Shown: positions 1-64,000 of the stretch, piece by piece | Layout of the letters: every line of letters begins with the position of its first letter | Numbering within the stretch: position 1 is the first letter of the stretch | Origin: Candidatus Promineifilaceae bacterium | GTDB lineage: Bacteria > Chloroflexota > Anaerolineae > Promineifilales > Promineifilaceae | Direction of reading: 5' to 3' | NCBI GenBank assembly: GCA_965223555.1 | Contig: CBDCWU010000009.1 | Coordinates: 375,619 to 439,618 of the forward strand | Length of the DNA: 64,000 nucleotides | Program-made: the position numbers and the translations under genes | Notes under the pieces: generated by a model | Seen by the model: the letters and a program-made list of their open reading frames with translations, nothing else | What the model was told of the DNA's origin: nothing | Database searches by the model: none

Positions 1-325
1 CAGCTGGGTGGATTTAGCCGCACCAGGCGAACGTATTTTTAGTACTTTCCCTGGGGAAAACTTTGGCTGGTGGCAAGGAAGCTCAATGTCTGTACCTTTT
101 GTTTCAGGTCAAGTGGCACTTTTGCAAAGTTTGTATCCTGGCCTGACATTGAACCAAACGAGCAATTTTCTGGCAGGCACAGCCAGCGCGCTTGATACTC
201 AAAATCCTAACTATAGCGGTTGGCTAGGGGCTGGTGAAGTGAACATTGGCGATAGTGTAGCTAATTTAGCTGCCGGCCAGTGGCCTACCTCGTCCTCAAA
301 TTTGTTCCAAAACTGCCTACCGTAA
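1..325 (+). CDS. Subtilisin-like S8 serine peptidase, C-terminal fragment (gene starts upstream of the window)
   Basis: Frame is open from nt 2. The ...SWVDLAAPGERIFSTFP...GWWQGSSMSVPFVSGQVALL motif matches the subtilase catalytic-Ser region (GTSMAAPHVAG-like). Confidence 0.75.
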   Translation, partial: SWVDLAAPGERIFSTFPGENFGWWQGSSMSVPFVSGQVALLQSLYPGLTLNQTSNFLAGTASALDTQNPNYSGWLGAGEVNIGDSVANLAAGQWPTSSSNLFQNCLP

Positions 326-410
326 AAGACCCTTGTAGTACTTTGGTACTATTTCAAGGGTGTGTGTATTTTTTCGGCCGTTTTCTGCATTTATTTCCTG
401 AGAAGAGGAG

Positions 411-451
411 GAGGAACTCGTTGAAGTGATGTTTCATTTCACGAGTTCCTC
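411..451. other. Imperfect inverted repeat (gaggaactcg ... cgagttcctc) between the S8 and M4 protease genes; no T-run
   Basis: 10-bp arms seen directly in the sequence. Function unknown; possibly a transcript-processing or regulatory hairpin. Confidence 0.3.
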
Positions 452-558
452 ACTGTTCCCCATTCCCACACTCAGGAGGTTTTATGTAGTTGGTTTCGTT
501 TCTCTTTTCATCTACGTTGTCTGGATTATATAAATATCAAAAGGAGTTTATTTCATAT

Positions 559-2337
559 ATGTTACGTTCAAATAAGACCCAAAAGGTTTTCTTGATGATG
601 ATTCTGTTAACTTTAACAGTTTCTATTTTAACAGCCTCGCTGGCAGCGGCAGAGGTTGAGGTTGCCGTTAGTGATGGCTTTGTGGCCCTTAATGGTAACG
701 ACGCGAAAGATTACCAGATCCCCTCCGATATGAATTTGGTATCACAGGAGACGCTAGCTAGTAATAGCTTTGCAGCCAATATCTCGGTCGAGCGATACCA
801 ACAATATTTAGGCGAAGCGGCCGTTTTTGGCGGGCAATTGACCATATATCGTGATGGTAATGGGGATGCTGTAGCTGTTATTGGCGCTCACTATGCCAAT
901 GTCTCCCCCCAAAACAGTGTAAATCTAACGGCTACTGAAGCGCGTCGCCGAGCAATGATTCAAATCGAACGGGGTGGCACTTGGCTGGTTGAGTTGATGA
1001 TTCACCCTGACACAGGCCATTACTTCTACATTGTGGAAAACCAACGTGTTGATAGCCGCTGGTTCCATTGGATTGATGCTGGTCATGGTGGTATCTTGAA
1101 TGCCTATAATGGGTTGGCGCATGGCACAGGTGTGGGTGTCTTAGGGGACACCAAAGACTTGACGGGTCTAACAACTCAGAATGGTAGCCAATATGAGATG
1201 GTCTCAGCTAACGGCCGTATCACCACTTATGACGGCCGTAATCGTGGTGACAACTTTTTACCCGGTGTGTTAGCAACAGATAGTGACGATATTTGGGATA
1301 CTGCTGGAAACAAATCCCCTGGCCAGCCTGCCTTAGTAGATGCCCATTTCTATGCCAACGTCACCGATCAATATTTGCAAACAGTGCATGGATTTGATTG
1401 GCTCAACCATTACTCGCAAGGCATTGTCTCCACAGCCCACTATAAACGTAGGCTCAATAATGCTTATTGGACTGGCTCCCAAATGCTTTATGGCGATGGG
1501 GACGGCTCGAGCTTCATCGAGCTCTCTGGCGAGTTGGATGTAGTTGGCCATGAACTAGCTCACGGTGTGACTGAAGCTACCAGTAATCTAGTTTATCAAA
1601 ACGAATCTGGCGCACTCAATGAAGCCTTCTCTGATATTATGGGCACTTCTATTGAGTATTATGATGGCAGTGGCAACTGGACAATTGGCGAAGACATTAC
1701 ACCTAATGATAATGGCATCCGTAACATGGCGAATCCTGGCGAAGATGGTGATCCTTCTCATTATGCCGATCGTTATACGGGCACAGGCGATAATGGTGGC
1801 GTACATATCAACAGCGGTATTGCCAACCACTGGTTCTATCTATTGGTCAATGGCGGTCAAAATGCCGATCCAACCTATGCTTCGGGCCAGAATGTCACAG
1901 GCATTGGCCTAGCAGCAGCAGCAGATATTGCTTTCTTAGGCTTCACTGCCTTGACAGCCAGTGCTGATTTCTGTGATGCACGGGCCAGCACGATTGCTGT
2001 CGCTGGCGGCAATGCAGCCAATGTAACAGACGCTTGGGATGAGGTCGGTGTAGATGACGCGCTTTGTAATAACACAGGCAATGGTGACGGCCCAGTTATT
2101 TCCAATGTCGCTTCGGCCAAACTCAATGGTCGCTCCTTTGAAATTACCTGGGACACCGATGTGGCTTCCGATAGCACTGTAACCTTCACCTGTTGTGGCA
2201 CTTATAATGATCCGGCTCAAGTAACCAGCCACCGGATGACCTTTAATGGTCAAAAGAATGTACTGTATGAATATTTTGTAACTTCCGAGAATAATGATGG
2301 CTCGACAACGGAAGGGCCATTCTATCATCAAAATTAG
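559..2337 (+). CDS. Secreted M4 (thermolysin-like) zinc metallopeptidase with C-terminal Fn3/PKD-like extension
   Basis: HEXXH motif (VVGHELAHGVTE) and downstream NEAFSDIMG glutamate motif, typical of M4. N-terminal signal peptide (MLRSNKTQKVFLMMILLTLTVSILTASLAAA). RBS AAGGAG at 541-546. The track ORF starts at 490, but 559 is the better start. Confidence 0.8.
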   Translation: MLRSNKTQKVFLMMILLTLTVSILTASLAAAEVEVAVSDGFVALNGNDAKDYQIPSDMNLVSQETLASNSFAANISVERYQQYLGEAAVFGGQLTIYRDGNGDAVAVIGAHYANVSPQNSVNLTATEARRRAMIQIERGGTWLVELMIHPDTGHYFYIVENQRVDSRWFHWIDAGHGGILNAYNGLAHGTGVGVLGDTKDLTGLTTQNGSQYEMVSANGRITTYDGRNRGDNFLPGVLATDSDDIWDTAGNKSPGQPALVDAHFYANVTDQYLQTVHGFDWLNHYSQGIVSTAHYKRRLNNAYWTGSQMLYGDGDGSSFIELSGELDVVGHELAHGVTEATSNLVYQNESGALNEAFSDIMGTSIEYYDGSGNWTIGEDITPNDNGIRNMANPGEDGDPSHYADRYTGTGDNGGVHINSGIANHWFYLLVNGGQNADPTYASGQNVTGIGLAAAADIAFLGFTALTASADFCDARASTIAVAGGNAANVTDAWDEVGVDDALCNNTGNGDGPVISNVASAKLNGRSFEITWDTDVASDSTVTFTCCGTYNDPAQVTSHRMTFNGQKNVLYEYFVTSENNDGSTTEGPFYHQN

Positions 2338-2362
2338 GCACAAGGGCCAATTGGCGTAAGAA

Positions 2363-2390
2363 AAGGGGATGCGAGACATCCCCTTTTTTT
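2363..2390 (+). terminator. Rho-independent terminator after the M4 protease gene
   Basis: Stem aaggggatg/catcccctt with a 5-nt loop, followed by TTTTTTT. Confidence 0.7.
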
Positions 2391-2465
2391 ACGCGGCGTT
2401 TACTAGGAAAACGGCCGTTTCCCCTTACAATGAGTGTACGATTTTAGACTGATAAGGAGATAACC

Positions 2466-2894
2466 ATGACATTCCAACTTTCTGACCCCGCCGAAGCCTA
2501 TATCTCACTTGTTTTTGCCATTAGTGCCGCCGATGGCGACTTTAATCCCAGTGAATTTCAATCGTCCCACAGCTTGTTCGATAATCTGCCCGCTTTTCAG
2601 CGTCATGACGATGAGGCAATTGCCAATTTCTGGATTGATATGACACGCAACTTTTTTGAGGAGTTTAGCAGCGGTGGCAGTTTGAGCAGACGTGAAGCAG
2701 AGGATTTGATCGGTGCGGTAAAAATGGTGTTGCCCGTAGATCAATATGAGATGGCTTATGCAATTACTTTACAAACGGCCGTTGCTGATGGCCTCCAAAC
2801 ACGCGAGCAGCAATTTCTCTCACAGCTCCAACACAGCCTTAATATCAACGATATCGAGGCAGAAAATATCCTAGCGCATGCACAGGGACATTAG
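2466..2894 (+). CDS. Hypothetical protein, possibly TerB-like helical domain
   Basis: 142-aa ORF. The ISAADGDFNPSEF motif resembles TerB-family AADG segments. Weak assignment. Confidence 0.35.
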   Translation: MTFQLSDPAEAYISLVFAISAADGDFNPSEFQSSHSLFDNLPAFQRHDDEAIANFWIDMTRNFFEEFSSGGSLSRREAEDLIGAVKMVLPVDQYEMAYAITLQTAVADGLQTREQQFLSQLQHSLNINDIEAENILAHAQGH

Positions 2895-2971
2895 GGCAAC
2901 GGCCGTTTTGAGCTTTTAGGGCCAATTCCAAAAAAAACATCCAGGTTTGAAGGGATTTTTGGAGTCGGCTT

Positions 2972-3048
2972 GAGGCTTTTTCAGAATATATTGGATAAAA
3001 ATTTTTTCTGAAAAAGCCTAGATAAGTGATTGTAAGATCAATCACTTA
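2972..3048 (-). terminator. Two stem-loops immediately downstream of efp (bidirectional terminator region)
   Basis: Inverted repeats aggctttttcaga/tctgaaaaagcct and taagtgattg/caatcactta, with T-rich flanks on both strands. Confidence 0.5.
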
Positions 3049-3053
3049 CTCCC

Positions 3054-3611
3054 TTACACACGGGTCAAATATTCACCAGTCGTCGTATTAATCCGAATGC
3101 GGTCACCAGCCTGAACAAAGAGAGGGGTTTTCACCTTCAATCCTGTCTGGGTAACAACTTCTTTAGTGGCCCCAGAAGCTGTGTCACCTGCAATAGCATT
3201 TTCAGCCTCTACCACATCAAATTCCATCGTAATAGGCAGATCATAATCAAGCACTTCTCCTTCATAGGAGAGAAGTTCCATCTCCATATTATCGACCATA
3301 TATTTGGCATCGTCGCCAATAACATCGTGGTTAATCATCTTTTGTTCGTAGGTGTCTATATCCATAAAGACATAGAAACGGCCGTCGTCGTATAGGTATT
3401 GGAACGGCCGTTTTTCTAATCGTATATCATTCACCCGGTCACCCGAAGTAAATGTCAGTTGCAAATTCGCGCCACTACGTAAATTTCGCACATTGACCCG
3501 AATCGTTGCTTTACCACGTCCTGGTTTGCTATGGCTATATTCTGTTACCTTGAACAAGTTGCCATCATGTTCAAAACTCGTGCCACGACGCAGTTGGTTT
3601 ACATCAATCAT
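3054..3611 (-). CDS. efp: Elongation factor P
   Basis: 185 aa. N-terminal MIDVNQLRRGTSFEHDGNLFKVTEYSHSKPGRGKA is the classic EF-P KOW-like fold with the conserved KPGKG loop. Confidence 0.9.
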   Translation of the reverse strand: MIDVNQLRRGTSFEHDGNLFKVTEYSHSKPGRGKATIRVNVRNLRSGANLQLTFTSGDRVNDIRLEKRPFQYLYDDGRFYVFMDIDTYEQKMINHDVIGDDAKYMVDNMEMELLSYEGEVLDYDLPITMEFDVVEAENAIAGDTASGATKEVVTQTGLKVKTPLFVQAGDRIRINTTTGEYLTRV

Positions 3612-4174
3612 TTACATTGCTCCTCATATCTACAATTTTTGTATTGGTCAAGAGTAGCTTGAACTATGCAGTGCACAAAGAAAAACTCATTCTTTTCTCT
3701 GTGAAACTCTGTGCCTTCTCCGTGTGTCTCTGTGTAACTTTCTTTTGACCATTACCCATATCTACAATTTTCCTGATCTGGCGAAAATTATACCTGCCAA
3801 AGTGACCGAACACCTACACTATTACGCCATTCACGAACGCCAGAATCCTTGATATTTTTCTCATCAGCTAGGGGGTCTGCCTCACACAAAGGGGTCAGGA
3901 CGGGACCGACGACTCCACCACAAAACGGCCGCTGACGAACCAACCAACAGTACCAAACCACCGACAAACCAAAGCAAATCCGCCAATGGCACTGCACTAC
4001 TGATTCTAATGCGACCCAATTCAATGACTAAAGGCCATAATGGTGTCATCATAGACCAAAGTTTAACATACTTGCCAGAAGGAGAGCAAAGACAGGCCAA
4101 ACGGCCGTTGTCCCATCCAGCCCTGGCAATGGTATACTTAATCTAAATTCTCCAATTTCTACGAGAGGTACAAA

Positions 4175-5131
4175 ATGTCTTATCAAACTGAACCCTTTAA
4201 CGTATCTGCTTATGGCGGTGAGGGCTGGTCTCCCCGTACCAACTCACTGGCTGAAGAACTCGGCACCATCTGGGGCCAAGCCGGCATAAACAATGAATGG
4301 TCACGTCTCAAATCCGTCTTGCTACATCGCCCTGGCACCGAGCTGAATGCCTCAGCCGATCCCAACAGCGTACAAATGATTGAGCCACTGGACCTGTCTC
4401 GTGCCCAGGCTCAACATGATGGCATTGCCGCGGCCTATCGTAATGCTGGGGTAACCGTCCACTATGCCGAGCCTAATTGTCAACCTACGCCCAATCAAAT
4501 GTTCGTCGCCGATCTCATGTTTGCCACACCAGAAGGCGTGATACTAGCCCGGCCCGCCTCCACCATCCGCGCCGGCGAAGAACGATATGTGGCCCGCCGC
4601 CTAGCCGATATGGGTGTCCCCATCATCCGCAGCATACGCGGCCAAGGCACCTTTGAGGGAGCTGATGCCGCCTGGATTGATCCCCAAACCGTCATCTTAG
4701 GACGTGGCTTACGTACTAATGACGAGGGCGCGGCCCAAGTCACCAGCACATTGAACGAGATGGGCGTGGAAGTCATTCAAGTAGATTTACCCTTTGGCTC
4801 CATGCACCTGATGGGGATGTTGCGCTTTTTTGATCGTGATCTGGCCATTGCTTGGCCTAGACGATTCGTGCATAAAGGCGTGGAAGCCCTCAAAGCACAC
4901 GGCTATAAAGTTGTCTATTTGCCAGATGAACAAGAAGCCACACGTGGCAAAGCCTTTAATTTTGTGACACTTGGTCCCTGTGAAATTCTGATGGCCGCCG
5001 GGAACCCCAATGCTCAAGCATTTTATGAGAGCCTGGGTGTTACTTGCCATCCCGTGCCAGTAGATGAGCTAGGTAAGGCAGCAGGGGCAATTGGTTGCCT
5101 AACAGGAATTGTGGAGAGAGAAGGGGTGTAG
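4175..5131 (+). CDS. Amidinotransferase-superfamily hydrolase (DDAH / arginine deiminase-like)
   Basis: 318 aa with a C-terminal catalytic-Cys context (GAIGCLTG), typical of the dimethylarginine dimethylaminohydrolase / arginine deiminase fold. Confidence 0.5.
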   Translation: MSYQTEPFNVSAYGGEGWSPRTNSLAEELGTIWGQAGINNEWSRLKSVLLHRPGTELNASADPNSVQMIEPLDLSRAQAQHDGIAAAYRNAGVTVHYAEPNCQPTPNQMFVADLMFATPEGVILARPASTIRAGEERYVARRLADMGVPIIRSIRGQGTFEGADAAWIDPQTVILGRGLRTNDEGAAQVTSTLNEMGVEVIQVDLPFGSMHLMGMLRFFDRDLAIAWPRRFVHKGVEALKAHGYKVVYLPDEQEATRGKAFNFVTLGPCEILMAAGNPNAQAFYESLGVTCHPVPVDELGKAAGAIGCLTGIVEREGV

Positions 5132-5188
5132 GGCTAACAGCCATCAGTCAGCAGTGTAGAACTGCTGACTGATGGCTGCTGACTGAGA

Positions 5189-5944
5189 TTAGTGATGCAG
5201 AATCTGAGACAAAAACAGCTTCAATCGATCATCTTTGGGATTCTCAAAGAACTCATCTGGGTTATTGGTTTCCAAGATTCGACCATGATCCATGAAAATA
5301 ATACGATCAGCCACACCACGAGCAAAACCCATCTCGTGTGTCACAGCTAGAATTGTATACCCTTCCCGGGCTAGATCGGCCATCACTTCTAATACTTCCT
5401 TTACCATCTCCGGGTCTAGAGCCGAGGTTGGCTCATCAAATAGCAAAACCTCTGGTTCCATGGTCAAAGTACGGGCTATAGCCACACGCTGTTGTTGACC
5501 ACCGGACAGTTGCCCTGGATATTTGTTGGCCTGCTCAGGAATACCAACACGGGTCAACCACTTCATACCAATTTCTTCCGACTTTTCCCGTGACCATTTA
5601 CGAACGTTGATTGGTGCCAGGGTAATATTCTCCATAATTGTCAAATGGGGAAATAGGTTAAATTGTTGGAACACCATACCCACTTCACGCCGTATCTCAG
5701 CAATGTTACGTACATCATAACTCAAGGGTATGCCCTTAACGACGATATCTCCTTGACTATGCTCTTCAAGACGATTAATGGCCCGAATAAAGGTGGACTT
5801 GCCCGAGCCTGATGGCCCCAAGATAACAATCACTTCACCTTGCTTGACAGTTAAATTAACCCCCTTTAGGGCTTCGTATTCACCATACCACAAATGGACA
5901 TCTCGAACTTCAATGACGGTTTCAGCCATCGGATTTACAGCCAT
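5189..5944 (-). CDS. Polar amino-acid ABC transporter ATP-binding protein (AapP/GlnQ-like)
   Basis: Walker A GPSGSGKST, ABC signature LSGGQQQRVAIARTL, Walker B LLFDEPTSALD. Confidence 0.9.
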   Translation of the reverse strand: MAVNPMAETVIEVRDVHLWYGEYEALKGVNLTVKQGEVIVILGPSGSGKSTFIRAINRLEEHSQGDIVVKGIPLSYDVRNIAEIRREVGMVFQQFNLFPHLTIMENITLAPINVRKWSREKSEEIGMKWLTRVGIPEQANKYPGQLSGGQQQRVAIARTLTMEPEVLLFDEPTSALDPEMVKEVLEVMADLAREGYTILAVTHEMGFARGVADRIIFMDHGRILETNNPDEFFENPKDDRLKLFLSQILHH

Positions 5945-6024
5945 GTTATTTTCTCCTTATTTTCAACTTGCCTTGTTCTGGTTAGCCATACTCTACTGAT
6001 CTGATCTTAACTATTTGTCACTAT

Positions 6025-7719
6025 TTAGCGTTCCCCCACACCCAGCCTAGCTTCCAACCGACGGCTGTAAGCAGACATAGCAAAACTAACTAAAAAGTAA
6101 AAAACGGCCATAGCATAATAAAGTTCTTTTTTGAGGCCTAGCCACTGCGGATTACCCACAATAGTAGTAGCAATACCTACTAAATCAAATAGACCCACAA
6201 TGGAAACGAGGGATGAGGATTTGAAGTTACCAATAAACGACCCCACCAAAGCAGGGATCAAAACTCGCAAAGCCTGCGGAAAAATGACAAAACGCATTTT
6301 TTGCAGTGTATTGAGCCCTAACGCATCGGCAGCCTCAAACTGCCCTTTGGGGATAGCCTGCAAGCCGCCCCGAATCAGTTCGGCCATATAAGCCGCAGCA
6401 AAGACGGTATAGCCAACGATAACAGCGTAAGGATTAGGTATTTTGGTTCCTTCTGGGAAGAAGAAAGGAGCCATGATGATGGCCATAAACAGCAAAGTAA
6501 TCAGAGGCACACCCCGCACAATTTCAATAAAGGCTGTTGATGAGGCCGCCACCACATTGCCCTTGAAAACTCGTTGCAGCACGAAAGCAATCGCCAAAAT
6601 CAAAAGAGGCCAGAAAGCGATTATTGTTTCAATGGGGTTGCGCGCATCCTCTAATAGTTGGGGTGTAGTCGTGAAGCCCCAAATGGTAGCAATAATAGCC
6701 ACTGGCCAAGTAATCCAATTAGGGATGCCGCGCACCTCACTACGCCGTCCCAAAGCCAACAACATGCCCACAGGGAAGGAAAGCAAGATGACAGACACAG
6801 CAATGATCAGGGTCAGCATCAGCCCGCCCCAAGTATCTACGTTGATGGCAGGAAAAGCTTCGCTGCGAGCAATGAGTCGCCATACAACGTAGGCGATCGG
6901 CCAAGCGGCAGCGGTAATAATCAAGCTGACAGGGTTAAATTTGATAACTTTTTGCCACCAAAGTAGTCCATAAATAGCCAGCAACACGACGATGCCACCA
7001 ATTAGGGTACCGAAATTGATGAGACTGCTGCCCGGCTCATAAGCAATGCCATTGATGAGAATGAATAGGATAATAGGCGAGAGAAGCCATAAATACGTCA
7101 GGGTTTGACGCAGAGGCTTCACCCGCTCCCATACCCCTGTTCGATTGGCAGCAAAGGTTACAATAGCCAGAAGGAGGAACATGTAAACGGCCACTTGCAC
7201 ACGGGGTACGTGTATTCTGTCTAGGCGGCCATAATATAGAAGGTCTCTAGCGCCACCATTCTCGGACGAGGCCAGCCAGCCCCATGTGCCGCCAGTATTG
7301 GTACGCACATCAGGCGCAGTGAGGGCCGGATCAAAGGTGGCATTGGTCACAGCGTAACTCCAGGCTCCACGGAAAGCAGCAGCCAGAAGCAGCATGAGGA
7401 AGAGGGTTAACAGAGCATTGGACACAGAGCCAACGAGATTGGCTCCCAGCCAATCTCCTACTCTAGTGTGACGTTGGAACAGTCCACTAGCAATGGCCAG
7501 TATGAGAAAGGCTGCCCACACTACCAGAATAATAATGGTCCAAAGTGGCTCAGCAGAAAGTTGGCTTATCGTATAAAAAACTGTGATCAGCCCTAAAACA
7601 GCCACCCATATCATTAATCCAACAGAGCCAGTAACATTATCTTGCAAAAAATAATCCCAACGGAAACGTCGCCCAATGGAACTTCTTAAATCTGTGAATG
7701 ATTGCGTTATCGCTGTCAT
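6025..7719 (-). CDS. Amino-acid ABC transporter permease (AapM/HisM family, extended N-terminal membrane domain)
   Basis: EAA-like loop region EAADALGLNTLQKMRFVIFPQALRVLIP. Polytopic membrane protein of 564 aa. Confidence 0.8.
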   Translation of the reverse strand: MTAITQSFTDLRSSIGRRFRWDYFLQDNVTGSVGLMIWVAVLGLITVFYTISQLSAEPLWTIIILVVWAAFLILAIASGLFQRHTRVGDWLGANLVGSVSNALLTLFLMLLLAAAFRGAWSYAVTNATFDPALTAPDVRTNTGGTWGWLASSENGGARDLLYYGRLDRIHVPRVQVAVYMFLLLAIVTFAANRTGVWERVKPLRQTLTYLWLLSPIILFILINGIAYEPGSSLINFGTLIGGIVVLLAIYGLLWWQKVIKFNPVSLIITAAAWPIAYVVWRLIARSEAFPAINVDTWGGLMLTLIIAVSVILLSFPVGMLLALGRRSEVRGIPNWITWPVAIIATIWGFTTTPQLLEDARNPIETIIAFWPLLILAIAFVLQRVFKGNVVAASSTAFIEIVRGVPLITLLFMAIIMAPFFFPEGTKIPNPYAVIVGYTVFAAAYMAELIRGGLQAIPKGQFEAADALGLNTLQKMRFVIFPQALRVLIPALVGSFIGNFKSSSLVSIVGLFDLVGIATTIVGNPQWLGLKKELYYAMAVFYFLVSFAMSAYSRRLEARLGVGER

Positions 7720-7721
7720 AA

Positions 7722-9413
7722 TTATCTCTCCGCCAGTACAACGTAATTGTTATTGTACCAATTAAGTATTATCGAAAAGACGATGCTAATCGCCAAATAA
7801 ACCAGCATCATCAGGATAACCAACTGCAAGGAACGGCCCGACTGGTTAATCGTCACATTTGAAACACGGTACATATCTGAAAAACCTAAGGCCAGACCCA
7901 AACTCGTATCCTTAATTAGGCTGAGATAGGTGCCAATCAGGGGAGGAATAATAACCCTTAAGGATTGTGGCAAGACCACTAGCCGGAGTCGTTGACTTTC
8001 GCTCAAACCTAACGCACGGGCTGCTTCTGACTGTCCTTTAGACACAGATTGAATGCCGGCCCGTACCAACTCAGCCAGACCGCCACCATAAAATAGTACC
8101 AAACCTATGAGTAACGCAGTGAATTCTGGTGTTAACTTGGTGCCACCAGCGATGTTCAAACCTTCGAAGGCGGGCACACTCCAAACAACTGGCTTTTCGC
8201 TGACAGGCACAATAAGATGCCCATTAGGATTTTCCAAAGTGACACGCTCTGCTGCTAATACAGACTTGGGAGCAGCAAATACTTCACAGCTCCCTTCGCC
8301 ATAGGCCTCTGCTGCTTGGTCAGCCCGATCAAAGCGGGTGATCTGGTAAGGAATACCTTGCCGACGTAACTGTGAAATAAAGTTAGCTTCCGACGGTGAA
8401 TCCCGCAAGACACAGATGGTGAGCGCGGCCGCGGCCAGATCCTCTTCCGATAATTGATCTAGTTCGCCGATAATATTGACACCAGTGCGATTGATCATCA
8501 ACTGCTCAATATCGCCTACTTCTCGAATCCGGCTGGCCTTTGTTGCTAACAAACCTTGCGTATCTGACAAAGCACCAGACACAAACCAACCAATGCCAAT
8601 GACGATGAGGAAAGAGAGGATGCCCAAACCCACTTTGTTACTGGCCTTGCCCGTTTGTTCTTCACGGCGGCCTAAAAAGATAGAGAGTACCTGATATTGA
8701 ATAACACCTAATACCAGAAATGCCAGCCAGATGGCAGCCGATGAAGTAAATTGCGGCCAAGGGAAGTTTAAGCCGCGATTATTAAAGAAGATGGGCAGTC
8801 CCAATAGTTGCACAGTATCTTGGAGATCTGGCCCAGCTAAAATAACGCCAAAATACAAAATAAATAGCACGATCAACAGGGGGATGTTACGCATCAACTC
8901 CACATACCATAGAGCGATTTGGCTTATCAGCCAATTGCTAGATAGGCGGGCAATACCGGCCAAGGTACCCACAATTGAAGTTAGGAGCACCCCCAAAAGC
9001 CCCACCTTCATGGTGTTCAAAAAGCCTTGATAGAAGGCATACCAATAAGAGTCGGTGGTTTCATAAGGCAAAACGGTTTCGCTAATATCAAAACCAGCCT
9101 GTGTACTCATGAAATCGAAGGCACAGCGGTAACTAAAGCTGCCATCCGAACAAATAAACTGGGATTCACCCAATTTGCCGACATTTGAAGCAAAGTTCGT
9201 GCCTAAAGTTTGGACAGCGATTATCACCAAGATAATGAAGCCAATTTGCCCAAACACGCCTAACACACGGCCGTCCCGCCAAAAAGGGATATTTTGGGTA
9301 GGGGCAGCACTTATTTCTGGTCCCATAATTCTCTCTCCTTCCCGAATCCTAATCCAAGCTAAACCAAGCCAACTGCCCAACAGGGTTTTCCCTGTTGGAA
9401 AGTAGACATCCAA
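7722..9413 (-). CDS. Amino-acid ABC transporter permease (AapQ/HisQ family, extended)
   Basis: SEAARALGLSESQRLRLVVLPQSLRVIIP permease signature. 563 aa. Sits 2 nt upstream of the second permease. Confidence 0.8.
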   Translation of the reverse strand: MDVYFPTGKTLLGSWLGLAWIRIREGERIMGPEISAAPTQNIPFWRDGRVLGVFGQIGFIILVIIAVQTLGTNFASNVGKLGESQFICSDGSFSYRCAFDFMSTQAGFDISETVLPYETTDSYWYAFYQGFLNTMKVGLLGVLLTSIVGTLAGIARLSSNWLISQIALWYVELMRNIPLLIVLFILYFGVILAGPDLQDTVQLLGLPIFFNNRGLNFPWPQFTSSAAIWLAFLVLGVIQYQVLSIFLGRREEQTGKASNKVGLGILSFLIVIGIGWFVSGALSDTQGLLATKASRIREVGDIEQLMINRTGVNIIGELDQLSEEDLAAAALTICVLRDSPSEANFISQLRRQGIPYQITRFDRADQAAEAYGEGSCEVFAAPKSVLAAERVTLENPNGHLIVPVSEKPVVWSVPAFEGLNIAGGTKLTPEFTALLIGLVLFYGGGLAELVRAGIQSVSKGQSEAARALGLSESQRLRLVVLPQSLRVIIPPLIGTYLSLIKDTSLGLALGFSDMYRVSNVTINQSGRSLQLVILMMLVYLAISIVFSIILNWYNNNYVVLAER

Positions 9414-9521
9414 TTTCCTTACTTAATAAGTTAACCCAGGTCGAATGTCTATATAATCAATTGTTAAAGACCAAAGAGGCGAACTTGTTTAAGTGTTCGC
9501 CTCTTTGGTTATCGTTTATTA

Positions 9522-10715
9522 TTAACGGAATGGTGGCGAGTACAACAGGCCGCCATCTGTCCATAGAGCATTCACACCGCGAGGCAGGTCAAACTTGAAG
9601 GGGGAATCGGGGCCAAGATTGGCCAGATAAATCTCTTCGTAATTGCCCACTTGTTTGATGATCTGGTAACAGAAATCATTATTCAAGCCCATAGCTGAAC
9701 CTAAATCACCCTCAACGCCAAGCAGGTTCAAGATTTCGGGATCGTCACTGCCCAACATTTCGTCCACATTCTGGGAATTTACGCCCTTTTCTTCGGCTTG
9801 CATGGTGCAGAAGGTAGACCATTGCACGATGTCAAACCAGTTATCATCGCCATGACGTACTAGTGGGCCAAGAGGCTCTTTAGACATGGTGACTTCCAAG
9901 ATAACATGGTCGGAAGGCTCGGTCATAATCACTTGTCCGCTAACCAGGCCAGATTTATCCGTCGTATATCCGTCACAACGCCCCTCGTCATAAGAGATAC
10001 GTGCATTATCGCCTTCAAAGGTAACGGCTTCATAGTTGATACCGAGGCTCGACATCACAGAGGCCAGGTTTAGCTCAGTAGTGGTACCAGCAGTCACACA
10101 TACGGAACCGCCTTCGAGGCCTTCTAGATCGGTAATGCCGGAATCTTTACGCACCATCATGCCTTGCCCATCGTAGAAGGTTGTGGCCACAAAGTTGAAG
10201 CCCAAGGCTGTATCACGGGTCGTGGTCCAAGTGGTCTGGCGTGAAAGCAAATCTACCTCACCAGATTGCAGGATGGGGAAGCGCTCGGTGGATGTATTGG
10301 GACGGGCAACAACGGCATCGGCATCGCCAAAGACGGCGGCTGCTATGACACGGCAATATTCCCAGTCAAAGCCAGAATAGCTGCCGTCGGCCTCAATAAA
10401 GCCAAAACCTGGCGAGGCACCTTGGGGTACACCACAAATTAGCTCGCCGCGATCTTGGACTGTTTGTAGGGTATCGCCCCCACCAGCAAATTCAATGGCC
10501 TCGGCTGCACCACCAGCAACAGCGTCGCCTGCCGCAGAAACGGCCGCTTCTGCGGTGGCTTGGGCATCTGCCAATTGTTGAGTTAAATCATCAATTTGGC
10601 CTTGTAAAGCGGCTGAATCGCCACTATCTCCACCACCACAGGCTACGATACCGAGGCTCAGAATAAGCATTGCAACAATAAATTTGATTCGTTTTGTCAT
10701 TTGTCTCTCCTCCAA
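9522..10715 (-). CDS. Amino-acid ABC transporter substrate-binding lipoprotein (family 3 SBP, AapJ-like)
   Basis: Lipoprotein signal with lipobox IVAC. SBP_bac_3-like core. First gene of a four-gene minus-strand operon. Confidence 0.75.
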   Translation of the reverse strand: MEERQMTKRIKFIVAMLILSLGIVACGGGDSGDSAALQGQIDDLTQQLADAQATAEAAVSAAGDAVAGGAAEAIEFAGGGDTLQTVQDRGELICGVPQGASPGFGFIEADGSYSGFDWEYCRVIAAAVFGDADAVVARPNTSTERFPILQSGEVDLLSRQTTWTTTRDTALGFNFVATTFYDGQGMMVRKDSGITDLEGLEGGSVCVTAGTTTELNLASVMSSLGINYEAVTFEGDNARISYDEGRCDGYTTDKSGLVSGQVIMTEPSDHVILEVTMSKEPLGPLVRHGDDNWFDIVQWSTFCTMQAEEKGVNSQNVDEMLGSDDPEILNLLGVEGDLGSAMGLNNDFCYQIIKQVGNYEEIYLANLGPDSPFKFDLPRGVNALWTDGGLLYSPPFR

Positions 10716-11442
10716 TGTGTAGAGTATTAATTTTGTTTTTTGAAACTTTTGCGTCGTGTGTTTGGGTAAATAATTCGCTTGTCTTTCACCTCCTTTAATG
10801 AACGGTCAGGCAGCTATGAATGTTTTACTCATTCTGTAAATGCCTTATTGCTTTTTTACTCGCAATTGCTTAGCGATCACGAGAGGATAAGAGAGATTGT
10901 TGAGTGGAGGGTAATGACCAGCAAGATAGGCGTTCATTGTATCGTTCACAATGAGGTGAGTTGCTAGTCGCCGATTTAAGGGGAAATCTTGCATTCGTAA
11001 TTGCATAGATTCTTGGATTTTTAGTATTGGTTGTTTCTTCCCGATATACTCGCATTAGAAGCTTTTCCTAATATGAGTGGATGCTTAGTATAGCCTTGCG
11101 TTCAAAATTATCAAGTTTTTGTTAAGGAAAGCTATTTTCTGGGGGAGAATTAGCAACAATGAATTACTCTCAAAACTTGACGATCTGGCCTCAAACAGAT
11201 CTGTCAACTTGGGGGCAAAGAACACCTACTCGCTTGCTTATTGAAATCAGCAACCAGGGTGATAAACTAGACTTGCCCAAACGGGTTGGCTACGACTTGC
11301 ACAATGCGATTTGGCACGGCTTGATAACCCTAGAGAATCTAAAACGGCCGAACACAAATTGCCCAGCTAACGCGGTCTGAAGGCTAACCAGAACGCAAGG
11401 TTGGTTGCTCGAAGAGGAAATGCTATCCTGCTCAAGATATTA

Positions 11443-11775
11443 CTAACGATTATCCACGAAGAGCAAAATCATCAAGATCACCTCGATTGCCTTGGTGACG
11501 AGGCCAAGAACGCTGCTCCATGGTTCAGGGTTGACGAGAAAATAGGCGATAATCGTGACACCTGTATAAACCAATAAGGCCCAATAGGCATAGCTGCGGA
11601 ATTCGTGAAAAAAAACGATAGGCAAGAATATAATTGCTAACAACCCGAGAAAGCCAAGGCCATTCAAGATGAACAAGGTGTTGCCAAAACCAATACCTAG
11701 CGGAACCAGATGAATAACGGCCGTTGCTAAGGTCAAAACAATGATACCAATTTGGGTCGTATTTAGCTTCTGCAT
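11443..11775 (-). CDS. Small integral membrane protein, hypothetical
   Basis: 110 aa with three or four predicted TM helices. Confidence 0.4.
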   Translation of the reverse strand: MQKLNTTQIGIIVLTLATAVIHLVPLGIGFGNTLFILNGLGFLGLLAIIFLPIVFFHEFRSYAYWALLVYTGVTIIAYFLVNPEPWSSVLGLVTKAIEVILMILLFVDNR

Positions 11776-11937
11776 AATAATCTCTCCTCTTCTAAAATTA
11801 ATTATGCCCTTTGCGCTTGGCGGCTTACCAACTAATTCATGCTACTTTAGATGAACTTGTACCAGTTGACAACTATTCACAATTGTCTGTTTATACCATG
11901 ATCACCTTCCTTATTGCTGAGACCACCATATGTTAAA

Positions 11938-11964
11938 TTAGCACTCTCTCAAACTAACTGCTAA
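11938..11964 (+). promoter_or_regulatory. Imperfect CIRCE-like operator (TTAGCACTC-N9-aactGCTAA)
   Basis: Left half-site perfect; right half-site matches 7/9. Lies upstream of the groES -35 element. Confidence 0.5.
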
Positions 11965-11971
11965 AATACTC

Positions 11972-11999
11972 TTGACAAGCTATTGAACTATGCTAAAAT
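11972..11999 (+). promoter_or_regulatory. Sigma70-type promoter of groESL (TTGACA-N16-TGcTAAAAT, extended -10)
   Basis: -35 TTGACA at 11972-11977; TGn plus TAAAAT at 11991-11999. Confidence 0.6.
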
Positions 12000-12012
12000 G
12001 TCGTCAGTTAGA

Positions 12013-12039
12013 TTTAGCACTCTGGTCAAGAGAGTGCTA
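12013..12039 (+). promoter_or_regulatory. Perfect CIRCE element (HrcA operator) TTAGCACTC-N9-GAGTGCTAG
   Basis: Canonical CIRCE consensus between the promoter and the groES RBS. Confidence 0.9.
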
Positions 12040-12089
12040 GAATCGCCAAAACAGTAACCCAAATTTAGTTTACAGAAGGAGAACGTATT

Positions 12090-12386
12090 ATGTCTATGAA
12101 GCTCAAACCGCTGGGCGATCGTTTAGTGGTGGAACCCAAAGAACGTGAAGAAATGACGGCTTCTGGTTTGATTCTGCCAGAAACAGCCAAAGAAAAGCCT
12201 CAAGAAGGCGAAGTCATGGCCATAGGGCCTGGTCGCCGCGATGATGATGGCAAACGTGTGGCTATGGATGTGTCTGTAGGTGATCGTGTTTTGTACGCCA
12301 AATATGGCGGTACAGAAGTTAAAATTGATGGCAAAAAATTGCTCATTTTGAAAGAATCAGACGTCCTCGCAATTGTTGAGGCTTAA
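12090..12386 (+). CDS. groES: Co-chaperonin GroES
   Basis: 98 aa with the mobile loop and GroES fold sequence. RBS GGAG upstream. Confidence 0.95.
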
Positions 12387-12396
12387 AGGAGATTGA

Positions 12397-14040
<1,644 letters not shown>

Positions 14041-14070
14041 AGCCAAAAGATTAGGAATAGTAGGAAATAA

Positions 14071-14103
14071 GACCCCTCAGTATTGAGGGGTCTTTGCTTT
14101 TAA
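14071..14103 (+). terminator. Rho-independent terminator after groEL
   Basis: gacccctca-GTAT-tgaggggtc hairpin followed by TTTGCTTTT. Confidence 0.75.
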
Positions 14104-14166
14104 GATGGTTTTTTGTACACTAATCAGAAAGTATCGGTTACTAATCATTATTTCTTTGGGATTATT

Positions 14167-14979
14167 ATGAGTCAAGCACTGCTAAAAAAATTGATACCAC
14201 AATTACAAAAAATGCGGTGGCCGCAAAACCCCGCTCTGACTGAACTGGGTCGAAAAACATATGATGCTTGTTTAGATAAAGTGGACATGTATCGAGATGA
14301 TCCGAAGGTACTGATTGAAGCGTTGCGCGTTCTACAGACGGGAGATTCGATGCCTTATGCTTATGCTGGTGTAGCCTATACACTTGTGGCTGCCTCCCAA
14401 CAAAAAGATGGCAGCTATTTGGAGTCAGGCCTCGAAGCCGCAATGGAATGGCTGGAAATGGCCCAGGAATCCGCACCAGATGAAGTCGACATTAATATGA
14501 TAGAGGCGTTGGCTTACATTCACAGCGGCCGTTTTGAGGATGCACGCCTTGTTCTCAACTATCTACATGATCGTGATCCCAATGATTACTATGTCCATGT
14601 GGCTGAGATCATTTTCTGGCAAGCACAAGATGATGTTGAACAGGCGACCCATTGGTATGAAAAAGCCAGCCTTTCTGCCAGAGAAGTACCACAACGCCTG
14701 CGTTTGCTGACTCGTATGGGCGAATTCTATACCAAAGAGAAAAATTACAACAAAGCCTTACAAATGTATAAAGAAGCTCTACATTTCAACAAAGAAAAGC
14801 CCGAACTTTGGCACAGCATTAGTGTGATCTATTGGCAGTTAGAAGAGTATGAAGAAGCGGCCAGGGCCAATAAGCAAACCCTGCGGTATGGGGATGTGCC
14901 AGGGGCGCAGCGAATGGCAGAGGCGCTGAAACAGAAGATGGGGGGCTCAGGAATTTTGTCGAGATTTAGACGAGGGTAG
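14167..14979 (+). CDS. TPR-repeat protein, hypothetical
   Basis: Repeated AxxAL/YxxA helical-pair pattern. The track ORF starts at 14113, but the ATG at 14167 removes an implausible leader. Confidence 0.5.
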   Translation: MSQALLKKLIPQLQKMRWPQNPALTELGRKTYDACLDKVDMYRDDPKVLIEALRVLQTGDSMPYAYAGVAYTLVAASQQKDGSYLESGLEAAMEWLEMAQESAPDEVDINMIEALAYIHSGRFEDARLVLNYLHDRDPNDYYVHVAEIIFWQAQDDVEQATHWYEKASLSAREVPQRLRLLTRMGEFYTKEKNYNKALQMYKEALHFNKEKPELWHSISVIYWQLEEYEEAARANKQTLRYGDVPGAQRMAEALKQKMGGSGILSRFRRG

Positions 14980-14993
14980 TTTCAATTGTCACA

Positions 14994-15020
14994 AAAAGCC
15001 GGGCATACCCGGCTTTTTTT
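14994..15020. terminator. Bidirectional rho-independent terminator (aagccgggc-ATA-cccggctt plus T7)
   Basis: Perfect 9-bp stem with an A-run upstream and a T-run downstream. Serves the TPR gene (+) and the FtsX permease gene (-). Confidence 0.75.
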
Positions 15021-17424
15021 ATTCGTAACTCAACACCTCGCGGATGGTGAGGCGGGACGCGCTACGGGCGGGCAGATAGCTGGCAATGACGGCCAAAATC
15101 AGCACGGTAAACAGCCACAGAAAAGCGCCAAATGTTGAGAAAATGTAACTGGGAGCGGCTTGCAACAGGGCTGTACCAACAGCGTTTGCTAAAAAGCGAC
15201 TAGTAGGGAGGGCCACGAGACCTCCAATCACCCAACTGATAAGACCAATAATCAGGCCTTCGAGCAAGACAATGCGCAGTACGGCACCATCGGAGGCCCC
15301 AATGGCACGCATGACACCAATTTCTCGGGTGCGTTCGATGACATTGATGCTCATCGTGCCCATCAAGCCCAAACCACCGACGATACCCAGCAACAGTGCC
15401 ATGAAGAGCAAAAAGACGATGATGACATTGAAAACGGCCGATATGGTTGTCCTCAACTGAGCAATGGTTGCCACTTGCTGCACACGGAAGCTGCTGCGAT
15501 AAATATCTTCCAAAATCTGGGCCATGGTCCTTTGGTTCTCTGGTGTGCGATCATTCAAACGTATGAGTGAGATTTGGGCCTGTCCCGCCGCTTTGGTGAT
15601 GCGGCTGAAATAATCAAAATTAGCAAACACATTAGGACCAGTTAGGATACCGCGTACAATGCCCACCACAACCCAATCTGTTTCCCTCCCATCAATGTTG
15701 AGAACTATGGTGTCGCCCAACGTCACATCATCTTCTGTTCGTAAAACATCGGTGTTGATCACGACGGCATTGGTGTCACCCTCCTGAATCCAGCGGCCTT
15801 CGATAAGGATGGGGTTGAGCATATCAGAATCGGCCGTTGGGGCATAGGCAATAATGGTGTCGCTTTCCGTGCCATCGGGCCGAATACGGCTAATGGAACC
15901 AAAGCCCCACGTCTCCACATTAGCCACCTCAGGCATATCTTGCACAATGCGCTGGATGCGCTCGGTGCGATAGGCACGATCAAATACCACTTGAACATCA
16001 TAATCAAAAAGCTGCAAAGCATCATCCAATGTCTGCTGCAAGGAAGCTCGGACGCTGAAGATGGAAATGAAGATAGCACTGGCTAAACAGAGGGTAATGA
16101 GAGTGAGGATCAGCCGCCCTTTGCGACGGAAGGTGTTACGGAGAGAGATTTGTGACGGCCGTTCCATGGGTGTCACCTTCCCCAAATTTACTATCAGCCG
16201 ATCGACAAAACTCGTTCCAAACTGCCCCTTGCCTAAACCATGTTCACTCAAAGCCTCTCGTACCGTCACCCGCACCCCGCGCACAATGGGAAAAATCGCT
16301 GCCAGCAGCGGGACAGCCAAAGCAATCACCGTCTGAATCACCACCACCACTGGCTCAAAACGGAAGCCGCCCACATCAAAGTTGAGCAAAGTGGCAAAAA
16401 GCGAGGCTAAGCCAATACCACCAGCCGCACCCAGGGGCACAGCAATCAGCAGCGATAAGAGGCCCAACATAATGACCATTACAAAATACATAACCGTAAT
16501 TTGGGGCGTCTTGGCTCCGATAGCCTTCATAATGCCAATCTGCTGCACCTGTCGGGTCAAAATAGCTGACAAAATATTGATGATGAGGAAACTGCTAAGA
16601 ACCAATGACAGCCCGCCCATTGCCCCTAAAATCAGCGAAAAGGCATCGAGGAAATTTTGGGCTGGATGCTCACCCGGCGGAAAAATGAGAGCGAACAAGA
16701 CAGCCACACCACTACGCTCTAACCGATTTTCGATCATCTTGCCCACAGATTGGACATGTTCTTGGTTCAACTTGTCCTCTGCCGCCACAAACACAAGCTG
16801 ATTAAAGTCACGTGGTTCCCCCAACCATTCCAGCGTCTCATAAGTGATATAGGCATAGCCAGAACCATTGATAAAAGCTGGCAATTGGCTCAAATCATGC
16901 ACAGTACCCGATATGTGAATCTCACGCTGTTTACCATCTGGTGGCTCAATAATGAGCGTATCGCCAATGGCAACGTCGCCCAGGCCCAGCGAGGCATCCA
17001 GAGAAGCCCGTTCAATCAGCATCGTTTCTTCGGGCGGCGGGAAGGCACCTGCTTGCGGATTGACGCGATTAATGGTGATGTCCTCAAAGTCAGGTATGGC
17101 GATAAGTTGGATGTTGCGCCATTCACCCGCCGGGGTCAGAAAGCGTACAAAAACAGCCCGACGGCCTTCAGCCTGCCCAATTTCGGGCAGCGCCCGAATC
17201 GTTTCTACCATGTCGTCATCAAAGGTGTTGAGGGTAAGGATCGTACCGCTGGCAGGATTGATGGCAGCATAGGCTTCGGGCAAGTTGCGATCTATGATGA
17301 TTTGGGACACCATGACCATGCCAATAGCTGTAACGCCCACGGCGATGGAGAGGAGTACCAGCAAGGTACGGGTTTTATTGGCCCAAAGATCGCGCACCAC
17401 TTTGCGCCAGCGTGTTGAAGACAT
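15019..17424 (-). CDS. ABC transporter permease with two FtsX-like domains (MacB/YbbP-like); no ATPase gene adjacent
   Basis: 801 aa. The N-terminal MSSTRWRKVVRDLWANKTRTLLVLLSIAVGV is typical of FtsX-family permeases. Two four-TM bundles. Confidence 0.7.
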   Translation of the reverse strand: MSSTRWRKVVRDLWANKTRTLLVLLSIAVGVTAIGMVMVSQIIIDRNLPEAYAAINPASGTILTLNTFDDDMVETIRALPEIGQAEGRRAVFVRFLTPAGEWRNIQLIAIPDFEDITINRVNPQAGAFPPPEETMLIERASLDASLGLGDVAIGDTLIIEPPDGKQREIHISGTVHDLSQLPAFINGSGYAYITYETLEWLGEPRDFNQLVFVAAEDKLNQEHVQSVGKMIENRLERSGVAVLFALIFPPGEHPAQNFLDAFSLILGAMGGLSLVLSSFLIINILSAILTRQVQQIGIMKAIGAKTPQITVMYFVMVIMLGLLSLLIAVPLGAAGGIGLASLFATLLNFDVGGFRFEPVVVVIQTVIALAVPLLAAIFPIVRGVRVTVREALSEHGLGKGQFGTSFVDRLIVNLGKVTPMERPSQISLRNTFRRKGRLILTLITLCLASAIFISIFSVRASLQQTLDDALQLFDYDVQVVFDRAYRTERIQRIVQDMPEVANVETWGFGSISRIRPDGTESDTIIAYAPTADSDMLNPILIEGRWIQEGDTNAVVINTDVLRTEDDVTLGDTIVLNIDGRETDWVVVGIVRGILTGPNVFANFDYFSRITKAAGQAQISLIRLNDRTPENQRTMAQILEDIYRSSFRVQQVATIAQLRTTISAVFNVIIVFLLFMALLLGIVGGLGLMGTMSINVIERTREIGVMRAIGASDGAVLRIVLLEGLIIGLISWVIGGLVALPTSRFLANAVGTALLQAAPSYIFSTFGAFLWLFTVLILAVIASYLPARSASRLTIREVLSYE

Positions 17425-17591
17425 GCAGGTTATTATAGGGGGGAACTATCTTGATGGGAAGCATGAAAGCAGATAAATCTGCAGCTACGACTACAAAGTA
17501 GCCCTGTGGCGACTAAAGCAAGAATATTTCTGTCTCTTTTAGCCCGCGCAGGTGAGGTTTGTACAGCCGTCTTCGCGTTGTAGCCGCGATT

Positions 17592-18368
17592 TTAATCGCT
17601 TTTTCGTTCATTCGATTGCCCTGGCCTGTCAAACCCCCGTGCTTGCCAGGCCACATACAGCAGCACTGAACCAGCCACGGCCGCGTTTAAAGATTCCACC
17701 TGGCCGCGCATAGGCAGTTTGATGAGAAAGTCACAGCTTTGACCCACCAGCCGCCGCAGCCCTTGGCCTTCATGACCAACAACGATGGCCAGGGCGCGAT
17801 CCAAATCCACACTGCCCAATACCTGCGACTCCGGCACAATGTCCATACCCGCCACCCACACATCACGCTCTTGAAGTTGTTTGATACTGTGTACCAGATT
17901 CGTTACTTGGGCAATAAGCAGATGTTCAGTAGCCCCCACAGCGTATTGGACGACAGCGGGGGTGATGTCGGGGGCGCGACGATCTTGCAAAATGACACCA
18001 TGCACACCCACAATTTCGGCTGTGCGTAGCAGTGCGCCGATGTTTTGGGGGCCGTGCAGTAAATCGAGGATGAGTAAAAAGGGAGCTTCACCCCGATTAG
18101 CAGCCAGGGCCAGCATTTCATCTATGTCACTGTATTCATAGGCCCCTACTTCGAGGACGACACCTTGATGTTTGCTGTCTTTGGCTAGGTTGGCGAGCTT
18201 TTGTTTATCGGCCGTTTCCACCCTCACCCCCCGCTCCTTCGCCGCCGACATAATTGGCACTGCCAATTTACGATCCAACCCCTTTTGTAGCCACACTTTA
18301 TGTACCTGCCGCCGTCGGCCACGCAGCACTTCCAGAGCAGGATTACGACGGATGATAATTTCAGTCAT
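17592..18368 (-). CDS. rlmB: SpoU/TrmH-family 23S rRNA 2'-O-methyltransferase (RlmB-like)
   Basis: SpoU motifs GPQNIGALLRTAEIVG and SLNAAVAGSVLLY. 258 aa. Confidence 0.7.
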   Translation of the reverse strand: MTEIIIRRNPALEVLRGRRRQVHKVWLQKGLDRKLAVPIMSAAKERGVRVETADKQKLANLAKDSKHQGVVLEVGAYEYSDIDEMLALAANRGEAPFLLILDLLHGPQNIGALLRTAEIVGVHGVILQDRRAPDITPAVVQYAVGATEHLLIAQVTNLVHSIKQLQERDVWVAGMDIVPESQVLGSVDLDRALAIVVGHEGQGLRRLVGQSCDFLIKLPMRGQVESLNAAVAGSVLLYVAWQARGFDRPGQSNERKSD

Positions 18369-18428
18369 TGGTGAACCATAATCGGTAATCGGTTTTCGGA
18401 TTACGGTTCACCGAATACCGATTACCCT
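18369..18428. repeat. Palindromic ccgattac/cggtaatcgg repeat element forming a long hairpin between rlmB and cysS
   Basis: ggtgaaccataatcggtaatcgg ... cggattacggttcacc. Related copies occur at 44239-44275 and 45079-45100. Confidence 0.5.
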
Positions 18429-19871
18429 CTACTCCAGCTTCCAAATCGTCCCATCAACCCGATCTTCCAGCGCTACACCCAAATCACGCAACTGGTCGCG
18501 GACTTTGTCAGATGTGGCCCAATCTTTGTTAGCACGAGCAGTGGCGCGGAGGTCAATCAACAAGCGAATGAGGCCATCTTCACGTTCGGCATTGGCACTG
18601 CTTTCAGCTTGGTCGGGCACAATGCCCAGCACATCGCCACCCAACTCGCGGTAAAGCTGGTCAATAGCATTGAGCGTTTCACGGCTTTGGGCTTGGCCTT
18701 CATTCAGCAGTGTGTTTACTTGACGTGTCAAATCTTGCAATGATGCCAGGGCAGCAGGCATGTTGAAATCATCATTCATCTTTTCTATGAAGATAGCTTT
18801 GGCTTTTTCTAGCATCGCCAAAACATCGGCATTGGCCTCGCCAGCCTCTGCGCGGCGCAGTTGGTCACGCACCAGCGTGACCGCCCCCCAAATGCGCTGC
18901 CAACCCTTGAAAGCTGCTTCCACAGCCTCATCAGAGAAATCAATGGGGTTGCTATAATGACTAGACAAAATAAAGGTACGAATGGCCTCTGGTCGCCAGC
19001 GTTGCAGAGCATCTTTAATAGTCAAAGTATTGCCCAAACTCTTGCTCATTTTCACGCCATCCAATGTCAATGAACCAGTCAACATCCAATAATTACAAAA
19101 GGCTTCGCCATGAGCCGCTTCACTCTGAGCAATCTCACATTCATTATGAGGGAAAATATTGTCAATACCACCGCCATGCAAGTCAAACGTTTGGCCCAAA
19201 TATTTGGTGGCCATAGCCGAACATTCAATGTGCCAGCCGGGAAACCCTTCGCCCCAAGGGCTGGGCCAACGCAAAATATGTTCAGGTTCGGCCTTTTTCC
19301 ATAGGGCAAAGTCAGCTGGATGTTTCTTCTCTTCACGAATAGTGACCCGTGCCCCTTCTTCAAGGTCTTCGACAATACGGCCGCTTAACTTGCCGTACTC
19401 TGGATGGGAAGCCACATCAAAGTAAACTGAGCCATCTACCTCGTAAGCGTGCCCTTTTTCAATCAGGGTTTGCACCATAGCGATCTGTTCGGGGATGTGG
19501 GCACTGGCGCGGGGGCTGATGTCGGGGCGTCTAACACCTAGTGCATCCATATCGGCGAAGTAGTCACGCATATAGGTCTCGACAACGGCCATCGGCAGCG
19601 AGGAAATTTGTCGTGCTTTACGCAAAATGCGGTCTTCGCCAGTATCCAACATGTGGCCCACGTCGGTGATATTTTGCACGTATAAGACGTCGTAACCGAT
19701 GTAACGCAGGTAGCGCACGATAATGTCAAAGCTGACGTAGGTTTTGCCGTGACCAATATGGGAATAGTCATAAACGGTCGGACCACAGACGTAGATGTTG
19801 ATTTTGCCTTCAGTAAGCGGTTGGAAAGCCTCTTTTTGGCGAGTTAAGACGTTGTAGATTTTCAAAGTCAT
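18429..19871 (-). CDS. cysS: Cysteine--tRNA ligase
   Basis: HIGH motif ([17 protein letters not shown]) and KMSKS motif. 480 aa. Confidence 0.95.
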
Positions 19872-20215
19872 AGTTGCTCCGTTTTCAGTATTCTGTGTTC
19901 AGTAAACAGGTGTCGGTCACTAACTTTACCCTGATTATGGCTCACTGACCACTGATCATAGAGTAGGTTATACTGGTTTTATAAATGGATTAATCACTTT
20001 TCATGCGGGGACAACGGCCGATTTCCACACTATCTTTTGTCTCCTTGAGGAAACCTATGCTGATTTGGCACGGCGCATACAGCAAACAGCGTTAACAAGC
20101 TGAGCTGATCCGGCTCAGTTAGCACGCATGTGAAAGATGTGGCGGGGATTATATAATCATTTCGCAAAAACGGCCGAGCAAGATAATATGGTAGTTGGTT
20201 TTGCCCACTCTATTT

Positions 20216-20869
20216 CTAGCTGAGCCACTCATCCTCCTCTGCATCTTCATCTTCATCATCTTCCCACAACATGGCTGCTGGAGTGCGGTATTCTTCTCGG
20301 TGGGCGCTTTTTATCTGCCCCATCCAAGCCACTCGAGCCGCATCTACCGCACGCTCCACTGTGATCCAATCTTCCTCAGCCAGTAGCAACAAACCAATTT
20401 GAGTTGTACCGAACATGAAACGGGGCATCACTTTCTTGGCAGCTTGTACTTCTTCTGTCTCTTCATGCAGCGAAACAAATATCTGCGTCTGATTAAAGTA
20501 GGGTTTCACTGCCTGTTGTTCCTTCCGGCTTAATTCCTTTAAGGCATGGTGCTGAGCAATGCGCCCCCCCGTAATCACGTCAATGTTCTCATAGGTTATT
20601 GGCAGCTCATGGCCCTCATAGGCAACAATGATGCCATCTTCTTCAATTTGTAAAAAGCCTGATGGGGCTGATAGTGAAAGCAAGCGTAAGACGATGGCGA
20701 TAAGAATCAGCAAACCACCCAGCCCCCAAACCACGATGGTCAAAGAACCTAGGAATGAGAAATAAAATTGGTCAACGGCCGCTACCAACAATAGCAACAA
20801 CCCGAACCAAAACAGCCCTCTCCCACGCCTCTTTGGCGCAAAACCAAGCAATGGATACTTTTTCGTCAT
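20216..20869 (-). CDS. Membrane protein with acidic C-terminal tail, hypothetical
   Basis: Two N-terminal TM helices. C-terminus EDDEDEDAEEDEWLS. Confidence 0.4.
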   Translation of the reverse strand: MTKKYPLLGFAPKRRGRGLFWFGLLLLLVAAVDQFYFSFLGSLTIVVWGLGGLLILIAIVLRLLSLSAPSGFLQIEEDGIIVAYEGHELPITYENIDVITGGRIAQHHALKELSRKEQQAVKPYFNQTQIFVSLHEETEEVQAAKKVMPRFMFGTTQIGLLLLAEEDWITVERAVDAARVAWMGQIKSAHREEYRTPAAMLWEDDEDEDAEEDEWLS

Positions 20870-20916
20870 GACTACTACCTATACTGGTACGGTGATGGGT
20901 CTATTTTCACCTTGAG

Positions 20917-21234
20917 CTAAATTTGGAAACGATCCTTATATGGCACAACTTTATAAGTTAGACCCTCTACAAAAGTTTCCAACTTTTCATTAAATGACAC
21001 CCACTCGTCATCCTGAAACAAGTTCGTAGCTGTCTCACGTTCTCGGCAAACAAATTCCAAGAGCCGGTTGGGTGCGCTACCATAGGCTGTATGCCAAGCC
21101 TGGCTAATTTGTAGGCCCATGGATCCCATAAAGGGGATATACTTCCCCAATATAAATTGACGATATTCGTCAATTTGGTTTGGTCTCACATCATAGCTCA
21201 CAAGTATTTTGTAGCCTACCAGATTATCACTCAT
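20917..21234 (-). CDS. Hypothetical protein
   Basis: 105-aa ORF overlapping the kinase gene stop by 4 nt. Confidence 0.35.
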   Translation of the reverse strand: MSDNLVGYKILVSYDVRPNQIDEYRQFILGKYIPFMGSMGLQISQAWHTAYGSAPNRLLEFVCRERETATNLFQDDEWVSFNEKLETFVEGLTYKVVPYKDRFQI

Positions 21235-22970
21235 GTTTCACCCCCTAGAGCCAATGGCACAGTAAAAGTAAAGATGCTCCCCGTACCCAATTTACTCTCG
21301 AAGTAAATATCGCCCCCTTGAGCTTCGACTATTTTTTTGACAATAGATAGGCCAAGCCCCCACCCAGCCTGTTCCCGCACTTCCCGATCTTCTGCCCGGA
21401 AGAATTGGGTGAACAGCTTTGCTTGATTCTCTTCGGAGATGCCCAGTCCATTATCCCTGACGGAGATGGTGGCGATACGGCCGTTATGCTTTGCCTCAAT
21501 CGTTATCTCCCCCCCATCTGATGTGTACTTATGAGCATTGCTGACTAAATTCATAATCACTTGGCTTAAGCGCGTCGGATCCGCATATACAAATGGCAAA
21601 TCCTCAACCACCTGCATCATCACAGACTGTTCTCTTGCCGCAGTTGCCTCACTCAAATTCTCCATGACATCTTCAATCACTTCCGGCAAATCTACAGCCT
21701 CAAACTCAAACTGCATACGGCCACTTTCAATACGATTAATGTCCCCTAAATCCCGGATCAAGGCTCCCATGCGATCCAAATTGCGCTTTACCACATCCAA
21801 AAACTGTCCCTGCTGCTCACTTAACGGCCCTGCCATCCCCGAAGCAATCAAGTCCGTATAACCCTTGATTGAAGTCATGGGCAGGCGCAGTTCATGCGTT
21901 ACTAGCGAGACAAAATCACTTTTAGCCTTATTGGCATCCTGAATAGCCTGGTACAGGCGGGCATTTTTAATCGCAACAGCCGCCCGGTCAGCCAACCGCT
22001 CCATAAACTCAACATCCTCGTCATTCAGGGCATTGACATTCATGCTTTTCAGGGTTAATAAGCCCGTAATCACCCCATCCCGCTTGATAGGCACGTTAAT
22101 CTGGATGGCCGCTGGCACATCATCAAAGGCTTGTACGGCCGTTAAATCATGTGTCACTACCACTTTTTCCTCGGCCAAAATCTGTGCCAAAATCGGATGC
22201 GTTGTGCGAATCACCTTCGCCTGCTCGTTCTGCTCAACCCCCTGATAAAATAGAATATGCAGGACATATTCTTCATTTCCATCATCCAATTGCTCCATCA
22301 AACCAATGGACCCCATTTCGGCTGTTGTCAATCGTAAAGCCCAATCTAGCGATAAGCTAAGAACTCTATCCAAATCCAACGAACGGTTCAGTTCCTGGTC
22401 AATCTGTTGGAACAGCGACAACTCAGCCACACGCCGCGCCAAGGCCTGATCCGTCTGTGTAAACAGGCGGGCGTTCTCAATAGCAATCGCCGCCTGATTA
22501 GCAAAAGTGGCTAATAGTTCCAAGTCTGCATCCTTGAAAATATTAGTCATAAAGCGGTTATCTACATACACCGCCCCCAAGGTGCGGCCTCTAGCCAACA
22601 GTGGGGCACACATAATTGAGCGCAATTGATAGCCCACCACACTTTGCTGGCCCGAAAAACGTTCATCTTCCTGGGCATTATTGGTGACAATACCTTTACC
22701 CGTGCCGGCAGCGCGCTTCACCACCGTCTGGCTAATTTGTAGAGAGCGGGCCTCCATGGCGTTCTCATCCACATTCCGGGCCGCCATCATCTGGAGTTCT
22801 TCAGTCATGTCGTCGAACAGCATTAAAAAGCCGCGCTCAGCGCCAGTCAGTTTAATAATGGCATCCATCACCTGATTCAATACTTCACCCAGGTCCAGAC
22901 TCGTCCCCAGTTGCGAACTGAGTTCATAAAGAATCGCAAGTCGTGATTGTTCTGCGGCTTGTTTGCTCAT
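21231..22970 (-). CDS. Sensor histidine kinase with tandem GAF domains
   Basis: HisKA H-box (THELRLPMTSIKGY) and HATPase_c (DNGLGISEE, GLGLSIV) motifs. Two GAF-like segments. Confidence 0.75.
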   Translation of the reverse strand: MSKQAAEQSRLAILYELSSQLGTSLDLGEVLNQVMDAIIKLTGAERGFLMLFDDMTEELQMMAARNVDENAMEARSLQISQTVVKRAAGTGKGIVTNNAQEDERFSGQQSVVGYQLRSIMCAPLLARGRTLGAVYVDNRFMTNIFKDADLELLATFANQAAIAIENARLFTQTDQALARRVAELSLFQQIDQELNRSLDLDRVLSLSLDWALRLTTAEMGSIGLMEQLDDGNEEYVLHILFYQGVEQNEQAKVIRTTHPILAQILAEEKVVVTHDLTAVQAFDDVPAAIQINVPIKRDGVITGLLTLKSMNVNALNDEDVEFMERLADRAAVAIKNARLYQAIQDANKAKSDFVSLVTHELRLPMTSIKGYTDLIASGMAGPLSEQQGQFLDVVKRNLDRMGALIRDLGDINRIESGRMQFEFEAVDLPEVIEDVMENLSEATAAREQSVMMQVVEDLPFVYADPTRLSQVIMNLVSNAHKYTSDGGEITIEAKHNGRIATISVRDNGLGISEENQAKLFTQFFRAEDREVREQAGWGLGLSIVKKIVEAQGGDIYFESKLGTGSIFTFTVPLALGGET

Positions 22971-23013
22971 AAGTTTAGAGAGTGGAGATTAGAGAATGGA
23001 GATGCAGAGAAAC

Positions 23014-23706
23014 TCAACTTCTAATCTCTTCTGAGTCTGCATAATAAGCACAGTATATTGAGATTGGGCAGCGGTGGCAATGGGGGTTTCGGGCTAGACA
23101 GATTGTACGACCATGCCGAATGAGGTTCATGTGCATAGGATAGAAGGTGGCGGGCTCTCCCATAGCTTCCAGAATGTCGTGGGCTTTTTCGGCCGTTACC
23201 TTGGCTCCAATCAACCCTAGCCGCTTTGTAATGCGATGAACATGGGTATCTACGGGAAAGGCCTCACGACCAAAGGTGAAGAGGAGGATGATTGCGGCCG
23301 TTTTCCGTCCCACACCTTTAATATTTGTCAACCAGGCAATGGCCTCAGCCACGGGCATCTCTGCCAAAAAGTCCAACTCAATCGCGCCTCGTTCTTCCAG
23401 AACATAACGTAAAGCGGCTTGAATACGTGGCCCTTTCTGATTGGCCAATCCTGCCGAGTAAATCGTTTCCACCACCTCCTCCGCTGGCGCATTCATCACG
23501 CTTTCCCAATCAGGAAACCGGGCCTTTAAGGCTGAGAAGCCTTTGTCCCGGTTCGTGTCCGAAGTGGCTTGCGACAAAATTGTACAAACTAGTTCATCCA
23601 CAGGTGGATTATGAGGCCGCCAGACAGGCTCACCATAGCTATCTGCTAAGGCCTGATAAACCACTTGATATTTGGTTATGAGTGGCTCTTTATTGGTTGT
23701 CATCAC
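23014..23706 (-). CDS. HhH-GPD base-excision DNA glycosylase (endonuclease III-like)
   Basis: HhH (LPGVGRKTA) and C-terminal 4Fe-4S loop C-X6-C-X2-C-X5-C. Confidence 0.75.
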   Translation of the reverse strand: MMTTNKEPLITKYQVVYQALADSYGEPVWRPHNPPVDELVCTILSQATSDTNRDKGFSALKARFPDWESVMNAPAEEVVETIYSAGLANQKGPRIQAALRYVLEERGAIELDFLAEMPVAEAIAWLTNIKGVGRKTAAIILLFTFGREAFPVDTHVHRITKRLGLIGAKVTAEKAHDILEAMGEPATFYPMHMNLIRHGRTICLARNPHCHRCPISIYCAYYADSEEIRS

Positions 23707-23806
23707 AAACTATTGTAACCATAAATGACAAATTATTCCGCATAGGTTTTGTAAAAAGGAATCATACTCATCATGCTTAACCCACTGCTTGCGCTATAAT
23801 CGTAGA

Positions 23807-24265
23807 ATGACTACGATGTCTTACAACAAGTTTTTACAAACATTACCAGACTTGGTGCTGCCTCTCTTGCCTCCGGCCCTACAAGATATAGAAGTGCGAC
23901 AGCCTTGGCGTTGGCTTGTGCAATTTCATTATGGCGAAGCACGCCTACATTATGAGGTGTCCAAGGTGCGCTATCGGGGTGGCTGGGAGTTGGGCTTTCA
24001 TTGTGAATCGAGCGACAAAAATCTCAATCGCTTTTTGCTAGATGGCTTTCGCCGCCATTTGTTTGAGATTAAGGCCATCTTGGGCGATAGCATCGAAGCA
24101 GAGATGTGGGATAAGGGCTGGACAAAAATTTATGAAGTATACCCCGATGGGGCGTTAACTGAAGCCTATCAAGCGGAAATCGGCCATCGCCTGGCCCAAA
24201 TCATCACCTGCCTGCACCCCATCTATGTAGATTTGCGAAATACAGTGGCTCGTTCTTATCGCTAA
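23807..24265 (+). CDS. Hypothetical protein
   Basis: About 150-aa ORF with no recognisable motif. Confidence 0.3.
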   Translation: MTTMSYNKFLQTLPDLVLPLLPPALQDIEVRQPWRWLVQFHYGEARLHYEVSKVRYRGGWELGFHCESSDKNLNRFLLDGFRRHLFEIKAILGDSIEAEMWDKGWTKIYEVYPDGALTEAYQAEIGHRLAQIITCLHPIYVDLRNTVARSYR

Positions 24266-24284
24266 CGCGAATAAGGGAATTGAC

Positions 24285-25901
24285 CTATAAATACCCTAAG
24301 CCTTTCAGACGTTCTTCTACTTGAGCAGCATCTTCGGCAGCTAGGGATTGATCGGCAAATGTGTGATCATCGGTGTCATCGCTGTAGGCAACGGCCGTTT
24401 CCCGCACAAATATCTCCTGCAATACACGACCATCAAAGATCGTAGGCACTTTCTCTGCCAACAAATGCAGCATCGTAGGGGCCAGATCCAAGATGTTTGA
24501 CTCGGGTAGCTGGACACTTTGCTTAATATTGGGGCCAGTTGCAATAAAGATGCCCTCACTGCGATGACAACCCGAATCTCCCCGAATTTGTTGCGTAATC
24601 ACTTTGCCTTCAGTGGCAAATAGAGGATAGGCAATGATATTGTAATCATCTAAGACCAGGTGTAGATCGGGGCCAAACTGGGTGTATGGGCCATGATAGG
24701 TTTCATGTCGGGCAATGATGCTGGTGACAAGAGAACGGCCGTCTTCATCCCGCAACTCCCGCAAAGCATCTGCCACTTCCCGGCGGGTGGACTCATAATG
24801 ATTGGTCGTGACAATGCCCTCAGGCTCCCGCCCTGCCACATTTAGATACACCTGTCCTACATGCCCCATGCTATAAGCCACAGTACGGCCCCAATCCACA
24901 CTATCAAAGCTGAGGAACTTACCCACAATCTGATTGCGCGTATTCTTTGAAACCCGCGTTGCCAGGTTTTGGATACCAATCTTCGAGGCCATTTTGAAAG
25001 CCCCCGAAGGCGTAAGGCCATGCTGAAACGCAAAAGACTTCAACTGCGTCCAAGCATCTTTTTTCAGCTTGAGCAACCCCTTTTGCATCAAATAGATATT
25101 GAGATTAACCATTTTGTGCAACGGCCCAAAACCATGATCGGACATGACGATGACGGATGTATCAGGCGGTAATTGATCCAGCATACGCCCGATATAGGCA
25201 TCCACTAGGGCATAACCATCTCGAATAGCATGTTCATAGGGCGACGGCTCAAAACGGGGATGGGTATGATCCATAAAACGCCACAGGGCATGTTTCATGA
25301 TGTCTAGGGCAATAAAATGCACCATAAGCACATCCCAAGCCTCATTCTGCATAAATTTTAATCCCCAATCCCCGTGCGCTCGCACCAAACCATAAATATC
25401 TTCAGTGAACTCTGCCTCAATACCCGGTTTATACTGAATATTGGGGGCCACCCGATAATGGCCTGTTTCGGCTTCATAACGGCTGATCAAATCATCTGGA
25501 TAGCTAATCATCACATTCTTGGGGCTGAGAATCCCAGTCACCATGAAGCCATTCAACGGCTGGGGCGGGTAGGTCACAGGCACATTCAGCACACCTACTT
25601 GCCAATCAAGACCAGAGAGTCGCTGCCAAATGGTGGGCTGCTTGACACGAGTGGAATTAACCAGCGAAAAGTTGGCCCCTTGCGGCTGGATAAAGTCAAA
25701 AACACCATGTTTGCCAGGATTACAACCTGTCATAAAAGTGGGCCAAGCAGGACTAGTTACAGGCGGCAAGGTAGAGTGCAAGTCGCCATGCACCCCTTCC
25801 TGCATCAGTTGAGCCAGATTGGGCAAATGACCCTGTTCAGCCCAAGGGCGGATGAGGTCAAATGTGGCACCATCAAAACCGATGATGAGGAGTTTGGTCA
25901 T
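24285..25901 (-). CDS. Alkaline-phosphatase-superfamily protein (type I phosphodiesterase / nucleotide pyrophosphatase-like)
   Basis: The N-terminal LLIIGFDGATFDLI metal-binding segment is typical of PF01663-type enzymes. Confidence 0.6.
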   Translation of the reverse strand: MTKLLIIGFDGATFDLIRPWAEQGHLPNLAQLMQEGVHGDLHSTLPPVTSPAWPTFMTGCNPGKHGVFDFIQPQGANFSLVNSTRVKQPTIWQRLSGLDWQVGVLNVPVTYPPQPLNGFMVTGILSPKNVMISYPDDLISRYEAETGHYRVAPNIQYKPGIEAEFTEDIYGLVRAHGDWGLKFMQNEAWDVLMVHFIALDIMKHALWRFMDHTHPRFEPSPYEHAIRDGYALVDAYIGRMLDQLPPDTSVIVMSDHGFGPLHKMVNLNIYLMQKGLLKLKKDAWTQLKSFAFQHGLTPSGAFKMASKIGIQNLATRVSKNTRNQIVGKFLSFDSVDWGRTVAYSMGHVGQVYLNVAGREPEGIVTTNHYESTRREVADALRELRDEDGRSLVTSIIARHETYHGPYTQFGPDLHLVLDDYNIIAYPLFATEGKVITQQIRGDSGCHRSEGIFIATGPNIKQSVQLPESNILDLAPTMLHLLAEKVPTIFDGRVLQEIFVRETAVAYSDDTDDHTFADQSLAAEDAAQVEERLKGLGYL

Positions 25902-25934
25902 AATTGGATAACTGAGTAATTGGGTAATCCAAGA

Positions 25935-26936
25935 TCACCTAATTACCTCTTGCACAAAATAAACAGGTTTATTCTGTGATTCATAATAAGTACGTACATT
26001 TAATTCGGCCAGAAGGCCCATCACCAGAAATTGCACACCAATGATGACCAGGAGAATAGCCAGTTGGAGTAACGGCCGTTCGCCAATCTGCACACTACGA
26101 AAACCATCTGCGCCACCCACAATGCCTGCCCCTACCTTCAATACAACCAAATAGAGACCAATAAAGCCACCTAGACCACCTGAAAGCAAGCCGAGGCTAC
26201 CAAACAAGTGCATGGGTCGGTCACTATAACGGCGCAAAAAGAGGATGGTCATCAAATCTAAAATCACACGAAAGGTGCGCGAGATGCCATATTTTGATGT
26301 GCCAGCCACCCGCGCCCGATGATTCACTGGTACTTCAGCCATCCGAAAGCCAGCAAAATTTACCATTTCCGGGATAAAGCGGTGCATTTCGCCATACAGA
26401 TGTAAATCTTGTACCACATAGTGTTGAAAGGCGCGGATCGAGCAACCTCGATCACGTAAACGTACACCAGTGCTACGCGCGATAAGCCAATTGGCAATTT
26501 TAGAGGGTAATTTACGCGATATAAAGGCATCTTGGCGGTTTTGACGCCAGCCATTGACAACATCATACTCCTCATTTAATTTGGCAAGCAAAAGGGGAAT
26601 ATCGGCCGGATCATTCTGCCGATCTGCATCTAGAGTGACAATCATGGCTCCCTGTGCTTGACTGAAACCAGCGGCAAAAGCGGCCGTTTGCCCATGATTA
26701 CGGCGAAACCGAACGGCCGTTATTCGTTCATCCTCCTCGTGCAACTCTCGCATACAGGCAAAACTGTCATCATTGCTGCCATCGTCTACAAAGATAACCT
26801 CATAGGCTAAGTTTTGATCGGCCAGGGCTACGGTGATTTCATCCGTTAACGGCCGTAAATTCTCCACCTCATTAAAACAGGGAATCACAATCGTCAAATC
26901 AAGCGTAGGCCCACTTATTTCACTCATCTCACTCAT
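25935..26936 (-). CDS. Family 2 glycosyltransferase (polyprenol-phosphate sugar transferase-like) with C-terminal TM helices
   Basis: VIPCFNE ... VDDGSNDDS ... LDADRQND motifs (DxD). Two C-terminal TM helices. Confidence 0.75.
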   Translation of the reverse strand: MSEMSEISGPTLDLTIVIPCFNEVENLRPLTDEITVALADQNLAYEVIFVDDGSNDDSFACMRELHEEDERITAVRFRRNHGQTAAFAAGFSQAQGAMIVTLDADRQNDPADIPLLLAKLNEEYDVVNGWRQNRQDAFISRKLPSKIANWLIARSTGVRLRDRGCSIRAFQHYVVQDLHLYGEMHRFIPEMVNFAGFRMAEVPVNHRARVAGTSKYGISRTFRVILDLMTILFLRRYSDRPMHLFGSLGLLSGGLGGFIGLYLVVLKVGAGIVGGADGFRSVQIGERPLLQLAILLVIIGVQFLVMGLLAELNVRTYYESQNKPVYFVQEVIR

Positions 26937-27119
26937 TTACCGCGCCTAGAATTCTATCACGCCCTACCCAAGCACCAAAACCAGCCAAAGCCTGTCACGG
27001 CTGACAAGAATGCAAAAAGTAGAAAAGGGGCTACAAGAATACTGCGCGACTCTGGTCAAGCCAACCAAAGTATGATCTGGCGACTGGTCTCAACAATTAG
27101 GAAGGGTTGGACGGGCAAG

Positions 27120-27497
27120 CTACTCTAGAAAAGTCCTCATCTTTTTTAGCAATCGTGAAAAGTTGACAGGTTTGGCTTCATAATCATCACAACCAGCTGC
27201 GAGGCTCTTTTCACGATCACCCGAAAGGGCATGCGCGGTGAGGGCAATGACAGGAATATGCTGTGTGTTGAGGTCAGCTTTGAGGCGGCGGGTTGCTTCC
27301 CAACCATCCAATATAGGCAAGCTCATGTCCATAAGGATGAGGTCTGGCTTTTCTTTTCCAGCCGCGTTGAGGGCTTTTTCACCGTCTGAGGCAATGACAA
27401 CTTCATATCCGCGAAAACTTAAACGCTCAGATAAAATTTCTTGAAGCATTTCATTGTCTTCTACAATCAATATTTTGCTCAAGCTGTTTATCCTCAA
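27120..27497 (-). CDS. Single-domain response regulator (CheY-like receiver)
   Basis: Receiver Asp pocket (LILMDMSLP). 125 aa. Start overlaps the upstream gene stop (ATGA). Confidence 0.8.
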   Translation of the reverse strand: MRINSLSKILIVEDNEMLQEILSERLSFRGYEVVIASDGEKALNAAGKEKPDLILMDMSLPILDGWEATRRLKADLNTQHIPVIALTAHALSGDREKSLAAGCDDYEAKPVNFSRLLKKMRTFLE

Positions 27498-28573
27498 ATA
27501 GTGTCTCTGCGTACCTGTCCGTTTAATTTGCCCTTGAGGAAAAAGGCCGACATCTGCCCTTTCCCCTTCACATCAATTTCGCCACGAGACTCAAACAGGA
27601 ACTTGTTTTGTAATAATTCATAAGTGGTGCGACTAACTTGAATATGGTTGGCAAGGCTATAGGTTTCCATACGACTGGCTGTATTTACCGTATCTCCCCA
27701 CAAATCATATGCAAATTTCCTTTTGCCTATGACACCAGCTACAACCGGCCCACTATTGATGCCAATCCGCATATGTAAAGGAATATCATGCTGATCGCTC
27801 ACATCAGTTAGGGCTGTCAACATAGCCATAGCCATTTCAGCAATGGCTTCAGCGTGATCATCTCGCGGCGTTGGCAACCCTCCTACAACCATATATTCAT
27901 CGCCAACAGTTTTGATTTTTTCCAGGCAGTAATGATCGGCCAACTCATCAAAAGCAGAAAATATTTTGTTTAGGAGCTGCACAATTTCCGTAGGGGATAA
28001 CTTTTCTGAAAGTGCAGTGAAGTCCACAATGTCGGCAAACAAGACGGTCACTTCCTCAAATCCATCAGCAATGATTTCTTGTCCTTGTTTAAGCCGTTCA
28101 GATACTGGTTCCGGCAGAATATTGAGCAGTAATTCATCAGCTTTACGCCGCTCCTGCTTTATTTGTTCTAAATATTCCTGTTCCTGATCATACCATCGCT
28201 TTCTGTCGAGTGAAGCCTCAATACGTGCTTTGAGCAAGGTTCTATCGAACGGTTTAAAAAGATAATCTTCCGCACCCAATTTGATACATTGAACAATACT
28301 TTGGATATCATCTAGAGCGGAGAGCATGACAACAGGAATATGGCGCAGGTCGGGGTTGTTTTTGAGGTAGCTGAGGACATCGAAACCATTCATTTCGGGC
28401 ATCATAATGTCCAGAAGGATAAGATCGTAGGGGCGTTCATGGACTTTGTTGACTGCAACACGGCCGTTTGCCGCCCAATCCACCTCATATCCTTGCAACT
28501 CTAATAACAAGATCAAAGGCTCACTGATCATGTCATTATCTTCTACAACTAGAATTGAATATTTCTGTTCCAT
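27494..28573 (-). CDS. Response-regulator receiver fused to class III adenylate/guanylate cyclase domain
   Basis: N-terminal receiver (LILLDIMMP). C-terminal CYCc (VTVLFADIVDFTALSEK ... KTVGDEYMVVGGLP). Confidence 0.8.
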   Translation of the reverse strand: MEQKYSILVVEDNDMISEPLILLLELQGYEVDWAANGRVAVNKVHERPYDLILLDIMMPEMNGFDVLSYLKNNPDLRHIPVVMLSALDDIQSIVQCIKLGAEDYLFKPFDRTLLKARIEASLDRKRWYDQEQEYLEQIKQERRKADELLLNILPEPVSERLKQGQEIIADGFEEVTVLFADIVDFTALSEKLSPTEIVQLLNKIFSAFDELADHYCLEKIKTVGDEYMVVGGLPTPRDDHAEAIAEMAMAMLTALTDVSDQHDIPLHMRIGINSGPVVAGVIGKRKFAYDLWGDTVNTASRMETYSLANHIQVSRTTYELLQNKFLFESRGEIDVKGKGQMSAFFLKGKLNGQVRRDTI

Positions 28574-28893
28574 AATCCGTTTTAAGCCAACTCCTCCCCA
28601 AATAGGAACGAATAAGATGAGAGGTTTCAGGGAATTGGCTTGCAGTTGCTATCAAAATGGATCGGATATTTTATATTTTTATTAAAGGCAACCGTACCCA
28701 AAAGGGTAACCTCCCTACTAAGTATAAGCCATGAAGGCTAATTCTTAAAGACAAAAATATTATCTAAAGGTCACAAATCATGGTATGGCCAATCTACTAT
28801 TCTGTAATGCTCTTATAATATTTTTTTAAGCAAGTCGCTATATGTTCACGGTAGAATACAGATTGAAATGTTATTTTAATTTGTTAGGAGCGC

Positions 28894-29883
28894 ATGATGC
28901 TAATAAAAAGAACGAGAGGAATAGAGATTCCTTCATCACAGATTACGCCTAAACAGGCATATTTTTCACGACGTACATTTATGAAAAGTGCAACGGCCGT
29001 TGCCGCAGGCACATTGCTAGCAGCCTGTCGCCCCGAGCCACCCACTACTACTAATAATTCTGAACCTGCAGCAACAAGCAATACACCCGCTGAGTCCAGT
29101 AAAGTCTCTATGACAGCAGATGAGTTAGGCGACCCACTAAACTCATACCAAGATGTTACCAACTTTAACAACTTTTATGAATTTACCCAAAGTAAAGAGG
29201 ACGTGGCTCGTTTAGCTGCCGATTTTCCCACCTCACCCTGGCAAGTTGAAGTCAAGGGGCTAGTGAAAAATCCAGGCACATATGATATGGATGACATGCT
29301 GACAAAGTTTGAGCAGCAGGATCGTGTTTACCGACTGCGTTGTGTCGAAGGCTGGTCCATGGTCATCCCCTGGCAAGGCTTCCCTTTGGCACAACTTTTG
29401 CAAGAGGTGGAACCAACAGCCCAGGCCACTCATGTCCTTTTTGAGACACTCCATGATCCAGACACGATGCCCGGACAACGCAGTCCTTGGTTTGAGTGGC
29501 CCTATGTTGAAGGCTTACGCCTGGACGAAGCCATGAATGATTTAACCTTGATGGCAACGGGCCTGTATGGCGAATCTTTGCTACCGCAAAATGGAGCACC
29601 AATTCGCTTGGTTGTACCTTGGAAATATGGTTTCAAAAGTATCAAGTCTATTGTGCGCATTGAATTAGTTGATTATCAACCGACGAGCTTGTGGATGGCG
29701 GCCGCCCCCAATGAGTATGGGTTCTATGCCAATGTGAACCCCGCAGTGGCTCATCCACGCTGGAGTCAGGCCACAGAAAGACGCATTGGTACCTCAAACC
29801 GGCGTGAAACCTTGATGTTTAATGGCTATGAAGAGCAAGTAGCTCACTTGTATGACAATCTCGATTTGAAGGTAAATTATTAA
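28894..29883 (+). CDS. msrP: Protein-methionine-sulfoxide reductase catalytic subunit MsrP (YedY, Mo-pterin)
   Basis: Tat signal [15 protein letters not shown]. Sulfite-oxidase-family Moco domain. Immediately followed by msrQ. Confidence 0.8.
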
Positions 29884-29885
29884 TC

Positions 29886-30542
29886 ATGCTAGCTAACATG
29901 GACCGAAAGACAAAAAGCAACACGTTAAAAATTGTGACTCATGTAGGGTCACTTATTCCCTTGGCTTGGCTTTTGTCGGATTGGTGGTTCTATCTATTGG
30001 GGCCAAATGAGATTCAGGCCATAACGATTCGTACAGGGCAGGCGGCGATTATCTTGTTGGCCTTGTCGTTAGCAGTGACCCCCCTGAACATGGCTTTTGG
30101 CTGGAAGCAGTTAATTCCGTTGCGACGGCCGTTAGGCCTTTACGCCTTTCTCTACGTCTCGCTGCATCTGCTCACATTCCTCGTTCTCGATTATGGCCTC
30201 AATCTAGTCTGGATAAAGGAAGCGCTTTTTGAGAAATGGTATACGTTGCTTGGTTTTTCTGCTTATCTTATCCTGTTAGCTTTGGCAGCAACATCAACAA
30301 AATGGTCTATGCGCAAGATGGGCAAGCGTTGGAAACGTTTACATCGCTGGGTCTACCTGGGTAGCATTTTGGCCAGTGCCCATTACTTTTTTGCGGTGAA
30401 AACTGTGACGACACGGCCCTTCATCATCATCGGTCTTATCCTCATCTTGCTCATCGCTCGTATCACCCCTATCAAACAAACCCTGATTCGTTGGCAGCGC
30501 AAGAGAAAAGTAATAAGGAAACGGCCGATTCCCGCTGAATAA
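29886..30542 (+). CDS. msrQ: MsrQ (YedZ) haem-binding membrane subunit
   Basis: Six-TM ferric-reductase-like protein with conserved His. 218 aa. Confidence 0.75.
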   Translation: MLANMDRKTKSNTLKIVTHVGSLIPLAWLLSDWWFYLLGPNEIQAITIRTGQAAIILLALSLAVTPLNMAFGWKQLIPLRRPLGLYAFLYVSLHLLTFLVLDYGLNLVWIKEALFEKWYTLLGFSAYLILLALAATSTKWSMRKMGKRWKRLHRWVYLGSILASAHYFFAVKTVTTRPFIIIGLILILLIARITPIKQTLIRWQRKRKVIRKRPIPAE

Positions 30543-30582
30543 CCCAGATAAGTGGCGCAGCATATAGCTGTGCCACTTATCC

Positions 30583-31218
30583 CTAATCTAATATCATCAG
30601 CCGCCCCATCACCTCAATCGCCACCCTTCCTTCCTCCATCAAAGTCTCAAATCTCTCCTTCTTGGCCGACAAGCAAGACGGCCCTTCCAGCCAAATCAGC
30701 AATTGTTGCCCAAATGTTTGCATATGTAGCCCAGGCCGTCTCTCATAATGCTTACGCAAGTCGCCAGAGAAGACTTCCGCCAATTCAGCCTCATCCGCAT
30801 CACCATATACCGTAAAATTCCAAGCCACTAGCCCCATCTCCAGCCAATCATCCAACAACCAGGTCTTGGGAAATAGGTGCAGTCGTGGCAGATCACAAGG
30901 GAAATACAGTATGAGACAAGTGGCAAAGGGTGGCAAGAAGAGTGAGTGTGATCCTATCGTGATATGCGTTTGCTCAGAGCTTCTGGCCACAACACATATC
31001 TGCGCGGGCAGACCTTTGATTGTGCCTTCAATTTGGTCATAGACCCGAACTTCCTGGGCCAAGGCAAACCAACCATCAGATTGATACTGCCAATTGTAAA
31101 AAGCCGCGATCTGTTTGAGTTTTGGGGAACGGCCGTTAACCCCACCTCGCGTCAACAAACCTGGCAAACACACTACAAGCACCACCCCAACAGCAATCAT
31201 AAAGATGTCCATCATCAT
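30583..31218 (-). CDS. Membrane-anchored hypothetical protein downstream of flotillin gene
   Basis: N-terminal TM helix. 211 aa. Confidence 0.4.
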   Translation of the reverse strand: MMMDIFMIAVGVVLVVCLPGLLTRGGVNGRSPKLKQIAAFYNWQYQSDGWFALAQEVRVYDQIEGTIKGLPAQICVVARSSEQTHITIGSHSLFLPPFATCLILYFPCDLPRLHLFPKTWLLDDWLEMGLVAWNFTVYGDADEAELAEVFSGDLRKHYERRPGLHMQTFGQQLLIWLEGPSCLSAKKERFETLMEEGRVAIEVMGRLMILD

Positions 31219-31283
31219 TTCCCTTGCAAACAGCAGCAGCCAGGTTTTATCTCAAAAACCTGGCTGCATAGACAAGACACAAG

Positions 31284-32864
31284 CTATTGACCATTTGAGT
31301 GCGTAGACACTTGATTGCGTAAAATCATCCCCAACAAGCCTTCAACCATGCCATTGCCATTGCTGGCTCCGGAGAGTACATCAGGCACAATCCGCACCTG
31401 GCGCTCCCCCACAATCTGCATCAACTGCAAGGCCGTATATCCTTCTGCGCCTAAAGCGTCGACACTGGCCCGATATACCTCAGACTGTGCCTTGCCCTTT
31501 TGTCGAATGGATTCTGCTTCGCCTAAAGCCTTCAACCGAGTAGATTCCGCCTCACCAGTGGCCTGCTTAATATCGGCTTTAGCCTGCAATTCAGCCATTT
31601 GTACACTCTGCTCCGCCTGCACCATCTGCTGCTGGATATTGGCTAATGAGGTGGCACGAACCAACTCTTGCCGCTGATCTTGAGCCAGACGCTGCACCTC
31701 ATATGTTTTACGCTCCTCCTCGGCAATTTTGCGATCAGTTTGCGTCCGCATCAGATCATCGGGCGGTGTAATATCACCAATCAGGGTATCCAAAGCCTGC
31801 ACATCATAGGCACTAATGGCTCGGCGAATATGCTGAGTAGCCTCATGCTGCCGCTCACTGCGGTCACTAAGGAAATCCAATACCGTATACTCTTGGGCTG
31901 AGTTACGGAAGTAGTTGCCCACAATAGGCTGCAACACATGATCCACCAGATTTTGTACGGAACCTACACGGGAAATCACCTTAGGTGCTTCCGGAGCACC
32001 GATGTGGATAATCTGGGAAACATCGAGGTTGAAAGCAAATCCATCCTTGGAACGCACAATGATGGGCGAGAGCTGCGCATCATATTTGTGTGACTCGGTG
32101 CGCTTGGCCCAGTTAAGAACAATGTTGGTTGTTGGCACTAGCTCCACCCGCATGATACGCGGGTTGATGGGATGTTTGCCCGGATAGAGGGGTGTTACCC
32201 AGACACCTTTGTGTCCCGGCTCTACCAGATTACCGTGCTTAAATGATTCACCACTGACATCCTGATGGGCTTTGCCAACATAAGCAATAACAATACCAAC
32301 ATGGCCGATGGGAATAGCCGTCATGTTGACTTGCTCAACTCGGACAAACCAGGGGTTCAGGTTCCATGAACCGGACAAAAGCACTTGTTCTTGCAAACCA
32401 CGACGGCCGTGATTGTTTAAAAAGGTTTGGGCACTTTGGAAGTTATTATGCCCTTCGATAACAGGGCCAGCGATCTCGCCCTCATCGATGGGCTGACCAT
32501 CAAGGGTAGTAACGATGCCCACTTTGTCAGGTTGAACGGTGTAGACCATGAGCAGGCGGGGGTCAATGTCGTAATCGGCGGCATTGTTAGAGGTAATAAT
32601 AGTGAAAACGGCCGTGTTAATGCGATATTTACCTGCTGTCAAAATGCCTAACTGTCGCCCTTTCTCCCCTCCGTGCAACAAAAATTCTCGGGTATCTTGA
32701 AAATTATGGCAGGGCACTGCTTTCGCTAAAATACGGTTAGAGGGGATTGGTGCCCCATCAGAGGCAACAACCAGACCAATCTCTCCCTGCGGAATTGTGA
32801 TAACTGGTACCTTACGTACAGAGTATTGCCAAGGAAAATAGCTAAAATGCCAACCAGGGGCCAA
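31284..32864 (-). CDS. SPFH/band-7 flotillin-like protein (YqiK/FloT family)
   Basis: SPFH domain followed by a long Ala/Glu/Gln-rich coiled coil (LAQDQRQELVRATSL ... AELQAKADIKQATGEAES). Confidence 0.8.
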   Translation of the reverse strand: MAPGWHFSYFPWQYSVRKVPVITIPQGEIGLVVASDGAPIPSNRILAKAVPCHNFQDTREFLLHGGEKGRQLGILTAGKYRINTAVFTIITSNNAADYDIDPRLLMVYTVQPDKVGIVTTLDGQPIDEGEIAGPVIEGHNNFQSAQTFLNNHGRRGLQEQVLLSGSWNLNPWFVRVEQVNMTAIPIGHVGIVIAYVGKAHQDVSGESFKHGNLVEPGHKGVWVTPLYPGKHPINPRIMRVELVPTTNIVLNWAKRTESHKYDAQLSPIIVRSKDGFAFNLDVSQIIHIGAPEAPKVISRVGSVQNLVDHVLQPIVGNYFRNSAQEYTVLDFLSDRSERQHEATQHIRRAISAYDVQALDTLIGDITPPDDLMRTQTDRKIAEEERKTYEVQRLAQDQRQELVRATSLANIQQQMVQAEQSVQMAELQAKADIKQATGEAESTRLKALGEAESIRQKGKAQSEVYRASVDALGAEGYTALQLMQIVGERQVRIVPDVLSGASNGNGMVEGLLGMILRNQVSTHSNGQ

Positions 32865-33070
32865 TGTGTCTGCCTGTCAAAATAGCCAGCCTCGCCCTCG
32901 AGGGCAATGAGTTGACCGGGAGGCAAGCGCGGGCCAAATTTTTTCACCACAATACCAACTTCATGTTCCCGAATGATGACAATACCAAAAAGCGACGTGG
33001 CAAAAACACCTACAAAAATGAGTAGAGTAAGACCTAAAATGAAACCGAAAAGAGTCATGGGGGTGACCAT
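32726..33070 (-). CDS. Small ORF encoding a TM anchor plus SPFH-like start; probably the displaced N-terminus of the flotillin gene (frameshift or split gene)
   Basis: RBS GGAGG 4 nt before the ATG at 33070. TM helix MTLFGFILGLTLLIFVGVFATSLFG, then IIREHEVGIVVKKFG. Overlaps the flotillin ORF start in another frame. Confidence 0.4.
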   Translation of the reverse strand: MVTPMTLFGFILGLTLLIFVGVFATSLFGIVIIREHEVGIVVKKFGPRLPPGQLIALEGEAGYFDRQTHWPLVGILAIFLGNTLYVRYQLSQFRRERLVWLLPLMGHQSPLTVF

Positions 33071-33498
33071 GATAAACCTCCTGACCAGTTTTAAGTGCAC
33101 GAATACAGCCTAAACGACTAAAACTGTGTCAAGCGAAAAAACGATAGACGCATCTGTGCCTATCAGGGGAAAATATATGATTCAGAGAACAAAAAGGGAT
33201 TTGTATTAAGTAGGAGTACGCTGTTTCATAGTCCAACCTCCACCAGGGCTTTGTTAATATTTTTCCTAGTTGAATCGCCCCTAAATCACAACCGGGAAGC
33301 CAATATATGGGCATATTAGTGATATACGCAGAATTTGTCAAGATATTCTACCCAGAATATTCAAAGGGGTGTCATACAAAAATGTAGGAATTTTTGGATA
33401 AATATCCCTAGCTTTCCAGACAGCACCCACGATTTCAAGTTATCTTCCCTGTCCTATAGATCGTGTCCTAAATACCCCAATTCTGGTATCATAGCCAG

Positions 33499-36210
33499 AT
33501 GAACCTTGCAAATTTTGAGGCAGATGTAGCGGCTCCACAACGGCCGTTACTGCAAACCAAGCTCTGTATGCCCCGTACCCGGCACAGGGCCATCTCTCGC
33601 CCACGCTTAATCGAACAGCTGAATACGGCCGTTACCCCCGATGGCCTCATCCAACCCAAACTCACCCTCATTACCGGCCCCGCTGGTTACGGCAAAACCA
33701 CCCTCGCCACACAGTGGCTTAGCAATTTACGATTAGAGAATATTGCAATCAGCAATCGGCAATCGCAAATTGTCAATCCACACCTGGCTTGGCTCTCCCT
33801 CGACACAGGCGACAACGACGAAGCCCGCTTCCTGGCCTACCTCTTTGCCGCCATCGGCACGGTGCAGGAAGAGATTGGCGAGGCAGCCCAATCTCGCCTC
33901 ACCACCACGTACCTCTATAACGATACACAGGCTATCCTGACAACCTTTCTCAATGATCTGGCTGTGTGCAGCGAAACCATTGTCCTAGTTTTGGACGATT
34001 ATCACTTGATTACAGCCACGGCCGTTCATGAAATTACTACCTGCATTCTGCAGCACATGCCCGTGCAACTGCATATGGTCATCACCAGCCGCAGCGAGCC
34101 ACCCCTGCCTTTGGCCCTCCTGCGTGCTCGCCACAGCCTCAACGAAATCACTGCCCGTGATCTACGTTTTAACCAAGAAGAAGCTGCTCAGTTTTTGGGC
34201 CATACCATGAGTATACATCTGGCTCCTGCCCAAATCAGCCAGCTTGAGGAACAGGTTGAAGGCTGGGTCACAGGCTTACAATTGGCAGCCTTAGCTTTGC
34301 AGGAAAATGTGACCCTTCAACAATCCTTCTCCGGCAACCAACGCTATCTAGTGGATTATTTGGCCGAGCAGGTACTTGGCTGCCAACCGCCCGATGTACA
34401 GGAATTTTTGTTAAAAACGGCCGTTCTCAGCCAATTCAATGCCGATTTATGCGCCCATCTTACCGATTGTGATAGCCAAGCCATGCTCAGTTACCTTGAA
34501 ACTGCCAACCTCTTCCTCATCCCTCTAGACGCTGAGCGGCACTGGTATCGCTATCACCATCTATTTGCTGACTTTTTGCACGGCCGTTTGCAACAACAAA
34601 AATCCACCAGCACCATCTCTACTCTACACCAACGCGCTGCCCATTGGTATCAAGTCAATGGACAGCCGCTAACGGCCGTTGACCACGCCCTAGCCGCTGG
34701 CGACTACGATCTGGCCGTCACCGCCATTGAGCAAGTGGCCCGACAAGTGCTCATGTTTGGCGAAGGTAGCACCCTGCGCCATTGGCTAGAAAGCTTACCG
34801 GATGCCAAACGTACCGCTCAACCCAACCTTATCCTCTTCTATGCCTGGTCCCTCATCCGCACTGGCGATTTAGATCAGGCGAAAGTCATGCTGAAAGCCA
34901 TTAGCGACCAGCTAGATACACCACTGCTTTGGGGCGAATGGTCTGCTCTTTGGGCACGGCTGGCTGTTATGACGGGCGATGTAGACATCAACATTCGCTT
35001 CTCCCAAAAAGCCTTAGCCAAATTACCTCCCGACCAGCATATGCTCCGCAGCGAAGTCGCTATTAATCTGGGCTTTTCCCACTTGCAGCAAGCTGATGTG
35101 GCTGCCGCCCGAGCCGCTTTTGCCGAAGCCGCCCAAAACACAGCCCATGACCCTGGCCTGTGGGCCGTCATGTTCGCCACCTTCTATTGGGGACAAACAT
35201 ATGAGAGGCAAGCCCAGCTTCATGAGGCTTTTGAGATTTATCAGCGTGGTTTAACTTTAGCCGAGGGTCAAATGAACGGCCGTTCTCCCTCATCGGCCGT
35301 TGGCTTTATGCACATTGCCTTAGGACGTATTTACTACGAGTGGAACCGTCTGGCCGAAGCTGAAAGTCACATTCGCCGTGCCCTAGCCTGCGCCGAACGC
35401 AGTGGCGACCATAAAATGCTCATCTACAGCCGCGAAGCCCTAGCCCAACTCCTCACCACTTTAGGGGACTGGCAAGCAGCTCAAACTATCGTCAACGATT
35501 TGGAGCAGCAAACCCAGTCTCCCCCTGGAACATCTAAACTTCGTGCCATCCTGGCCTTGCAATGTAGCGACATAGCTACAGCCCAAAAGTGGGCGACCAA
35601 TCTAGAAATTGCCCTCACCGACCCGCCCCATCGCATCCAAGAATGGCCGATGGCCTATCTCACATTGGTGCAATTACACCTAGTGACGCGGGAGTTTGAG
35701 GGCGTTTTAGGCGTCTTAGACACATTGGCCGCCTACGGCAAAACTCGGCAAAGTACACAATTTTTACTTACGGTCCATTGTTTACAAGCGCTAGCCTATA
35801 GCAAACAGGGGGATATAGAAACGGCCGTTACCCATTGCCAACGTGCCTTGGCTCTGGCCGAACCAGGTGGCTATATCCGCCTCTTCCTCGATTATCAAGA
35901 TGCCGCACTGGCCCGTTTATGGCACCAGGTAGCTGCTAGTGGTGGGGCCACAGCCACATATGCCCATGCACTCCTAACCCATCTCCAGCCTGAAGAAGCC
36001 AGCTCCGTGCCCGCTGTCCAACCACTCAGCCCCCGCGAGTTGGAAGTGCTACAGCATTTGGCCGTTGGCCTCACTAACCGCCAGATCGCTGTCCAAATGG
36101 TCGTTACTATCAATACTGTCAAGGCCCACACGCGTCGTCTCTATGCCAAGCTGGATGTCAAAAGTCGCACTCAAGCTGTAGCCCGCGCTCGTCAATTGAA
36201 CCTCTTGTAA
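33499..36210 (+). CDS. MalT-like STAND ATPase / LuxR-family transcriptional regulator
   Basis: Walker A GPAGYGKTT, long TPR-like helical region, C-terminal LuxR HTH (LSPRELEVLQHLAVGLTNRQIA). Confidence 0.8.
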   Translation: MNLANFEADVAAPQRPLLQTKLCMPRTRHRAISRPRLIEQLNTAVTPDGLIQPKLTLITGPAGYGKTTLATQWLSNLRLENIAISNRQSQIVNPHLAWLSLDTGDNDEARFLAYLFAAIGTVQEEIGEAAQSRLTTTYLYNDTQAILTTFLNDLAVCSETIVLVLDDYHLITATAVHEITTCILQHMPVQLHMVITSRSEPPLPLALLRARHSLNEITARDLRFNQEEAAQFLGHTMSIHLAPAQISQLEEQVEGWVTGLQLAALALQENVTLQQSFSGNQRYLVDYLAEQVLGCQPPDVQEFLLKTAVLSQFNADLCAHLTDCDSQAMLSYLETANLFLIPLDAERHWYRYHHLFADFLHGRLQQQKSTSTISTLHQRAAHWYQVNGQPLTAVDHALAAGDYDLAVTAIEQVARQVLMFGEGSTLRHWLESLPDAKRTAQPNLILFYAWSLIRTGDLDQAKVMLKAISDQLDTPLLWGEWSALWARLAVMTGDVDINIRFSQKALAKLPPDQHMLRSEVAINLGFSHLQQADVAAARAAFAEAAQNTAHDPGLWAVMFATFYWGQTYERQAQLHEAFEIYQRGLTLAEGQMNGRSPSSAVGFMHIALGRIYYEWNRLAEAESHIRRALACAERSGDHKMLIYSREALAQLLTTLGDWQAAQTIVNDLEQQTQSPPGTSKLRAILALQCSDIATAQKWATNLEIALTDPPHRIQEWPMAYLTLVQLHLVTREFEGVLGVLDTLAAYGKTRQSTQFLLTVHCLQALAYSKQGDIETAVTHCQRALALAEPGGYIRLFLDYQDAALARLWHQVAASGGATATYAHALLTHLQPEEASSVPAVQPLSPRELEVLQHLAVGLTNRQIAVQMVVTINTVKAHTRRLYAKLDVKSRTQAVARARQLNLL

Positions 36211-36342
36211 TTCCCCCCTCATTGCCGCCAAACACATATAGACCTAATAAGCGGCCGTTGTGGATCGCTTTTCGGCACGTTTGGAGATCGGTCGTCTTGT
36301 ATGCTGGTCATACCTTACAAATCATTTTTTTAGGAGATAGCA

Positions 36343-37533
36343 ATGTATAAGAACAAAAGTAGTCAACAAGACAACAGCAGAGCAGCGGTGACCTCAACCC
36401 CCACGTTACTCAGCAAGCCCTTGAGCCAAAGCAAGATGCCTATAGCAGCCTTGCTTTTAGCTCTAGTTTTAGCCGCAACCAGCCTCTTCTCATTGGCCAG
36501 CCCGGCTCAAGCGGATAGCAATGAGATAGGCGAAGGCACTGTATTCACCTACATGGAGCAGGAGCCCGGTTTTCCTGAAGGCATTGTCGTTCACGGCAAT
36601 CGAGTTTTTGTCTCAACCCCCGCCCGCTTTGGCACAGCTGGAACTGGCCCATCCCAAATCTTTGTCTATGATCGACTAGATGGAAGCTTGGTGCAGACCA
36701 TCATCATTAGTGGTGAGGTTTTGAGCCAGGAACATGCCCTTAGCGGCCTAGCTATTGATGGTAACGGCCGTTTATACGCCATCAGCACCCAATTAGGCAT
36801 CATTCGCTTCACAAAAATGGGTCAAGCCTATGTCCAGGAACCCTGGGCTGACCCCATTCCTGATCTCAACCCCAACGATCCCATTCCACCCTTGCCCAAC
36901 GACATTGTTTTCGACGAAGCAGGCAACCTGTACCTGACTGATTCCTTGCAAGCCACCATTTGGCGCATTCCCACCACCGGTGGACAACCTCAAATCTGGT
37001 TCCAAGATCAAGCCTTGGCCATCACCGGACAAGCACAACTGGGGCCAAATGGCATCCGTCTTAGCCCCCAACGGGATTATGTCTACTTTGTTTACTCTGG
37101 CGGCCCCGCCCTCAATCCCTATGAACTGGCCCAACCCGGCCGCATTTACCGCCTGCCCTTGGTGGAGAATCCAACGGCCGTTCAATTGGAGACCGTCTTT
37201 ACCTATAGCGAGTTTGACCAGCCCGACGGCCTAGCCTTCGAACAGACGGGTCAGCTCTATGTGGTGTTAGCCGGAACCAATGCCATTTCCATCCTTGATA
37301 TAGATGCTCAAACAGGCCAAGCCACCGAGCAGCAGCGGCTCACTGGCCCCAGCAACAGCCCCCTGCCTTATGTCCAACCAGCCAATATTGCCTTTGACAG
37401 CCGCACCCATTCCCTGCTGGTGACGAATCACGCCATCTTTGCCCCGCTGCCACACAATTTATTTGCCGTCCTGCAAGTATTTGTAGATGCTGAAGGCGAT
37501 CCACTGGCAGAGCCGGACATGGATCAAGATTGA
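36343..37533 (+). CDS. Secreted beta-propeller protein (SMP-30/gluconolactonase/strictosidine-synthase-like)
   Basis: Signal peptide, then repeated blade-like motifs (NLYLTDSLQATIWRI, GQLYVV). Weak family assignment. Confidence 0.4.
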   Translation: MYKNKSSQQDNSRAAVTSTPTLLSKPLSQSKMPIAALLLALVLAATSLFSLASPAQADSNEIGEGTVFTYMEQEPGFPEGIVVHGNRVFVSTPARFGTAGTGPSQIFVYDRLDGSLVQTIIISGEVLSQEHALSGLAIDGNGRLYAISTQLGIIRFTKMGQAYVQEPWADPIPDLNPNDPIPPLPNDIVFDEAGNLYLTDSLQATIWRIPTTGGQPQIWFQDQALAITGQAQLGPNGIRLSPQRDYVYFVYSGGPALNPYELAQPGRIYRLPLVENPTAVQLETVFTYSEFDQPDGLAFEQTGQLYVVLAGTNAISILDIDAQTGQATEQQRLTGPSNSPLPYVQPANIAFDSRTHSLLVTNHAIFAPLPHNLFAVLQVFVDAEGDPLAEPDMDQD

Positions 37534-37598
37534 GTTCAATCTAAAAACCAAATTAGTGGAGATCTTCTCCCCATCTAGCATCAAAAAGTTAGCAAACG

Positions 37599-37630
37599 AA
37601 AAGGCCGCCTGGTCTAGGCGGCCTTTTTGA
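37599..37630. terminator. Bidirectional rho-independent terminator (aaaaggccgcc-TGGTCTA-ggcggccttttt)
   Basis: 11-bp GC stem with an A-run on one side and a T-run on the other. Marks the left boundary of the NACHT/CHAT island. Confidence 0.8.
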
Positions 37631-37660
37631 TCTAAAGACCGGGCGAGTTGCCAGCCACTA

Positions 37661-38521
37661 TTACCGTCTTCGTTTTTTCTTTTTGGCTTTGCGACGTGTT
37701 TTTAGTTTGATGATACGTTTCTTTTTAGGCGGTGGCGGGGGATCGGCCGTTTCCTCACCCATATCTCCAGCTAGCAACTGTTCTAATTTTGCCATAGTAG
37801 GATATTGCTCACCCAACCACCCCCGACGCGGCGCAGGTGTGATTCTTTCGCTGAGCAAACCCAATCTAATTTGTACCTCTTCCCAATCACCTAAAATAGA
37901 AACATCCACCTTGTTCGCTTTGAACGCCGCCGCCATCGTATCAGCCGCCTCAACGGCCTGTAAATCACACAACTCAGAAACAAGGCCACCATTAAGCGTG
38001 AGGGATTGTTTACGATGCTTGGCTAACTGGCGGGTCAAGAGTTCGACACACTCTTCTCGGTAAGCCGGGTATTGCCCACCGATTTTTTGAATGGCAGTTG
38101 CTGCCGCCCAACGACTAAAATCCCCATATTGCGGATTGACCAGATAGCCAGCTAGGTTAGGCAAAGTCTCTGGGCCAATCATAGCCAAGACATCCGGCAA
38201 GTCGCCATGTTCCCAATCGTGATTGAGGTCATCATCGTCAATACGAGTCAGAAGTTTGACCAACGGTTTAATGGCCACAACAGCTTGCAGTTGCCCTAAA
38301 GCCCGCCAAGCGTGGAGGTTGGCCCACACCTCATCTGAATCCTCATCCGCCCAATTAAGTTCCTCGTCTTGCATCATGCGTATGAGATCGGGAATGTGTG
38401 CCTCTGTTAGGCCACAGGTGGTTTTATAATCCAGCCACTCCTCCTGGCCGCGCACGTCGCCTAGCGTCAGCAGTTGGGCCATGGGCTGTCCATACGTTTG
38501 TGGCTTTGGCAAATCTGCCAT
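37661..38521 (-). CDS. Hypothetical protein with polyproline plus polybasic C-terminal tail (PPPPPKKKRIIKLKTRRKAKKKKRRR)
   Basis: 286-aa ORF co-oriented with the NACHT gene and immediately downstream of it. Confidence 0.5.
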   Translation of the reverse strand: MADLPKPQTYGQPMAQLLTLGDVRGQEEWLDYKTTCGLTEAHIPDLIRMMQDEELNWADEDSDEVWANLHAWRALGQLQAVVAIKPLVKLLTRIDDDDLNHDWEHGDLPDVLAMIGPETLPNLAGYLVNPQYGDFSRWAAATAIQKIGGQYPAYREECVELLTRQLAKHRKQSLTLNGGLVSELCDLQAVEAADTMAAAFKANKVDVSILGDWEEVQIRLGLLSERITPAPRRGWLGEQYPTMAKLEQLLAGDMGEETADPPPPPKKKRIIKLKTRRKAKKKKRRR

Positions 38522-38530
38522 CTCTATTTC

Positions 38531-38630
38531 TCCTCAGTGCCTTGCACCGTCTGCGGTGCGTGGCACTTTGCATAGTGTAACACCCTCGTGTAAGAAAGGT
38601 GCAAGGCACGTTCCCACGTGCCACGCACAG
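38531..38630 (-). other. Interleaved inverted-repeat structure between NACHT gene and downstream gene
   Basis: gtgccttgcacc (38537) pairs with ggtgcaaggcac (38599). gtgcgtggcac (38557) pairs with gtgccacgcac (38618). The arrangement A-B-A'-B' can form alternative hairpins or a pseudoknot. Confidence 0.45.
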
Positions 38631-38636
38631 GAGTGG

Positions 38637-40799
38637 TTACAGGTCGTTGATTAGTTTTTGGAATTCGGCTTCGTCGGCCAGGAATTCTAGGAGGGTGCGA
38701 TGGATGAACATCCAGCCGCCACCCACGCGGCGCAGCAATAGACGCGCCGCCATCCCATCCAAATAGGCAACCAACTTCCGATCCCGAAAAGGAAAGGGTA
38801 GCATCCCCTGCCGCGCCAACAACCAGCGCAACACATAATGCTTTATCACCGTTTCTCCCCCATATTGCATTGGCCCGATCATAAGCCCGATCATAAGCCC
38901 GACCACCAGCCCCAGCCCCAGCCCGAAAATCAGTTCACCAATGAGCGCAAAGATTAGTCCACCTCCCAATCCGAAAATTAGAGCAACAATTAGCCCATAC
39001 ACAGGACCTGTCCGCCGTGCATTATGCCATGATGTCCGAACACCTTGATTAGGTTGGGAACGTTGAAGCGTTCTATTTGTATGAATAAGAGATTCAAGTG
39101 CAGCTATTAGCCCGAAAATTAGCACACCGCCCAACCCGACAATCAGCCCAGCAATCAGCCCAGCAGTCAGCCCAGCAATCAGCCCGAAAATTAGCCCAGC
39201 ACCCAACCCAAAAATTAGCCCAGCGATCAATCCTTGTTTGATTTTTGACCGCAAAAGGGGAGAGTGAGGGCGTAGCCAACGGATTTCTTCAACTAACTGT
39301 ATAGGACCACTATCAGATACAAAAAACTGTTTAAGACTCTCGTCACGAATGCCTATACCACCTTTGAAACCGAGAAACAATCCTATTAACAGCCAAACAA
39401 CTAACCCTGCAATTAGCCCAAGAATTAGACCAACAACCAAGCTGGTAATCAGACTAAAAATTAATCCAATAACCAGACTAACAATCAGCCCAGCAATCAG
39501 CCCAGCAATCAGCCCGAAAAGCCAACGGTAGGAACGGGGATTGGGTGGCCAGCTTGGTTGTAGCTGCTCAATGTAAAAAACAGATTGGTTATGGGCTTGC
39601 AATTGGTGGGCAAGGTGGTACAACCAGGTTAAGGCGGCATGTTCATTATACGGGCCATCAGGGGGTAAGGGGCGGCGGTGCAAGTTGTGCTTGATGTAAG
39701 CGGTAAACAGTTGGTTCCGCTTGTCAGCCAAGCTCCCGCCTGCGGGCAAGGGCGTTTCACTAAAGGTGAAGGCCATGAGGTTAAGCATGAGGGGGGATTG
39801 GGCCAGTTCGCGCCACTCGTCGTCGGTGGCCACGGCTTGGCGCAGGCCGGCCAGGGGGGCGCTGAAGCTGGCTAGGTAGTCGTCTATCTGGCTGGGGGTC
39901 AGGGGCTGGAGGCGGATGGCGCTGCTGAGGTTGAGCTGTGCTTGCAGTTGCTCGTAATCGGCCAGGCGGCTGCACACCACCATGTCGGCGGGGTGGTCGG
40001 CTTTGAAGCTGTTGATGGCTGTCACACAAGCTTCGCGCTGTTCGGCAGCCACTTCATCCAGCCCATCCAGCAGCAGTGTTAACTGGTTGCCTGTCAGCCA
40101 GTCGCGGCTCAACTGGCGCGGGGCTTGGTACTGCACCAGCAATTCCTCCACTATCCAAGCAACCAAGTCCCCGCCTTCTCGCGCCCACGAGGAGAGATTA
40201 AGGACAATGGGAATGGGCTCATTGGGGTCGGCTTGGGCGGCGGTCAGCAACTCTTGCAAGAGTTGCAGCAGGGCAATGGTTTTGCCACTGGCTGGTTCGC
40301 CCAAAATCAGCAAGGCTCGTCCCCGCGCCGCGAATATTTGGGCCAAACTGGTGTCGGCTGGAATAGGCTGCTCCTCAGGGTAAAGGCTACGGTGGGGGCG
40401 GCTAAGGGCATCATGCTGGTAGCTCATGTCCAAGGCCAGGGCCACATCGTTGTGCAGGGCTGGCTCTAATATGCCCTCAATCCAGGTGTGGTGGATGTTG
40501 TTGAGGATGTTTTGGCGGTTGCGTTGTTGGGGGTGGCTGGGGGTGGCGGTGGTCAGGGCGGCAGCGAGTTCGGCGGCATTGGGCCACGTGAGTTTGTCAC
40601 GTTCCTCACGTAAAGCGGCAATTAGTTCATCTAATTGCTCGCGCCGCTGCACGTGAGTTAGCAGGGAACGAATTTTGCTGGATTTGCGAAAGCCATCCAA
40701 CTCGTCCCAATCCACACCTAAATCCATAGCCAAACCGCGTAGCTCTTCTTGGTCGAAGCTGCGGGCGATTTGTTGGTGGAGCTGTTTGGCTAGGTTCAT
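38637..40799 (-). CDS. NLR-like NACHT/STAND NTPase: N-terminal effector-associated (death-like) adaptor domain, NACHT core, and about 290-aa glycine-zipper TM repeat insertion before the C-terminal winged-helix motif
   Basis: Walker A LILGEPASGKT. Walker B LTLLLDGLDEV. Winged-helix motif RRVGGGWMFIHRTLLEFLA at the extreme C-terminus. Three blocks of (GLIxGLIx)n. The N-terminal ~60 aa are homologous to the N-terminus of the CHAT protein. Confidence 0.8.
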   Translation of the reverse strand: MNLAKQLHQQIARSFDQEELRGLAMDLGVDWDELDGFRKSSKIRSLLTHVQRREQLDELIAALREERDKLTWPNAAELAAALTTATPSHPQQRNRQNILNNIHHTWIEGILEPALHNDVALALDMSYQHDALSRPHRSLYPEEQPIPADTSLAQIFAARGRALLILGEPASGKTIALLQLLQELLTAAQADPNEPIPIVLNLSSWAREGGDLVAWIVEELLVQYQAPRQLSRDWLTGNQLTLLLDGLDEVAAEQREACVTAINSFKADHPADMVVCSRLADYEQLQAQLNLSSAIRLQPLTPSQIDDYLASFSAPLAGLRQAVATDDEWRELAQSPLMLNLMAFTFSETPLPAGGSLADKRNQLFTAYIKHNLHRRPLPPDGPYNEHAALTWLYHLAHQLQAHNQSVFYIEQLQPSWPPNPRSYRWLFGLIAGLIAGLIVSLVIGLIFSLITSLVVGLILGLIAGLVVWLLIGLFLGFKGGIGIRDESLKQFFVSDSGPIQLVEEIRWLRPHSPLLRSKIKQGLIAGLIFGLGAGLIFGLIAGLTAGLIAGLIVGLGGVLIFGLIAALESLIHTNRTLQRSQPNQGVRTSWHNARRTGPVYGLIVALIFGLGGGLIFALIGELIFGLGLGLVVGLMIGLMIGPMQYGGETVIKHYVLRWLLARQGMLPFPFRDRKLVAYLDGMAARLLLRRVGGGWMFIHRTLLEFLADEAEFQKLINDL
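38850..39530 (-). repeat. Three arrays of 12-nt tandem codon repeats (GCTGGGCTGATT-like, encoding A-G-L-I) inside the NACHT gene
   Basis: Direct tandem DNA repeats, e.g. aatcagcccagc x4 and gatcataagccc x2. In-frame, hence copy-number variable without frameshift. Confidence 0.7.
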
Positions 40800-40974
40800 G
40801 GTTGGTTTAGATAATAGTCAGCTTGCAGGAGATTGTACAGAGGAAGAAAAGGGATTACAACATCTGCACTCAAACAATTTGTTGCTTGACAACTCTCCTG
40901 GCAGGATCGTATCATCTGCTCACGATATTGTTCTCCGGTTAGATAAATATTTACTATCCATTCGCAAACAAAAC

Positions 40975-42261
40975 ATGACATCCGCGAATGGGCTTCAAGT
41001 AGCCGCTCGGTTGGGAACGTGTGCAGTTCATTATGAAATGAACGGCTACTTGGCAATCAGTGAGCAGTCCATGACAGCAAGCATCCCATTTCAACTTGAT
41101 AAACCGGGGAGTGGAGCCACGATTGTCTATCGCCCTTGGGGAATTTCTACGCTGAAAGTGCAAATAAGCACCCAAACAGATCTACCTCCTTTACGTCTAC
41201 GGCCGCAAAATGTGCACCCTGAAGAGGCAGCCAATGGGCTCTTTCGGGCCTTTGCTGATGATAGTGACGCCTTCATTATCAGCTGGGGTGGTGGCAATGA
41301 GCCGGGGCCATGCAGCCAAGCCGAAGATTTTCTGATGGCCTTTGAAAAGTGCGTGGACTTAAATCCGGGCGAAGGCAGCACTGTCTTTTTTAATGTGCAG
41401 CATGTGGGGCCAGATGTGCCGGAAACAAGCCTCATTACGTTGCAAGCCTATGATGAAGAGAGCGGGGATGTCGTAGCCGTGCTGCCTATTCAGATGGAAC
41501 AAACGGCGGCTTATCGGGCGGATGCGGTGCAATTTGTTGAGGCGGAGCCAGGGATTTGGCGACCATCAGGCAGCAGCTTGCCCACGTATGATCCGCGCTG
41601 GTGGCCGCGCTCAGTGGACTATGTGCCAGCCGATGAGTTGCCGCTAACAATTCAGTGGGGGAATAATGAGCTATTTGTGTTATGGCAGGATCATGTAGCT
41701 GCAACGGTAAGGGATCATACGCAGCCGACGATTTTGGATTTAGGCGACATTTCGTATGAACTATTTTACTTTGATGAGTGGCATGTGGCTTTACGAATCT
41801 GGTTTTTTTGGCTGGACAAGAATGTTGGCACGGATTTTTTTGTAGGGCGACATGAGGTGCCCGATGCCGAACGCTTTGATATGTTGATCCGACGCCAAGA
41901 CGGCGCCACGACGCTGGCTTGCACGGATTTGCATTGGCGGGAGACGTGGGGGCGGGTGAAAAAAGGCGAGCCGCTAGAGGCAACGCTGGGGCTGAGTACG
42001 GATACAAAGATTAAGCTGGCCAAGGAGGCTTTGGGCAAGGTGTGGCAGGTGTGGCAGCGGGATGAGAAGGTGGATCATAAACGGCCGTATGACCCTCTCA
42101 CCTATATCCAACGCATGGCCGCCACTCTGGGGGCAGAAGCTGTAGGCACGGTTCGGGCCAAAGGCACCGAAGCCCATTTGCCCGCTTTGCAAAATGTGGA
42201 AACAACTGACCAACCAGGCCGGCCGCCACGCATGACAAGTAGTGATGTGAGATTAGGATAG
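40975..42261 (+). CDS. Hypothetical protein (428 aa) divergent from NACHT gene and immediately upstream of CHAT gene
   Basis: No recognisable motif. The track ORF begins at 40675 but that would overlap the NACHT start; the first ATG after the NACHT gene is 40975. Confidence 0.5.
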   Translation: MTSANGLQVAARLGTCAVHYEMNGYLAISEQSMTASIPFQLDKPGSGATIVYRPWGISTLKVQISTQTDLPPLRLRPQNVHPEEAANGLFRAFADDSDAFIISWGGGNEPGPCSQAEDFLMAFEKCVDLNPGEGSTVFFNVQHVGPDVPETSLITLQAYDEESGDVVAVLPIQMEQTAAYRADAVQFVEAEPGIWRPSGSSLPTYDPRWWPRSVDYVPADELPLTIQWGNNELFVLWQDHVAATVRDHTQPTILDLGDISYELFYFDEWHVALRIWFFWLDKNVGTDFFVGRHEVPDAERFDMLIRRQDGATTLACTDLHWRETWGRVKKGEPLEATLGLSTDTKIKLAKEALGKVWQVWQRDEKVDHKRPYDPLTYIQRMAATLGAEAVGTVRAKGTEAHLPALQNVETTDQPGRPPRMTSSDVRLG

Positions 42262-42358
42262 CATATCAGTAAATGGGGGATTGAGTGATAATTGGGTAAT
42301 TATCGAATTAGTCGCTCCAAGTCGAATATCATCAGTACAAACCGCAGGAGATAATTAA

Positions 42359-44086
42359 ATGAACAGAAGGGATCTCGTTAAGTTAATAGCCCGTGATTTT
42401 GCGGATCAAGAGGAGTTTACCGATCTGCTCTTTGAGCTTGATTTAGAATACGGCAACATAAAAGGCAGCACGATTTCGGCCAAGTCACGTGAATTAGTGA
42501 CTTACAAGGAACGCCGTGGTGAAGTGGAAGAGTTATTAACAGCAATCGTCGCGATGCGACCAAATTTACAGGAACAGTTGGAAGCATATGATGGTGTGCG
42601 GCCTGGCATGGATATTGGCAAGAACAAAGGTCAAGGCTCATCCAGGCGGGGAGGGCAATCTCATCCAGGAATGGGTGATGATACGACTGATGAGCAGCAA
42701 GGTTTAGCATACGAGAATTTTGATATACGGATTCTGACGGCGGATTCAGATGGCAGTTATCGCATTCAAGTAAATCGTAATCCCGAAAATATGGAGATGT
42801 ACGATGATGTACGGCAGAAGTTTCCCCTGGATGATTATGATTTTGTTGATTTGGTAGATTACTTGTCTGATTTGATTGCCCAAGGGAATGATGCCAAACA
42901 GTTGGGGAAAATGATGCGCGACTTGCTCTTTCCGGGGCGTATTGGCGAGATATTTTTTGCCAATATGGGCAGTATGCGGCGGCAGGGGAAGGGGTTGCGC
43001 ATTCGTTTGCGCATTGATGCGCCGGAATTGAGCAAACTACCTTGGGAATATTGTTATGGCGGGGATGAGTTTGGCTTTTTTGCTCTGGACCCGCGTACGC
43101 CGCTGGTGCGCTATATTGCACGGCCGTTTGAGACTTCAACACTAGCTGTACCCAACCCCATGAAAGTGCTGCTGGCGATTGCGGCACCCTCAGACCAAGC
43201 ACCTTTGAGTGTGGATGAGGAAGAGCGGCGGGTGCGCAGTTGGCTCAGCGTGATGGGGGATCGGGTACAGTTGCGAGTAGTGCGCAATGCCACCCCGCAG
43301 CGTCTACAGGCAGCCTTGACGGATTCACCCCACATTTTCCACTTTATTGGGCATGGTGAATTTGTAGATGGGATGGGCAAATTGGTGCTGGAGGATAATT
43401 TTGGTAAATCTGAATATCGTGATTCGGAGCAGTTGAAGGTGATGCTGCGTGGGCGTGATGTGAAGGTAGTGATTCTGAATGCTTGTAAGTCGGCGGCGGG
43501 CAATGCCCACGCCGCTTTTGCGGGGGTGGCTCCAGCCTTGGTGCAGGCAGATGTGCCGGCGGTGATTGCCATGCAGTTTAATGTGCCGGACAAGACAGCC
43601 TTGGGCTTTACGCAGGATTTGTATCGCTATTTGATGGCGGGTTATCCTCTGGATCAGGCGGTGACGGAGATGCGGGCGGGGGCGTTTAATAATGCCAATG
43701 ATAAGTATTTCTGGGGTATCCCGGCCTTGTATATGCGCTCACCAGACGGCCGTTTGTGGGAGCCTGAGGCTGAATTATTGGCTAAGTTTGAGGAGGCGCG
43801 GGAAACGGCCGTTGACCAAGCTGGTGCCACGATTCCTGAGTTATTGCAGCAAATTAAAGATGAGGTGCAGAGCGCGGGTGATGTTGATGATCGAGATCGA
43901 GAGTACATTCTGCGCGGTTTAGATGATGGTTTGAGAGCGGCCAATGAAGGAGACGGCCGAGATGTGGCCTATTATCTTAACCGTGTTATTGATGATCTGA
44001 AGCGTTCTCGTTCGGATACGGCCGAGAAAGAGATTGTGCCGAAGGTGGAATTTGTGATACAGCGGGCAGAGAACGAGATGGGTTAA
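42359..44086 (+). CDS. CHAT-domain caspase-like peptidase with N-terminal effector-associated adaptor domain
   Basis: Catalytic His (IFHFIGHGEF) and Cys (VVILNACKSAAG) of the caspase-haemoglobinase fold, preceded by the LPWEYCYG helical region. N-terminal 65 aa align with the NACHT N-terminus (IAR.F.DQEE...L..L...G...K.R.L.T...RR...EL). Confidence 0.85.
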   Translation: MNRRDLVKLIARDFADQEEFTDLLFELDLEYGNIKGSTISAKSRELVTYKERRGEVEELLTAIVAMRPNLQEQLEAYDGVRPGMDIGKNKGQGSSRRGGQSHPGMGDDTTDEQQGLAYENFDIRILTADSDGSYRIQVNRNPENMEMYDDVRQKFPLDDYDFVDLVDYLSDLIAQGNDAKQLGKMMRDLLFPGRIGEIFFANMGSMRRQGKGLRIRLRIDAPELSKLPWEYCYGGDEFGFFALDPRTPLVRYIARPFETSTLAVPNPMKVLLAIAAPSDQAPLSVDEEERRVRSWLSVMGDRVQLRVVRNATPQRLQAALTDSPHIFHFIGHGEFVDGMGKLVLEDNFGKSEYRDSEQLKVMLRGRDVKVVILNACKSAAGNAHAAFAGVAPALVQADVPAVIAMQFNVPDKTALGFTQDLYRYLMAGYPLDQAVTEMRAGAFNNANDKYFWGIPALYMRSPDGRLWEPEAELLAKFEEARETAVDQAGATIPELLQQIKDEVQSAGDVDDRDREYILRGLDDGLRAANEGDGRDVAYYLNRVIDDLKRSRSDTAEKEIVPKVEFVIQRAENEMG

Positions 44087-44238
44087 CAGTAAACGGTAAC
44101 CCATAAGGCGGCAAAGCCGCAAAATTTTTCCACAAAGGGTACAAAGGACACAAAATTTATCTATACTTGGTGTTATTCGTGACCTTCGTGGAGGACAATT
44201 TACGCTTATGGTGCACATTTCGCGCTTGTACGAAGTAA

Positions 44239-44275
44239 CCGGATTACGGTTTACCGATTACTGATTACGGAACAT
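44239..44275. repeat. Copy of ccggattacggtt.accgatta repeat element between CHAT and nuclease genes
   Basis: cggattacggtttaccgattactgattacgg compared with 18395-18425. Confidence 0.4.
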
Positions 44276-45074
44276 GCCAGATACGCTCACCCTTAGTCGC
44301 ACGAAGTTTTCTGCTTTTTTGGCTTGCCAGCGGCGCTTTGAATTGCGCTATTTGCGGCAATTGTCCTGGCCAGATGTGCCTTTGTCGGAGCAGTCGGCCT
44401 TGGTGCAGAAACGGGGGCAACAGTTTCATCAGTTGTTGGAAAGACATTTCCTAGGGCTGTCAATAGAGTTGAATGGCATTAGCGACAGTGTGGTGCGCCG
44501 ATGGTGGCTGGCATTTCAGGGCAGTAATCCAGTCTCCAGTCTCCAATCTCCAGCCTCTAGCTGGCAACGATTACCAGAACTGTCGCTCACTATTCCGGTG
44601 GGAGGTTATTTGCTGAACGGCCGTTTCGACCTCCTCGTTATAGCTGACCAACAAGCCCACATCTTTGACTGGAAAACGGGCAAACCCCAACCGGAGCGGC
44701 GTTTGCGCCATGATTGGCAAACACGCCTTTATTTGGCAATGGTAGCCGAGAGCAGCACGGCATTGGGGGCAGATTTTGCGCCGGAGCAGATTACCCTCAC
44801 CTACTGGTATGTGTCCGAACCAGATGCGCCGCGCACAATCCAGTATGATGCGGCCTGGCATAGGCAAAATTGGGCCGAGATTGAGCAGTTGGTGACACAA
44901 ATTGAGGTCGCCACAGCTGAGGGGATGTGGCCGTTAACGGATGATTGGGAGCAATGCCGTCCGTGTGCCTATCGGGCCCATTGTGGGCGACAAGAGGTTG
45001 AAACGGCCGAATCCGCTCCCGATGAAGATGCAGAAGAAGTTGTGAGTTTGCAATTGGAACCAAATATCCCATAA
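44274..45074 (+). CDS. PD-(D/E)XK nuclease with Cas4/AddB-like Fe-S cysteine cluster
   Basis: Motifs GRFDLLV ... IFDWKTGK (D ... D/ExK). One N-terminal Cys plus C-terminal C-X2-C-X5-C (CRPCAYRAHC). Confidence 0.6.
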   Translation: MPDTLTLSRTKFSAFLACQRRFELRYLRQLSWPDVPLSEQSALVQKRGQQFHQLLERHFLGLSIELNGISDSVVRRWWLAFQGSNPVSSLQSPASSWQRLPELSLTIPVGGYLLNGRFDLLVIADQQAHIFDWKTGKPQPERRLRHDWQTRLYLAMVAESSTALGADFAPEQITLTYWYVSEPDAPRTIQYDAAWHRQNWAEIEQLVTQIEVATAEGMWPLTDDWEQCRPCAYRAHCGRQEVETAESAPDEDAEEVVSLQLEPNIP

Positions 45075-45103
45075 TAAGACAGCGGATTTACGGAATGGTT
45101 TTT

Positions 45104-45142
45104 GACACGGATAGGGAAGAGGCCTTATCCGTGTTTGTTTTT
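45104..45142 (+). terminator. Rho-independent terminator closing the CHAT-nuclease unit
   Basis: acacggata-loop-tatccgtgt followed by TTGTTTTTT. Confidence 0.7.
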
Positions 45143-45147
45143 TATCT

Positions 45148-46320
45148 ATGACTTTAGATGAGTTTTATTTTTTGTTGACGGCTGAAGGGCAGCAGCTTTT
45201 GGGCCAGGTTCCCTTAATTACGCCGGAAACGCATTTGGCAACGGCGGTCCAGTTACGACGCCAGGTGGGCCAGGGGTTGGCGCAGGCAGTACTGGAAACA
45301 GCCTTATTGCGGCAGGAAGCGGCCGTTAAGTTTAGCCGAGCGTCTGATATGTACTTCAGTCGGGAAGCTTTGGAACAATCCTCATCGGAGGTGGTAGCTA
45401 GGTATCGGGCAGAGCGTTTTTTTCGGGCTGGGATTGAGCGCGTGGCAGATTTGGGCTGCGGCATTGGCGGTGACTCGTTGGCATTGGCGGCAGGGATGGA
45501 AGTGATGGGGGTGGAGTGGCAGCCAGTACGGTTGGCCATGGCCCAAGAGAATGTGCGGGTGTATGGTCATGGGGCTAATTTTCGGCCGTTGCAGGCAGAT
45601 TTACTGGAATTAACGCCGCTGCCTGTGCAGGCCGCTTTTTTTGATCCAGCGCGGCGGGATGAAAACGGCCGTCGTCTCACTTCTGTTCATCAATATCGGC
45701 CCCCACTTAGTTTGATTGACAAGTGGCGGGTGTGGATTGGGGAAACGGCCGTGAAAATCAGCCCCGGCGTGGCCTATGACGAATTGCCAGAAGATGCTGA
45801 GATAGAGTTCATTTCTGTAAATGGTGATGTAAAAGAAGGCGTATTGTGGTTTGGCGATTTGCGCTCCGGTGTTAGGCGACGGGCGACATTATTGCCCTCA
45901 GGTGAGACGTTGACAGACAGGGAGATGCCGATGACACCCATTGCTGTGACTAAACCACAGGCCTACCTGTATGAGCCAGACAAGGCGGTAATTCGGGCAC
46001 ATCTGGTGCAAGCATTGGCACAGCAGTTGGGGGCAACTAAACTGGATGAGGAGATCGCCTATTTAACGGCCGATTCAGTCCAACCAACTCCTTTTGCTCG
46101 CTGTTTTGTCATTGAGGATTGGTTTCCCTTCCAACTTAAACGGCTGCGGCACTATTTACGGGAGCGTGATATAGGACGTGTGGTCATCAAAAAGCGCGGT
46201 TCGCCCTTGCAGCCAGAAACATTGCAACGCCAATTACGCTTACAAGGCGATAATGAATGTATTATCTTTTTGACACATGTGGGGGGAGAAGCGGCCGTTT
46301 TAATTGGGCAACGCCCTTAG
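45148..46320 (+). CDS. Class I SAM-dependent methyltransferase (putative RNA methyltransferase with N-terminal extension)
   Basis: Motif I VADLGCGIGGDSLALA. 390 aa. Confidence 0.5.
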   Translation: MTLDEFYFLLTAEGQQLLGQVPLITPETHLATAVQLRRQVGQGLAQAVLETALLRQEAAVKFSRASDMYFSREALEQSSSEVVARYRAERFFRAGIERVADLGCGIGGDSLALAAGMEVMGVEWQPVRLAMAQENVRVYGHGANFRPLQADLLELTPLPVQAAFFDPARRDENGRRLTSVHQYRPPLSLIDKWRVWIGETAVKISPGVAYDELPEDAEIEFISVNGDVKEGVLWFGDLRSGVRRRATLLPSGETLTDREMPMTPIAVTKPQAYLYEPDKAVIRAHLVQALAQQLGATKLDEEIAYLTADSVQPTPFARCFVIEDWFPFQLKRLRHYLRERDIGRVVIKKRGSPLQPETLQRQLRLQGDNECIIFLTHVGGEAAVLIGQRP

Positions 46321-46700
46321 CTAACTGAATTGTTCGTATACTGCTTGATAACTTCGCGCAATTTGCGAATATCTAATGGCTTGGGTAGATAATCATCACA
46401 ACCAGCTTCAAGGCAGCGTTCCCGGTCACCAACCAACACTTGGGCTGTCGTAGCAATAAGCGGTACCGGGGCCAATCGTTCATCAGCCTTAAAGCAACGG
46501 GCTAACTCTAAACCATCAATTCCTGGCAGGTTAATATCTAGCAAAATAATGTCAGGTACTATATGCTCTAAAATATCAAGGGCCGTAGGACCATCTTCTG
46601 CTTTGATTACTTCATGTCCCGCTGCTTCCACAACACGACTAACTAAAATCATATTGGCCGGATTATCTTCAATGCATAGTACAATCATCTGTTTGAGCAT
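46317..46700 (-). CDS. Single-domain response regulator
   Basis: Receiver fold (ILLDINLPGIDG). 127 aa. Confidence 0.75.
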   Translation of the reverse strand: MLKQMIVLCIEDNPANMILVSRVVEAAGHEVIKAEDGPTALDILEHIVPDIILLDINLPGIDGLELARCFKADERLAPVPLIATTAQVLVGDRERCLEAGCDDYLPKPLDIRKLREVIKQYTNNSVS

Positions 46701-46997
46701 ATTTTTTTCCTGAAAAGGATTCCAAGTCTATTCTAACAGTGATTTTCCATTTTGGGTAAAAATTCACTCTGGTTTTCCGCACTCAAATGATTGTATTACT
46801 GAAGGCTGTTGACAGTAAAAAATGTCATGGCTCTGTAGGTGTTGATGACTTGGGCAAACATGGCAGAGCAAACCAAAAAAGTACCCGCAATCGTTACAGC
46901 CAAAACAAAGCCTGTAGGAGCCAGCATAGCCAACATCCCCACCTTGGTAGAGAATAGGCTGGTATACAAAAATTATTATGGCGATTTGTAACTGCTA

Positions 46998-47067
46998 AGT
47001 CCCTCTGGAGATTGGGCCAATTTGTACCCATCATTGCCCCTATTTCCAGAGAAATTGGCCCAATCTG
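46998..47067 (-). other. Interleaved inverted repeat downstream of gatB (ctctgga/tccagag and attgggccaattt/aaattggcccaat)
   Basis: 13-bp perfect arm pair plus a 7-bp pair in A-B-A'-B' order. Probably a gatB 3' structure or terminator. Confidence 0.4.
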
Positions 47068-47086
47068 ACTAAGTAGCAACGGCGAT

Positions 47087-48532
47087 TTATCGCTTTTCTG
47101 ACAGCTGTTGGCTTAGAAGTTGATTTACTAAAGCTGGATTGCCCTTACCGCGTGTGGCTTTCATCACTTGCCCCACAAACCAGCCACGCAATTTTGTCTT
47201 GCCGCCTAAATATTCTGCCACCATCTCTGGGTTGTCATGCAACACTTGGGCCACAATCTCGGCAATGGCTGCTTCATCTGAAATTTGGGCCAATCCTTTG
47301 GCTTTTACAATAGCCTGCGCCGACTGTCCTGTTGTGAACATCTCCGCCAGCACATCTTTAGCAGTGTTGTTGTTGATGGTCTGTTTATTTATTAACCCAA
47401 TCAGCTCCACCAAAGCGGCTGGGGTCACTTGAATCTCGTTAATGGTCTGTTTGTGTTCGTTCATGAGGCTGAACAGGTTGTTGATCATCCAGTTGGCCAC
47501 GGATTTGGGCTCACTGCTAGAGGCAACGGCCGTTTCAAACCATACCGCTACCTCCCTTTCCTCTGTCAGCACGCCTGCATCATAGGCTGACAAACCATAC
47601 TCCGCCTGATATCGGGCCAACTTGGCCTGCGGCAGTTCTGGCAGCGTGGCCCGCACCTCGGCCACCCAATCGTCCGAAATCTGTAGGGGCGGCAAATCTG
47701 GCTCAGGGAAGTAGCGATAATCTTCCGCCTCCTCCTTGCTGCGTTGGCTAAAGGTCTCGCGCCGCCCTTCCTGCCAACCCCGCGTCTCTTGCAGCACTGT
47801 ACCACCGGATTGGAGAACGGCCGTTTGCCGTTCAATCTCATAGGCCGTGCCATCAGCCAACACGCGGAAACTGTTTAAGTTCTTCAGCTCTGTGCGTTTG
47901 CCAAATTCACTGCTGCCCACTGGCCGAATGCTGATATTTGGCTCCACCCGCAGCACCCCCTTCTCCATATCGCCCGAATTTACTCCCAGATAGCGCAAAA
48001 TCTGCCGAATCTTGGTGGCATAAGCCCGCGCCTCCTCGCCCGAGCCAATATCAGGCTCGGACACAATTTCCAATAGCGGCACACCCGAACGATTGTAATC
48101 CACCAGTGAACCACCCTCATCCAAATGGGTTAGTTTGCCCGTATCCTCCTCCATATGCACCCGCCGCACGCCAATGCGCTTCGTTTCACCTGACTCTAAT
48201 TCAATGTCCAACCAGCCGTTTACCCCTAAGGGCAGTTCGTACTGGCTAATCTGGTAGGCCTTGGGCAAGTCGGGGTAAAAGTAATTTTTGCGGGCAAAAA
48301 TATTGTGGGCCTGGATAGTACAGTTCAGTGCCAGAGCCACCCGCATAGCAAATTCGATGGCGCGGCGGTTGATGACCGGCAGCATACCGGGCATACCGAG
48401 GCAAATGGGGCAAACGGCCGTGTTGGCTCCCGCCTCCACACTATCCACCACCCGACAGCCACAAAACATCTTGGAGTCCGTCATCAACTCCGCATGTATT
48501 TCCAACCCAATCACTGCTTCATAATTCGTCAT
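47087..48532 (-). CDS. gatB: Asp-tRNA(Asn)/Glu-tRNA(Gln) amidotransferase subunit B
   Basis: N-terminus [26 protein letters not shown] and C-terminal GatB/YqeY domain. 481 aa. Confidence 0.95.
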
Positions 48533-48535
48533 AAC

Positions 48536-48919
48536 TTAATCCACAAAAGTAAGGCTCAAATCCTGCAAATTAATAACCGCACCAGCTTGGCGCAAAAAAT
48601 CCATTCCCAGAATGCCATTAATTTCAAATCCATAATCCATCCCACCCACCTCAATTTCCAAATTTGGCACTTGCTGTTTACCGATTTGGACGTAATCTAC
48701 ACGCCTTGTGAAAACAACTTCTGTGCCACCTACACCGCGAATGGTGTGTAATGTGTCATTGGGTTCAGGGGTGATGTGAACGGCCGTTAACCGATCCGCC
48801 GCCAAAATTGTCGTCGCCGAACCCGTATCAATCAACACATTATCAACCGTGGCTGTTATACCACGGTAAGCAATCGTAATCTGGCTAAAAGGTAAATTAT
48901 CAACCAACCTGAGCTTCAT
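48536..48919 (-). CDS. Retropepsin-like (clan AA) aspartic peptidase domain protein
   Basis: DTGS active-site motif (LIDTGSATTILA). 127 aa. Confidence 0.55.
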   Translation of the reverse strand: MKLRLVDNLPFSQITIAYRGITATVDNVLIDTGSATTILAADRLTAVHITPEPNDTLHTIRGVGGTEVVFTRRVDYVQIGKQQVPNLEIEVGGMDYGFEINGILGMDFLRQAGAVINLQDLSLTFVD

Positions 48920-49178
48920 GGCTTCTGCGAACTCCTAACCAGTAGCGCACCTCAATATCCAGTTCTTCCCGACTTGTATGCACAAAATAAAACTCCCGAT
49001 CAGGATACTGCTGGTGCCAACGACGATAGCTCTGCATAGCACTGCCACCATCATCACATTGCTCAATCACCGCCAATCGCACTACTTCTCGATGGTTATC
49101 AGGCCGTGTATATGCTTCCAATGCTTCCACCACCAACCACTGTTCAGGATAAACCTGTCGTATTTCAGTCCAAATCAT
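48900..49178 (-). CDS. Hypothetical small protein co-transcribed with the aspartic peptidase gene
   Basis: ORF with probable start at MIWTEIRQ..., overlapping the peptidase gene by 20 nt. Confidence 0.35.
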   Translation of the reverse strand: MIWTEIRQVYPEQWLVVEALEAYTRPDNHREVVRLAVIEQCDDGGSAMQSYRRWHQQYPDREFYFVHTSREELDIEVRYWLGVRRSHEAQVG

Positions 49179-49184
49179 AGTCAG

Positions 49185-49290
49185 CCTCCACACTATCCAC
49201 CACCATACAGCCACAAAACATCTTCGAGTCCGTCATCAACTCCGTACACATCTCTAATCCAATCACTGCTTCATGATTCGTCATCCACAT
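49185..49290 (-). pseudogene. Diverged duplicate of the gatB 5' end (first ~35 codons, ~90% nt identity to 48432-48532)
   Basis: Encodes [34 protein letters not shown], compared with [34 protein letters not shown] for genuine GatB. Homology ends at gcctccacac on both copies. Confidence 0.8.
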
Positions 49291-50597
49291 CTTTCCAAAA
49301 TAAGAATATGTTCTTCTACATTCATCTTCGTTACTGTAGACAAGCGCGTACGCCACAACAAGGTTTCCACTTCTCGATAGTTCAATTTTTGGCAAGCAAT
49401 TAAGCTGAGAAGTTTAGCTGTATAAATTGGCACACGAAAATAACTCATCTGATCGCCAACAACAAAAGCCAATTGAGCCCCGACAGACGTAACTTGTTGC
49501 AATTGTTCCAAAACTCGAAACATGCCACCAAAATATTCTGTGACTACTCGATGATACAGGCGTTCAAAGCCAGATGTCGCTCCCCGTTCAATTCGTTTCC
49601 GTTCAATCTCCTGAGACAGTTTCTGAATTTCTGGCATATCGGCTACGTATTGGGCATCATCATCAGCAACATACACATTACGTGTATGAGAACGCAACAT
49701 CTCCTTTTTGATGGTACGTAAATCCCCTTTACTTTGCATAAAATCTAGCAAAAGCAATTCTAATCGTGTGATGCGCGAATAATCTTTCTCATTAGGGTAT
49801 GGGGGTGAGCAGATGATGAAATCTATGTTCGTATCCATAAACGCTGTCAACTTTCGTGCATCCCCTAAATAAACAATTGATTCGCCAAGCTGTTCAATCT
49901 GCTGCACTTTCACCAAATCAATCCGCATTCGGCGCAATTTATCTACAAATAAATTATAAACATCTGCATCTTTGCGCTTTTTAGACACATACACTTCTGG
50001 CCCAAACCCTAAATTAGAAGCCGCTACAAATACGTTGGCTAAAGCCAGTTGAAACAACTCTGTTAAACTATCCTCCGGTTCGTCAATTAGCAATTGTTTG
50101 ATGATTAAACATTTCTGCAAAGGGTTAGGGCTAATCCAGTTCTTGGGTAATAAGCCCCGGATAATTTCCCCATCCACTTCCATTTCTGTCTCAGCAAGCA
50201 AGCCGCCAGGTGGCAATAAATCATCGAAGGAAAGTTGTGTTGCATATTGTTTGCCCACTGCATGAATTGGTTGCCAGATTCTCTGGCATAGAGATTGAAA
50301 TCGATTATCAAATTCTGTTAAATCAATGTCCCAATTTGTTTTCACCCGACTAGCAAAAGCGGTGACTGGATTCGCATCAATGCCGATAGAATTGATCCCT
50401 CGTCGCTTACATTCCACCAAAGTTGTTCCTGTTCCCACAAATGGGTCTAGCACTACATGATTGTGCCCAATCCCAAATTTTTCGATGAGACCAGATACGA
50501 GATGATCGGGATAAGACAAAACGAAACGATACCAATCATGAATAGTTGTATCGTCTAATTGTTGCGCCGTGTGATTCGGCCGTTGTAAATCACTCAT
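49281..50597 (-). CDS. DNA methyltransferase, N6-adenine/N4-cytosine type (SPPY motif IV, alpha-class order)
   Basis: Motif I DPFVGTGTT near the N-terminus. Motif IV FIICSPPYPNE about 200 aa downstream. Confidence 0.75.
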   Translation of the reverse strand: MSDLQRPNHTAQQLDDTTIHDWYRFVLSYPDHLVSGLIEKFGIGHNHVVLDPFVGTGTTLVECKRRGINSIGIDANPVTAFASRVKTNWDIDLTEFDNRFQSLCQRIWQPIHAVGKQYATQLSFDDLLPPGGLLAETEMEVDGEIIRGLLPKNWISPNPLQKCLIIKQLLIDEPEDSLTELFQLALANVFVAASNLGFGPEVYVSKKRKDADVYNLFVDKLRRMRIDLVKVQQIEQLGESIVYLGDARKLTAFMDTNIDFIICSPPYPNEKDYSRITRLELLLLDFMQSKGDLRTIKKEMLRSHTRNVYVADDDAQYVADMPEIQKLSQEIERKRIERGATSGFERLYHRVVTEYFGGMFRVLEQLQQVTSVGAQLAFVVGDQMSYFRVPIYTAKLLSLIACQKLNYREVETLLWRTRLSTVTKMNVEEHILILERCG

Positions 50598-50725
50598 AGT
50601 TCTCGCACCAATAAGTACCGTTTATACCGTTTCGTAGCAATTTGGTCGGGATCAGTAACTGCCGTAAACTCTAAAAACAAATACGAGCCATCCGGCATTA
50701 GTTTGACCCCAATCGGTCGTATCAC

Positions 50726-51358
50726 CTAATCAGGGAACTGTGCCGCTGCAAACCGAATCATCTGCGTTACTTGAATGACCCCCAATTGGTCTTTAACCGA
50801 GTCAATTTTCGCCTCAATCGGTAAAATAAAACCTACTCCATCACTATCCAAACCAATATATAAATCATCAATTTCAATCTGACCTGTATTGGCAACCGTC
50901 GTGCGAAAATGTCCTTGCAGATGGTAAGTCGTCAACGACGTGAAAATATCTACCAAACGATTGTATCGAATACGAGCTAATGCTGCTTGTTCATCGGAAC
51001 TCTGATAGTTCAGAACAATTTGTGGCGTGGCATCAGGAATCGTTGTGACTTCAATGTCAGATGGCATATCAAAATAAGGAGAACGAGATAACTTACGAAA
51101 AGCATATTTGCTCTTTCCCATCCCCTCAATCGCCCAAGATCCATGCTGCAAAATAAATTTCGGCAAAGCAGATCTGCCAGAGCGATACGTATAAACAATA
51201 TCCGGTACATTTTTCGTCGAAAGCTGTAATCCCAGTTGCTGAATAGCTTGTTCAATATCTGCTTTCGTGAAAGGCAAGGTGTCAGCACCTTCTGCAAAAA
51301 CACTTTCAAAAACACGAATAATAACTTGATCGTAAACTTTCAAACCTTCTGTTTCCAA
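50726..51358 (-). CDS. Putative Type II restriction endonuclease (PD-ExK-like) partnered with the methyltransferase
   Basis: 210-aa protein with GLDSDGVGFILPIEAKI (D ... ExK) adjacent and co-oriented with the MTase. Assignment by context. Confidence 0.4.
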   Translation of the reverse strand: METEGLKVYDQVIIRVFESVFAEGADTLPFTKADIEQAIQQLGLQLSTKNVPDIVYTYRSGRSALPKFILQHGSWAIEGMGKSKYAFRKLSRSPYFDMPSDIEVTTIPDATPQIVLNYQSSDEQAALARIRYNRLVDIFTSLTTYHLQGHFRTTVANTGQIEIDDLYIGLDSDGVGFILPIEAKIDSVKDQLGVIQVTQMIRFAAAQFPD

Positions 51359-51370
51359 ACTCTATTCTCC

Positions 51371-52534
51371 TTACCCATGCCTTCGCATGAAGCGTTCTAG
51401 GCGGTTGAGGGCTTCCTCGATTTTTTCGTAGGCGGTGGCGTAGGAGGCCCGCATGAAGCCTGCGCCGCTGGCACCAAAGGCTTCGCCCGGAACCATAGCC
51501 ACTTCTTCCTCCTCTAGCAATTTCATGGCAAACTCATCGCCGCCCATGCCGGTACGAGCGATGGAGGGGAAGGCGTAGAAAGCGCCGCGTGGCTCAAAGC
51601 AGTCCAGTCCCAAGCTGTTAAAGCCATCCACAATCAGGCGGCGACGACGGTCATATTCGCCCCGCATTTGCTCCACGTAAGCATTCGCTTCGGGGGTGAA
51701 GGCGGTGATGGCGGCGGCTTGGGCGGTGGTGGGCGCGGACATGATGGTGTATTGATGCACTTTGCGCATGGCGGCCAGCAAGTTAGGATTGGCGCAGGCG
51801 AAACCTAGCCGCCAGCCCGTCATGGCGTAATCCTTGCTAAAGCCACCCAGCAAAATGGTGCGATCCCGCATTCCGGGCAGGGTGGGCACACAGATATGGT
51901 CAATGCCATACACCAAGCGATCATAAATCTCGTCGGAGATAACGACGAGATCATGTTTTTCGGCCACGACGGCGATATCGGCCATGATGGTGGGGGTCAT
52001 AACGGCCCCAGTGGGGTTGTTGGGATAGCCAATGAGCAAGGCTTTGGTTTTGGGGGTCACGGCCGCTTCAATGGTTTCGGCCGTTACTTGAAAATCATCT
52101 TCTACATAACAAGGCACAGTAACGGCTACACCGCCCGCCAGTGTCACTTCGGGGGCATAGGAGACGAAACAGGGTTCGGGAATGATCACTTCGTCGCCAG
52201 GGTCGAGAACGGCCGTACAGGCCAAATACAAGGCCTCACTACCACCCACCGTAATAATCACCTCCGTCTCGGCATCATAGTCCACACCATACAGCTTGGC
52301 TAAATTGGCCACTAACGCTTGTCGCAGCTCCTGAATACCGCTGTTCGAGGTATAGGCCGTCTCTCCGCGCCGCAAGGAGGCAATGCCAGCCTCCAAAATC
52401 GGCTTCGGTGTCACAAAATCTGGCTCGCCAATTCCCAGCGAAATGACATCCTTCATCGTGGCGGCAATGTCAAAAAACTTGCGAATCCCCGAAGGGGGAA
52501 CTTGTTGAACTCTTTGAGAAATGAAACGTTGCAT
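51371..52534 (-). CDS. PLP-dependent class I/II aminotransferase (AspC family)
   Basis: Lys-PLP region GFSKDYAMTGWRLGF. 387 aa. Confidence 0.8.
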   Translation of the reverse strand: MQRFISQRVQQVPPSGIRKFFDIAATMKDVISLGIGEPDFVTPKPILEAGIASLRRGETAYTSNSGIQELRQALVANLAKLYGVDYDAETEVIITVGGSEALYLACTAVLDPGDEVIIPEPCFVSYAPEVTLAGGVAVTVPCYVEDDFQVTAETIEAAVTPKTKALLIGYPNNPTGAVMTPTIMADIAVVAEKHDLVVISDEIYDRLVYGIDHICVPTLPGMRDRTILLGGFSKDYAMTGWRLGFACANPNLLAAMRKVHQYTIMSAPTTAQAAAITAFTPEANAYVEQMRGEYDRRRRLIVDGFNSLGLDCFEPRGAFYAFPSIARTGMGGDEFAMKLLEEEEVAMVPGEAFGASGAGFMRASYATAYEKIEEALNRLERFMRRHG

Positions 52535-52642
52535 GATGTCTCCTACTCTTTCATAATTCTATGCGGCGACTATACCGATAATTGTTTCAAGTGTAAAGTG
52601 GGCCGGCCTGCTGGCAACAGGGTGCTGTGCCTGTAAACAAGT

Positions 52643-53374
52643 TTAGAGGCTGTTATGATCTTGGTTCAGCCATGCGCCAATATCGTCCAGCCAATCAGAA
52701 TCTTGATTTGTATCGAATATTTCCCGCGCATATTGCACCAATTCGCTAGGCAAGTTGCTCAAGGCTTCTTCTCTAGTTGCCACCCAATATGACTTGGCTC
52801 CCTGCCAATCTGATTGACGCAAGCGGCGAGCTTCGTCTAGCCAATAGCGGTTGGCTGGCTGGCCAGCGATATATTGGCTAATGAGCCATAAGCGAGTGGG
52901 CTGATTGAGTAATTTGACATCACGCCAGCCTTGGGAAACGAGAACGGCCGTCTCCCCCACACCCCCCGAGGCATCATCAATCAATGTTGAATGAACCTCA
53001 TACCCTTCTACAAATGGCATGGTCACGATGGATGGATAATAGCCATAACTGGGCCGGGCATTTGAGGGTACGGTCTCCGAAAAAACATCCTCGTCAATTT
53101 GGCACACGATCTTTCCGTCCCGAAATTGTGCCTGAATGGCTGCCCCATCGTTCATGTCAAAAAGATAGGCATGAGCTGGATAACCGGGTTGGTTGTAAAA
53201 CCAGAAGTGATTTTCACGGCTAGCCACACCACCTTGTGCATAGAATAAAATGTGTAATTTGCTCACAAATAGGTCAGGTGTTTCCGTTGCCGTTGTCTGG
53301 CGATACAGAAAACCCACCTTTTGGCCTTCAATATAAAAACTCTCCCAGATTTCACCTAGCAAAACCTCTTCCAT
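52643..53374 (-). CDS. Hypothetical protein
   Basis: 243-aa ORF with no recognisable motif. Confidence 0.35.
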   Translation of the reverse strand: MEEVLLGEIWESFYIEGQKVGFLYRQTTATETPDLFVSKLHILFYAQGGVASRENHFWFYNQPGYPAHAYLFDMNDGAAIQAQFRDGKIVCQIDEDVFSETVPSNARPSYGYYPSIVTMPFVEGYEVHSTLIDDASGGVGETAVLVSQGWRDVKLLNQPTRLWLISQYIAGQPANRYWLDEARRLRQSDWQGAKSYWVATREEALSNLPSELVQYAREIFDTNQDSDWLDDIGAWLNQDHNSL

Positions 53375-53497
53375 ATAAATTCTCCGTCACCAAAGCAGGG
53401 CGAGACGGGCAAGGGACAGGTCTATCCTGCTTCACTAGTTTCTTGCGGCCCGTCCCGCCCCTACCGTTGACTGATAACCGTACACTGCTCACTGAAA

Positions 53498-55345
53498 TCA
53501 CGGCGCATCTGAAGCGCAGCGGAAACCGAGATTGGCGCGGGCCACAAGTGGGTCGAAAGAGGTGCGTGCTGTCGTAGCCACATCTTCCACATCGGACAGC
53601 CAAGAGCCACCACGTATTGTTTTGAACTGACCCTCTACGGGGCCAAGCGGATTGGTGTCGCTGATGTCCTGATAGGCACGGAAGTCGTACCAATCGTTGA
53701 CCCATTCCATCACATTGCCGCTCATGTCATAGAGGCCAATGGGGGAACGGCCGTCGCCATAGCTACCTACCGGCGCTGTATCCCGATGCCCATCATCAAA
53801 GGCGGGATCACGCTGATCGGCAGGGCAATTACTATCACAAAAATTGAGCTTGGCCCCGTCAAAAGCTTCGCCCCAAGGATAACGTAACTTCAAGGCTTGC
53901 ACAGGATCAAAACCAGCCGCTTTCTCCCACTCTGCTTCTGATGGCAGGCGAGCCTCGCGCCACTCACAAAATGTTTGAGCATCATACCAACTAACAAAAA
54001 TTACGGGATAATCGATAAAAGCTGGTGAGCCATAATAAGCATTATGGTAGGTGGCATTGGGCCGACGGGGCGGCTGGCACACACCGGCATCTACACATTG
54101 GGCATATTGGCCGTTGGTCACTTCGGTTTCATCAATGTAAAAGGGGTTGAGCCGCACCAATTGTGAGGGCTTTTCATCGTTTTCACCCTCATCATGGCCG
54201 ATGCGAAAGACGCCAGCCGGCATAAAGATCATACGTGCCCCCGTTTCGGTGATGATAGGTTCGGGGGTGGGTGTCGGTGGCTCAGTGGGAGCGGGCAGAG
54301 GTGTGGGTGTGGGGGCAATAGCTGTTAGGGCAGCGATGACGACGGATTCGACAGTGGCAGTGGTCCCAATTTCGGCTGCCTCTGGCTCGTCTTGGCTGGC
54401 AAGGCTGAAGAGGCCAATCAGTGTGAGGAGGATTATGAGAACGACCGCTAAACCCCAAATGGTGCGCTGTTCAATCTGTTTACGCCGGGTAGGTGTGAGA
54501 ACAGGTGGCGGGGCGGTGGCTGAGGGAACGGCCGTGCGTCGCAGTTCATCTGGGGGCAAAGGCACTGGATGGCCGGCAGGGCGATTGAGAGCTTGAGCAA
54601 AATCAGCCGCCGTCTCATAACGAGCGTCAGCCCGCATAGACATAGCTCGGGCCGCTACCAGCGACAGATAAGGTTCCACATCAGGGTTTACCTCTCGCGC
54701 CGGAATAAGATCAACTAGGCCGCTTTCGCGGCTGAGGGCTTGGGGCGGCACTTGGGCCGTCAACAGCGTGTAGAGCGTAGCCCCCAGACTGTAGATGTCA
54801 CTATAAGCTGACACCTCTGTCTGTGCTTGCTGTTCCGGTGCGCCATAGCCATCTGTGTGGGGGCGCACCCCCATGCCTGATAACCCGGTGTCTACGAGGA
54901 AGATTTGGGAATCGGCCGTTAGTCGTAAATTAGCAGGTTTAATATTGAGATGCAGCACACCTTGCTGGTGCAAATAGCCCAGCGGTTCACAAGCCGCTTG
55001 CAGCCAGCCAATAAGCAAATCTGAGGGTAACGCGCCATACTGATTCAGCAGACTTTGTAAATCCACACCATCCACATAATCACTGACCAAATATTGGCCG
55101 ACGCCATCCAGCGGAAAGTGGTCGCGGAAGGTTGCTAGCTGAGGATGGCTCAGTTGGGTGAGGCGGCGGGCTTCGCTACGGAAGCGTTTTTGAATCTCTG
55201 GCGAGGCATCTAGATACTCTTTGATGGCATAATGCCGCTCATCTTTGATGTCGTAGGCGCGGTAGGTGGCCCCATATGAGCCAGAGGCCATCAAGTTGAC
55301 AATACGATAGCGGTGATTGAGAAGTTCACCAGGAAGAAGAGGCAT
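53498..55345 (-). CDS. Ser/Thr protein kinase fused to C-terminal FGE-sulfatase (SUMF1/formylglycine-generating enzyme-like) domain via a Pro/Thr-rich TM linker
   Basis: Kinase subdomains (AIKEY, HLNIKPANL, DTG-like) in the N-terminal half. FGE motifs (NGQYAQC ... RGGSW ... W-rich) in the C-terminal half. Confidence 0.75.
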   Translation of the reverse strand: MPLLPGELLNHRYRIVNLMASGSYGATYRAYDIKDERHYAIKEYLDASPEIQKRFRSEARRLTQLSHPQLATFRDHFPLDGVGQYLVSDYVDGVDLQSLLNQYGALPSDLLIGWLQAACEPLGYLHQQGVLHLNIKPANLRLTADSQIFLVDTGLSGMGVRPHTDGYGAPEQQAQTEVSAYSDIYSLGATLYTLLTAQVPPQALSRESGLVDLIPAREVNPDVEPYLSLVAARAMSMRADARYETAADFAQALNRPAGHPVPLPPDELRRTAVPSATAPPPVLTPTRRKQIEQRTIWGLAVVLIILLTLIGLFSLASQDEPEAAEIGTTATVESVVIAALTAIAPTPTPLPAPTEPPTPTPEPIITETGARMIFMPAGVFRIGHDEGENDEKPSQLVRLNPFYIDETEVTNGQYAQCVDAGVCQPPRRPNATYHNAYYGSPAFIDYPVIFVSWYDAQTFCEWREARLPSEAEWEKAAGFDPVQALKLRYPWGEAFDGAKLNFCDSNCPADQRDPAFDDGHRDTAPVGSYGDGRSPIGLYDMSGNVMEWVNDWYDFRAYQDISDTNPLGPVEGQFKTIRGGSWLSDVEDVATTARTSFDPLVARANLGFRCASDAP

Positions 55346-55475
55346 GGGACGTAAAAGAGACTCCTACACGTCTCGCTTTTGTATTTTGTGGTCAGTCATA
55401 TCATACCTTTACTTGGGTTACTGATGTTTATGACTTCGTCAAGGTGCCGAAATTATAACAGATACGGCCGTTTCC

Positions 55476-57407
55476 CTACGCATCAAAACGCAGCATGACC
55501 TCTTCCAGCTTTTTAGTTGAGCCAACCATCGTTACCTTGTCACCCAAGTGTAAGCGGGTGTAGCCGTGGGAGATGATAGTGTGATGGTCGCGGCTGACGG
55601 AGAGGATGAGGACATCGAAGGGGAGTCGTAAGTCACGCAAGGTAAGTCCATGAATATCGGGGTTACGGACTTCAATATCGACCACGTCTTGGTCCCCATC
55701 CATGCCCAACAGCATAGATGCACCAATAGGTGAACGCACAAAATGTTCTAAGAGGGAGACAACGGCCGTTTGTGGTTCCACAATCAAGGCTCCTAATTCA
55801 TGGAAACGGGGTACATTTTCTCGCTCATTCAACTGAACAACAACTGTCTCTATACCAAAATATTCATATACTAGCTCGCAGATTTGGTAATTCTCATCAT
55901 CTGACAGCATCGTTACCACACTGTCTGCGTTATGTAAATCTAACTCTTGCAAAGCCTCAATTGTCCAATCTGATAGTAAATGAACGTGAATATCAACGCC
56001 ATCCAACTCTTTTTGGCGCTCGGGATTGCATGTAGCAATCTTAACCTGCCAATCATGCTGCTGTAATTGACGGGCTACTTGGGTTGAACGGGGTGTCAGA
56101 CCAAAGATTACCGCGTCACGTACCCCATCAAATTCAGCATGCTTGGCCCGAACATGGCTCTCCCCTGCCCAGCTAATACCGCGCTTGAATAGAATTGGGC
56201 CTACAATTTCATTGACAACCACAATGGAGATGATCATGGTCACAAAACCAGAATCAATTTGCGTAAATTCACTAGCGGTTTCCTCTGCCAAACCCAAAGC
56301 AACACCGGCTTGTGTGACCAAAGACATCCAGAAGAGACGGCTGCGGGCAATGGGTTCACCCGCAATCAGTCCACCAGCCGCAGAGCCGATAATAATGGCG
56401 ATCAAGCGTACCGCAAAAAGAGCCAGAGCAATGGGCCAAGTTTCCAAAAAGACAGGCAACTCTAATAAAGCACCGACTAAGGTAAAAAAGAGCACATACA
56501 CAAAGGGGCCGGCATCATGCAGCACTTTGGCGAACTCCATACGGTGCCTACTGTAATTGTTAACCAGGAAGCTGGCCATCAAGCAGACGAGGAGAGGTTC
56601 AATAAAAATTTCAAATGGCAAAACCTCATGCGTATATTCGCGCACGAAATGGAGCAAAACGAAGGTGCCATAACCCGCCATCACAATCAAAAAAGCTTTA
56701 ATAGTTTGCCCTAACTCCAAAGCGAGTATGGCGGAGATGACATGATAAAGCAGATAGCCTACAACAGCAGCAAGTGCTAATTCCAGTAACAAGAGTAAGA
56801 AAAAACTAATTTGGATGCTTTGATCGGTTAAAAGGACGTTAGCCAAGGAGGCAGTCACGGCGAAGAGGGTGATGACAACCACATCACTAACTACTGTAAC
56901 GCCTAATACGGTTTGTGTAAACGGGCCTTTGGCGCGGAGTTCGTTGACAATGGCAATGGCGGAGGATGGTGAACGGGCTGTCATAATAGCACCTGCCAAT
57001 AGTGCAACTGCTAGGCGGGTGTTGGCTGACATCTCTTGCATGAAGGGAATGTAGGCGGCAAGAAAGTAGACGGCCGTTGTAATGAGGCCAAATGTCAGCA
57101 CCACAATCCCGGCAGTTATCCAGCTAATACTGCCAAAACGACTACGGAGTTCTGGCAAATAAAGTTCACTGCCAGCCGCAAAAGCAATGAAAGCGAGCGA
57201 TAATTCCTCTAGAAAAAAGAGTCCATGCCCCATCTCGTCGGTAACAAGGTCTAGCGCAAAGGGGCCAGCTATCACACCCGTAAAAAGATACCCAGTGATA
57301 ACGGGCAGCCCCCTGCTTTTAAAAAATTTTCCTACCTGCCAGGCGGCTAAAGCCACGAGGGTAAATCGAAAAAAGTAAATGGCTAATTCTTGGTATACTT
57401 GCATCAC
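55476..57407 (-). CDS. CPA2-family cation:proton antiporter with C-terminal RCK (TrkA-N/TrkA-C) domains
   Basis: 12-13 TM Na+/H+ exchanger fold followed by an NAD-binding-like RCK and TrkA-C. 643 aa. Confidence 0.75.
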   Translation of the reverse strand: MMQVYQELAIYFFRFTLVALAAWQVGKFFKSRGLPVITGYLFTGVIAGPFALDLVTDEMGHGLFFLEELSLAFIAFAAGSELYLPELRSRFGSISWITAGIVVLTFGLITTAVYFLAAYIPFMQEMSANTRLAVALLAGAIMTARSPSSAIAIVNELRAKGPFTQTVLGVTVVSDVVVITLFAVTASLANVLLTDQSIQISFFLLLLLELALAAVVGYLLYHVISAILALELGQTIKAFLIVMAGYGTFVLLHFVREYTHEVLPFEIFIEPLLVCLMASFLVNNYSRHRMEFAKVLHDAGPFVYVLFFTLVGALLELPVFLETWPIALALFAVRLIAIIIGSAAGGLIAGEPIARSRLFWMSLVTQAGVALGLAEETASEFTQIDSGFVTMIISIVVVNEIVGPILFKRGISWAGESHVRAKHAEFDGVRDAVIFGLTPRSTQVARQLQQHDWQVKIATCNPERQKELDGVDIHVHLLSDWTIEALQELDLHNADSVVTMLSDDENYQICELVYEYFGIETVVVQLNERENVPRFHELGALIVEPQTAVVSLLEHFVRSPIGASMLLGMDGDQDVVDIEVRNPDIHGLTLRDLRLPFDVLILSVSRDHHTIISHGYTRLHLGDKVTMVGSTKKLEEVMLRFDA

Positions 57408-57492
57408 GTTCCTTCAAAAAAAAATTCTAAAAAATAGAAGATCTTATAATTATTTTCGGTCTATACAGTCCATCAATCCTTCGCGTATTTTA

Positions 57493-59418
57493 TTAGGCAG
57501 CAAGTCGTAGCATAACCTCTTCCAGCTTTTCTTCAGAGCCAACGATGGTCACTTTGTCACCCAAGCGCAGACGGGTGTAACCATGGGAGATAAAAGTGCG
57601 ATGACCTCGGCTAACAGACAGGATCAATACATCGAGTGGTAGACGTAGGTCGCGCAGAGTCAGGCCATCAAGCTCAGGGTTGCGGACTTCGATGTCTATG
57701 ACATCCTGGATGCCCTCTGTGCCCAAGAGCAGCGATGCTCCAACAGGCGAACGCACAAAATGTTCTAGAAGTGAGACAACGGCCGTTTGTGGCTCAACAA
57801 TTAATGCGCCCAGTTCATGGAACCGAGAGGCATTCCCCCGCTCATTCAACTGAACAACCATGGTTTCAATGCCAAAATGTTCATACACCATTTCACAAAG
57901 TTGGTAATTCTCCTCATCAGATAGCAAGGTAACGATACTATCTGCATTAGTTATATTTAGTTGACGTAGTGTTGCTTTAGTCCAATCTGCTACTAAATGG
58001 ACTTGAATGTCGCTTTCATCTAACTCCTCCTTACGTGTTTCACTGCGTGTGGCAATCACTACTTGCCAACTATGTTGTTGCAGTTGGTGAGCCAGCTGTA
58101 CTGACTGGCGCGTTAAGCCAAAGATGATGACATCGCGGACACCATCGAAGGCAGGGGCCTCAGCACGGGTATGTGATTCACCAATGCGATTAATAGCCCA
58201 TTTCAACAACGGCGGGCCTACAATTTGGTTAAGGACTATGACCCCAATAGAAAGCGTTGCTAATTCTGCACCCCAAGTATGGAATTCTACGCCAATTTCC
58301 TTAGCTAGACCTACACTTACACCTGCTTGGGTGATAAAACCAAAACCAAGTAAAGCATTACCAACACTTCGATCTCGTGCTGCCATGCTCCCAGCAAAAC
58401 TACCAATAAAAATGCCCACTAGACGGACTGTAAAGAGGATAAGAATAATGCCCCAGGCTTGACCAATCACGTCAAGCTCTAACTCAATGCCTACCAATGT
58501 AAAGAAAACAAGAAATACGAGTGGCGACATCTCTTCAATAGTGTGTTGAAAATCTGAGGCAAGGCGCGAGTAATTGGTCACATAAAACCCTGCCGTCATA
58601 CAAATCAAGAGTGGCTCAGAGAAAAGACCAACTGGAAGAGAGAAGAGGTGAAAATCATGCAACTCAACCGAAAGCACAAAAACGCCTAGCCCAATTAGCA
58701 GAATCAAACTACTTCTGAGCAATGGGACAGGAAGGCTCGTAATCGCTTGAAGTAGCAGACCAATAAGAATACCTAATACAATATCGAGGAAAATCTCAAA
58801 AATAACAAGGGCCAGAAGACCGATATTGAATGTGGCTCCTTCTACAAGCACGGCCGCAACGGAAACGGAGGCAGCAAAGATGATAATAACAACAGCATCT
58901 TTTAGAACAGTGGCTCCTAATACTTTATGCGTAAATGGGCCGCGTGCGCGCAACTCTTTGATAATTGCCAAAGCTGATGAAGGGGAACGTGCAATCATAA
59001 TCGTTGTGCCTAGCAAGGCAATCGCCAAAATCTCTCTTTGGGGCAAGGCGACCATGAAGGGTACCATATCCTTGATTGAGAGGAAGGTTATGATACCGAT
59101 AGTAAATACAGCTATAACCTGCCCACTAATGATAGAGATGATGCTACGAAAATAGCCTCGAATGACTTGTAACTCAAGCTCTGCGCCAGCAGCAAAGGCA
59201 ATAAAGGCCAACGCCATTTCGTCGAGTAAGAGAAATTGAGGAATGTTTTGCTCATGAATGAAATCAAGTACAAAGGGACCTGTGAGAATGCCAATGAATA
59301 AAAAACCGCTGATAAGGGGTAATTTGAAGCGAACAAAAATATCACCCATCTGTCGGGCAGCCATAACTAGGACAGCGAGGCCTATGAAAACAGGGGCAAT
59401 TGCTAGAAAGTTATCCAT
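57493..59418 (-). CDS. CPA2-family cation:proton antiporter, tandem paralog
   Basis: Same architecture. C-terminal ~120 aa about 80% identical to the neighbour; TM region much more divergent. Confidence 0.75.
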   Translation of the reverse strand: MDNFLAIAPVFIGLAVLVMAARQMGDIFVRFKLPLISGFLFIGILTGPFVLDFIHEQNIPQFLLLDEMALAFIAFAAGAELELQVIRGYFRSIISIISGQVIAVFTIGIITFLSIKDMVPFMVALPQREILAIALLGTTIMIARSPSSALAIIKELRARGPFTHKVLGATVLKDAVVIIIFAASVSVAAVLVEGATFNIGLLALVIFEIFLDIVLGILIGLLLQAITSLPVPLLRSSLILLIGLGVFVLSVELHDFHLFSLPVGLFSEPLLICMTAGFYVTNYSRLASDFQHTIEEMSPLVFLVFFTLVGIELELDVIGQAWGIILILFTVRLVGIFIGSFAGSMAARDRSVGNALLGFGFITQAGVSVGLAKEIGVEFHTWGAELATLSIGVIVLNQIVGPPLLKWAINRIGESHTRAEAPAFDGVRDVIIFGLTRQSVQLAHQLQQHSWQVVIATRSETRKEELDESDIQVHLVADWTKATLRQLNITNADSIVTLLSDEENYQLCEMVYEHFGIETMVVQLNERGNASRFHELGALIVEPQTAVVSLLEHFVRSPVGASLLLGTEGIQDVIDIEVRNPELDGLTLRDLRLPLDVLILSVSRGHRTFISHGYTRLRLGDKVTIVGSEEKLEEVMLRLAA

Positions 59419-59486
59419 TTGATCCTTAAGTCGTATGACGAAGAAGCAATCTCATGATGCTTTTTGCCAGCACCAGCATTGCTTGT

Positions 59487-60041
59487 CTATTCGCGTTTAT
59501 CTATCCGTTCAAAGCGGTGCAACTGGGCCCCCTTATTGGCACCCATCATTTCTGCCTCTACCACAGATGCGGCTTGGGCTGCTTCGGCAAATTCGGCCAG
59601 CATAGCATAGTCGCTGGGAATAATCGCGTTTTGGTCGTTTAGTGTATCGATATCCATGCGGCTGAACCAGGCTACGCTACCTTCATCTTGTTCGCGAGCT
59701 TGGCCCCAAACGGCCGTTACCTCACACACAAAAAGCAAAAAATGGGCCGCTGTGCCATCATCGATCAAGCGCTCGCTAACGAGGCCGCGTAAGGCAATAA
59801 ATTGGGATTCCAGGCTAGTTTCCTCGTTCACTTCACGGGTAACGGCCGTGGCCAACTCTTCTCCAAAATCCCACTTGCCCCCCACCAAGGCCCACATCCC
59901 CTTGTAAGGATCACTATTGCGCTGAATCAATAAATATTCTGCATCTCGCCGAATAATAGCCACGACGATGGGCGCAGGGAGTTGTTGTTCTCGCCACCGT
60001 TGAGCCAAGGGCAAGGTATGTAAATCAGAAAATAACATCAT
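59487..60041 (-). CDS. NUDIX hydrolase
   Basis: Nudix box GKWDFGEELATAVTREVNEETSLE. Confidence 0.75.
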   Translation of the reverse strand: MMLFSDLHTLPLAQRWREQQLPAPIVVAIIRRDAEYLLIQRNSDPYKGMWALVGGKWDFGEELATAVTREVNEETSLESQFIALRGLVSERLIDDGTAAHFLLFVCEVTAVWGQAREQDEGSVAWFSRMDIDTLNDQNAIIPSDYAMLAEFAEAAQAASVVEAEMMGANKGAQLHRFERIDKRE

Positions 60042-60106
60042 TTGAGTTTAGCGGATGTTATAATGGATGGCGAGAGACAAATCGCTTGTTTACCAATTGA
60101 TAACAT

Positions 60107-60979
60107 ATGATGCGTAAAAAAAATAACCTACAAGATGCGTTATGGCAAATTTATCGGCGACCCGATGTGCCTCAGCCTTGGTCAAAACATGATGGCAATC
60201 TACCTTGGGATAAGCCTGGGTTTTCGGCGCGGATGCTGCGAGAGCATCTGGATGAAGGGCATGGCGCAGCCTCGCGGCCAGCGGCCGAACGCAAGGCACA
60301 AATTGATTGGCTCTGGCACAAATTACACCTACAACCAGGTCATGCCTTGTTGGACATGACCTGTGGGCCAGGTTTGTATGCAGTAGCTCTGGCACACCGA
60401 GAGGTGGTGGTAACCGGCGTGGACTTTGGCCCGGCCGCCATTGTCTATGCACGGCAATTGGCGGAGAAGGAGGGGATCAACAGCCATTGTCGCTTTATCC
60501 AACAAGACATCCGCCATATGTCCCTAGAGGACGAACGTTTTGATGCTGCTCTGCTACTCTACGGTCAATTAGCCGTTTTTCGCCGCCAAGAGGCACAGGC
60601 CATCTTGGCCAACATCCGACGATGCTTAAAGTCAGGCGGTAAACTGTGTGTGGAACTGCTGCATCCAGACAAAGTAGACCGCAGCCCCAGCCAGTGGTGG
60701 TTTACGGATGATACAGGTTTATGGGGGGGTACACCCTTTTTGCATTTGGGTGAACGCTTTTGGCTGGCAGAGGAAGTTGTTTCAGTGGAGCGGTATTATG
60801 TGCTGGAGATTGAGACGGGGCAGTTGACCCATGTTGAATTGTGTGACCAAATGTATCAACCTGATGAGATGGTGAAAATGATGCAGGCGGCGGGGTTTAC
60901 GGCCATTGCCATCTATGAAGGTTGGGATGGCTTGCCGCTGTATGATGCAGCCGAGTGGGTGGTGTATGTAGCTAGTTAG
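60107..60979 (+). CDS. Class I SAM-dependent methyltransferase
   Basis: Motif I LLDMTCGPGLYAVALA and motif II VVTGVDFGP. Confidence 0.7.
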   Translation: MMRKKNNLQDALWQIYRRPDVPQPWSKHDGNLPWDKPGFSARMLREHLDEGHGAASRPAAERKAQIDWLWHKLHLQPGHALLDMTCGPGLYAVALAHREVVVTGVDFGPAAIVYARQLAEKEGINSHCRFIQQDIRHMSLEDERFDAALLLYGQLAVFRRQEAQAILANIRRCLKSGGKLCVELLHPDKVDRSPSQWWFTDDTGLWGGTPFLHLGERFWLAEEVVSVERYYVLEIETGQLTHVELCDQMYQPDEMVKMMQAAGFTAIAIYEGWDGLPLYDAAEWVVYVAS

Positions 60980-60990
60980 CAACGAGCAGT

Positions 60991-61959
60991 TTAGTTATTT
61001 GGAGGGGGATCGGCCGTTTCGGTGTCTTCGGTAGTGGCAAGTGTAGGGTCTACGGGTGGTAGTTCATAGCGTTGATGTGTAACTTGTATGGCGCCTTCAG
61101 CCAAAGTCAACCGCGAGCCATAGCGATTGGCATAGACCTGAGTAAATTCGGCTCCAAACAGGAGAATTTGAGCCGACAAATATAGCCAAAAGAGCAACAA
61201 AATCAATGAGCTGGCCGCCCCATAAGCCGCGCCGCCTGTCCAATTACTCAAATACCAACTAATCAAATATTCGCCCAAACTAAAGAGAACGGCCGTAACC
61301 ACTGCCCCCAAGCCTACATCCTGCCAAGACACATCAGCATCCGGTACAAACTTAAAGATCAAGGCAAAACAGCCAATCATAATCGTAAAAGAGACTACAA
61401 AATCCAAGAGCGGCAACACGGTGGCCAACACCGGAGCTATAACTGATAGCCACTGGTTGACAATTCCCAATATGGTACTCGTTGCCAACGATACCATCAG
61501 CAAGGCTCCCACACCCAATACCATGATGAAGGCTAAAATGCGGTTTTGGACAATGGCTAACAAACCTTTGTTGGGTGGTTGGGCAATGCGCCACATGCTA
61601 TTAATGGCTCGTTTTAGCTGAGTAAAAACACCGGAAGCCCCCAGCAGCAACAAGGCAGTACTAATGATAGTAGCTGTGGTGCTGGAACTAGTTGTATTAG
61701 CATTTTCAATAATGCTTTCAATAACAACGGCCGCTTCCCGGCCCACAACCCGCTCAATCGGTGCCACCAATTCCCCTGCCACCGCTTTTTCGCCATAAAA
61801 TATACTCACTAGGGCTACCGTGAGTACAATGAGAGGAGCTAGAGAAAACATCGTGTAGTAGGCCAAAGAAGCAGCCAACATTGGCCCTTTATCTTGTGAA
61901 TAGCCTTGGGCTGTGTCACGAAATAATTCGAATATTGCTTTTACTTTGCTTTGCCTCAT
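60991..61959 (-). CDS. YihY/BrkB family membrane protein
   Basis: FRDTAQGYSQDKGPMLAASLAYYTMFSLAPLIVL is the family signature. The track ORF extends to 62370, but the N-terminal 137 aa look non-coding; the ATG at 61959 gives a normal ~320-aa protein. Confidence 0.7.
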   Translation of the reverse strand: MRQSKVKAIFELFRDTAQGYSQDKGPMLAASLAYYTMFSLAPLIVLTVALVSIFYGEKAVAGELVAPIERVVGREAAVVIESIIENANTTSSSTTATIISTALLLLGASGVFTQLKRAINSMWRIAQPPNKGLLAIVQNRILAFIMVLGVGALLMVSLATSTILGIVNQWLSVIAPVLATVLPLLDFVVSFTIMIGCFALIFKFVPDADVSWQDVGLGAVVTAVLFSLGEYLISWYLSNWTGGAAYGAASSLILLLFWLYLSAQILLFGAEFTQVYANRYGSRLTLAEGAIQVTHQRYELPPVDPTLATTEDTETADPPPNN

Positions 61960-62360
61960 ATACCAAACTACCCAAATATCATAGCCCAATCCATGATGGT
62001 TGTAATAATTGTTAAGCTTTTTACCAAGATGCTTATACTTTGGTTTTCCTAAGAGGATAAGAAAAAGAGACCTAATGTGCAACTTCCCAGAACACAAATA
62101 TGGCAAGAATGAGGGCAATCTCGCCTGGTCACCCATATATGGAGGGCTACGATCTACAGCTAATGCTCTACAACAAAACTGCAATAGGTCTGAGAAGTGC
62201 GCTCTTGCCATATTTGTCAGAAGTGATGATTCTGGGCGGTGTTTGCCCAGATATAGGTCAAGAAAAAGTTGCACATTGGATAAAGAGGAAAATAGGATGT
62301 ATCGAGAGATGATTGTGGAGTGAACAAAACCAGCTCCACCATCAGAACTATAAAAGTGGA

Positions 62361-62397
62361 AAAGAGCCATTGGTTTTAGGCCAATGGCTCTTTTTGC
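62361..62397. terminator. Bidirectional terminator (agagccattgg-TTTTAGG-ccaatggctct, A/T runs both sides)
   Basis: 11-bp perfect stem directly downstream of the minus-strand beta-helix gene stop. Confidence 0.7.
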
Positions 62398-62402
62398 GTT
62401 GA

Positions 62403-64000
62403 TTACAATTGGATCAAGATATTCTGTATATATGCTGTCAGCAGGTTAGCTTGCTCTACCGTTAAATCTTGACCGCTTTGGGCAGCAATGTGATTGAGAA
62501 GGGCATTAAGGTGTGCCTCTGTTCCTGCGATATCTCCATTATTAAAAGCAGCTTGTGCATCGTACACCTTGGTCAGCAAAGCGTTTTCAGCACCATGCGG
62601 CAAATTCATGCTTAGAATCAGGATTTCCAGACCATCCAAACTATCTAAACAGCCATCTCCATCGGCATCTAGCCCAGTGGCATCAACGAGAGGACAGTTA
62701 TCGTCTTCATTTGGAATACCATCACCATCACTATCAGGATTCACCTCATAAGCACCTCTGTCTGGCGCGTTTCCTTGTGGGCGAGGCATGCCCAGCAAAT
62801 CATCAACAACTGGCAATAAGCTGCCTGTATCAATTGCTGGAGAAGATGAGAGCAGTTGATAATCCCCATTGGTTGAATCGACAAACTGCGGGTCAGCAAC
62901 AACATTGTTAATACTAGAGACAACACCATGTTCGTTGAGAAAGTTGTTAAAGTAAAGGTTGGATTCGGTCGAAATAGGAACCAGTGGCTCGGTAAGGTAC
63001 CCATAATTAATCGCCGTATTGGGCGTATTTGTAATGATGTTATTGCTAATATTTACATAGGCATCACTATTTTCTTGACCAAGCTGTATCATGATGGAGC
63101 CGATGGCGTCTGGGTCGTGATACAGTTGAGTTCCTGCTTCATCGATGGTGTTATGCCAGATATCGACCTGAATAGGATTGTCAGTAGCTGCTGCATTGCT
63201 CCAAAAACTGATTGCACTACCACCATCAGCAGCACTGTTGTGCAAAAAGAGGTTGTTAAAAATTGTGGCCTTAAACCCAATGTTGGAAGGTGTAATACTC
63301 ATGGCACCACCTAACCTATTAGGTGCTGTGTTGTTCTTAAAAATGGAATGGCTTATCACGATATTTTTAGTTCTGGCAGTAAGTCCACCGCCTCTCCAAT
63401 CGCTTTTATTGTTAACAAACCTACTGTTTGAAACAGACAATTCGGAGCCGACTTCGCTGACATGTAACCCGCCACCTTGATAGTATGCGTAATTGTTGAT
63501 AAATGAGACATTGTCTAGACTAGCACTTTGGATAGCGTGGGCAGCACCTCCATATCTTCCCATATTGTTGGAAAAATGAACAGTAGCTGCAGTTAGCCTA
63601 TTTGCGTAAACTGCACCACCACGCCCATTGTTATAAAGTTCGACTGTGTTATTTGTGAATGAACTATTATACAGTTCTAGGTGGCCATCTTTAATATGGA
63701 CGGCTCCACCCTCCTTAGACATTCCGTTTGTAAATAGTAAGTCCTCAAGCTGTAAATGGTGCTGTCCCTCAACATGGAGCAAGCGAAATGCTGGAACTGG
63801 GTGAGCATCATCCGTCCGTTGGATGGTGCTACCATTTCCATAGATGGCTAAATCGTCGGTAATAATCGGGAGCCCTATTGGGTCACCAATATCTGTATAA
63901 GCATGAATATTTTGGAGATTATAGAGACACGCTTCTCCGGCATCACCAAGAACAATGACATCTTGTCCTTGTGCTGCATTGGCGTTCTCAATAGCGTTAA
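62403..64000 (-). CDS. Secreted right-handed parallel beta-helix protein with thrombospondin-type-3 Ca-binding repeats (DxDGDGxxDxxD) and C-terminal helical domain; 5' end beyond window
   Basis: Periodic N/S/T-x-(I/V/F)-x-N-N beta-helix rungs. DSDGDGIPNEDDNCP and DADGDGCLD repeats. The frame remains open to the window edge. Confidence 0.7.
   Translation of the reverse strand, partial: NAIENANAAQGQDVIVLGDAGEACLYNLQNIHAYTDIGDPIGLPIITDDLAIYGNGSTIQRTDDAHPVPAFRLLHVEGQHHLQLEDLLFTNGMSKEGGAVHIKDGHLELYNSSFTNNTVELYNNGRGGAVYANRLTAATVHFSNNMGRYGGAAHAIQSASLDNVSFINNYAYYQGGGLHVSEVGSELSVSNSRFVNNKSDWRGGGLTARTKNIVISHSIFKNNTAPNRLGGAMSITPSNIGFKATIFNNLFLHNSAADGGSAISFWSNAAATDNPIQVDIWHNTIDEAGTQLYHDPDAIGSIMIQLGQENSDAYVNISNNIITNTPNTAINYGYLTEPLVPISTESNLYFNNFLNEHGVVSSINNVVADPQFVDSTNGDYQLLSSSPAIDTGSLLPVVDDLLGMPRPQGNAPDRGAYEVNPDSDGDGIPNEDDNCPLVDATGLDADGDGCLDSLDGLEILILSMNLPHGAENALLTKVYDAQAAFNNGDIAGTEAHLNALLNHIAAQSGQDLTVEQANLLTAYIQNILIQL

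Follow-up and report, generated by a model that had tools for sequence, protein, structure and literature searches.

A hyper-abundant palindrome in genes of a Chloroflexota group and in tailed-phage contigs

Motif sites in the window

The material analyzed comprised a 64-kb window, i.e., the whole stretch of DNA under study (GC content of 48.6%), and pieces of ∼21 kb from relatives. Among the genes of the window are groEL, cysS, gatB, an aminotransferase gene, a kinase gene, a MalT-like regulator gene and a candidate methyltransferase-nuclease cassette. The octamer ACGGCCGT, usually extended to the decamer AACGGCCGTT and weakly to GGAAACGGCCGTTTCC, was found at the following window coordinates (strand given as "." throughout).

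1211..1218, ACGGCCGT within AACGGCCGTA
1232..1239, ACGGCCGT within GACGGCCGTA
2410..2419, AACGGCCGTT, intergenic
2774..2783, AACGGCCGTT
2898..2907, AACGGCCGTT, intergenic
3378..3385, ACGGCCGT within AACGGCCGTC
3403..3412, AACGGCCGTT
4100..4109, AACGGCCGTT, intergenic
9267..9274, ACGGCCGT within CACGGCCGTC
11716..11725, AACGGCCGTT
12468..12477, AACGGCCGTT, groEL
16155..16162, ACGGCCGT within GACGGCCGTT
21477..21484, ACGGCCGT within TACGGCCGTT
22135..22142, ACGGCCGT within TACGGCCGTT
24390..24399, AACGGCCGTT
24735..24742, ACGGCCGT within AACGGCCGTC
26071..26080, AACGGCCGTT
26712..26721, AACGGCCGTT
26849..26856, ACGGCCGT within AACGGCCGTA
28460..28467, ACGGCCGT within CACGGCCGTT
28992..29001, AACGGCCGTT
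30125..30132, ACGGCCGT within GACGGCCGTT
31128..31137, AACGGCCGTT
32403..32410, ACGGCCGT within GACGGCCGTG
32608..32615, ACGGCCGT within AACGGCCGTG
33539..33548, AACGGCCGTT, MalT-like regulator gene (8 copies in gene)
33625..33632, ACGGCCGT within TACGGCCGTT
34018..34025, ACGGCCGT within CACGGCCGTT
34416..34425, AACGGCCGTT
34580..34587, ACGGCCGT within CACGGCCGTT
34671..34680, AACGGCCGTT
35275..35284, AACGGCCGTT
35820..35829, AACGGCCGTT
36763..36772, AACGGCCGTT
37173..37182, AACGGCCGTT
42081..42088, ACGGCCGT within AACGGCCGTA, outside called genes
43120..43127, ACGGCCGT within CACGGCCGTT
43746..43753, ACGGCCGT within GACGGCCGTT
43804..43813, AACGGCCGTT
44616..44625, AACGGCCGTT
45665..45672, ACGGCCGT within AACGGCCGTC
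45745..45752, ACGGCCGT within AACGGCCGTG
47525..47534, AACGGCCGTT, gatB, kept in relatives
47816..47825, AACGGCCGTT, gatB, kept in relatives
48414..48421, ACGGCCGT, gatB, 7/8 genomes
48779..48788, AACGGCCGTT
52209..52216, ACGGCCGT, aminotransferase gene, 6/6 genomes
52944..52951, ACGGCCGT, kept in relative L020
53747..53754, ACGGCCGT, kinase gene, kept in L020
54528..54535, ACGGCCGT, kinase gene, kept in L020
55464..55471, ACGGCCGT within TACGGCCGTT, intergenic
55761..55770, AACGGCCGTT
57070..57077, ACGGCCGT within GACGGCCGTT
57778..57787, AACGGCCGTT
59709..59718, AACGGCCGTT, kept in L020
59842..59849, ACGGCCGT, kept in L020
61289..61296, ACGGCCGT within AACGGCCGTA

The first-pass annotation had claimed about 27 decamers and about 60 octamers. 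Exactly 27 decamers were counted, where 100 dinucleotide-preserving shuffles gave 0.05 on average and never more than 1, and the octamer occurs 57 times (shuffle mean 0.47). Within-window Markov models of orders 1, 2, and 3 predict 0.57, 1.08, and 2.11 octamers and 0.05, 0.10, and 0.23 decamers, respectively; under the third-order model, which the annotation had named as the one that could refute its claim, the octamer is over-represented 27-fold and the decamer 116-fold. CGGCCG was observed 100 times, with 12.8, 20.5, and 26.6 copies expected under the same three orders. ACGGCCGT is the joint top 8-mer of the window, and the commonest unrelated 8-mer has 12 copies. Copies are spaced almost as in random placement (CV of 0.67–1.14 versus ∼0.95), giving no hint that a particular spacing is required. 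Several of the coordinates given in the annotation were displaced by 1–29 bases (24371 becomes 24390, 34387 becomes 34416, 47528 becomes 47525, and 55758 becomes 55761). Likewise, the octamer was placed correctly in groEL (one copy) and gatB (three copies) but not in cysS (18429–19871), which has zero octamers and a single near-copy, TACGGCCGCT, at ∼19376.

Codon choice and conservation in relatives

Our results show that the signal resides in the DNA sequence as such; it does not derive from peptides, from RNA genes or from mobile repeats. As had been stated, it occurs in coding and intergenic DNA alike: all three reading frames are used (29:16:7), and 5 further copies are intergenic, in proportion to the coding fraction of 0.89. 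The proposed examination of codon positions revealed an effect on both codon and amino-acid usage. The motif dictates codon choice, with Thr-Ala-Val encoded as ACG-GCC-GTN in 29 of 30 window cases (3.0 expected) and [NDHY]-Gly-Arg as xAC-GGC-CGT in 16 of 24 (0.97 expected). The Thr-Ala-Val tripeptide itself is inflated approximately 4-fold (30 observed versus 7.0 expected); its reverse, Val-Ala-Thr (n = 6), is not enriched.

The idea that the motif is no DNA signal in its own right, reflecting instead remnants of a small mobile or REP-like repeat, a peptide motif under selection or an artefact of assembly, has bare repetition alone in its favor and is refuted by several findings. The flanks of the copies are unrelated beyond ∼5 bases, and 91% of the copies lie inside ordinary genes and at orthologous positions. 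All three frames are used, the reverse tripeptide shows no enrichment, and the same pattern recurs in independent ENA, NCBI, JGI, and Logan assemblies.

Nine related loci with 70–90% identical GatB, from Ca. Leptofilum and "Ardenticatenaceae" MAGs, were compared, with <10% of any single genome sampled. Motif density ranges from 0.45 to 1.8 per kb, and ACGGCCGT is the top 8-mer in L020–L023, L025, L026, L107, and L108, with a lower density in L024. The lineage pool of 246 kb over ten loci holds 298 octamers, whereas a third-order background with the motif masked predicts 3.06. The motif did not occur in any of 19 Acidobacteriota/Actinomycetota loci or ∼80 unrelated metagenome loci. It characterizes a Chloroflexota clade of relatives of Ca. 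Leptofilum/Promineifilaceae and "Ardenticatenaceae" MAGs; as regards the clade boundary, the retrieved Chloroflexota set includes no motif-free genome.

The comparison of orthologous sites that the annotation had suggested shows that individual sites are retained far beyond the neutral background. L020 keeps 9 of 9 window octamers of five shared genes, whereas arbitrary 8-nt windows are identical in only 10–33%, and sites are retained in up to 7/8 and 6/6 genomes. Synonymous sites are saturated between the compared loci, yet motif sites occupy orthologous positions: where four-fold codons are conserved, their third bases are identical in 64/66 cases (0.97) inside motifs versus 1182/2447 (0.48) outside (p = 9e-18). 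The relatives also show that new sites arise even where this replaces an amino acid, e.g., Thr-Ala-Val in place of Thr-Ala-Lys in L026 gatB. However, a repair bias toward the motif would equally yield such apparent conservation, and selection is therefore not proven.

Core constraint, candidate writers and phage contigs

In such a neutral alternative, which we regard as possible but rather unlikely, a CGGCCG-specific cytosine methyltransferase and mismatch repair favoring the methylated sequence, of the very-short-patch type or as in Elhai's ratchet, would convert near-sites and protect existing ones, with no function needed. In line with this, single-base variants are confined to the four outer positions, most of them with 4–6 copies each versus ∼0.1 expected, with zero in the CGGCCG core, the pattern described by Elhai for HIP1 (PMC4390886). 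At octamer position 1, where the consensus is A (298 perfect octamers), pooling gives 67 T, 57 G, and 9 C versus ∼6–10 expected. Enzymes that methylate CGGCCG do exist, given that both 4mC and 5mC specific to this site have been reported from unrelated metagenome bins (Nanomotif supplement). The precursors predicted by biased repair, however, are not depleted: one-off octamers of the C-to-T type are above expectation for ATGGCCGT (15 versus 9.3) and ACAGCCGT (13 versus 9.6) and about at expectation for ACGACCGT (3 versus 3.5). Near-motifs with one core change show no depletion either, with 31 transitions (22.5 expected) and 27 transversions (36.5 expected), which argues against a simple conversion ratchet. 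In E. coli, the shifts caused by Dcm/Vsr at CCWGG, the known example, are about two-fold at most, not 30- to 100-fold, and site gains here need several changes, amino-acid replacements among them. A weaker point is that no m5C methyltransferase signature was detected in the host loci (∼250 kb) or the phage loci (318 kb), and that the DNA sampled (<10% of any genome) showed no Vsr.

A candidate writer lies in a 3.4-kb stretch of the window without any octamer.

49281..50597, strand −, candidate 438-aa N6/N4 DNA methyltransferase, intact (motif I LDPFVGTGTT, motif IV SPPY)
50598..51361, strand −, candidate partner nuclease gene, truncated (winged helix and PD-(D/E)XK fold)

These genes could be what is left of a CGGCCG restriction-modification system that is losing its nuclease, with the orphan methyltransferase driving or marking the motif, paralleling the CGATCG methyltransferase DmtC and HIP1. 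Consistent with this, the SPPY-type enzyme is intact, while an in-frame TAG at 50726–50728, where relatives have TTG, leaves a nuclease ORF (50726–51358) of 210 aa versus ∼254 for the full protein, and the L024 nuclease is reduced to an 86-aa remnant. In the window, L024, L107, and L108–L110 alike, the cassette is found at the aminotransferase/gatB position. Outside the lineage, the nearest homologue is L028 (58% identical, with an intact nuclease), and its contig has 0 CGGCCG versus 17.4 expected, the most depleted hexamer palindrome there. Against this reading, the nuclease is intact in L107 and L108, which still carry 1.3–1.8 motifs per kb, and L020–L023, L025, and L026 are equally motif-rich with no cassette at that position. 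Taken over 80 homologue loci, CGGCCG shows no more than a mild deficit (ratio of 0.58, rank 17/64; controls 0.78), and GGCGCC, GGGCCC, and CAGCTG are equally good target candidates, which the phages avoid, unlike CGGCCG. The cassette is low in GC (41–47%) and nearly motif-free in the window, like a recent arrival. Across the 80 homologue loci with controls and the L028 contig, nothing ties the methyltransferase to CGGCCG, and its role as writer seems improbable.

Viral contigs (318 kb) with terminase, portal, tape-measure, and head genes carry 787 motif copies. Motif-bearing phage contigs come from samples similar to the Chloroflexota ones. Density is 1.8–3.1 per kb versus 0.45–1.8 in host loci, a comparison biased upward for the phages, which were retrieved by the motif search itself. 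CGGCCG occurs 1527 times in these contigs versus 454 expected, whereas almost all the remaining GC-rich hexamer palindromes are avoided there by a factor of 5 to 20. Biased repair would fit this enrichment, as phage DNA replicating in these hosts would meet the same bias.

The phage densities speak against a DNA uptake sequence spread by molecular drive, in which a competence receptor prefers motif DNA and recombination spreads the motif, modeled on the USS of Pasteurellaceae and the DUS of Neisseriaceae; in Neisseria, phage DNA and recently acquired DNA are poor in uptake sequences. USS and DUS typically occur at ∼1 per kb in all frames, affect peptide composition, combine a strict core with graded flanks and are conserved in related species, and the present motif shares all of these features. 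However, we know of no uptake sequence that is palindromic, competence is undocumented in these organisms, and no competence genes are present in the 64-kb window. This explanation thus appears unlikely, even though HIP1 has lately been proposed as an uptake or recombination signal (bioRxiv 10.1101/2024.09.10.611283).

Interpretation and comparison with HIP1

Taken together, ACGGCCGT occurs about once per kb, roughly 30- to 100-fold over chance, in genes of a Chloroflexota group and in tailed-phage contigs. Our preferred reading, held with moderate confidence, is that of a HIP-class palindrome kept by selection or a selection-like drive through a sequence-specific protein. This protein would require the exact CGGCCG core and prefer A/T flanks around the motif. 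With HIP1 as a guide, its most likely role is that of a tag, probably methylated, identifying DNA as the lineage's own and favoring it in uptake, recombination or escape from a nuclease. Such a tag could also account for the accumulation of the motif in phages, given a putative host link. Counting against this reading are the failure to detect an m5C methyltransferase signature in the host and phage loci sampled and the near-random spacing of the sites.

The likeness to HIP1 proposed at the outset extends to all HIP1-type properties testable from sequence, namely hyper-abundance, occurrence in all frames and intergenic DNA, codon and amino-acid effects, orthologous retention and deviations that spare the core. 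For HIP1, conservation has been read as selection (PMC5861425), deviations outside the hexamer core as an argument for methyltransferase involvement, with a methyl-directed ratchet proposed by Elhai (PMC4390886), and methylation-dependent stimulation of transformation has been described (bioRxiv 10.1101/2024.09.10.611283). The searched literature library holds no description of the present motif as an iterated element, in agreement with the initial statement that no driver is known for it. The two motifs behave similarly but differ in phylum and sequence, and the Chloroflexota palindrome is apparently a second, independent case of the HIP1 phenomenon, which in cyanobacteria is still without explanation.

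Abundance and anatomy of the palindrome

The first-pass annotation had counted about 27 copies of the decamer AACGGCCGTT and about 60 of the octamer ACGGCCGT in the window. An exact search returned 27 decamers, precisely as counted, and 57 octamers, with means of 0.05 and 0.47 in 100 dinucleotide-preserving shuffles; the octamer thus stands more than 100-fold above the shuffles, at a density of 890 per Mb in a sequence of 48.6% GC. Markov models of orders 1, 2 and 3 derived from the window itself predict 0.57, 1.08 and 2.11 octamers and 0.05, 0.10 and 0.23 decamers, respectively. Since the octamer exceeds this third-order model 27-fold and the decamer 116-fold, the hyper-abundance withstands the comparison by which the first-pass annotation had proposed to refute it. 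The octamer is jointly the commonest 8-mer of the window, and the most frequent unrelated 8-mer occurs 12 times. A few of the positions that had been listed are off by up to 29 bases, and in cysS, which had been named as carrying the octamer, only a near-copy was found.

The motif contains the EagI site, and its inner hexamer, CGGCCG, occurs 100 times in the window, with 12.8, 20.5 and 26.6 copies expected from the models of orders 1, 2 and 3. The core is invariant and the periphery graded: 27 of the 100 hexamers lie in a perfect decamer and 47 more are one base away from it, in every case through a change at position 1, 2, 9 or 10 and never in the core, while in relatives and phages core variants are rare, at 0–2 per variant as against tens for most outer variants. 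Without the motif context CGGCCG occurs in the window at about the expected frequency, so the hexamer as such is not avoided. Outside the decamer a weak symmetric preference (GGAAA-CGGCCG-TTTCC) is gone about 5 bases from the core. Short-range spacing of the copies is near random over the 64-kb window and lends no support to a spacing constraint, and no larger repeat common to both copies was found around the close pairs at 1211/1232 and 3378/3404.

Simple gene calling by longest ORF (53 genes, 89% coding) placed 52 octamers in genes and 5 in intergenic DNA, so that the 91% of copies that are coding match the coding fraction. The reading frames are used in the ratio 29:16:7, corresponding to Thr-Ala-Val, (Asn/Asp/His)-Gly-Arg and x-Arg-Pro-x. 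Thr-Ala-Val occurs 30 times where amino-acid frequencies predict 7.0, and the reverse tripeptide Val-Ala-Thr 6 times; all but one of the 30 are encoded by ACG-GCC-GTN (29, with 3.0 predicted from codon usage), and 16 of the 24 [NDHY]-Gly-Arg tripeptides by xAC-GGC-CGT (0.97 predicted). The motif therefore overrides synonymous codon choice and shifts protein sequence. The signal is a property of the DNA and is neither a peptide nor an RNA motif nor a mobile repeat. Two structural candidates were discarded: a REP/MITE-type repeat was ruled out by the predominance of coding copies and by conservation that fades about 5 bases from the core, and a hairpin or terminator role was rejected on the coding location of most copies and the lack of larger structure at the close pairs.

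Several other features of the window deserve mention. The gene for a MalT-like LuxR-family regulator (33499-36210, 903 aa) carries 8 octamers within 2.7 kb, a density three times that of the window as a whole. A 4.9-kb octamer-free stretch at 37182-42081 has a higher GC content (52.7%) and a GC-skew switch; it encodes a DUF1186 protein, ORFs that belong to no family and a 720-aa protein (38637-40799) that has an EAD7 effector-associated domain at its N-terminus and weakly matches the NACHT type, and it is followed by genes for a CHAT/HetF-like protein (42359-44086) and a Cas4-like PD-(D/E)XK protein (44274-45074), with which it may form a defence island. Two adjacent paralogues (55476-57407 and 57493-59418; 643 and 641 aa) have a cation/proton antiporter-like membrane domain fused to TrkA-type domains. 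An ADOP-family duplicated permease, of a family named for Acidobacteria, is encoded at 15019-17424 of this Chloroflexota genome, and a ScyE-like protein (36343-37533, 396 aa) has its best matches, at 41–48% identity, in Acidobacteriota and Acidimicrobiia; both hint that soil or sludge phyla share genes.

Lineage-wide distribution, retention and turnover of sites

The GatB protein of the window is 74–100% identical to its 120 best-scoring matches, among which those with names belong to Chloroflexota (MAGs of Ca. Leptofilum, 'Ardenticatenaceae', 'Anaerolineaceae' and 'Anaerolineales'); Ca. Leptofilum is placed in the Promineifilaceae, Ardenticatenia. Loci of 15–21 kb around gatB, or around the cassette that neighbours it, were analyzed from nine relatives, which stem from long-read sequencing of activated sludge and soil.

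Copies of ACGGCCGT in the loci of nine relatives
Locus, source, copies
L020, ENA metagenome contig, 37
L021, ENA metagenome contig, 19
L022, Ca. Leptofilum, 28
L023, ENA metagenome contig, 26
L024, JGI metagenome 3300037722, 7
L025, GCA_016710325.1, 30
L026, GCA_020634245.1, 33
L107, GCA_020634415.1, 23
L108, GCA_014584575.1, 38

The motif is distributed throughout the lineage. Eight of the nine loci have the octamer as their top 8-mer, the exception being L024, and host-locus densities range from 0.45 to 1.8 per kb (890–1830 per Mb in most, 450 in L024). Over a pooled 246 kb of the lineage, 298 octamers were counted with 3.06 expected from a third-order background with the motif masked. The enrichment is absent from 19 Acidobacteriota/Actinomycetota control loci, which were found via the ScyE-like protein at 41–48% identity, and from about 80 unrelated metagenome loci. 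Locus L108 has the highest octamer density of the host loci (38 in 20.8 kb), yet no copy of AACGGCCGTT, position -1 being C, T or G and not A. The outer flank preference drifts between lineages while the octamer stays constant. Three loci from Acidobacteriota/Pyrinomonadaceae (L003, L008 and L018) carry GCGCGCGC and CGCGCGCG 9–21 times per 9–21 kb, and L032 has 58 copies of GCGCGC in 12.5 kb; in these unrelated soil bacteria another GC palindrome or alternating tract is heavily repeated.

At orthologous positions sites are both retained and turned over. All nine octamers in the five genes that the window has in common with L020 are kept there, at a third-position identity of 0.51–0.68 and against a background of 10–33% of arbitrary 8-nt windows being identical. 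In codon alignments of gatB and the aminotransferase gene (6–8 genomes), single sites persist in 6/6 and 7/8 genomes, although third-position identity falls to 0.44–0.55. When the kinase gene and loci L107 and L108 were added (3–10 genomes per gene), third positions of conserved four-fold codons were identical in 64/66 cases inside window motifs and in 1182/2447 outside (0.97 versus 0.48; Fisher p = 9e-18), and the octamer was kept in 32 of 38 site-by-genome comparisons. Lineage-specific gains came with amino-acid replacements, for instance Thr-Ala-Lys becoming Thr-Ala-Val in gatB of L026, and Ala-Glu-Ile or Gln-Ala-Ile becoming Thr-Ala-Val in L025.

Octamers altered at a single core position are about as frequent in the pooled 246 kb as the background predicts (transitions 31 versus 22.5 expected, transversions 27 versus 36.5). 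At octamer position 1, T (67 versus 6.7) and G (57 versus 10.1) are enriched and C (9 versus 6.3) is not, a graded profile that resembles that of a protein recognition site. These data bear on a neutral repair bias, a ratchet comparable to Dcm/Vsr at CCWGG in E. coli, where a methyltransferase site is over-represented via directional T:G repair. The effect in E. coli is roughly two-fold or less, whereas it is 30- to 100-fold here, and the depletion of C-to-T products expected from very-short-patch type repair, that is, the predicted loss of T-containing precursors, was not found in the pooled sequence. A simple ratchet is thus opposed by the effect size, by the unchanged frequency of near-motifs and by gains that cost amino-acid changes. 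A strong bias would nevertheless mimic conservation and would act on phage DNA too, and we consider a repair bias rather unlikely as the source of the motif. We infer instead a sequence-specific protein that reads the motif, with its sites kept by selection or a selection-like drive.

A cassette beside gatB and candidate reader or writer proteins

Between the aminotransferase gene and gatB, in a 3.4-kb octamer-free stretch adjoining the latter, the window carries a cassette of two genes.

49281-50597, minus strand: methyltransferase, intact, 438 aa, N6/N4, PF01555; motif I LDPFVGTGTT, motif IV SPPY
50598-51361, minus strand: partner nuclease gene, with an in-frame TAG where relatives have TTG; homology resumes past the stop

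The nuclease, which is about 254 aa long in relatives and is named 'endonuclease' by NCBI in several MAGs, adjoins the methyltransferase in most of 82 loci that were compared, one neighbour family having 55 members. Its fold, predicted with high confidence (pLDDT 93.8), combines a generic PD-(D/E)XK domain (Hjc, NucS/EndoMS, Cas4) with a winged helix and matched no restriction enzyme of known specificity, and neither cassette protein matched a Pfam nuclease family. The cassette is a predicted type II restriction-modification system, consisting of a winged-helix plus PD-(D/E)XK nuclease and an SPPY N6/N4 methyltransferase. In L024 (1094-2664) the nuclease is an 86-aa remnant only; in L107 (10001-12078) and L108 (10001-12087) both genes are intact, overlap and occupy the same position as in the window; and the cassette is absent from that position in L020–L023, L025 and L026. 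Between the cassette and the full gatB of L107 (12075-12811), two short ORFs of 37 and 43 aa have GatB N-terminal Pfam matches, which suggests that they are duplicated gatB 5' fragments from insertion or recombination at a variable spot.

The window methyltransferase might write a mark on the motif, a role compatible both with a function of the motif as a tag and with a repair bias. Its target was assessed by palindrome avoidance on 80 metagenome loci with homologues of the enzyme. Outside the lineage, the homologue closest to the enzyme (58% identical) lies on contig L028, which has no CGGCCG where 17.4 are expected, and on L028, L045, L038, L075 and L036 no hexamer is more depleted than CGGCCG. 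Over the 80 loci, avoidance of CGGCCG is unspecific, the hexamer being only mildly low (ratio 0.58, rank 17 of 64; controls 0.78); GGCGCC, GGGCCC and CAGCTG fit the avoidance signal as well, and across loci motif density does not track the state of the cassette. Given these results, we regard the cassette as a neighbour of interest and not as part of the mechanism, and consider it highly improbable that its methyltransferase is the writer. Among the contigs with distant homologues, L052, L065 and L036 nearly lack GGCC (0 versus 57.7, 2 versus 89.8 and 0 versus 25.4 expected). HIP1-type sites abound in L052 and L065 (CGATCG 81 and 87, GCGATCGC 9 and 22 times), and L095 has 18 copies of GCGATCGC, with GGCC only mildly low (74 versus 130). 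These contigs are probably cyanobacterial and have been shaped by restriction of the HaeIII type.

No convincing m5C methyltransferase signature (PCQ...ENV) was found in the host and phage loci, and no competence genes were seen within the 64-kb window. An HhH-GPD glycosylase (23014-23706, 230 aa) was set aside as a Mig-like T:G mismatch repair enzyme linked to cytosine methylation, because it is of a general EndoIII/Deinococcus DR2438-like type and scores below the family cut-off. The Nanomotif supplement records CGGCCG-specific 4mC and 5mC methylation, only in unrelated metagenome bins; enzymes for the CGGCCG hexamer therefore exist.

Motif-rich phages and comparison with known systems

A scan of IMG/VR for AACGGCCGTT followed 20–50 bases on by ACGGCCGT returned 84 stretches. 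Thirty-four viral loci (at least 3 kb, at least 1.5 octamers per kb) hold 787 copies in 318 kb, and seven viral contigs of 30–100 kb carry 1.8–3.1 per kb over most of their sampled length, densities that are biased upwards because the motif itself was the search query. In L179, L157, L132, L182 and L156, genes for large terminase (E = 1e-113), portal, tape measure, head morphogenesis and head protease identify tailed phages, and copies of the motif lie in their terminase, portal, tape-measure and head genes. Frame usage (210:164:68) and one-off patterns match those of the hosts. One motif-rich viral contig comes from the metagenome of host locus L024, the phage loci having been chosen by motif and not by host.

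The motif is abundant in phages that avoid other palindromes. In the 34 loci, CGATCG (6 observed, 122 expected), GCATGC (6, 98), GGGCCC (18, 159), GGCGCC (43, 298) and CCGCGG (36, 223) are scarce, while CGGCCG occurs 1527 times with 454 expected. The host loci show the same contrast between GGGCCC (3 versus 67.5 expected) and CGGCCG (384 versus 90); GCATGC is likewise low there (9 versus 61). CGGCCG is hence enriched 4-fold in hosts and 3.4-fold in phages, with most other GC-rich hexamer palindromes 5- to 25-fold depleted, and a role as restriction target site is excluded. That hosts and phages both avoid many hexamer palindromes points to restriction pressure on this lineage that is heavy and of several kinds. 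One motif-rich phage, L179, encodes its own DNA methyltransferase (9695-10948, 417 aa, catalytic motif SPPYP) near its terminase and portal genes. This enzyme is of a different SPPY family from the window enzyme; it recurs as a close copy in L134, has a weak match in L135 and was not seen in the remaining motif-rich phage loci.

Viruses that purge nearly all other GC-rich hexamer palindromes and yet accumulate this one provide a constraint for which we found no HIP1 counterpart in the literature. The pattern disfavours restriction and purely chromosomal roles; nucleoid organisation, as proposed for HIP1 (PMC5861425), fits poorly with enrichment in phages. It favours a host-wide repair bias or mimicry of a self-tag. 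The reading that we favour, with middling confidence, is that the motif is a tag, probably methylated, that would promote the processing of 'own' DNA. It builds on recent results on HIP1, namely methylation-dependent stimulation of transformation (bioRxiv 10.1101/2024.09.10.611283), a possible Chi-like action and the idea of a watermark. A palindromic 'self' watermark would act like Chi, but without orientation and probably in methylated form; DNA bearing it would be spared or recombined by a nuclease or a recombination/defence system of the host, and the putative phages of these hosts would be selected to copy the mark at a density at least equal to that of the host. We think this elaboration distinctly unlikely; if true, it would amount to molecular mimicry of a genome-wide identity tag by phages and would provide a general explanation for HIP elements, HIP1 included.

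Compared with the uptake sequences of Pasteurellaceae (USS) and Neisseriaceae (DUS), the motif has a similar density of about one per kb, lies in coding sequence in all frames with effects on peptides, and combines a strict core and graded flanks with conservation within a bacterial family. USS and DUS differ in being non-palindromic and in having known receptors and a demonstrated role in uptake. In phage and recently acquired DNA they are sparser than in the core genome, whereas the present motif reaches 1.8–3.1 per kb in phages, a figure biased upwards, and 0.45–1.8 per kb in hosts. As phage enrichment fits a classical uptake sequence poorly, we find this explanation very doubtful. Chi sites (RecBCD/AddAB) are likewise short over-represented words, by which a nuclease or the recombination machinery recognises DNA as 'self', an action that Kamoku and Nielsen suggested for HIP1 (bioRxiv 10.1101/2024.09.10.611283). 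Chi is asymmetric and co-oriented with replication, whereas the present motif is its own reverse complement and so has no orientation; unlike Chi, no nuclease is linked to it.

The first-pass annotation had proposed a HIP1-like element, and every property of the HIP class that sequence can test was found here. Like HIP1 (GCGATCGC), the motif is a GC-rich palindromic octamer, over-represented beyond about 15-fold and present at hundreds to thousands of copies per Mb; it lies in all frames and in intergenic DNA and is no peptide, RNA motif or mobile repeat; its sites are conserved at orthologous positions beyond background between genomes; and its palindromic extensions depend on lineage. Single-base deviations fall mostly outside an intact inner hexamer of the methyltransferase/restriction type, CGATCG in HIP1 and CGGCCG here. 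HIP1 occurs at 300–2700 per Mb (PMC4390886) and is 15- to 300-fold over-represented (PMC5861425), the present motif 27- to 100-fold. The class definition derived from HIP1 further includes a periodic distribution at 10–90 kb along the chromosome and a methyltransferase in the genome, usually orphan, specific for the inner hexamer. Phylum, sequence and inner hexamer all differ; HIP1 has the cognate enzymes DmtA and DmtC, as against only a candidate methyltransferase here. Abundance in phage genomes was seen here, and no comparable report on HIP1, including in cyanophages, was found. As the window has no copy of GCGATCGC and its GatB relatives are Chloroflexota, the motif is an analogue and not HIP1 itself. 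Our literature search, which fell short of all journals, found no report of an iterated palindrome in Chloroflexota or of this sequence.

These bacteria are abundant filamentous members of activated sludge and soils that are known mostly from MAGs, and the motif is a possible marker in binning, in linking phages and plasmids to these hosts and in recognising DNA of recent acquisition. Comparing gene content with motif abundance across Chloroflexota, as has been done for HIP1 by phylogenetic correlation (PGLS; bioRxiv 10.64898/2026.06.24.733823), offers a direct route to the responsible proteins. Within cyanobacteria, too, a different palindrome can fill the role in a given lineage, namely GGGATCCC in Synechococcus JA-3-3Ab/JA-2-3B'a, CAGGCCTG, likewise GGCC-centred, in PCC 6312, and GGCGCC in Calothrix (PMC4390886, PMC5861425). 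Those alternates replace HIP1 inside the cyanobacterial radiation, whereas the present motif spans several genera elsewhere and seems to have originated independently outside that phylum. For some thirty years HIP1 has remained a puzzle, and the literature that we found treats it within cyanobacteria only. An independent HIP of different sequence, in a different phylum, is a second natural case, and any explanation, be it nucleoid organisation, a tag for uptake or recombination or a repair ratchet tied to methylation, must now fit both.

What the first reader, a model, noticed from the sequence alone, without database searches (positions are those of the whole stretch)
38637..44086. NACHT NTPase and CHAT caspase-like protease share a homologous N-terminal adaptor domain: candidate NLR-type conflict or defence system
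The N-terminal ~60 residues of the minus-strand NACHT protein (LHQQIARSFDQEELRGLAMDLGVDWDELDGFRKSSKIRSLLTHVQRREQLDELIAAL) and of the plus-strand CHAT protein (LVKLIARDFADQEEFTDLLFELDLEYGNIKGSTISAKSRELVTYKERRGEVEELLTAI) align position by position. Shared pattern: IAR.F.DQEE, L..L, G...K.R.L.T...RR...EL..A. Apart from this module the two proteins are unrelated, one a STAND NTPase and the other a caspase-fold peptidase with catalytic His and Cys intact. This is the organisation predicted for effector-associated (death-like) domains in bacterial NTP-dependent conflict systems. In that model a homotypic adaptor on the sensor NTPase recruits and activates a protease effector, as in eukaryotic apoptosomes and inflammasomes. 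The genes are divergently transcribed with an unknown 428-aa gene between them, and the unit is bounded by terminators. I am not aware of a described defence system with exactly this composition (NACHT with internal TM array plus EAD-CHAT plus Cas4-like nuclease).
Basis: partly seen in the sequence, partly recalled or inferred. Interest (0 to 1): 0.9.

Follow-up and report, generated by a model that had tools for sequence, protein, structure and literature searches.

The report
EAD7 adaptor links NACHT and CHAT
A membrane-embedded NLR-like ATPase and a caspase-like protease in a Chloroflexota genome carry the same small docking domain, already named EAD7, so this is a further example of a predicted bacterial "inflammasome-like" pairing rather than a new kind of system.

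Summary
Both N-termini are full-length matches to Pfam EAD7 (PF19960), at 69 and 47 bits against a threshold of 32, and they align to each other at E=5e-11. EAD7 was defined by Kaur et al. (2020, 2021) as a homotypic adaptor coupling NTPase cores to effectors. Kibby et al. already list bacterial NACHTs with EAD adaptors and with TM regions inserted into the NACHT module.

The proposed system boundaries are wrong. NACHT–CHAT adjacency exists only here and in a 91%-identical relative. The PD-(D/E)XK ("Cas4-like") nuclease and its methyltransferase form an independent conserved pair that also occurs without CHAT.

The protease's faithful partner is the unknown 396-aa β-sandwich protein I call MID. 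It is always directly upstream of CHAT, co-diverges with it (rho 0.92), and is fused to clostripain-type (C11, caspase-fold) peptidases elsewhere.

The NACHT–CHAT functional link is supported independently. Direct CHAT–NACHT fusions exist, the EAD7 module has been swapped on the protease, and in another genome a MoxR–vWA–multi-EAD7 STAND system occupies the same slot.

Verdict: new member of a known, computationally predicted kind, of moderate interest. The physical coupling is untested.

The parts
38637..40799 (-). EAD7-NACHT-TM protein, 720 aa: NLR-like STAND NTPase, the predicted sensor/switch
   Evidence: Pfam EAD7 and NACHT. AF2 model pLDDT 88.8. Foldseek hits to NOD2/NLRC4/NLRP3, E 7e-8 to 1e-4. 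Walker A and B intact.
40599..40781 (-). EAD7 adaptor domain of the NACHT protein (aa 7-67)
   Evidence: PF19960, 69.4 bits, profile positions 1-61 of 62. Modelled as helices 2-14, 17-26, 39-52 and 56-66. The database record P0241 starts at Met25 and would truncate this domain.
39870..40316 (-). NACHT P-loop core (aa 162-310) with Walker A K173 and Walker B D245/D248/E249
   Evidence: PF05729, 26.7 bits, exactly at the gathering threshold. Motifs found and invariant in alignment A4.
38811..39539 (-). Array of six TM helices (three hairpins, aa 421-663) inserted in the winged-helix domain, built from a (G/S)-L-(I/V)-x periodicity
   Evidence: Hydropathy blocks. AF2 helices 421-451/454-482, 513-542/544-571 and 585-618/623-663, followed by the wing hairpin 689-698, GGGWMFIH. 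119 of 120 homologues have at least two such blocks. 12-nt DNA tandem repeats underlie the array.
40800..41070 (.). Divergent intergenic region between the NACHT and MID genes
   Evidence: Best promoter-like site on + at 40886-40915 (11 of 12 matches); promoter-like sites on - at 40860-40832 and 40839-40811. Sequence read. These are consensus matches only.
41071..42261 (+). MID: 396-aa all-beta protein of unknown family, the conserved upstream partner of CHAT
42359..44086 (+). EAD7-CHAT protein, 575 aa: caspase-fold (clan CD) protease, the predicted effector
   Evidence: Pfam CHAT 96.4 bits and EAD7 46.7 bits. The top-ranked homologues (roughly the first 66 of 120 listed) mostly carry EAD7+CHAT.
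42374..42562 (+). EAD7 adaptor domain of the CHAT protein (aa 6-68)
   Evidence: PF19960, profile positions 1-62 of 62. The module was exchanged independently of the protease core: relatives with 75-92% core identity share 33-42% in EAD7, while relatives with 58-60% core identity share 81-88%.
42989..43714 (+). CHAT catalytic domain (aa 211-452) with His332 (HFIGHG; codon 43352-43354) and Cys376 (NACK; codon 43484-43486)
   Evidence: Pfam coordinates. Motifs. H332 and C376 invariant in alignment A1.
44274..45074 (+). PD-(D/E)XK nuclease with a C-terminal Cys cluster: a syntenic neighbour, probably not a dedicated component
   Evidence: PDDEXK_1, 99.5 bits. Cas_Cas4 18.8 bits is below its 22.7 threshold, and TIGR00372 29 bits is below 65. 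The pair with the methyltransferase occurs without CHAT, MID or EAD7 upstream in 12 loci that have at least 2.4 kb of upstream sequence.
45148..46320 (+). THUMP-like SAM methyltransferase: conserved partner of the nuclease gene, not part of the NACHT/CHAT unit
   Evidence: Pfam Thump_like and Methyltransf_15/25. 60-92% identical across loci, and tracks the nuclease at rho 0.83.

Best explanation
The locus juxtaposes a sensor and an effector cassette that are predicted to communicate through a shared adaptor. The sensor is a membrane-embedded NLR-like STAND NTPase, EAD7-NACHT, with six TM helices inserted in its winged-helix domain and almost no extracytoplasmic loops. The effector cassette is MID plus EAD7-CHAT.

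Proposed sequence of events:
1. An intramembrane or membrane-proximal cue, or a cue acting on the cytoplasmic NACHT module, releases autoinhibition.
2. NTP-dependent oligomerisation of the NACHT clusters its N-terminal EAD7 domains.
3. These recruit the EAD7 of the CHAT protease by homotypic contacts.
4. Induced proximity activates the caspase-fold protease.
5. The protease cleaves its targets, causing growth arrest or death of the cell.

MID, the invariant upstream partner of CHAT, most likely binds the protease directly, as a regulator, a pro-domain-like inhibitor, a substrate receptor or a substrate.

Shown here: the homology and integrity of all domains, the architecture, the fusions and the neighbourhood statistics. 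Inferred: every physical interaction, the trigger, the substrate and the biological role.

The MID/EAD7-CHAT cassette is resident and vertically inherited. The EAD7-bearing NTPase next to it is interchangeable, so the protease looks like a shared effector for several sensors, much as caspase-1 serves several inflammasome receptors.
For: Both adaptors are bona fide EAD7 and align to each other at E=5e-11. EAD7 is published as an effector-recruiting homotypic adaptor. Rosetta-stone evidence: in L009 the CHAT orthologue next to MID lacks EAD7 and is fused directly to a NACHT. P0321, P0300, P0317 and P0341 are CHAT-NACHT-TM fusions within the same NACHT-TM family. That family carries TIR, kinase, HTH or CHAT at the position where this protein has EAD7. 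In L092 the slot upstream of MID holds a MoxR-vWA system whose STAND protein carries 4-5 EAD7 domains, followed by a two-EAD7 mini-protein. The EAD7 module on CHAT has been swapped independently of the protease core. Catalytic and NTP-binding residues are intact and conserved. A second EAD7-NACHT paralogue lies about 190 kb away on the contig of the closest relative. NACHT-TM relatives occur on IMG/VR contigs and this CHAT clade does not. The MID-protease link rests on 14 of 14 adjacency, rho 0.92, and fusion to Peptidase_C11. Experimental precedent for adaptor-dependent protease activation in bacteria comes from CARD-like domains in gasdermin systems.
Against: Adjacency of EAD7-NACHT and EAD7-CHAT is seen only in the window and in L001. 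L002 (77% identical CHAT) and at least 20 other loci have no EAD7-NTPase within 8-10 kb. The NACHT EAD7 is no closer to its neighbour's EAD7 (37%) than to other CHAT EAD7 types (33-43%), so there is no pair-specific co-evolution. The CHAT block is vertically inherited among housekeeping genes (GroEL, CysRS, GatB), which is unusual for a defence island. No PADLOC system matches. No EAD interaction has been shown experimentally for EAD7. The TM array could itself be the effector.
Confidence: 0.6

Rival explanations
1. MID/EAD7-CHAT is a lineage-conserved regulatory or developmental protease module of filamentous Chloroflexota, comparable in spirit to HetF in cyanobacteria. Its EAD7 docks to housekeeping partners. 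The neighbouring NACHT gene is a recent, functionally unrelated insertion that happens to carry a common local adaptor.
For: The MID-CHAT-nuclease-methyltransferase-response-regulator order is kept across Promineifilaceae, Ardenticatenaceae and other Anaerolineae MAGs, and identities co-vary (rho 0.8-0.9), which indicates vertical descent. The flanks are housekeeping genes. The best NCBIfam hit of the CHAT protein is HetF. EAD7-only genes persist in the same slot where the protease has been lost (L048, L062, L074, L077).
Against: The HetF hit scores 88 bits against a cut-off of 1200. EAD7 module swapping and copy-number variation from 1 to 4 resemble conflict-type diversification. The same CHAT clade is fused directly to NACHT in L009. 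A MoxR-vWA-EAD7 conflict-type system occupies the same slot in L092. Other genes are inserted beside CHAT: a reverse transcriptase in L006 and a pentapeptide-repeat protein in L005.
Confidence: 0.2
2. The NACHT protein acts mainly through its own glycine-zipper-like TM array, for example by membrane permeabilisation on oligomerisation, or through other EAD7 proteins encoded elsewhere in the genome. The adjacent CHAT is served by different EAD7 sensors.
For: EAD7-NACHT-TM genes commonly stand alone in unrelated neighbourhoods (L036, L037). The periplasmic turns are only 2-4 residues long, so there is no obvious sensor domain. The TM array is conserved family-wide regardless of the N-terminal domain. 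Genomes carry several EAD7 proteins.
Against: Relatives with enzymatic N-terminal effectors (TIR, CHAT, kinase) keep the same TM array, which suggests the array is the constant sensing or anchoring part and the N-terminus is the output. Kibby et al. interpret TM regions as sensors. The direct CHAT-NACHT-TM fusions show that CHAT is a legitimate output of this NACHT family.
Confidence: 0.12
3. This is a caspase-nuclease ('canu'-like) module, in which CHAT proteolytically activates the downstream PD-(D/E)XK nuclease as a pro-enzyme.
For: CHAT and the nuclease gene abut or overlap in many loci (L034 and L035 share a boundary base; L003 has a 4-nt gap). There is experimental precedent for protease-activated nucleases and caspase-nuclease loci.
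Against: The canu nucleases are MBL-fold, not PD-(D/E)XK. The nuclease-methyltransferase pair occurs without CHAT, MID or EAD7 in 12 loci. Unrelated genes are inserted between CHAT and the nuclease in L005, L006, L039 and L040. In the window the two genes are 188 bp apart with a hairpin between them.
Confidence: 0.05

Closest known systems
EAD-coupled NTP-dependent conflict systems (Kaur, Burroughs, Iyer, Aravind; eLife 2020 PMC7159879 and 2021 PMC8195603), specifically EAD7 / Pfam PF19960
   Same: The same adaptor family on both proteins. One copy sits on a core NTPase and one on an enzymatic effector encoded next door. In other proteins the effector is fused directly to the core. EAD7 is listed among the effector-recruiting EADs and as an N-terminal domain of STAND (NACHT) proteins. 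The phylum context is also Chloroflexi.
   Different: The published descriptions centre on MoxR-vWA ternary systems and STAND-FGS proteins. I did not find this particular pair (EAD7-NACHT with a TM insertion plus EAD7-CHAT), the MID partner, or the fixed chromosomal position of the protease cassette in the text or held supplements I could search. All of their claims are computational.
Bacterial NACHT (bNACHT) proteins, Kibby et al. (bioRxiv 10.1101/2022.07.19.500537)
   Same: [quoted passage not shown]
   Different: The anti-phage bNACHTs tested experimentally there are single-gene proteins from proteobacteria. As far as I read, no EAD-type or TM-inserted member was tested. NCBIfam and PADLOC hits to named antiphage NACHTs are negligible.
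CARD-like domain systems with an NLR-like ATPase, protease and gasdermin or other effector (Wein et al., PMC10312443); also the CARD-NLR-like system controlling gene transfer agents (PMC13236601)
   Same: An NLR-like STAND ATPase, a protease with a small N-terminal helical adaptor that is essential for activation, and a neighbouring protein that is the protease's substrate.
   Different: There the protease is trypsin-like, the adaptor has a six-helix Death fold, the substrate is a gasdermin or a phospholipase/nuclease, and the system is an operon found in defence islands. Here the protease is CHAT, the adaptor is EAD7 (about four helices, with no significant PDB death-fold hit), MID is an Ig-like beta protein, and the sensor gene is not stably linked.
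Canu caspase-nuclease loci (Tuck et al., Science 2025, PMC12799240)
   Same: A caspase-family protease with an accessory protein (CanB) that forms a complex with it; the loci contain Ig-like folds; a nuclease gene lies downstream.
   Different: The canu nuclease is an MBL-fold gated pro-enzyme, whereas here it is a PD-(D/E)XK nuclease that exists independently of the protease. No homology between MID and CanB was tested.
Animal apoptosome/inflammasome (Apaf-1 or NLRC4 CARD with caspase CARD)
   Same: The logic is the same: a STAND NTPase oligomer displays an adaptor that recruits a caspase-fold protease bearing the same adaptor. The NACHT model superposes on NOD2/NLRC4/NLRP3.
   Different: EAD7's relationship to the Death fold is marginal: published HHpred p is about 1e-3 to Pyrin/DED, and nothing significant was found here. 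The sensor is membrane-embedded rather than LRR- or WD40-based.
Other CHAT effectors: type III-E Craspase (Csx29) and SAVED-CHAT of CBASS-like systems (from my own knowledge)
   Same: CHAT proteases used as switchable effectors of immune sensors. There is a weak PADLOC SAVED_CHAT hit to the catalytic region only.
   Different: There is no SAVED, TPR or CRISPR context here: no CRISPR array and no cas genes were found in the window.

Membership tests
Pfam EAD7 (PF19960) | Sequence match to the family model above the gathering threshold (32 bits) over the whole model | tested here: met
   NACHT 69.4 bits, profile positions 1-61 of 62; CHAT 46.7 bits, positions 1-62 of 62.
Pfam EAD7 (PF19960) | Small, non-enzymatic, all-alpha domain at a protein terminus | tested here: met
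   AF2 model of the NACHT protein: helices 2-14, 17-26, 39-52 and 56-66, pLDDT 84-97. The domain is N-terminal in both proteins.
EAD-coupled conflict system (Kaur et al.) | Same EAD on a core NTPase and on an effector encoded by an adjacent gene or elsewhere in the same genome | tested here: met
   Met in the window and L001. In MAG GCA_020634415.1 the NACHT orthologue and the MID locus lie on different contigs.
EAD-coupled conflict system (Kaur et al.) | The same effector domain is fused directly to the core component in other proteins | tested here: met
   CHAT-NACHT fusions L009, P0321, P0300, P0317 and P0341.
EAD-coupled conflict system (Kaur et al.) | [quoted passage not shown] | tested here: not met
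   The window pair is 37% identical, against 33-43% for the NACHT EAD7 versus other CHAT EAD7 types. In an alignment-based ranking the neighbour came 9th of 76.
EAD-coupled conflict system (Kaur et al.) | Homotypic physical interaction of the EADs | not testable with these tools
   No multimer prediction or experiment was available.
NACHT clade of STAND NTPases | P-loop core with Walker A and Walker B, and a match to the NACHT model | tested here: met
   PF05729 scores 26.7 bits, exactly at the threshold. GEPASGKT and LLLDGLDE are present and conserved. Foldseek hits to NOD2/NLRC4/NLRP3, E 7e-8 to 1e-4.
NACHT clade of STAND NTPases | C-terminal repeat sensor (LRR, TPR, WD40) | tested here: not met
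   No repeats are present. Instead there is a six-helix TM array inserted in the winged-helix domain, a category recognised for bacterial NACHTs.
CHAT / clan CD caspase-fold peptidase | CHAT model match with an intact His-Cys dyad | tested here: met
   PF12770, 96.4 bits. His332 and Cys376 invariant in 11 homologues.
Death-like superfamily (CARD, PYD, DED, Death) | Detectable relationship to solved death-fold domains; six-helix bundle | tested here: inconclusive
   An EAD7 profile searched against PDB sequences gave no death-fold hit; the best match was the PheRS-beta B1 domain, E=1.2e-3. Published HHpred p-values are marginal: bDLD1 2e-4, Pyrin 9e-4, DED 1e-3. The domain fold could not be searched in isolation.
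Cas4 | Score above the Cas4 model thresholds, and a CRISPR-cas context | tested here: not met
   Cas_Cas4 18.8 bits is below 22.7, and TIGR00372 29 bits is below 65. No CRISPR-like array was found, and no cas genes among the ORFs surveyed.
Canu caspase-nuclease system | MBL-fold gated pro-nuclease genetically dependent on a caspase-family gene | tested here: not met
   The nuclease here is PD-(D/E)XK, and it occurs with its methyltransferase but without CHAT in 12 loci.
Known anti-phage systems in PADLOC-DB v2 | Significant full-length hits to the component models of a defined system | tested here: not met
   Only partial, weak hits: PDC-S60 E=3.6e-4, SAVED_CHAT catalytic region, and generic Cas4/DruK nuclease folds.
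CARD-NLR-protease gasdermin-type systems | Trypsin-like protease with a CARD fold, plus a gasdermin or other lytic effector as substrate | tested here: not met
   The protease is CHAT. MID shows only generic Ig-like structural matches and no gasdermin.

The most novel reading that the evidence does not exclude
MID is a previously unrecognised dedicated partner of caspase-fold (clan CD) proteases, acting as a regulator, a pro-domain-like inhibitor or a substrate. On this reading MID/EAD7-CHAT is a vertically inherited 'common effector hub' of Ardenticatenales-like Chloroflexota, into which interchangeable and partly mobile EAD7-bearing sensors plug. Those sensors are the membrane NACHT here and MoxR-vWA-multi-EAD7 STAND in L092. 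This would be a bacterial counterpart of one caspase serving many inflammasome receptors, with EAD7-only proteins acting as ASC-like bridges or decoys.
Probability: 0.3. Interest if true: 0.65.

Novelty: new member of a known kind. Interest (0 to 1): 0.36.

Why it matters
The EAD principle is the proposed bacterial analogue of CARD- and PYD-mediated caspase recruitment. For EAD7 it still rests on comparative genomics alone. This locus offers a compact test case of two or three genes: a sensor with intact Walker motifs, a protease with an intact dyad, and one conserved accessory protein. It also adds two leads not found in the papers I could search. First, a small (about 150 clusters) Chloroflexota-restricted protein family, MID, is tied to caspase-fold proteases by both adjacency and fusion. 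Second, the protease cassette appears resident while its EAD7-bearing sensors are swapped in and out. If confirmed, this would show how bacteria wire several sensors to one protease. If not, the pair is simply two neighbours sharing a common local domain.

Tried and rejected
- Single-sequence scan of reference genomes with the CHAT protein found nothing; the alignment-based scan worked.
- Exact look-ups of the window's own NACHT and CHAT records were not on record, so the source organism could not be named. The nearest named relatives are Ardenticatenaceae and Promineifilaceae MAGs.
- The afdb50 fold library was unavailable.
- I looked for pair-specific similarity between the two neighbouring EAD7 domains and found none.
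- I considered the Cas4-like nuclease and the methyltransferase as system components and rejected this. The pair is independent of CHAT, fails the Cas4 cut-offs, and the PADLOC 'mad2' hit covers only the SAM-binding motif.
- I considered a canu-like caspase-nuclease reading and rejected it as unlikely.
- I considered HetF membership and rejected it: 88 bits against a cut-off of 1200.
- The DUF1186/HEAT gene next to the NACHT is absent beside NACHT orthologues elsewhere, so it was not included.
- Terminator and promoter scans are not above shuffle expectation.
- The more distant CHAT-NTPase fusions (L090, L091) lack MID.
- The EAD7 profile did not detect death-fold structures.
- In one search, three CHAT cluster members were mislabelled as NACHT-borne. 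The class means from that call are therefore approximate, and the conclusions rest.

Full report
OBSERVATION. Their first ~100 residues align at 32% identity over 92 columns, with a composition-adjusted BLASTP E-value of 5e-11. Each N-terminus also matches the whole 62-position Pfam model PF19960, 'Effector-associated domain 7' (EAD7). The NACHT protein scores 69.4 bits and the CHAT protein 46.7 bits, against a gathering threshold of 32. The similarity is therefore real homology, not composition.

The remaining parts are as described. The NACHT has a P-loop core (PF05729, exactly at threshold) with Walker A GEPASGKT and Walker B LLLDGLDE, both conserved in 51 homologues. Its AlphaFold model (pLDDT 88.8) superposes on NOD2, NLRC4 and NLRP3. 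The CHAT domain scores 96.4 bits, and His332 and Cys376 are invariant.

The 'internal TM array' is confirmed. Three long helical hairpins (aa 421-482, 513-571 and 585-663, six TM helices in all) sit between the winged-helix helices and the wing hairpin GGGWMFIH at 689-698. Their turns are only 2-4 residues long.

Two details need correction. The middle gene is more likely 396 aa, starting at ATG 41071, as in its homologues. The 'terminators' are not more frequent than in shuffled sequence.

WHAT IS ALREADY KNOWN. EAD7 is one of the effector-associated domains defined by Kaur, Burroughs, Iyer and Aravind. These are small non-enzymatic domains found once on a core NTPase and again on an effector encoded next door or elsewhere in the genome. 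They are proposed to couple the two by homotypic contacts, explicitly by analogy with CARD and Death domains, and EAD7 is listed among the effector-recruiting EADs. The 2021 paper lists EAD7 as an N-terminal domain of STAND (NACHT) proteins. It counts 27 EAD7 architectures, mostly in Chloroflexi, and reports only marginal profile-profile links to bDLD1, Pyrin and DED.

NEIGHBOURHOODS. I compared about 90 related loci from MAGs and metagenomes, using phmmer and custom HMMs on six-frame ORFs. Four results stand out.

(i) The EAD7-NACHT gene is adjacent to EAD7-CHAT only in the window and in L001, whose CHAT is 91% identical. L002 (77% identical CHAT) has a VanW gene there instead. L003, L007 and L021 have an ABC-transporter ATPase. 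EAD7-NACHT-TM genes also stand alone elsewhere. L036 holds the 67% orthologue, beside toxin-antitoxin genes and a transposase. L037 holds a 40% paralogue about 190 kb from the CHAT locus on the same contig as L001.

(ii) The conserved block is MID-CHAT-PD-(D/E)XK-methyltransferase, with a response regulator on the opposite strand. It occurs across Promineifilaceae, Ardenticatenaceae and other Anaerolineae-labelled MAGs. Percent identities co-vary across loci: MID with CHAT rho 0.92, CHAT with methyltransferase 0.81, nuclease with methyltransferase 0.83. This indicates vertical inheritance, with MID and CHAT evolving faster than their neighbours.

(iii) The nuclease-methyltransferase pair occurs without CHAT, MID or EAD7 upstream in 12 loci that have at least 2.4 kb of upstream sequence. 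Unrelated genes are inserted between CHAT and the nuclease in L005 (pentapeptide-repeat protein), L006 (reverse transcriptase) and L039/L040. The nuclease fails both Cas4 thresholds, and the window has no CRISPR array. It is a neighbour, not a component.

(iv) MID is immediately upstream of CHAT on the same strand in all 13 loci where it was found, plus the window. It is missing upstream of CHAT in L034, L046 and L049.

EVIDENCE FOR A NACHT-CHAT FUNCTIONAL LINK. Adjacency is rare, but three independent observations support coupling.

First, there are fusions. In L009 the CHAT orthologue next to MID has no EAD7 and is fused directly to a NACHT module, confirmed by Pfam. Within the NACHT-TM family itself, P0321, P0300, P0317 and P0341 carry CHAT at the N-terminus. 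Other members carry TIR, kinase, HTH or DUF4062 at the position where this protein has EAD7. This is the 'effector or adaptor at the same position' pattern that defines EADs.

Second, in L092 the slot directly upstream of MID holds a MoxR-like AAA, a vWA (CoxE) protein, a 1200-aa STAND protein with four or five tandem EAD7 domains and an SH3 domain, and a 151-aa two-EAD7 protein. L092 comes from the same MAG as the 67% NACHT orthologue. So the position next to the protease cassette is occupied in different genomes by different EAD7-bearing NTPase systems.

Third, the EAD7 on CHAT behaves as an exchangeable module. Relatives sharing 75-92% identity in the protease core share only 33-42% in EAD7, whereas relatives at 58-60% core identity share 81-88% in EAD7. 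Copy number ranges from one to four, and EAD7-only remnants persist in the same slot.

One observation runs against a dedicated pair. The NACHT EAD7 is about equally similar (33-43%) to all CHAT EAD7 types, including its neighbour at 37%. NACHT-TM relatives, without EAD7, occur on a few IMG/VR contigs, whereas this CHAT clade does not. That fits a mobile sensor and a resident effector.

An exhaustive profile search of 1.84 billion representatives found only 150 members. Three of the long ones (P0412, P0414, P0451; at least one from Chloroflexota) are full-length MID fused to a Peptidase_C11 clostripain domain, E around 1e-46 to 1e-48. By established classification (MEROPS, my own knowledge), C11 belongs to clan CD, the caspase fold, as does CHAT. 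MID is therefore tied to caspase-fold proteases by both adjacency and fusion, and most likely acts directly on or with the protease. The CanB partner of the CanA caspase, and the Ig-like domains of paracaspases, are loose precedents.

MECHANISM. Best-supported model, confidence about 0.6. A membrane-embedded NLR-like NTPase oligomerises on a membrane-proximal or intramembrane cue. Its clustered EAD7 domains recruit EAD7-CHAT. Induced proximity activates the protease, and MID modulates it or is cleaved by it. The outcome is growth arrest or cell death. Domain identities, integrity of the catalytic residues, the fusions and the neighbourhood statistics are shown here. All interactions, the trigger, the substrate and the role in defence are inferred from the published EAD hypothesis and from experimentally studied CARD-like systems.

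Three rivals remain. The protease cassette could be a housekeeping or developmental module with an unrelated NACHT insertion beside it (0.2). The NACHT could act through its own TM array or through other EAD7 partners (0.12). CHAT could activate the neighbouring nuclease in a canu-like manner (0.05).

CONTEXT AND VERDICT. The window is ordinary chromosome: GroEL, CysRS, GatB, transporters and two-component proteins, with no tRNA and no CRISPR. No PADLOC system matches. The finding is a correct and well-reasoned rediscovery of EAD7 coupling, so I file it as a new member of a known, computationally predicted kind. The claimed new three-part system does not hold. The leads I did not find in the papers I could search are the MID family's link to caspase-fold proteases, and the picture of a resident protease cassette served by interchangeable EAD7 sensors.

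Noticed in passing
window 38869-39527 (-), inside the NACHT gene: The TM-coding region is built from 12-nt tandem DNA repeats (units such as CAATCAGCCCAG; short runs are 100% identical) that encode the (G/S)-L-(I/V)-x tetrapeptide periodicity. This suggests recent slippage-type expansion or contraction of the TM helices. Homologue lengths vary widely (about 660-990 aa among full-length EAD7-NACHT homologues).
   Followed up: partly
P0412, P0414, P0451: The unknown MID domain is fused at full length to Peptidase_C11 (clostripain) domains in Chloroflexota proteins. Other members carry DUF4332 (P0426, P0436) or a 275-aa N-terminal extension (P0391).
   Followed up: partly
L092:1-9192 (GCA_020634415.1, contig JACKBT010000020): Directly upstream of MID lie a CHAT+iSTAND protein, two AAA/MoxR-like genes, a vWA (CoxE) gene, a 1200-aa STAND protein with 4-5 tandem EAD7 domains plus SH3, and a 151-aa two-EAD7 protein. 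This is a Kaur-type ternary system acting as an EAD7 hub.
   Followed up: partly
L048:1106-1423, L074:1975-2292, L062:61-1110, L077:3-900: EAD7-only genes sit directly upstream of the PD-(D/E)XK gene where CHAT normally is: a standalone ~75-aa EAD7, and proteins with two or three EAD7 domains. L062 keeps a C-terminal tail resembling that of the CHAT protein. They may be adaptors or decoys left after loss of the protease domain.
   Followed up: no
L006:11052-13370 and L005:4982-6361: A 773-aa reverse-transcriptase (RVT_1) protein in L006, and a TM plus pentapeptide-repeat protein in L005, are inserted between CHAT and the nuclease gene. The junction appears to tolerate insertion of accessory, possibly defence-type, genes.
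   Followed up: no
window 48536-51358 (-): This is a variable islet between gatB and an aminotransferase gene. Here it holds a retropepsin-like aspartyl protease (48536-48919), a 104-aa ORF, an N6/N4 DNA methylase (49281-50597) and a 210-aa ORF. The 91% relative L001 has a DUF5615/DUF433 pair at the same place.
   Followed up: no
window 53498-55345 (-): A Ser/Thr kinase fused to an FGE-sulfatase (FGS) domain, an architecture that Kaur et al. treat as a conflict-system sensor or effector type. It is conserved in L001.
   Followed up: no
window 40728-40799 (-); record P0241: The public record of this NACHT protein (100% identical, 696 aa) starts at Met25, which would cut off the first helix and a half of EAD7. 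The EAD7 match begins at residue 7, and the L001 orthologue is called at 722 aa, so ATG 40799 is the likely start.
   Followed up: yes
window 37661-38521 (-): A DUF1186/HEAT-like protein with a strongly basic C-terminal tail (PPPPPKKKRIIKLKTRRKAKKKKRRR) lies 115 bp downstream of the NACHT gene on the same strand, with no terminator-like site between them. It is also adjacent in L001 but absent beside NACHT orthologues in L036 and L037.
   Followed up: partly
window 36343-37533 (+): An SGL/NHL beta-propeller gene with an N-terminal signal-like segment is present here but absent from the otherwise syntenic L001, so it is a recent indel next to the NACHT region.
   Followed up: no
L093-L095 (IMG/VR contigs): NACHT-TM relatives lacking EAD7 (some with N-terminal TM segments) are encoded on predicted viral contigs. 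In L095 the gene lies between large ORFs that look like phage structural genes; I judged this from the sequences only and did not test it.
   Followed up: no
EAD7 profile A5 against PDB; L092 STAND protein: The only near-significant PDB sequence hit of an EAD7 profile is the N-terminal B1 domain of phenylalanyl-tRNA synthetase beta (E=1.2e-3). Pfam PhetRS_B1 also hits one EAD7 repeat in L092. This is unexplained and may be chance or a shared helical motif.
   Followed up: no

Follow-up and report, generated by a model that had tools for sequence, protein, structure and literature searches.

A bacterial NACHT protein with an EAD7 adaptor and a predicted six-helix membrane insert in its putative winged-helix domain

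Gene and domain architecture

Analysis of a 64,000-nt stretch of DNA (here called the window) revealed a protein that is a bacterial relative of the animal NOD-like receptors (NLRs; NACHT clade of STAND NTPases) and in which three glycine-rich hydrophobic blocks interrupt the NOD module. We regard it as somewhat probable that this protein works as an integral-membrane, NLR-like switch, with transmembrane (TM) hairpins as the sensor and an EAD7-CHAT protein as the output; insertion into the membrane is predicted from hydropathy and an AF2 model. The protein is encoded by a single open reading frame (ORF) of the minus strand and comprises 720 amino acids (aa), with an EAD7 domain followed by NACHT, the three hydrophobic blocks and a tail with a conserved histidine motif. 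Its features are as follows.

38637..40799, minus strand: complete coding sequence, including the stop codon, for the 720-aa EAD7-NACHT protein that bears the TM insert (ORF list)
40599..40781, minus strand: EAD7 (effector-associated domain 7, a death-like adaptor), aa 7-67 (Pfam PF19960, E = 2.2e-19)
39870..40316, minus strand: NACHT P-loop NTPase core, aa 162-310 (Walker A G167-T174; Walker B D245-G-L-D-E249; sensor-1 R278)
39675..39869, minus strand: putative helical domain 1 (HD1), aa 311-375; contains the conserved P336-L-M-L (AF2 helices H314-375; P336 nearly invariant)
39549..39674, minus strand: putative winged-helix domain (WHD), part 1, aa 376-417 (AF2 secondary structure; conservation)
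39354..39539, minus strand: predicted TM hairpin 1, TM1 aa 421-451 and TM2 aa 454-482 (Kyte-Doolittle block, periodicity test, AF2 helices, insertion energies)
39264..39353, minus strand: predicted cytoplasmic linker 1, aa 483-512, with the family motif I-x-L-V-E-x-x-x-W (K/R content, AF2, homologues)
39087..39263, minus strand: predicted TM hairpin 2, TM3 aa 513-542 and TM4 aa 544-571 (hydropathy, periodicity, AF2, insertion energies)
39003..39086, minus strand: predicted cytoplasmic linker 2, aa 572-599; contains P583-N584-Q-G, a motif that is nearly invariant (K/R content; conservation)
38865..39002, minus strand: predicted TM hairpin 3, TM5 about aa 600-618 and TM6 about aa 623-645 (hydropathy, periodicity, AF2, insertion energies)
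38640..38864, minus strand: putative WHD, part 2, aa 646-720 (conservation; AF2; hhalign to NLRP3)

The correct start codon is the ATG at 40799, given that the match to the EAD7 profile begins at aa 7 and that the homologues P0002 and P0003 begin alike. The public gene call, P0001, begins at Met25, and the true start lies 24 codons upstream of it.

NACHT core and winged-helix domain

Conservation was assessed in an alignment of 89 homologues. The Walker A motif, G167-EPASGK-T174, has invariant G167, G172 and K173 and a T174 that is conserved in at least 90% of the sequences, while in the Walker B motif, L-L-L-D245-G-L-D248-E249, all five residues of D-G-L-D-E are invariant. The latter fits D[GAS]hDE, the NACHT Walker B signature as defined by Kibby et al. 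(bioRxiv 10.1101/2022.07.19.500537). The Pfam NACHT model PF05729 gave a borderline match (26.7 bits at a cutoff of 26.7), and most homologues carry a precomputed PF05729 annotation. Superposition of the whole model was best with closed, ADP-bound NLRs (NOD2 and NLRP3), NACHT structures being the nearest to its NBD-HD1-WHD fold. The assignment of HD1 is proposed by analogy with NLRs.

The first part of the putative WHD consists of a helix (aa 386-402), a strand at about aa 407-408 and the sequence FYIEQLQPSW with an invariant E411 and a nearly invariant W417. Its second part contains the invariant residues G647, H654, R658 and P668, and AF2 models helices at aa 646-663 and 673-685 and a β-hairpin at aa 689-698, just ahead of the invariant H700. 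This histidine lies in FIHRTLLEFLA, which the initial annotation had taken for the winged-helix signature. Alignment by hhalign agrees with that reading, since it pairs WMFIHRTLLEFLADEA with YSFIHMTFQEFFAAMY of NLRP3 and H700 with NLRP3 His522 (P = 2.3e-4), in line with the superposition on ADP-bound NLRs. In residue numbers, YIEQLQPSW corresponds to aa 409-417 and RRVGGGWMFIHRTLLEFLA to aa 690-708. The last residue of the protein is aa 720, and no LRR, WD40 or TPR domain follows the winged helix, as had been noted from the sequence.

Global hhalign against NLRP3 failed, the usable alignment being the local one at the histidine motif. Profiles built from the full alignment, from a version with the insert deleted (A2) and from the WHD only (A3) did not retrieve an NLR winged helix from the PDB; they returned only P-loop or NBD-HD1 matches to RFC, ORC and NAIP. 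A match to STAT3 (E = 0.56) in the same PDB searches was noise. Pfam searches with insert-deleted HD1+WHD fragments likewise found no WHD family, so that the WHD assignment rests on one motif alignment of 16 columns together with the model.

KAP family P-loop NTPases were also considered. They resemble the window protein as conflict or signaling P-loop NTPases with TM helices inside the module rather than at a terminus; going by the title of the paper by Aravind, Iyer, Leipe and Koonin (2004, Genome Biol 5:R30), however, the KAP segments lie within the NTPase domain, whereas those of the window protein lie in the putative WHD, and the NTPase clades differ. With no KAP_NTPase match in Pfam at E ≤ 1 and an insert in the putative WHD rather than in the P-loop domain, the protein was not assigned to the KAP family.

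The transmembrane insert

The three hydrophobic blocks with a period of four, previously placed at 38850-39530 (aa 424-650), were recovered at aa 427-478, 523-568 and 600-643. The insert is shorter than the "about 290 aa" first given: it measures ~227 to 229 aa (aa 418-646, between W417 and G647). It does interrupt the NOD module, as proposed, but according to the AF2 model it would split the WHD past its first helix and strand, with strand 1 on one side and helix 2 on the other, and would not lie ahead of an intact winged helix. In the model, it sits about 110 aa beyond the last NBD strand. The soluble linkers described between the blocks are indeed polar and rich in K/R, with spacers of 44 aa (aa 479-522, 8 K/R) and 31 aa (aa 569-599, 5 K/R versus 1 acidic residue).

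A (G/S)-L-x-x register continues unbroken over 52, 46 and 44 residues in blocks 1, 2 and 3, respectively, with (G/S)Lxx repeats at aa 427-478 in hairpin 1 and GLxx repeats at aa 523-568 in hairpin 2. The claim of Gly or Ser at every fourth position holds for 12/13, 10/12 and 8/11 repeats and needs qualification for the few remaining ones, which have V, A, W or E. When each block was shuffled 20,000 times with its composition preserved, no shuffle attained the Gly/Ser periodicity seen in blocks 1 and 2, and P was 0.0012 for block 3. The second repeat position is Leu, once Phe, with the exception of a Pro in the final repeat of block 3. Transmembrane glycine zippers (GxxxGxxxG) of channel proteins were reportedly described by Kim et al. 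in PNAS in 2005. As in those, a small residue at each fourth position along the TM helix would give a flat packing face; unlike those, the zippers of the window protein run for 11 to 13 repeats through whole hairpins, the following Leu is fixed, and channel activity is not indicated.

Kyte-Doolittle means in the insert reach 2.98 (19-aa windows). All six predicted helices contain a 19-aa window with a Hessa-type summed insertion energy below 0 (-3.4 and -4.5 in hairpin 1), and no such window occurs in the rest of the protein; the array is thus hydrophobic enough for the membrane-spanning arrangement that the initial annotation had predicted. K/R residues of the insert are confined to the two linkers and the junctions, with none at the hairpin turns. 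The AF2 model (pLDDT 91.4, pTM 0.82; confidence 82-95 across the insert region) shows six long helices, which form three confident hairpins and split the winged helix, as well as a short helix and a strand (E505-508) in linker 1 and periplasmic turns of 1 to 4 residues. Together, hydropathy, K/R distribution and the model predict six TM helices in an N-in/C-in topology, almost without periplasmic loops.

At the DNA level, the repeats correspond to a 12-nt periodicity, which in places takes the form of short, perfect tandem arrays. Such repeats could come from slippage, and the x positions are polar in some homologues, as might be expected if the region were soluble (a coiled-coil or low-complexity repeat), if it were an artifact of assembly or a frameshift, or if the gene were decaying. 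We consider any of these highly improbable. The ORF is intact, the position of the insert is kept in all 89 aligned homologues and across several phyla, the sequences flanking it are conserved better than any other part of the protein, and the hydropathy, the six negative insertion energies and the AF2 confidence all argue for a membrane module.

Distribution and conservation of the family

The layout had been called highly unusual, which did not hold up: we found it in more than 1,600 database homologues and at no fewer than 400 loci (at least) in species-representative genomes of Chloroflexota, cyanobacteria and other phyla. The protein is a further member of a large, catalogued family whose layout was already named by Kibby et al. 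In the supplementary discussion of that work (bioRxiv 10.1101/2022.07.19.500537; Cell 2023), TM regions inserted in the NACHT module form a sensor class of bacterial NACHTs (class 4), to which one sentence without anatomy is devoted. The window protein, with six predicted TM helices (aa 421-645) inside the NOD module and a putative WHD part on either side, belongs there. Points in common with the class, as characterized in that discussion, are the D[GAS]hDE signature in Walker B, the effector or adaptor at the N terminus, the several TM segments that interrupt the NOD module, and the enrichment in cyanobacteria and in other bacteria that are multicellular or filamentous. New in comparison are the mapped insertion point in the WHD, the plan of three (G/S)Lxx hairpins, the junction residues and the conserved linkers. 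In the part of Table S1 of Kibby et al. that was covered, neither family members nor TM annotations were found, and a literature search for NACHT with glycine zippers or for experiments on TM-containing bNACHTs returned nothing beyond that study.

The N terminus, which is the effector or adaptor position in bacterial NACHT proteins according to Kibby et al. (bioRxiv 10.1101/2022.07.19.500537), is occupied by different domains in this family: among the 120 matches listed, EAD7 occurs in 43, TIR in 7, a kinase in 5, CHAT in 4 and DUF4062 in 2. At the other end, 87/89 homologues terminate 10 to 40 aa past the WHD histidine and therefore have no other sensor. Since the N-terminal domain is swapped and the proteins end at the winged helix, we read the TM module as a sensor or membrane tether rather than as an effector. 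The hairpins occupy the position of the sensor, which in other NLRs is an LRR, TPR or WD40 domain after the NOD module.

This architecture makes it quite unlikely that the hairpins are a built-in pore, i.e., an effector in which a NACHT oligomer would gather 6n glycine-faced helices into a depolarizing channel, by analogy with the plant resistosome and with glycine-zipper channels. Most members have a separate enzymatic effector or effector-recruiting adaptor at the N terminus, the window protein itself combines EAD7 with a nearby EAD7-CHAT gene, and with the TM array as effector the proteins would be left without any sensor because they end just past the WHD. About 20/89 homologues, in contrast, have an N terminus of less than 70 aa with no recognizable effector, some beginning right at the NOD module, and the TM module is always present whatever other domains accompany it, both of which are in favor of a pore, as are the long uninterrupted GxxxG-type zippers. 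Only 34/89 homologues have at least four segments with a negative simple-sum insertion energy, and many are marginally hydrophobic, which counts against the membrane switch but is also seen in conditionally inserting or pore-lining helices; the helices of the window protein are uniformly hydrophobic and have no polar lining face. The sensor reading fits the family architecture better than a built-in pore, and the two are not mutually exclusive.

Conservation within the insert is uneven. Between close relatives, its identity is 30 to 58% versus 86 to 88% for the NOD module, a fast divergence that would fit either a sensor surface or a region under weak constraint, and its length varies from 184 to 361 aa. 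W417, G648, P583 and N584 are conserved in at least 90% of the 89 homologues, and P583-N584, located in a linker, is the only nearly invariant motif of the insert. The hairpins might accordingly be a passive anchor that only holds the NACHT protein at the inner membrane, e.g., at sites of phage DNA entry, while the cytoplasmic linkers (I-x-L-V-E..W and P-N-Q-G) or a partner protein would read the signal. The low-complexity, fast-evolving TM sequences and the periplasmic turns, which leave no room for a ligand-binding ectodomain, are in keeping with this possibility, yet we hold it to be unlikely: one terminal helix would suffice for anchoring, which leaves six helices in the activation-gating domain unneeded, and the invariant residues at both junctions (E411 before the insert; G647, H654 and R658 after it) suggest mechanical coupling. 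Moreover, by an entropy measure, overall conservation is lower in the linkers (0.34 and 0.44) than in the TM blocks (0.43 to 0.47).

Genomic neighborhood and candidate effector

A search of the window with the EAD7 domain of the NACHT protein using phmmer identified a second EAD7 gene, divergent from the NACHT gene and 1.5 kb away.

42359..44086, plus strand: candidate partner effector EAD7-CHAT, 575 aa, with EAD7 at aa 6-68 and a CHAT caspase-like peptidase at aa 211-452 (phmmer, Pfam, PADLOC)

Pfam assigned both domains (EAD7, 2.7e-12; CHAT, 2.6e-27), and PADLOC reported SAVED_CHAT (3e-12). Over 67 aa, this EAD7 domain and that of the NACHT protein share 36% identity. EAD7-CHAT is probably the protease recruited by the NACHT protein; EAD7 and this gene, neither of which appears in the initial annotation, would supply a separate effector. 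Within 10 kb of the closest relatives, P0003 and P0002 (66 to 67% identical), no EAD7 partner was found, so the adjacency is not conserved. At other loci, the family is linked to effectors in different ways: L023 and L048 have CHAT fused directly to a NACHT protein with this TM insert, and at L002 and L006, EAD7-DUF7019 and trypsin-EAD7 genes adjoin EAD7-bearing members.

The principle of EAD coupling was described by Kaur et al. in 2020 (PMC7159879). The systems covered in the searched text of Kaur, Burroughs, Iyer and Aravind (eLife 2020, PMC7159879; eLife 2021, PMC8195603) likewise have EAD7 on a core NTPase and a second EAD7 on a nearby CHAT peptidase of the caspase superfamily, include relatives with the effector fused directly to the core, and occur in taxa of multicellular habit. 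Here, too, one genome encodes a core NTPase and a separate effector that carry the same EAD type (2.2e-19 and 2.7e-12). In contrast to those systems, the two genes are divergent with an unrelated ORF between them and form no single operon, and the nearest homologues are without an adjacent partner. No description of a TM-inserted NACHT core was found in the searched text of these two papers.

Across 80 loci, family members showed no conserved synteny with the flanking ORFs. Two neighbors without relatives near the family in these loci, a DUF1186/HEAT gene (37661-38521) and an unknown ORF (40675-42261), were set aside as unrelated, and a "NACHT-like" phmmer match at 12360-12590 (minus strand), antisense to groES/groEL, was spurious. 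The window contains no obvious defense island. For the NACHT protein, PADLOC gave only a weak, partial match to PDC-S60 in the P-loop region (E = 3.6e-4), and the NCBIfam model EruA scored 19 bits at a cutoff of 1000. A role in defense is suggested by the architecture of the family.

Proposed mechanism and implications

In the switch model that we favor, the NBD-HD1-WHD unit would rest against the cytoplasmic side of the membrane in a closed, ADP-bound state. The hairpins would shift in packing or tilt when the membrane changes, candidate triggers being a membrane protein of a phage, damage to the envelope or a collapse of the membrane potential. Since the hairpins appear to enter the WHD after strand 1 and to leave it before helix 2, with invariant junctions, the change would pass directly to the domain that must swing off the NBD for NLR activation. 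Nucleotide exchange and in-plane oligomerization would then cluster the N-terminal EAD7 adaptors, which could recruit the EAD7-CHAT protease by homotypic EAD7 interaction; activated by proximity, the protease may stop the growth of the infected or damaged cell or kill it.

Animal NLRs such as NOD2, NLRP3, NLRC4 and NAIP share with the window protein the WHD histidine motif "F-I-H...Q/L-E-F-x-A" and the logic of a death-fold-like N-terminal adaptor that recruits a caspase-type protease, at a sequence identity of only 13 to 17%. Unlike them, the window protein has neither HD2 nor LRR and ends with the WHD, and its candidate sensor is an intramembrane insert in that domain.

A variant in which the hairpins are sensor and executioner at once, so that release of the WHD would let a NACHT ring with 6n glycine-faced helices form a conducting pore in addition to recruiting the protease through EAD7, seems very unlikely. 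If true, it would amount to a self-contained, membrane-resident "resistosome" and would mean that NLR-type switches can read the state of the bilayer directly through their gating domain.

For the window, the gain is modest: a corrected annotation as a membrane NACHT protein with an EAD7 adaptor, the start codon and a likely EAD7-CHAT partner. The family is abundant, occurring in hundreds of species, and modular in its outputs (EAD7, TIR, CHAT and kinase). How NLR-type proteins sense non-protein danger, such as membrane damage or ion flux, is unsettled even for NLRP3, and this family may offer a simple bacterial case, in which the sole candidate sensor is an intramembrane module within the WHD that gates activation.

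Domain order and start codon of the NACHT protein

The gene carrying the predicted transmembrane (TM) insert is a single intact open reading frame, with the following features:

38637-40799 (-): NACHT protein, 720 aa
aa 7-67: effector-associated domain 7 (EAD7), Pfam E 2.2e-19
aa 162-310: NACHT NTPase domain, Pfam score exactly at the gathering threshold

The public gene call (P0001, 696 aa, 100% identical) begins at Met25 and loses the first helix of EAD7. With the ATG at 40799, which adds positions 40728-40799 (-), EAD7 is matched in full and the start is in line with those of the close homologues P0002 and P0003. A weak death-domain echo in Pfam is confined to the EAD7 region. Walker A (G167..G172-K173-T174), Walker B (D245-G-L-D248-E249) and the sensor-1 residue R278 all have the canonical form and do not vary across the family. 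The Walker B motif corresponds to D[GAS]hDE, given as the NACHT signature in the preprint of Kibby et al. (bioRxiv 10.1101/2022.07.19.500537).

Periodicity of the repeat blocks

The segment flagged by the initial annotation, 38850-39530, corresponds to aa 424-650, where a Kyte-Doolittle scan revealed three long hydrophobic blocks and none in the rest of the protein:

aa 427-478: hydrophobic block 1
aa 523-568: hydrophobic block 2, after a polar linker of 44 residues
aa 600-643: hydrophobic block 3, after a polar linker of 31 residues

Measured between the conserved W417 and G647, the insert comprises about 229 aa, not the about 290 aa first proposed. The (G/S)-L-x-x register runs without a frame shift over 52, 46 and 44 residues in blocks 1, 2 and 3, with Gly or Ser at repeat position 1 in 12/13, 10/12 and 8/11 repeats, respectively. 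Position 2 is Leu (Phe once), except for Pro in the final repeat of block 3. When each block was shuffled 20,000 times with its composition preserved, using the best-phase Gly/Ser fraction as the statistic, the observed fraction was equalled by none of the 20,000 shuffles for blocks 1 and 2 (block 3, P = 0.0012). The coding DNA of all three blocks shows a matching 12-nt periodicity, which together with the shuffle statistics indicates that the pattern is real and, with the unbroken register, bears out the proposed period-4 Gly/Ser zipper. The TM-coding blocks contain perfect 12-nt tandem repeats in frame, at 38873-38902 (2.5 copies) and 39482-39515 (2.8 copies); slippage there would change the protein by exactly one (G/S)Lxx unit, gained or lost, with the zipper register intact.

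Probable membrane character of the insert

An AlphaFold2 model built from the 89-sequence family alignment (mean pLDDT 91.4, pTM 0.82) supports the helical array of the initial annotation, rendering the blocks as six helices paired into three hairpins with turns of 1-4 residues:

aa 421-451: helix 1
aa 454-482: helix 2
aa 513-542: helix 3
aa 544-571: helix 4
aa 585-618: helix 5
aa 623-663: helix 6

Kyte-Doolittle means over 19 residues reach 2.6-3.0 in the blocks. Insertion energies were summed over 19-residue windows on the Hessa biological hydrophobicity scale. All six helices hold at least one window of negative energy (-0.7 to -4.5 kcal/mol), and no such window was found in the protein outside aa 426-642. 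The Lys and Arg residues of the region all lie in the two linkers and two junctions, none at the hairpin turns, consistent with the positive-inside rule for a six-TM protein with both ends in the cytoplasm; an even number of spans is required, since both parts of the NOD must come together on the same side of the membrane. Hydropathy, insertion energy and the model thus agree, as indirect lines of evidence, on a probable transmembrane insert, and a non-membrane or artefactual repeat is highly improbable. Across the family, hydrophobicity is often marginal: just 34 of 89 homologues have at least four segments of negative simple-sum energy. In many homologues of the family alignment (e.g., P0016, P0080 and P0116), the x positions of GLxx are occupied by Ser, Asp, Glu or Asn, and in these such segments are few or absent, so that constitutive membrane insertion is not obvious family-wide.

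Probable position within the winged-helix domain

A Foldseek search against the PDB matched the model to NOD2, NLRP3, NLRC4 and NAIP5 (lowest E 6.5e-7). Activated NLRC4 superposes over just 257 residues, a difference that would be expected if the model's winged helix had the fold and docking of closed, ADP-bound NLRs; the structural matches thus support a NACHT module in the closed state. Past HD1, the model has a helix (386-402), a short strand in FYIEQLQPSW and then the insert, followed by helices at about 646-663 and 673-685, a beta-hairpin (689-698) and the final helices, which start at the invariant H700.

The NLRP3 winged-helix segment, checked to be 100% identical to PDB NLRP3 residues 438-542, was aligned to the family profile with the insert deleted. 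The sole local match was WMFIHRTLLEFLADEA with YSFIHMTFQEFFAAMY (P 2.3e-4), in which H700 pairs with NLRP3 His522. The family's winged helix was not recovered when PDB and Pfam were searched more broadly with profiles. In our reading, the TM array sits within the winged-helix domain (WHD), after its first strand and before its second helix. The split winged helix and the H700-His522 pairing uphold the initial placement inside the NOD module, with the exact insertion point shifted into the WHD, and the pairing supports FIH as the WHD signature, against an array that is merely C-terminal. Conservation in the region is highest at the splice junctions, with E411, G647, H654 and R658 invariant and W417 and G648 retained in at least 90% of homologues.

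Family size and distribution

A word-indexed protein search (8,000 scored candidates) yielded 1,619 significant relatives, the typical match spanning about 86-98% of the query, insert and C-terminal tail included. At least 400 loci (one genome per species) were confirmed by tblastn, among them loci in Chloroflexota, many cyanobacteria, Chlorobaculum, Rhodothermaceae, Blastocatellia, Nitrosomonas, Beggiatoa/Thiotrichales, Calditrichaceae and one archaeon, Methanocrinis. The layout, initially regarded as highly unusual, is thus very common. The archaeal member, from the methanogen Candidatus Methanocrinis alkalitolerans (locus L030, match 8001-9572, query aa 73-708), is 37% identical and suggests inter-domain transfer. 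Among the matches listed, MAG proteins from Promineifilaceae and Ardenticatenaceae are closest (66-70% identity), so the window probably comes from an Ardenticatenales-like Chloroflexota genome. The insert occurs in all 89 aligned homologues, at lengths of 184-361 aa and with three to seven hydropathy blocks, and 87 of these proteins end 10-40 residues past the WHD histidine. The TM-inserted NACHT architecture is already noted in the preprint of Kibby et al. (bioRxiv 10.1101/2022.07.19.500537), and our literature searches found no further anatomy or experiment on such proteins. The gene belongs to an already catalogued class of bacterial NLR-like proteins and is no new kind.

A probable EAD7-CHAT partner and other neighbours

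A phmmer search with EAD7 over all ORFs of the window found one further copy, at 42359-44086. Genes around the NACHT gene include:

33499-36210 (+): MalT-like LuxR regulator, 903 aa (AAA_16, MalT TPR and LuxR/GerE HTH)
40675-42261 (+): ORF of 528 aa, TTG start, between the two EAD7 genes; no Pfam or PADLOC match
42359-44086 (+): EAD7-CHAT protein, 575 aa, divergent, 1.5 kb from the NACHT gene
44274-46320 (+): PD-(D/E)XK nuclease (Cas4-like, C-terminal Cys cluster), then THUMP-like SAM methyltransferase

Pfam assigns the EAD7-CHAT protein an EAD7 domain (aa 6-68, 2.7e-12) and, after it, a caspase-like CHAT peptidase domain (aa 211-452, 2.6e-27); the PADLOC SAVED_CHAT model also fits, and by direct reading the candidate dyad motifs are HFIGHG for His and LNACKS for Cys. 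Over 67 aa, its EAD7 is 36% identical to that of the NACHT protein. According to Kaur et al. 2020 (PMC7159879), in EAD coupling a small adaptor of one type is carried both by an NTPase core and by a free effector; EAD7 belongs to the EADs thought to recruit effectors. The EAD7-NACHT and EAD7-CHAT pair matches this principle, and the CHAT protein is likely an effector recruited by the NACHT protein.

Independent support for an EAD7/CHAT output arm comes from other loci. CHAT is fused N-terminally to a TM-inserted NACHT in Chloroflexi OHK40 (L023, 6705-9962 (+)) and, unusually, C-terminally past the WHD in a Caldilineae MAG (L048, 2291-6439 (+)). At locus L002 the gene directly after EAD7-NACHT encodes EAD7-DUF7019, and at L006 a trypsin-EAD7 gene comes directly before EAD7-NACHT. 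N-terminal domains among 120 matches listed were EAD7 (43), TIR-type (7), protein kinase (5), CHAT (4) and DUF4062 (2). The divergent orientation of the NACHT and CHAT genes, the unrelated ORF between them and the finding of no EAD7 partner within 10 kb of the two closest homologues argue against a tight operon.

As annotated, the intervening ORF begins about 125 nt inside the NACHT 5' end, on the opposite strand, which makes a true start further downstream probable; none of 80 loci has a relative of it near the family member. The MalT-like regulator is a second, unrelated STAND-type protein, 2.4 kb from the NACHT gene, and the nuclease/methyltransferase pair, immediately downstream of the EAD7-CHAT gene, shows no link to the NACHT family. 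Neither these genes nor the other neighbours, an SGL propeller and a DUF1186/HEAT protein, co-travel with the family. P0003, the closest named homologue, is encoded (L081, 4381-6330) next to toxin-antitoxin genes of the PIN/PhdYeFM and HigB types and a Y1 transposase-like gene; this is an accessory or mobile setting, whereas the window is rich in housekeeping genes.

Proposed function

The TM hairpins may act as a sensor, or at least as a regulatory tether: they are the sole module remaining for this role given that no C-terminal sensor is present, they interrupt the domain whose movement NLR opening requires, and the strongest conservation in the region falls at both splice junctions. Purely passive anchoring, with sensing elsewhere, seems unlikely. 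Since periplasmic turns of so few residues leave no ectodomain, the signal would have to arise within the membrane, with a change in lipids or packing, a shift in voltage or a foreign membrane protein as candidates, or else be picked up by the cytoplasmic linkers. A built-in glycine-zipper pore would fit the zipper itself, the marginal hydrophobicity and the roughly 20 of 89 members without an N-terminal domain, but separate effectors are ubiquitous and no other sensor is present, making a pore doubtful and slightly less probable than an anchor. From the initial interpretation the TM module inside the NOD is retained and its rarity is not, and a distinct effector arm, EAD7-CHAT, had been overlooked. 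We somewhat favour a sensor or tether whose activation would let the NACHT protein oligomerise in the membrane plane, clustering EAD7 so that the CHAT protease is recruited and activated by proximity, with an abortive-infection or programmed-death response as the outcome. The anatomy described here, namely the WHD insertion, the three (G/S)Lxx hairpins, the invariant junction residues and the conserved linkers P-N-Q-G and I-x-L-V-E..W, may offer starting points for work on this class.
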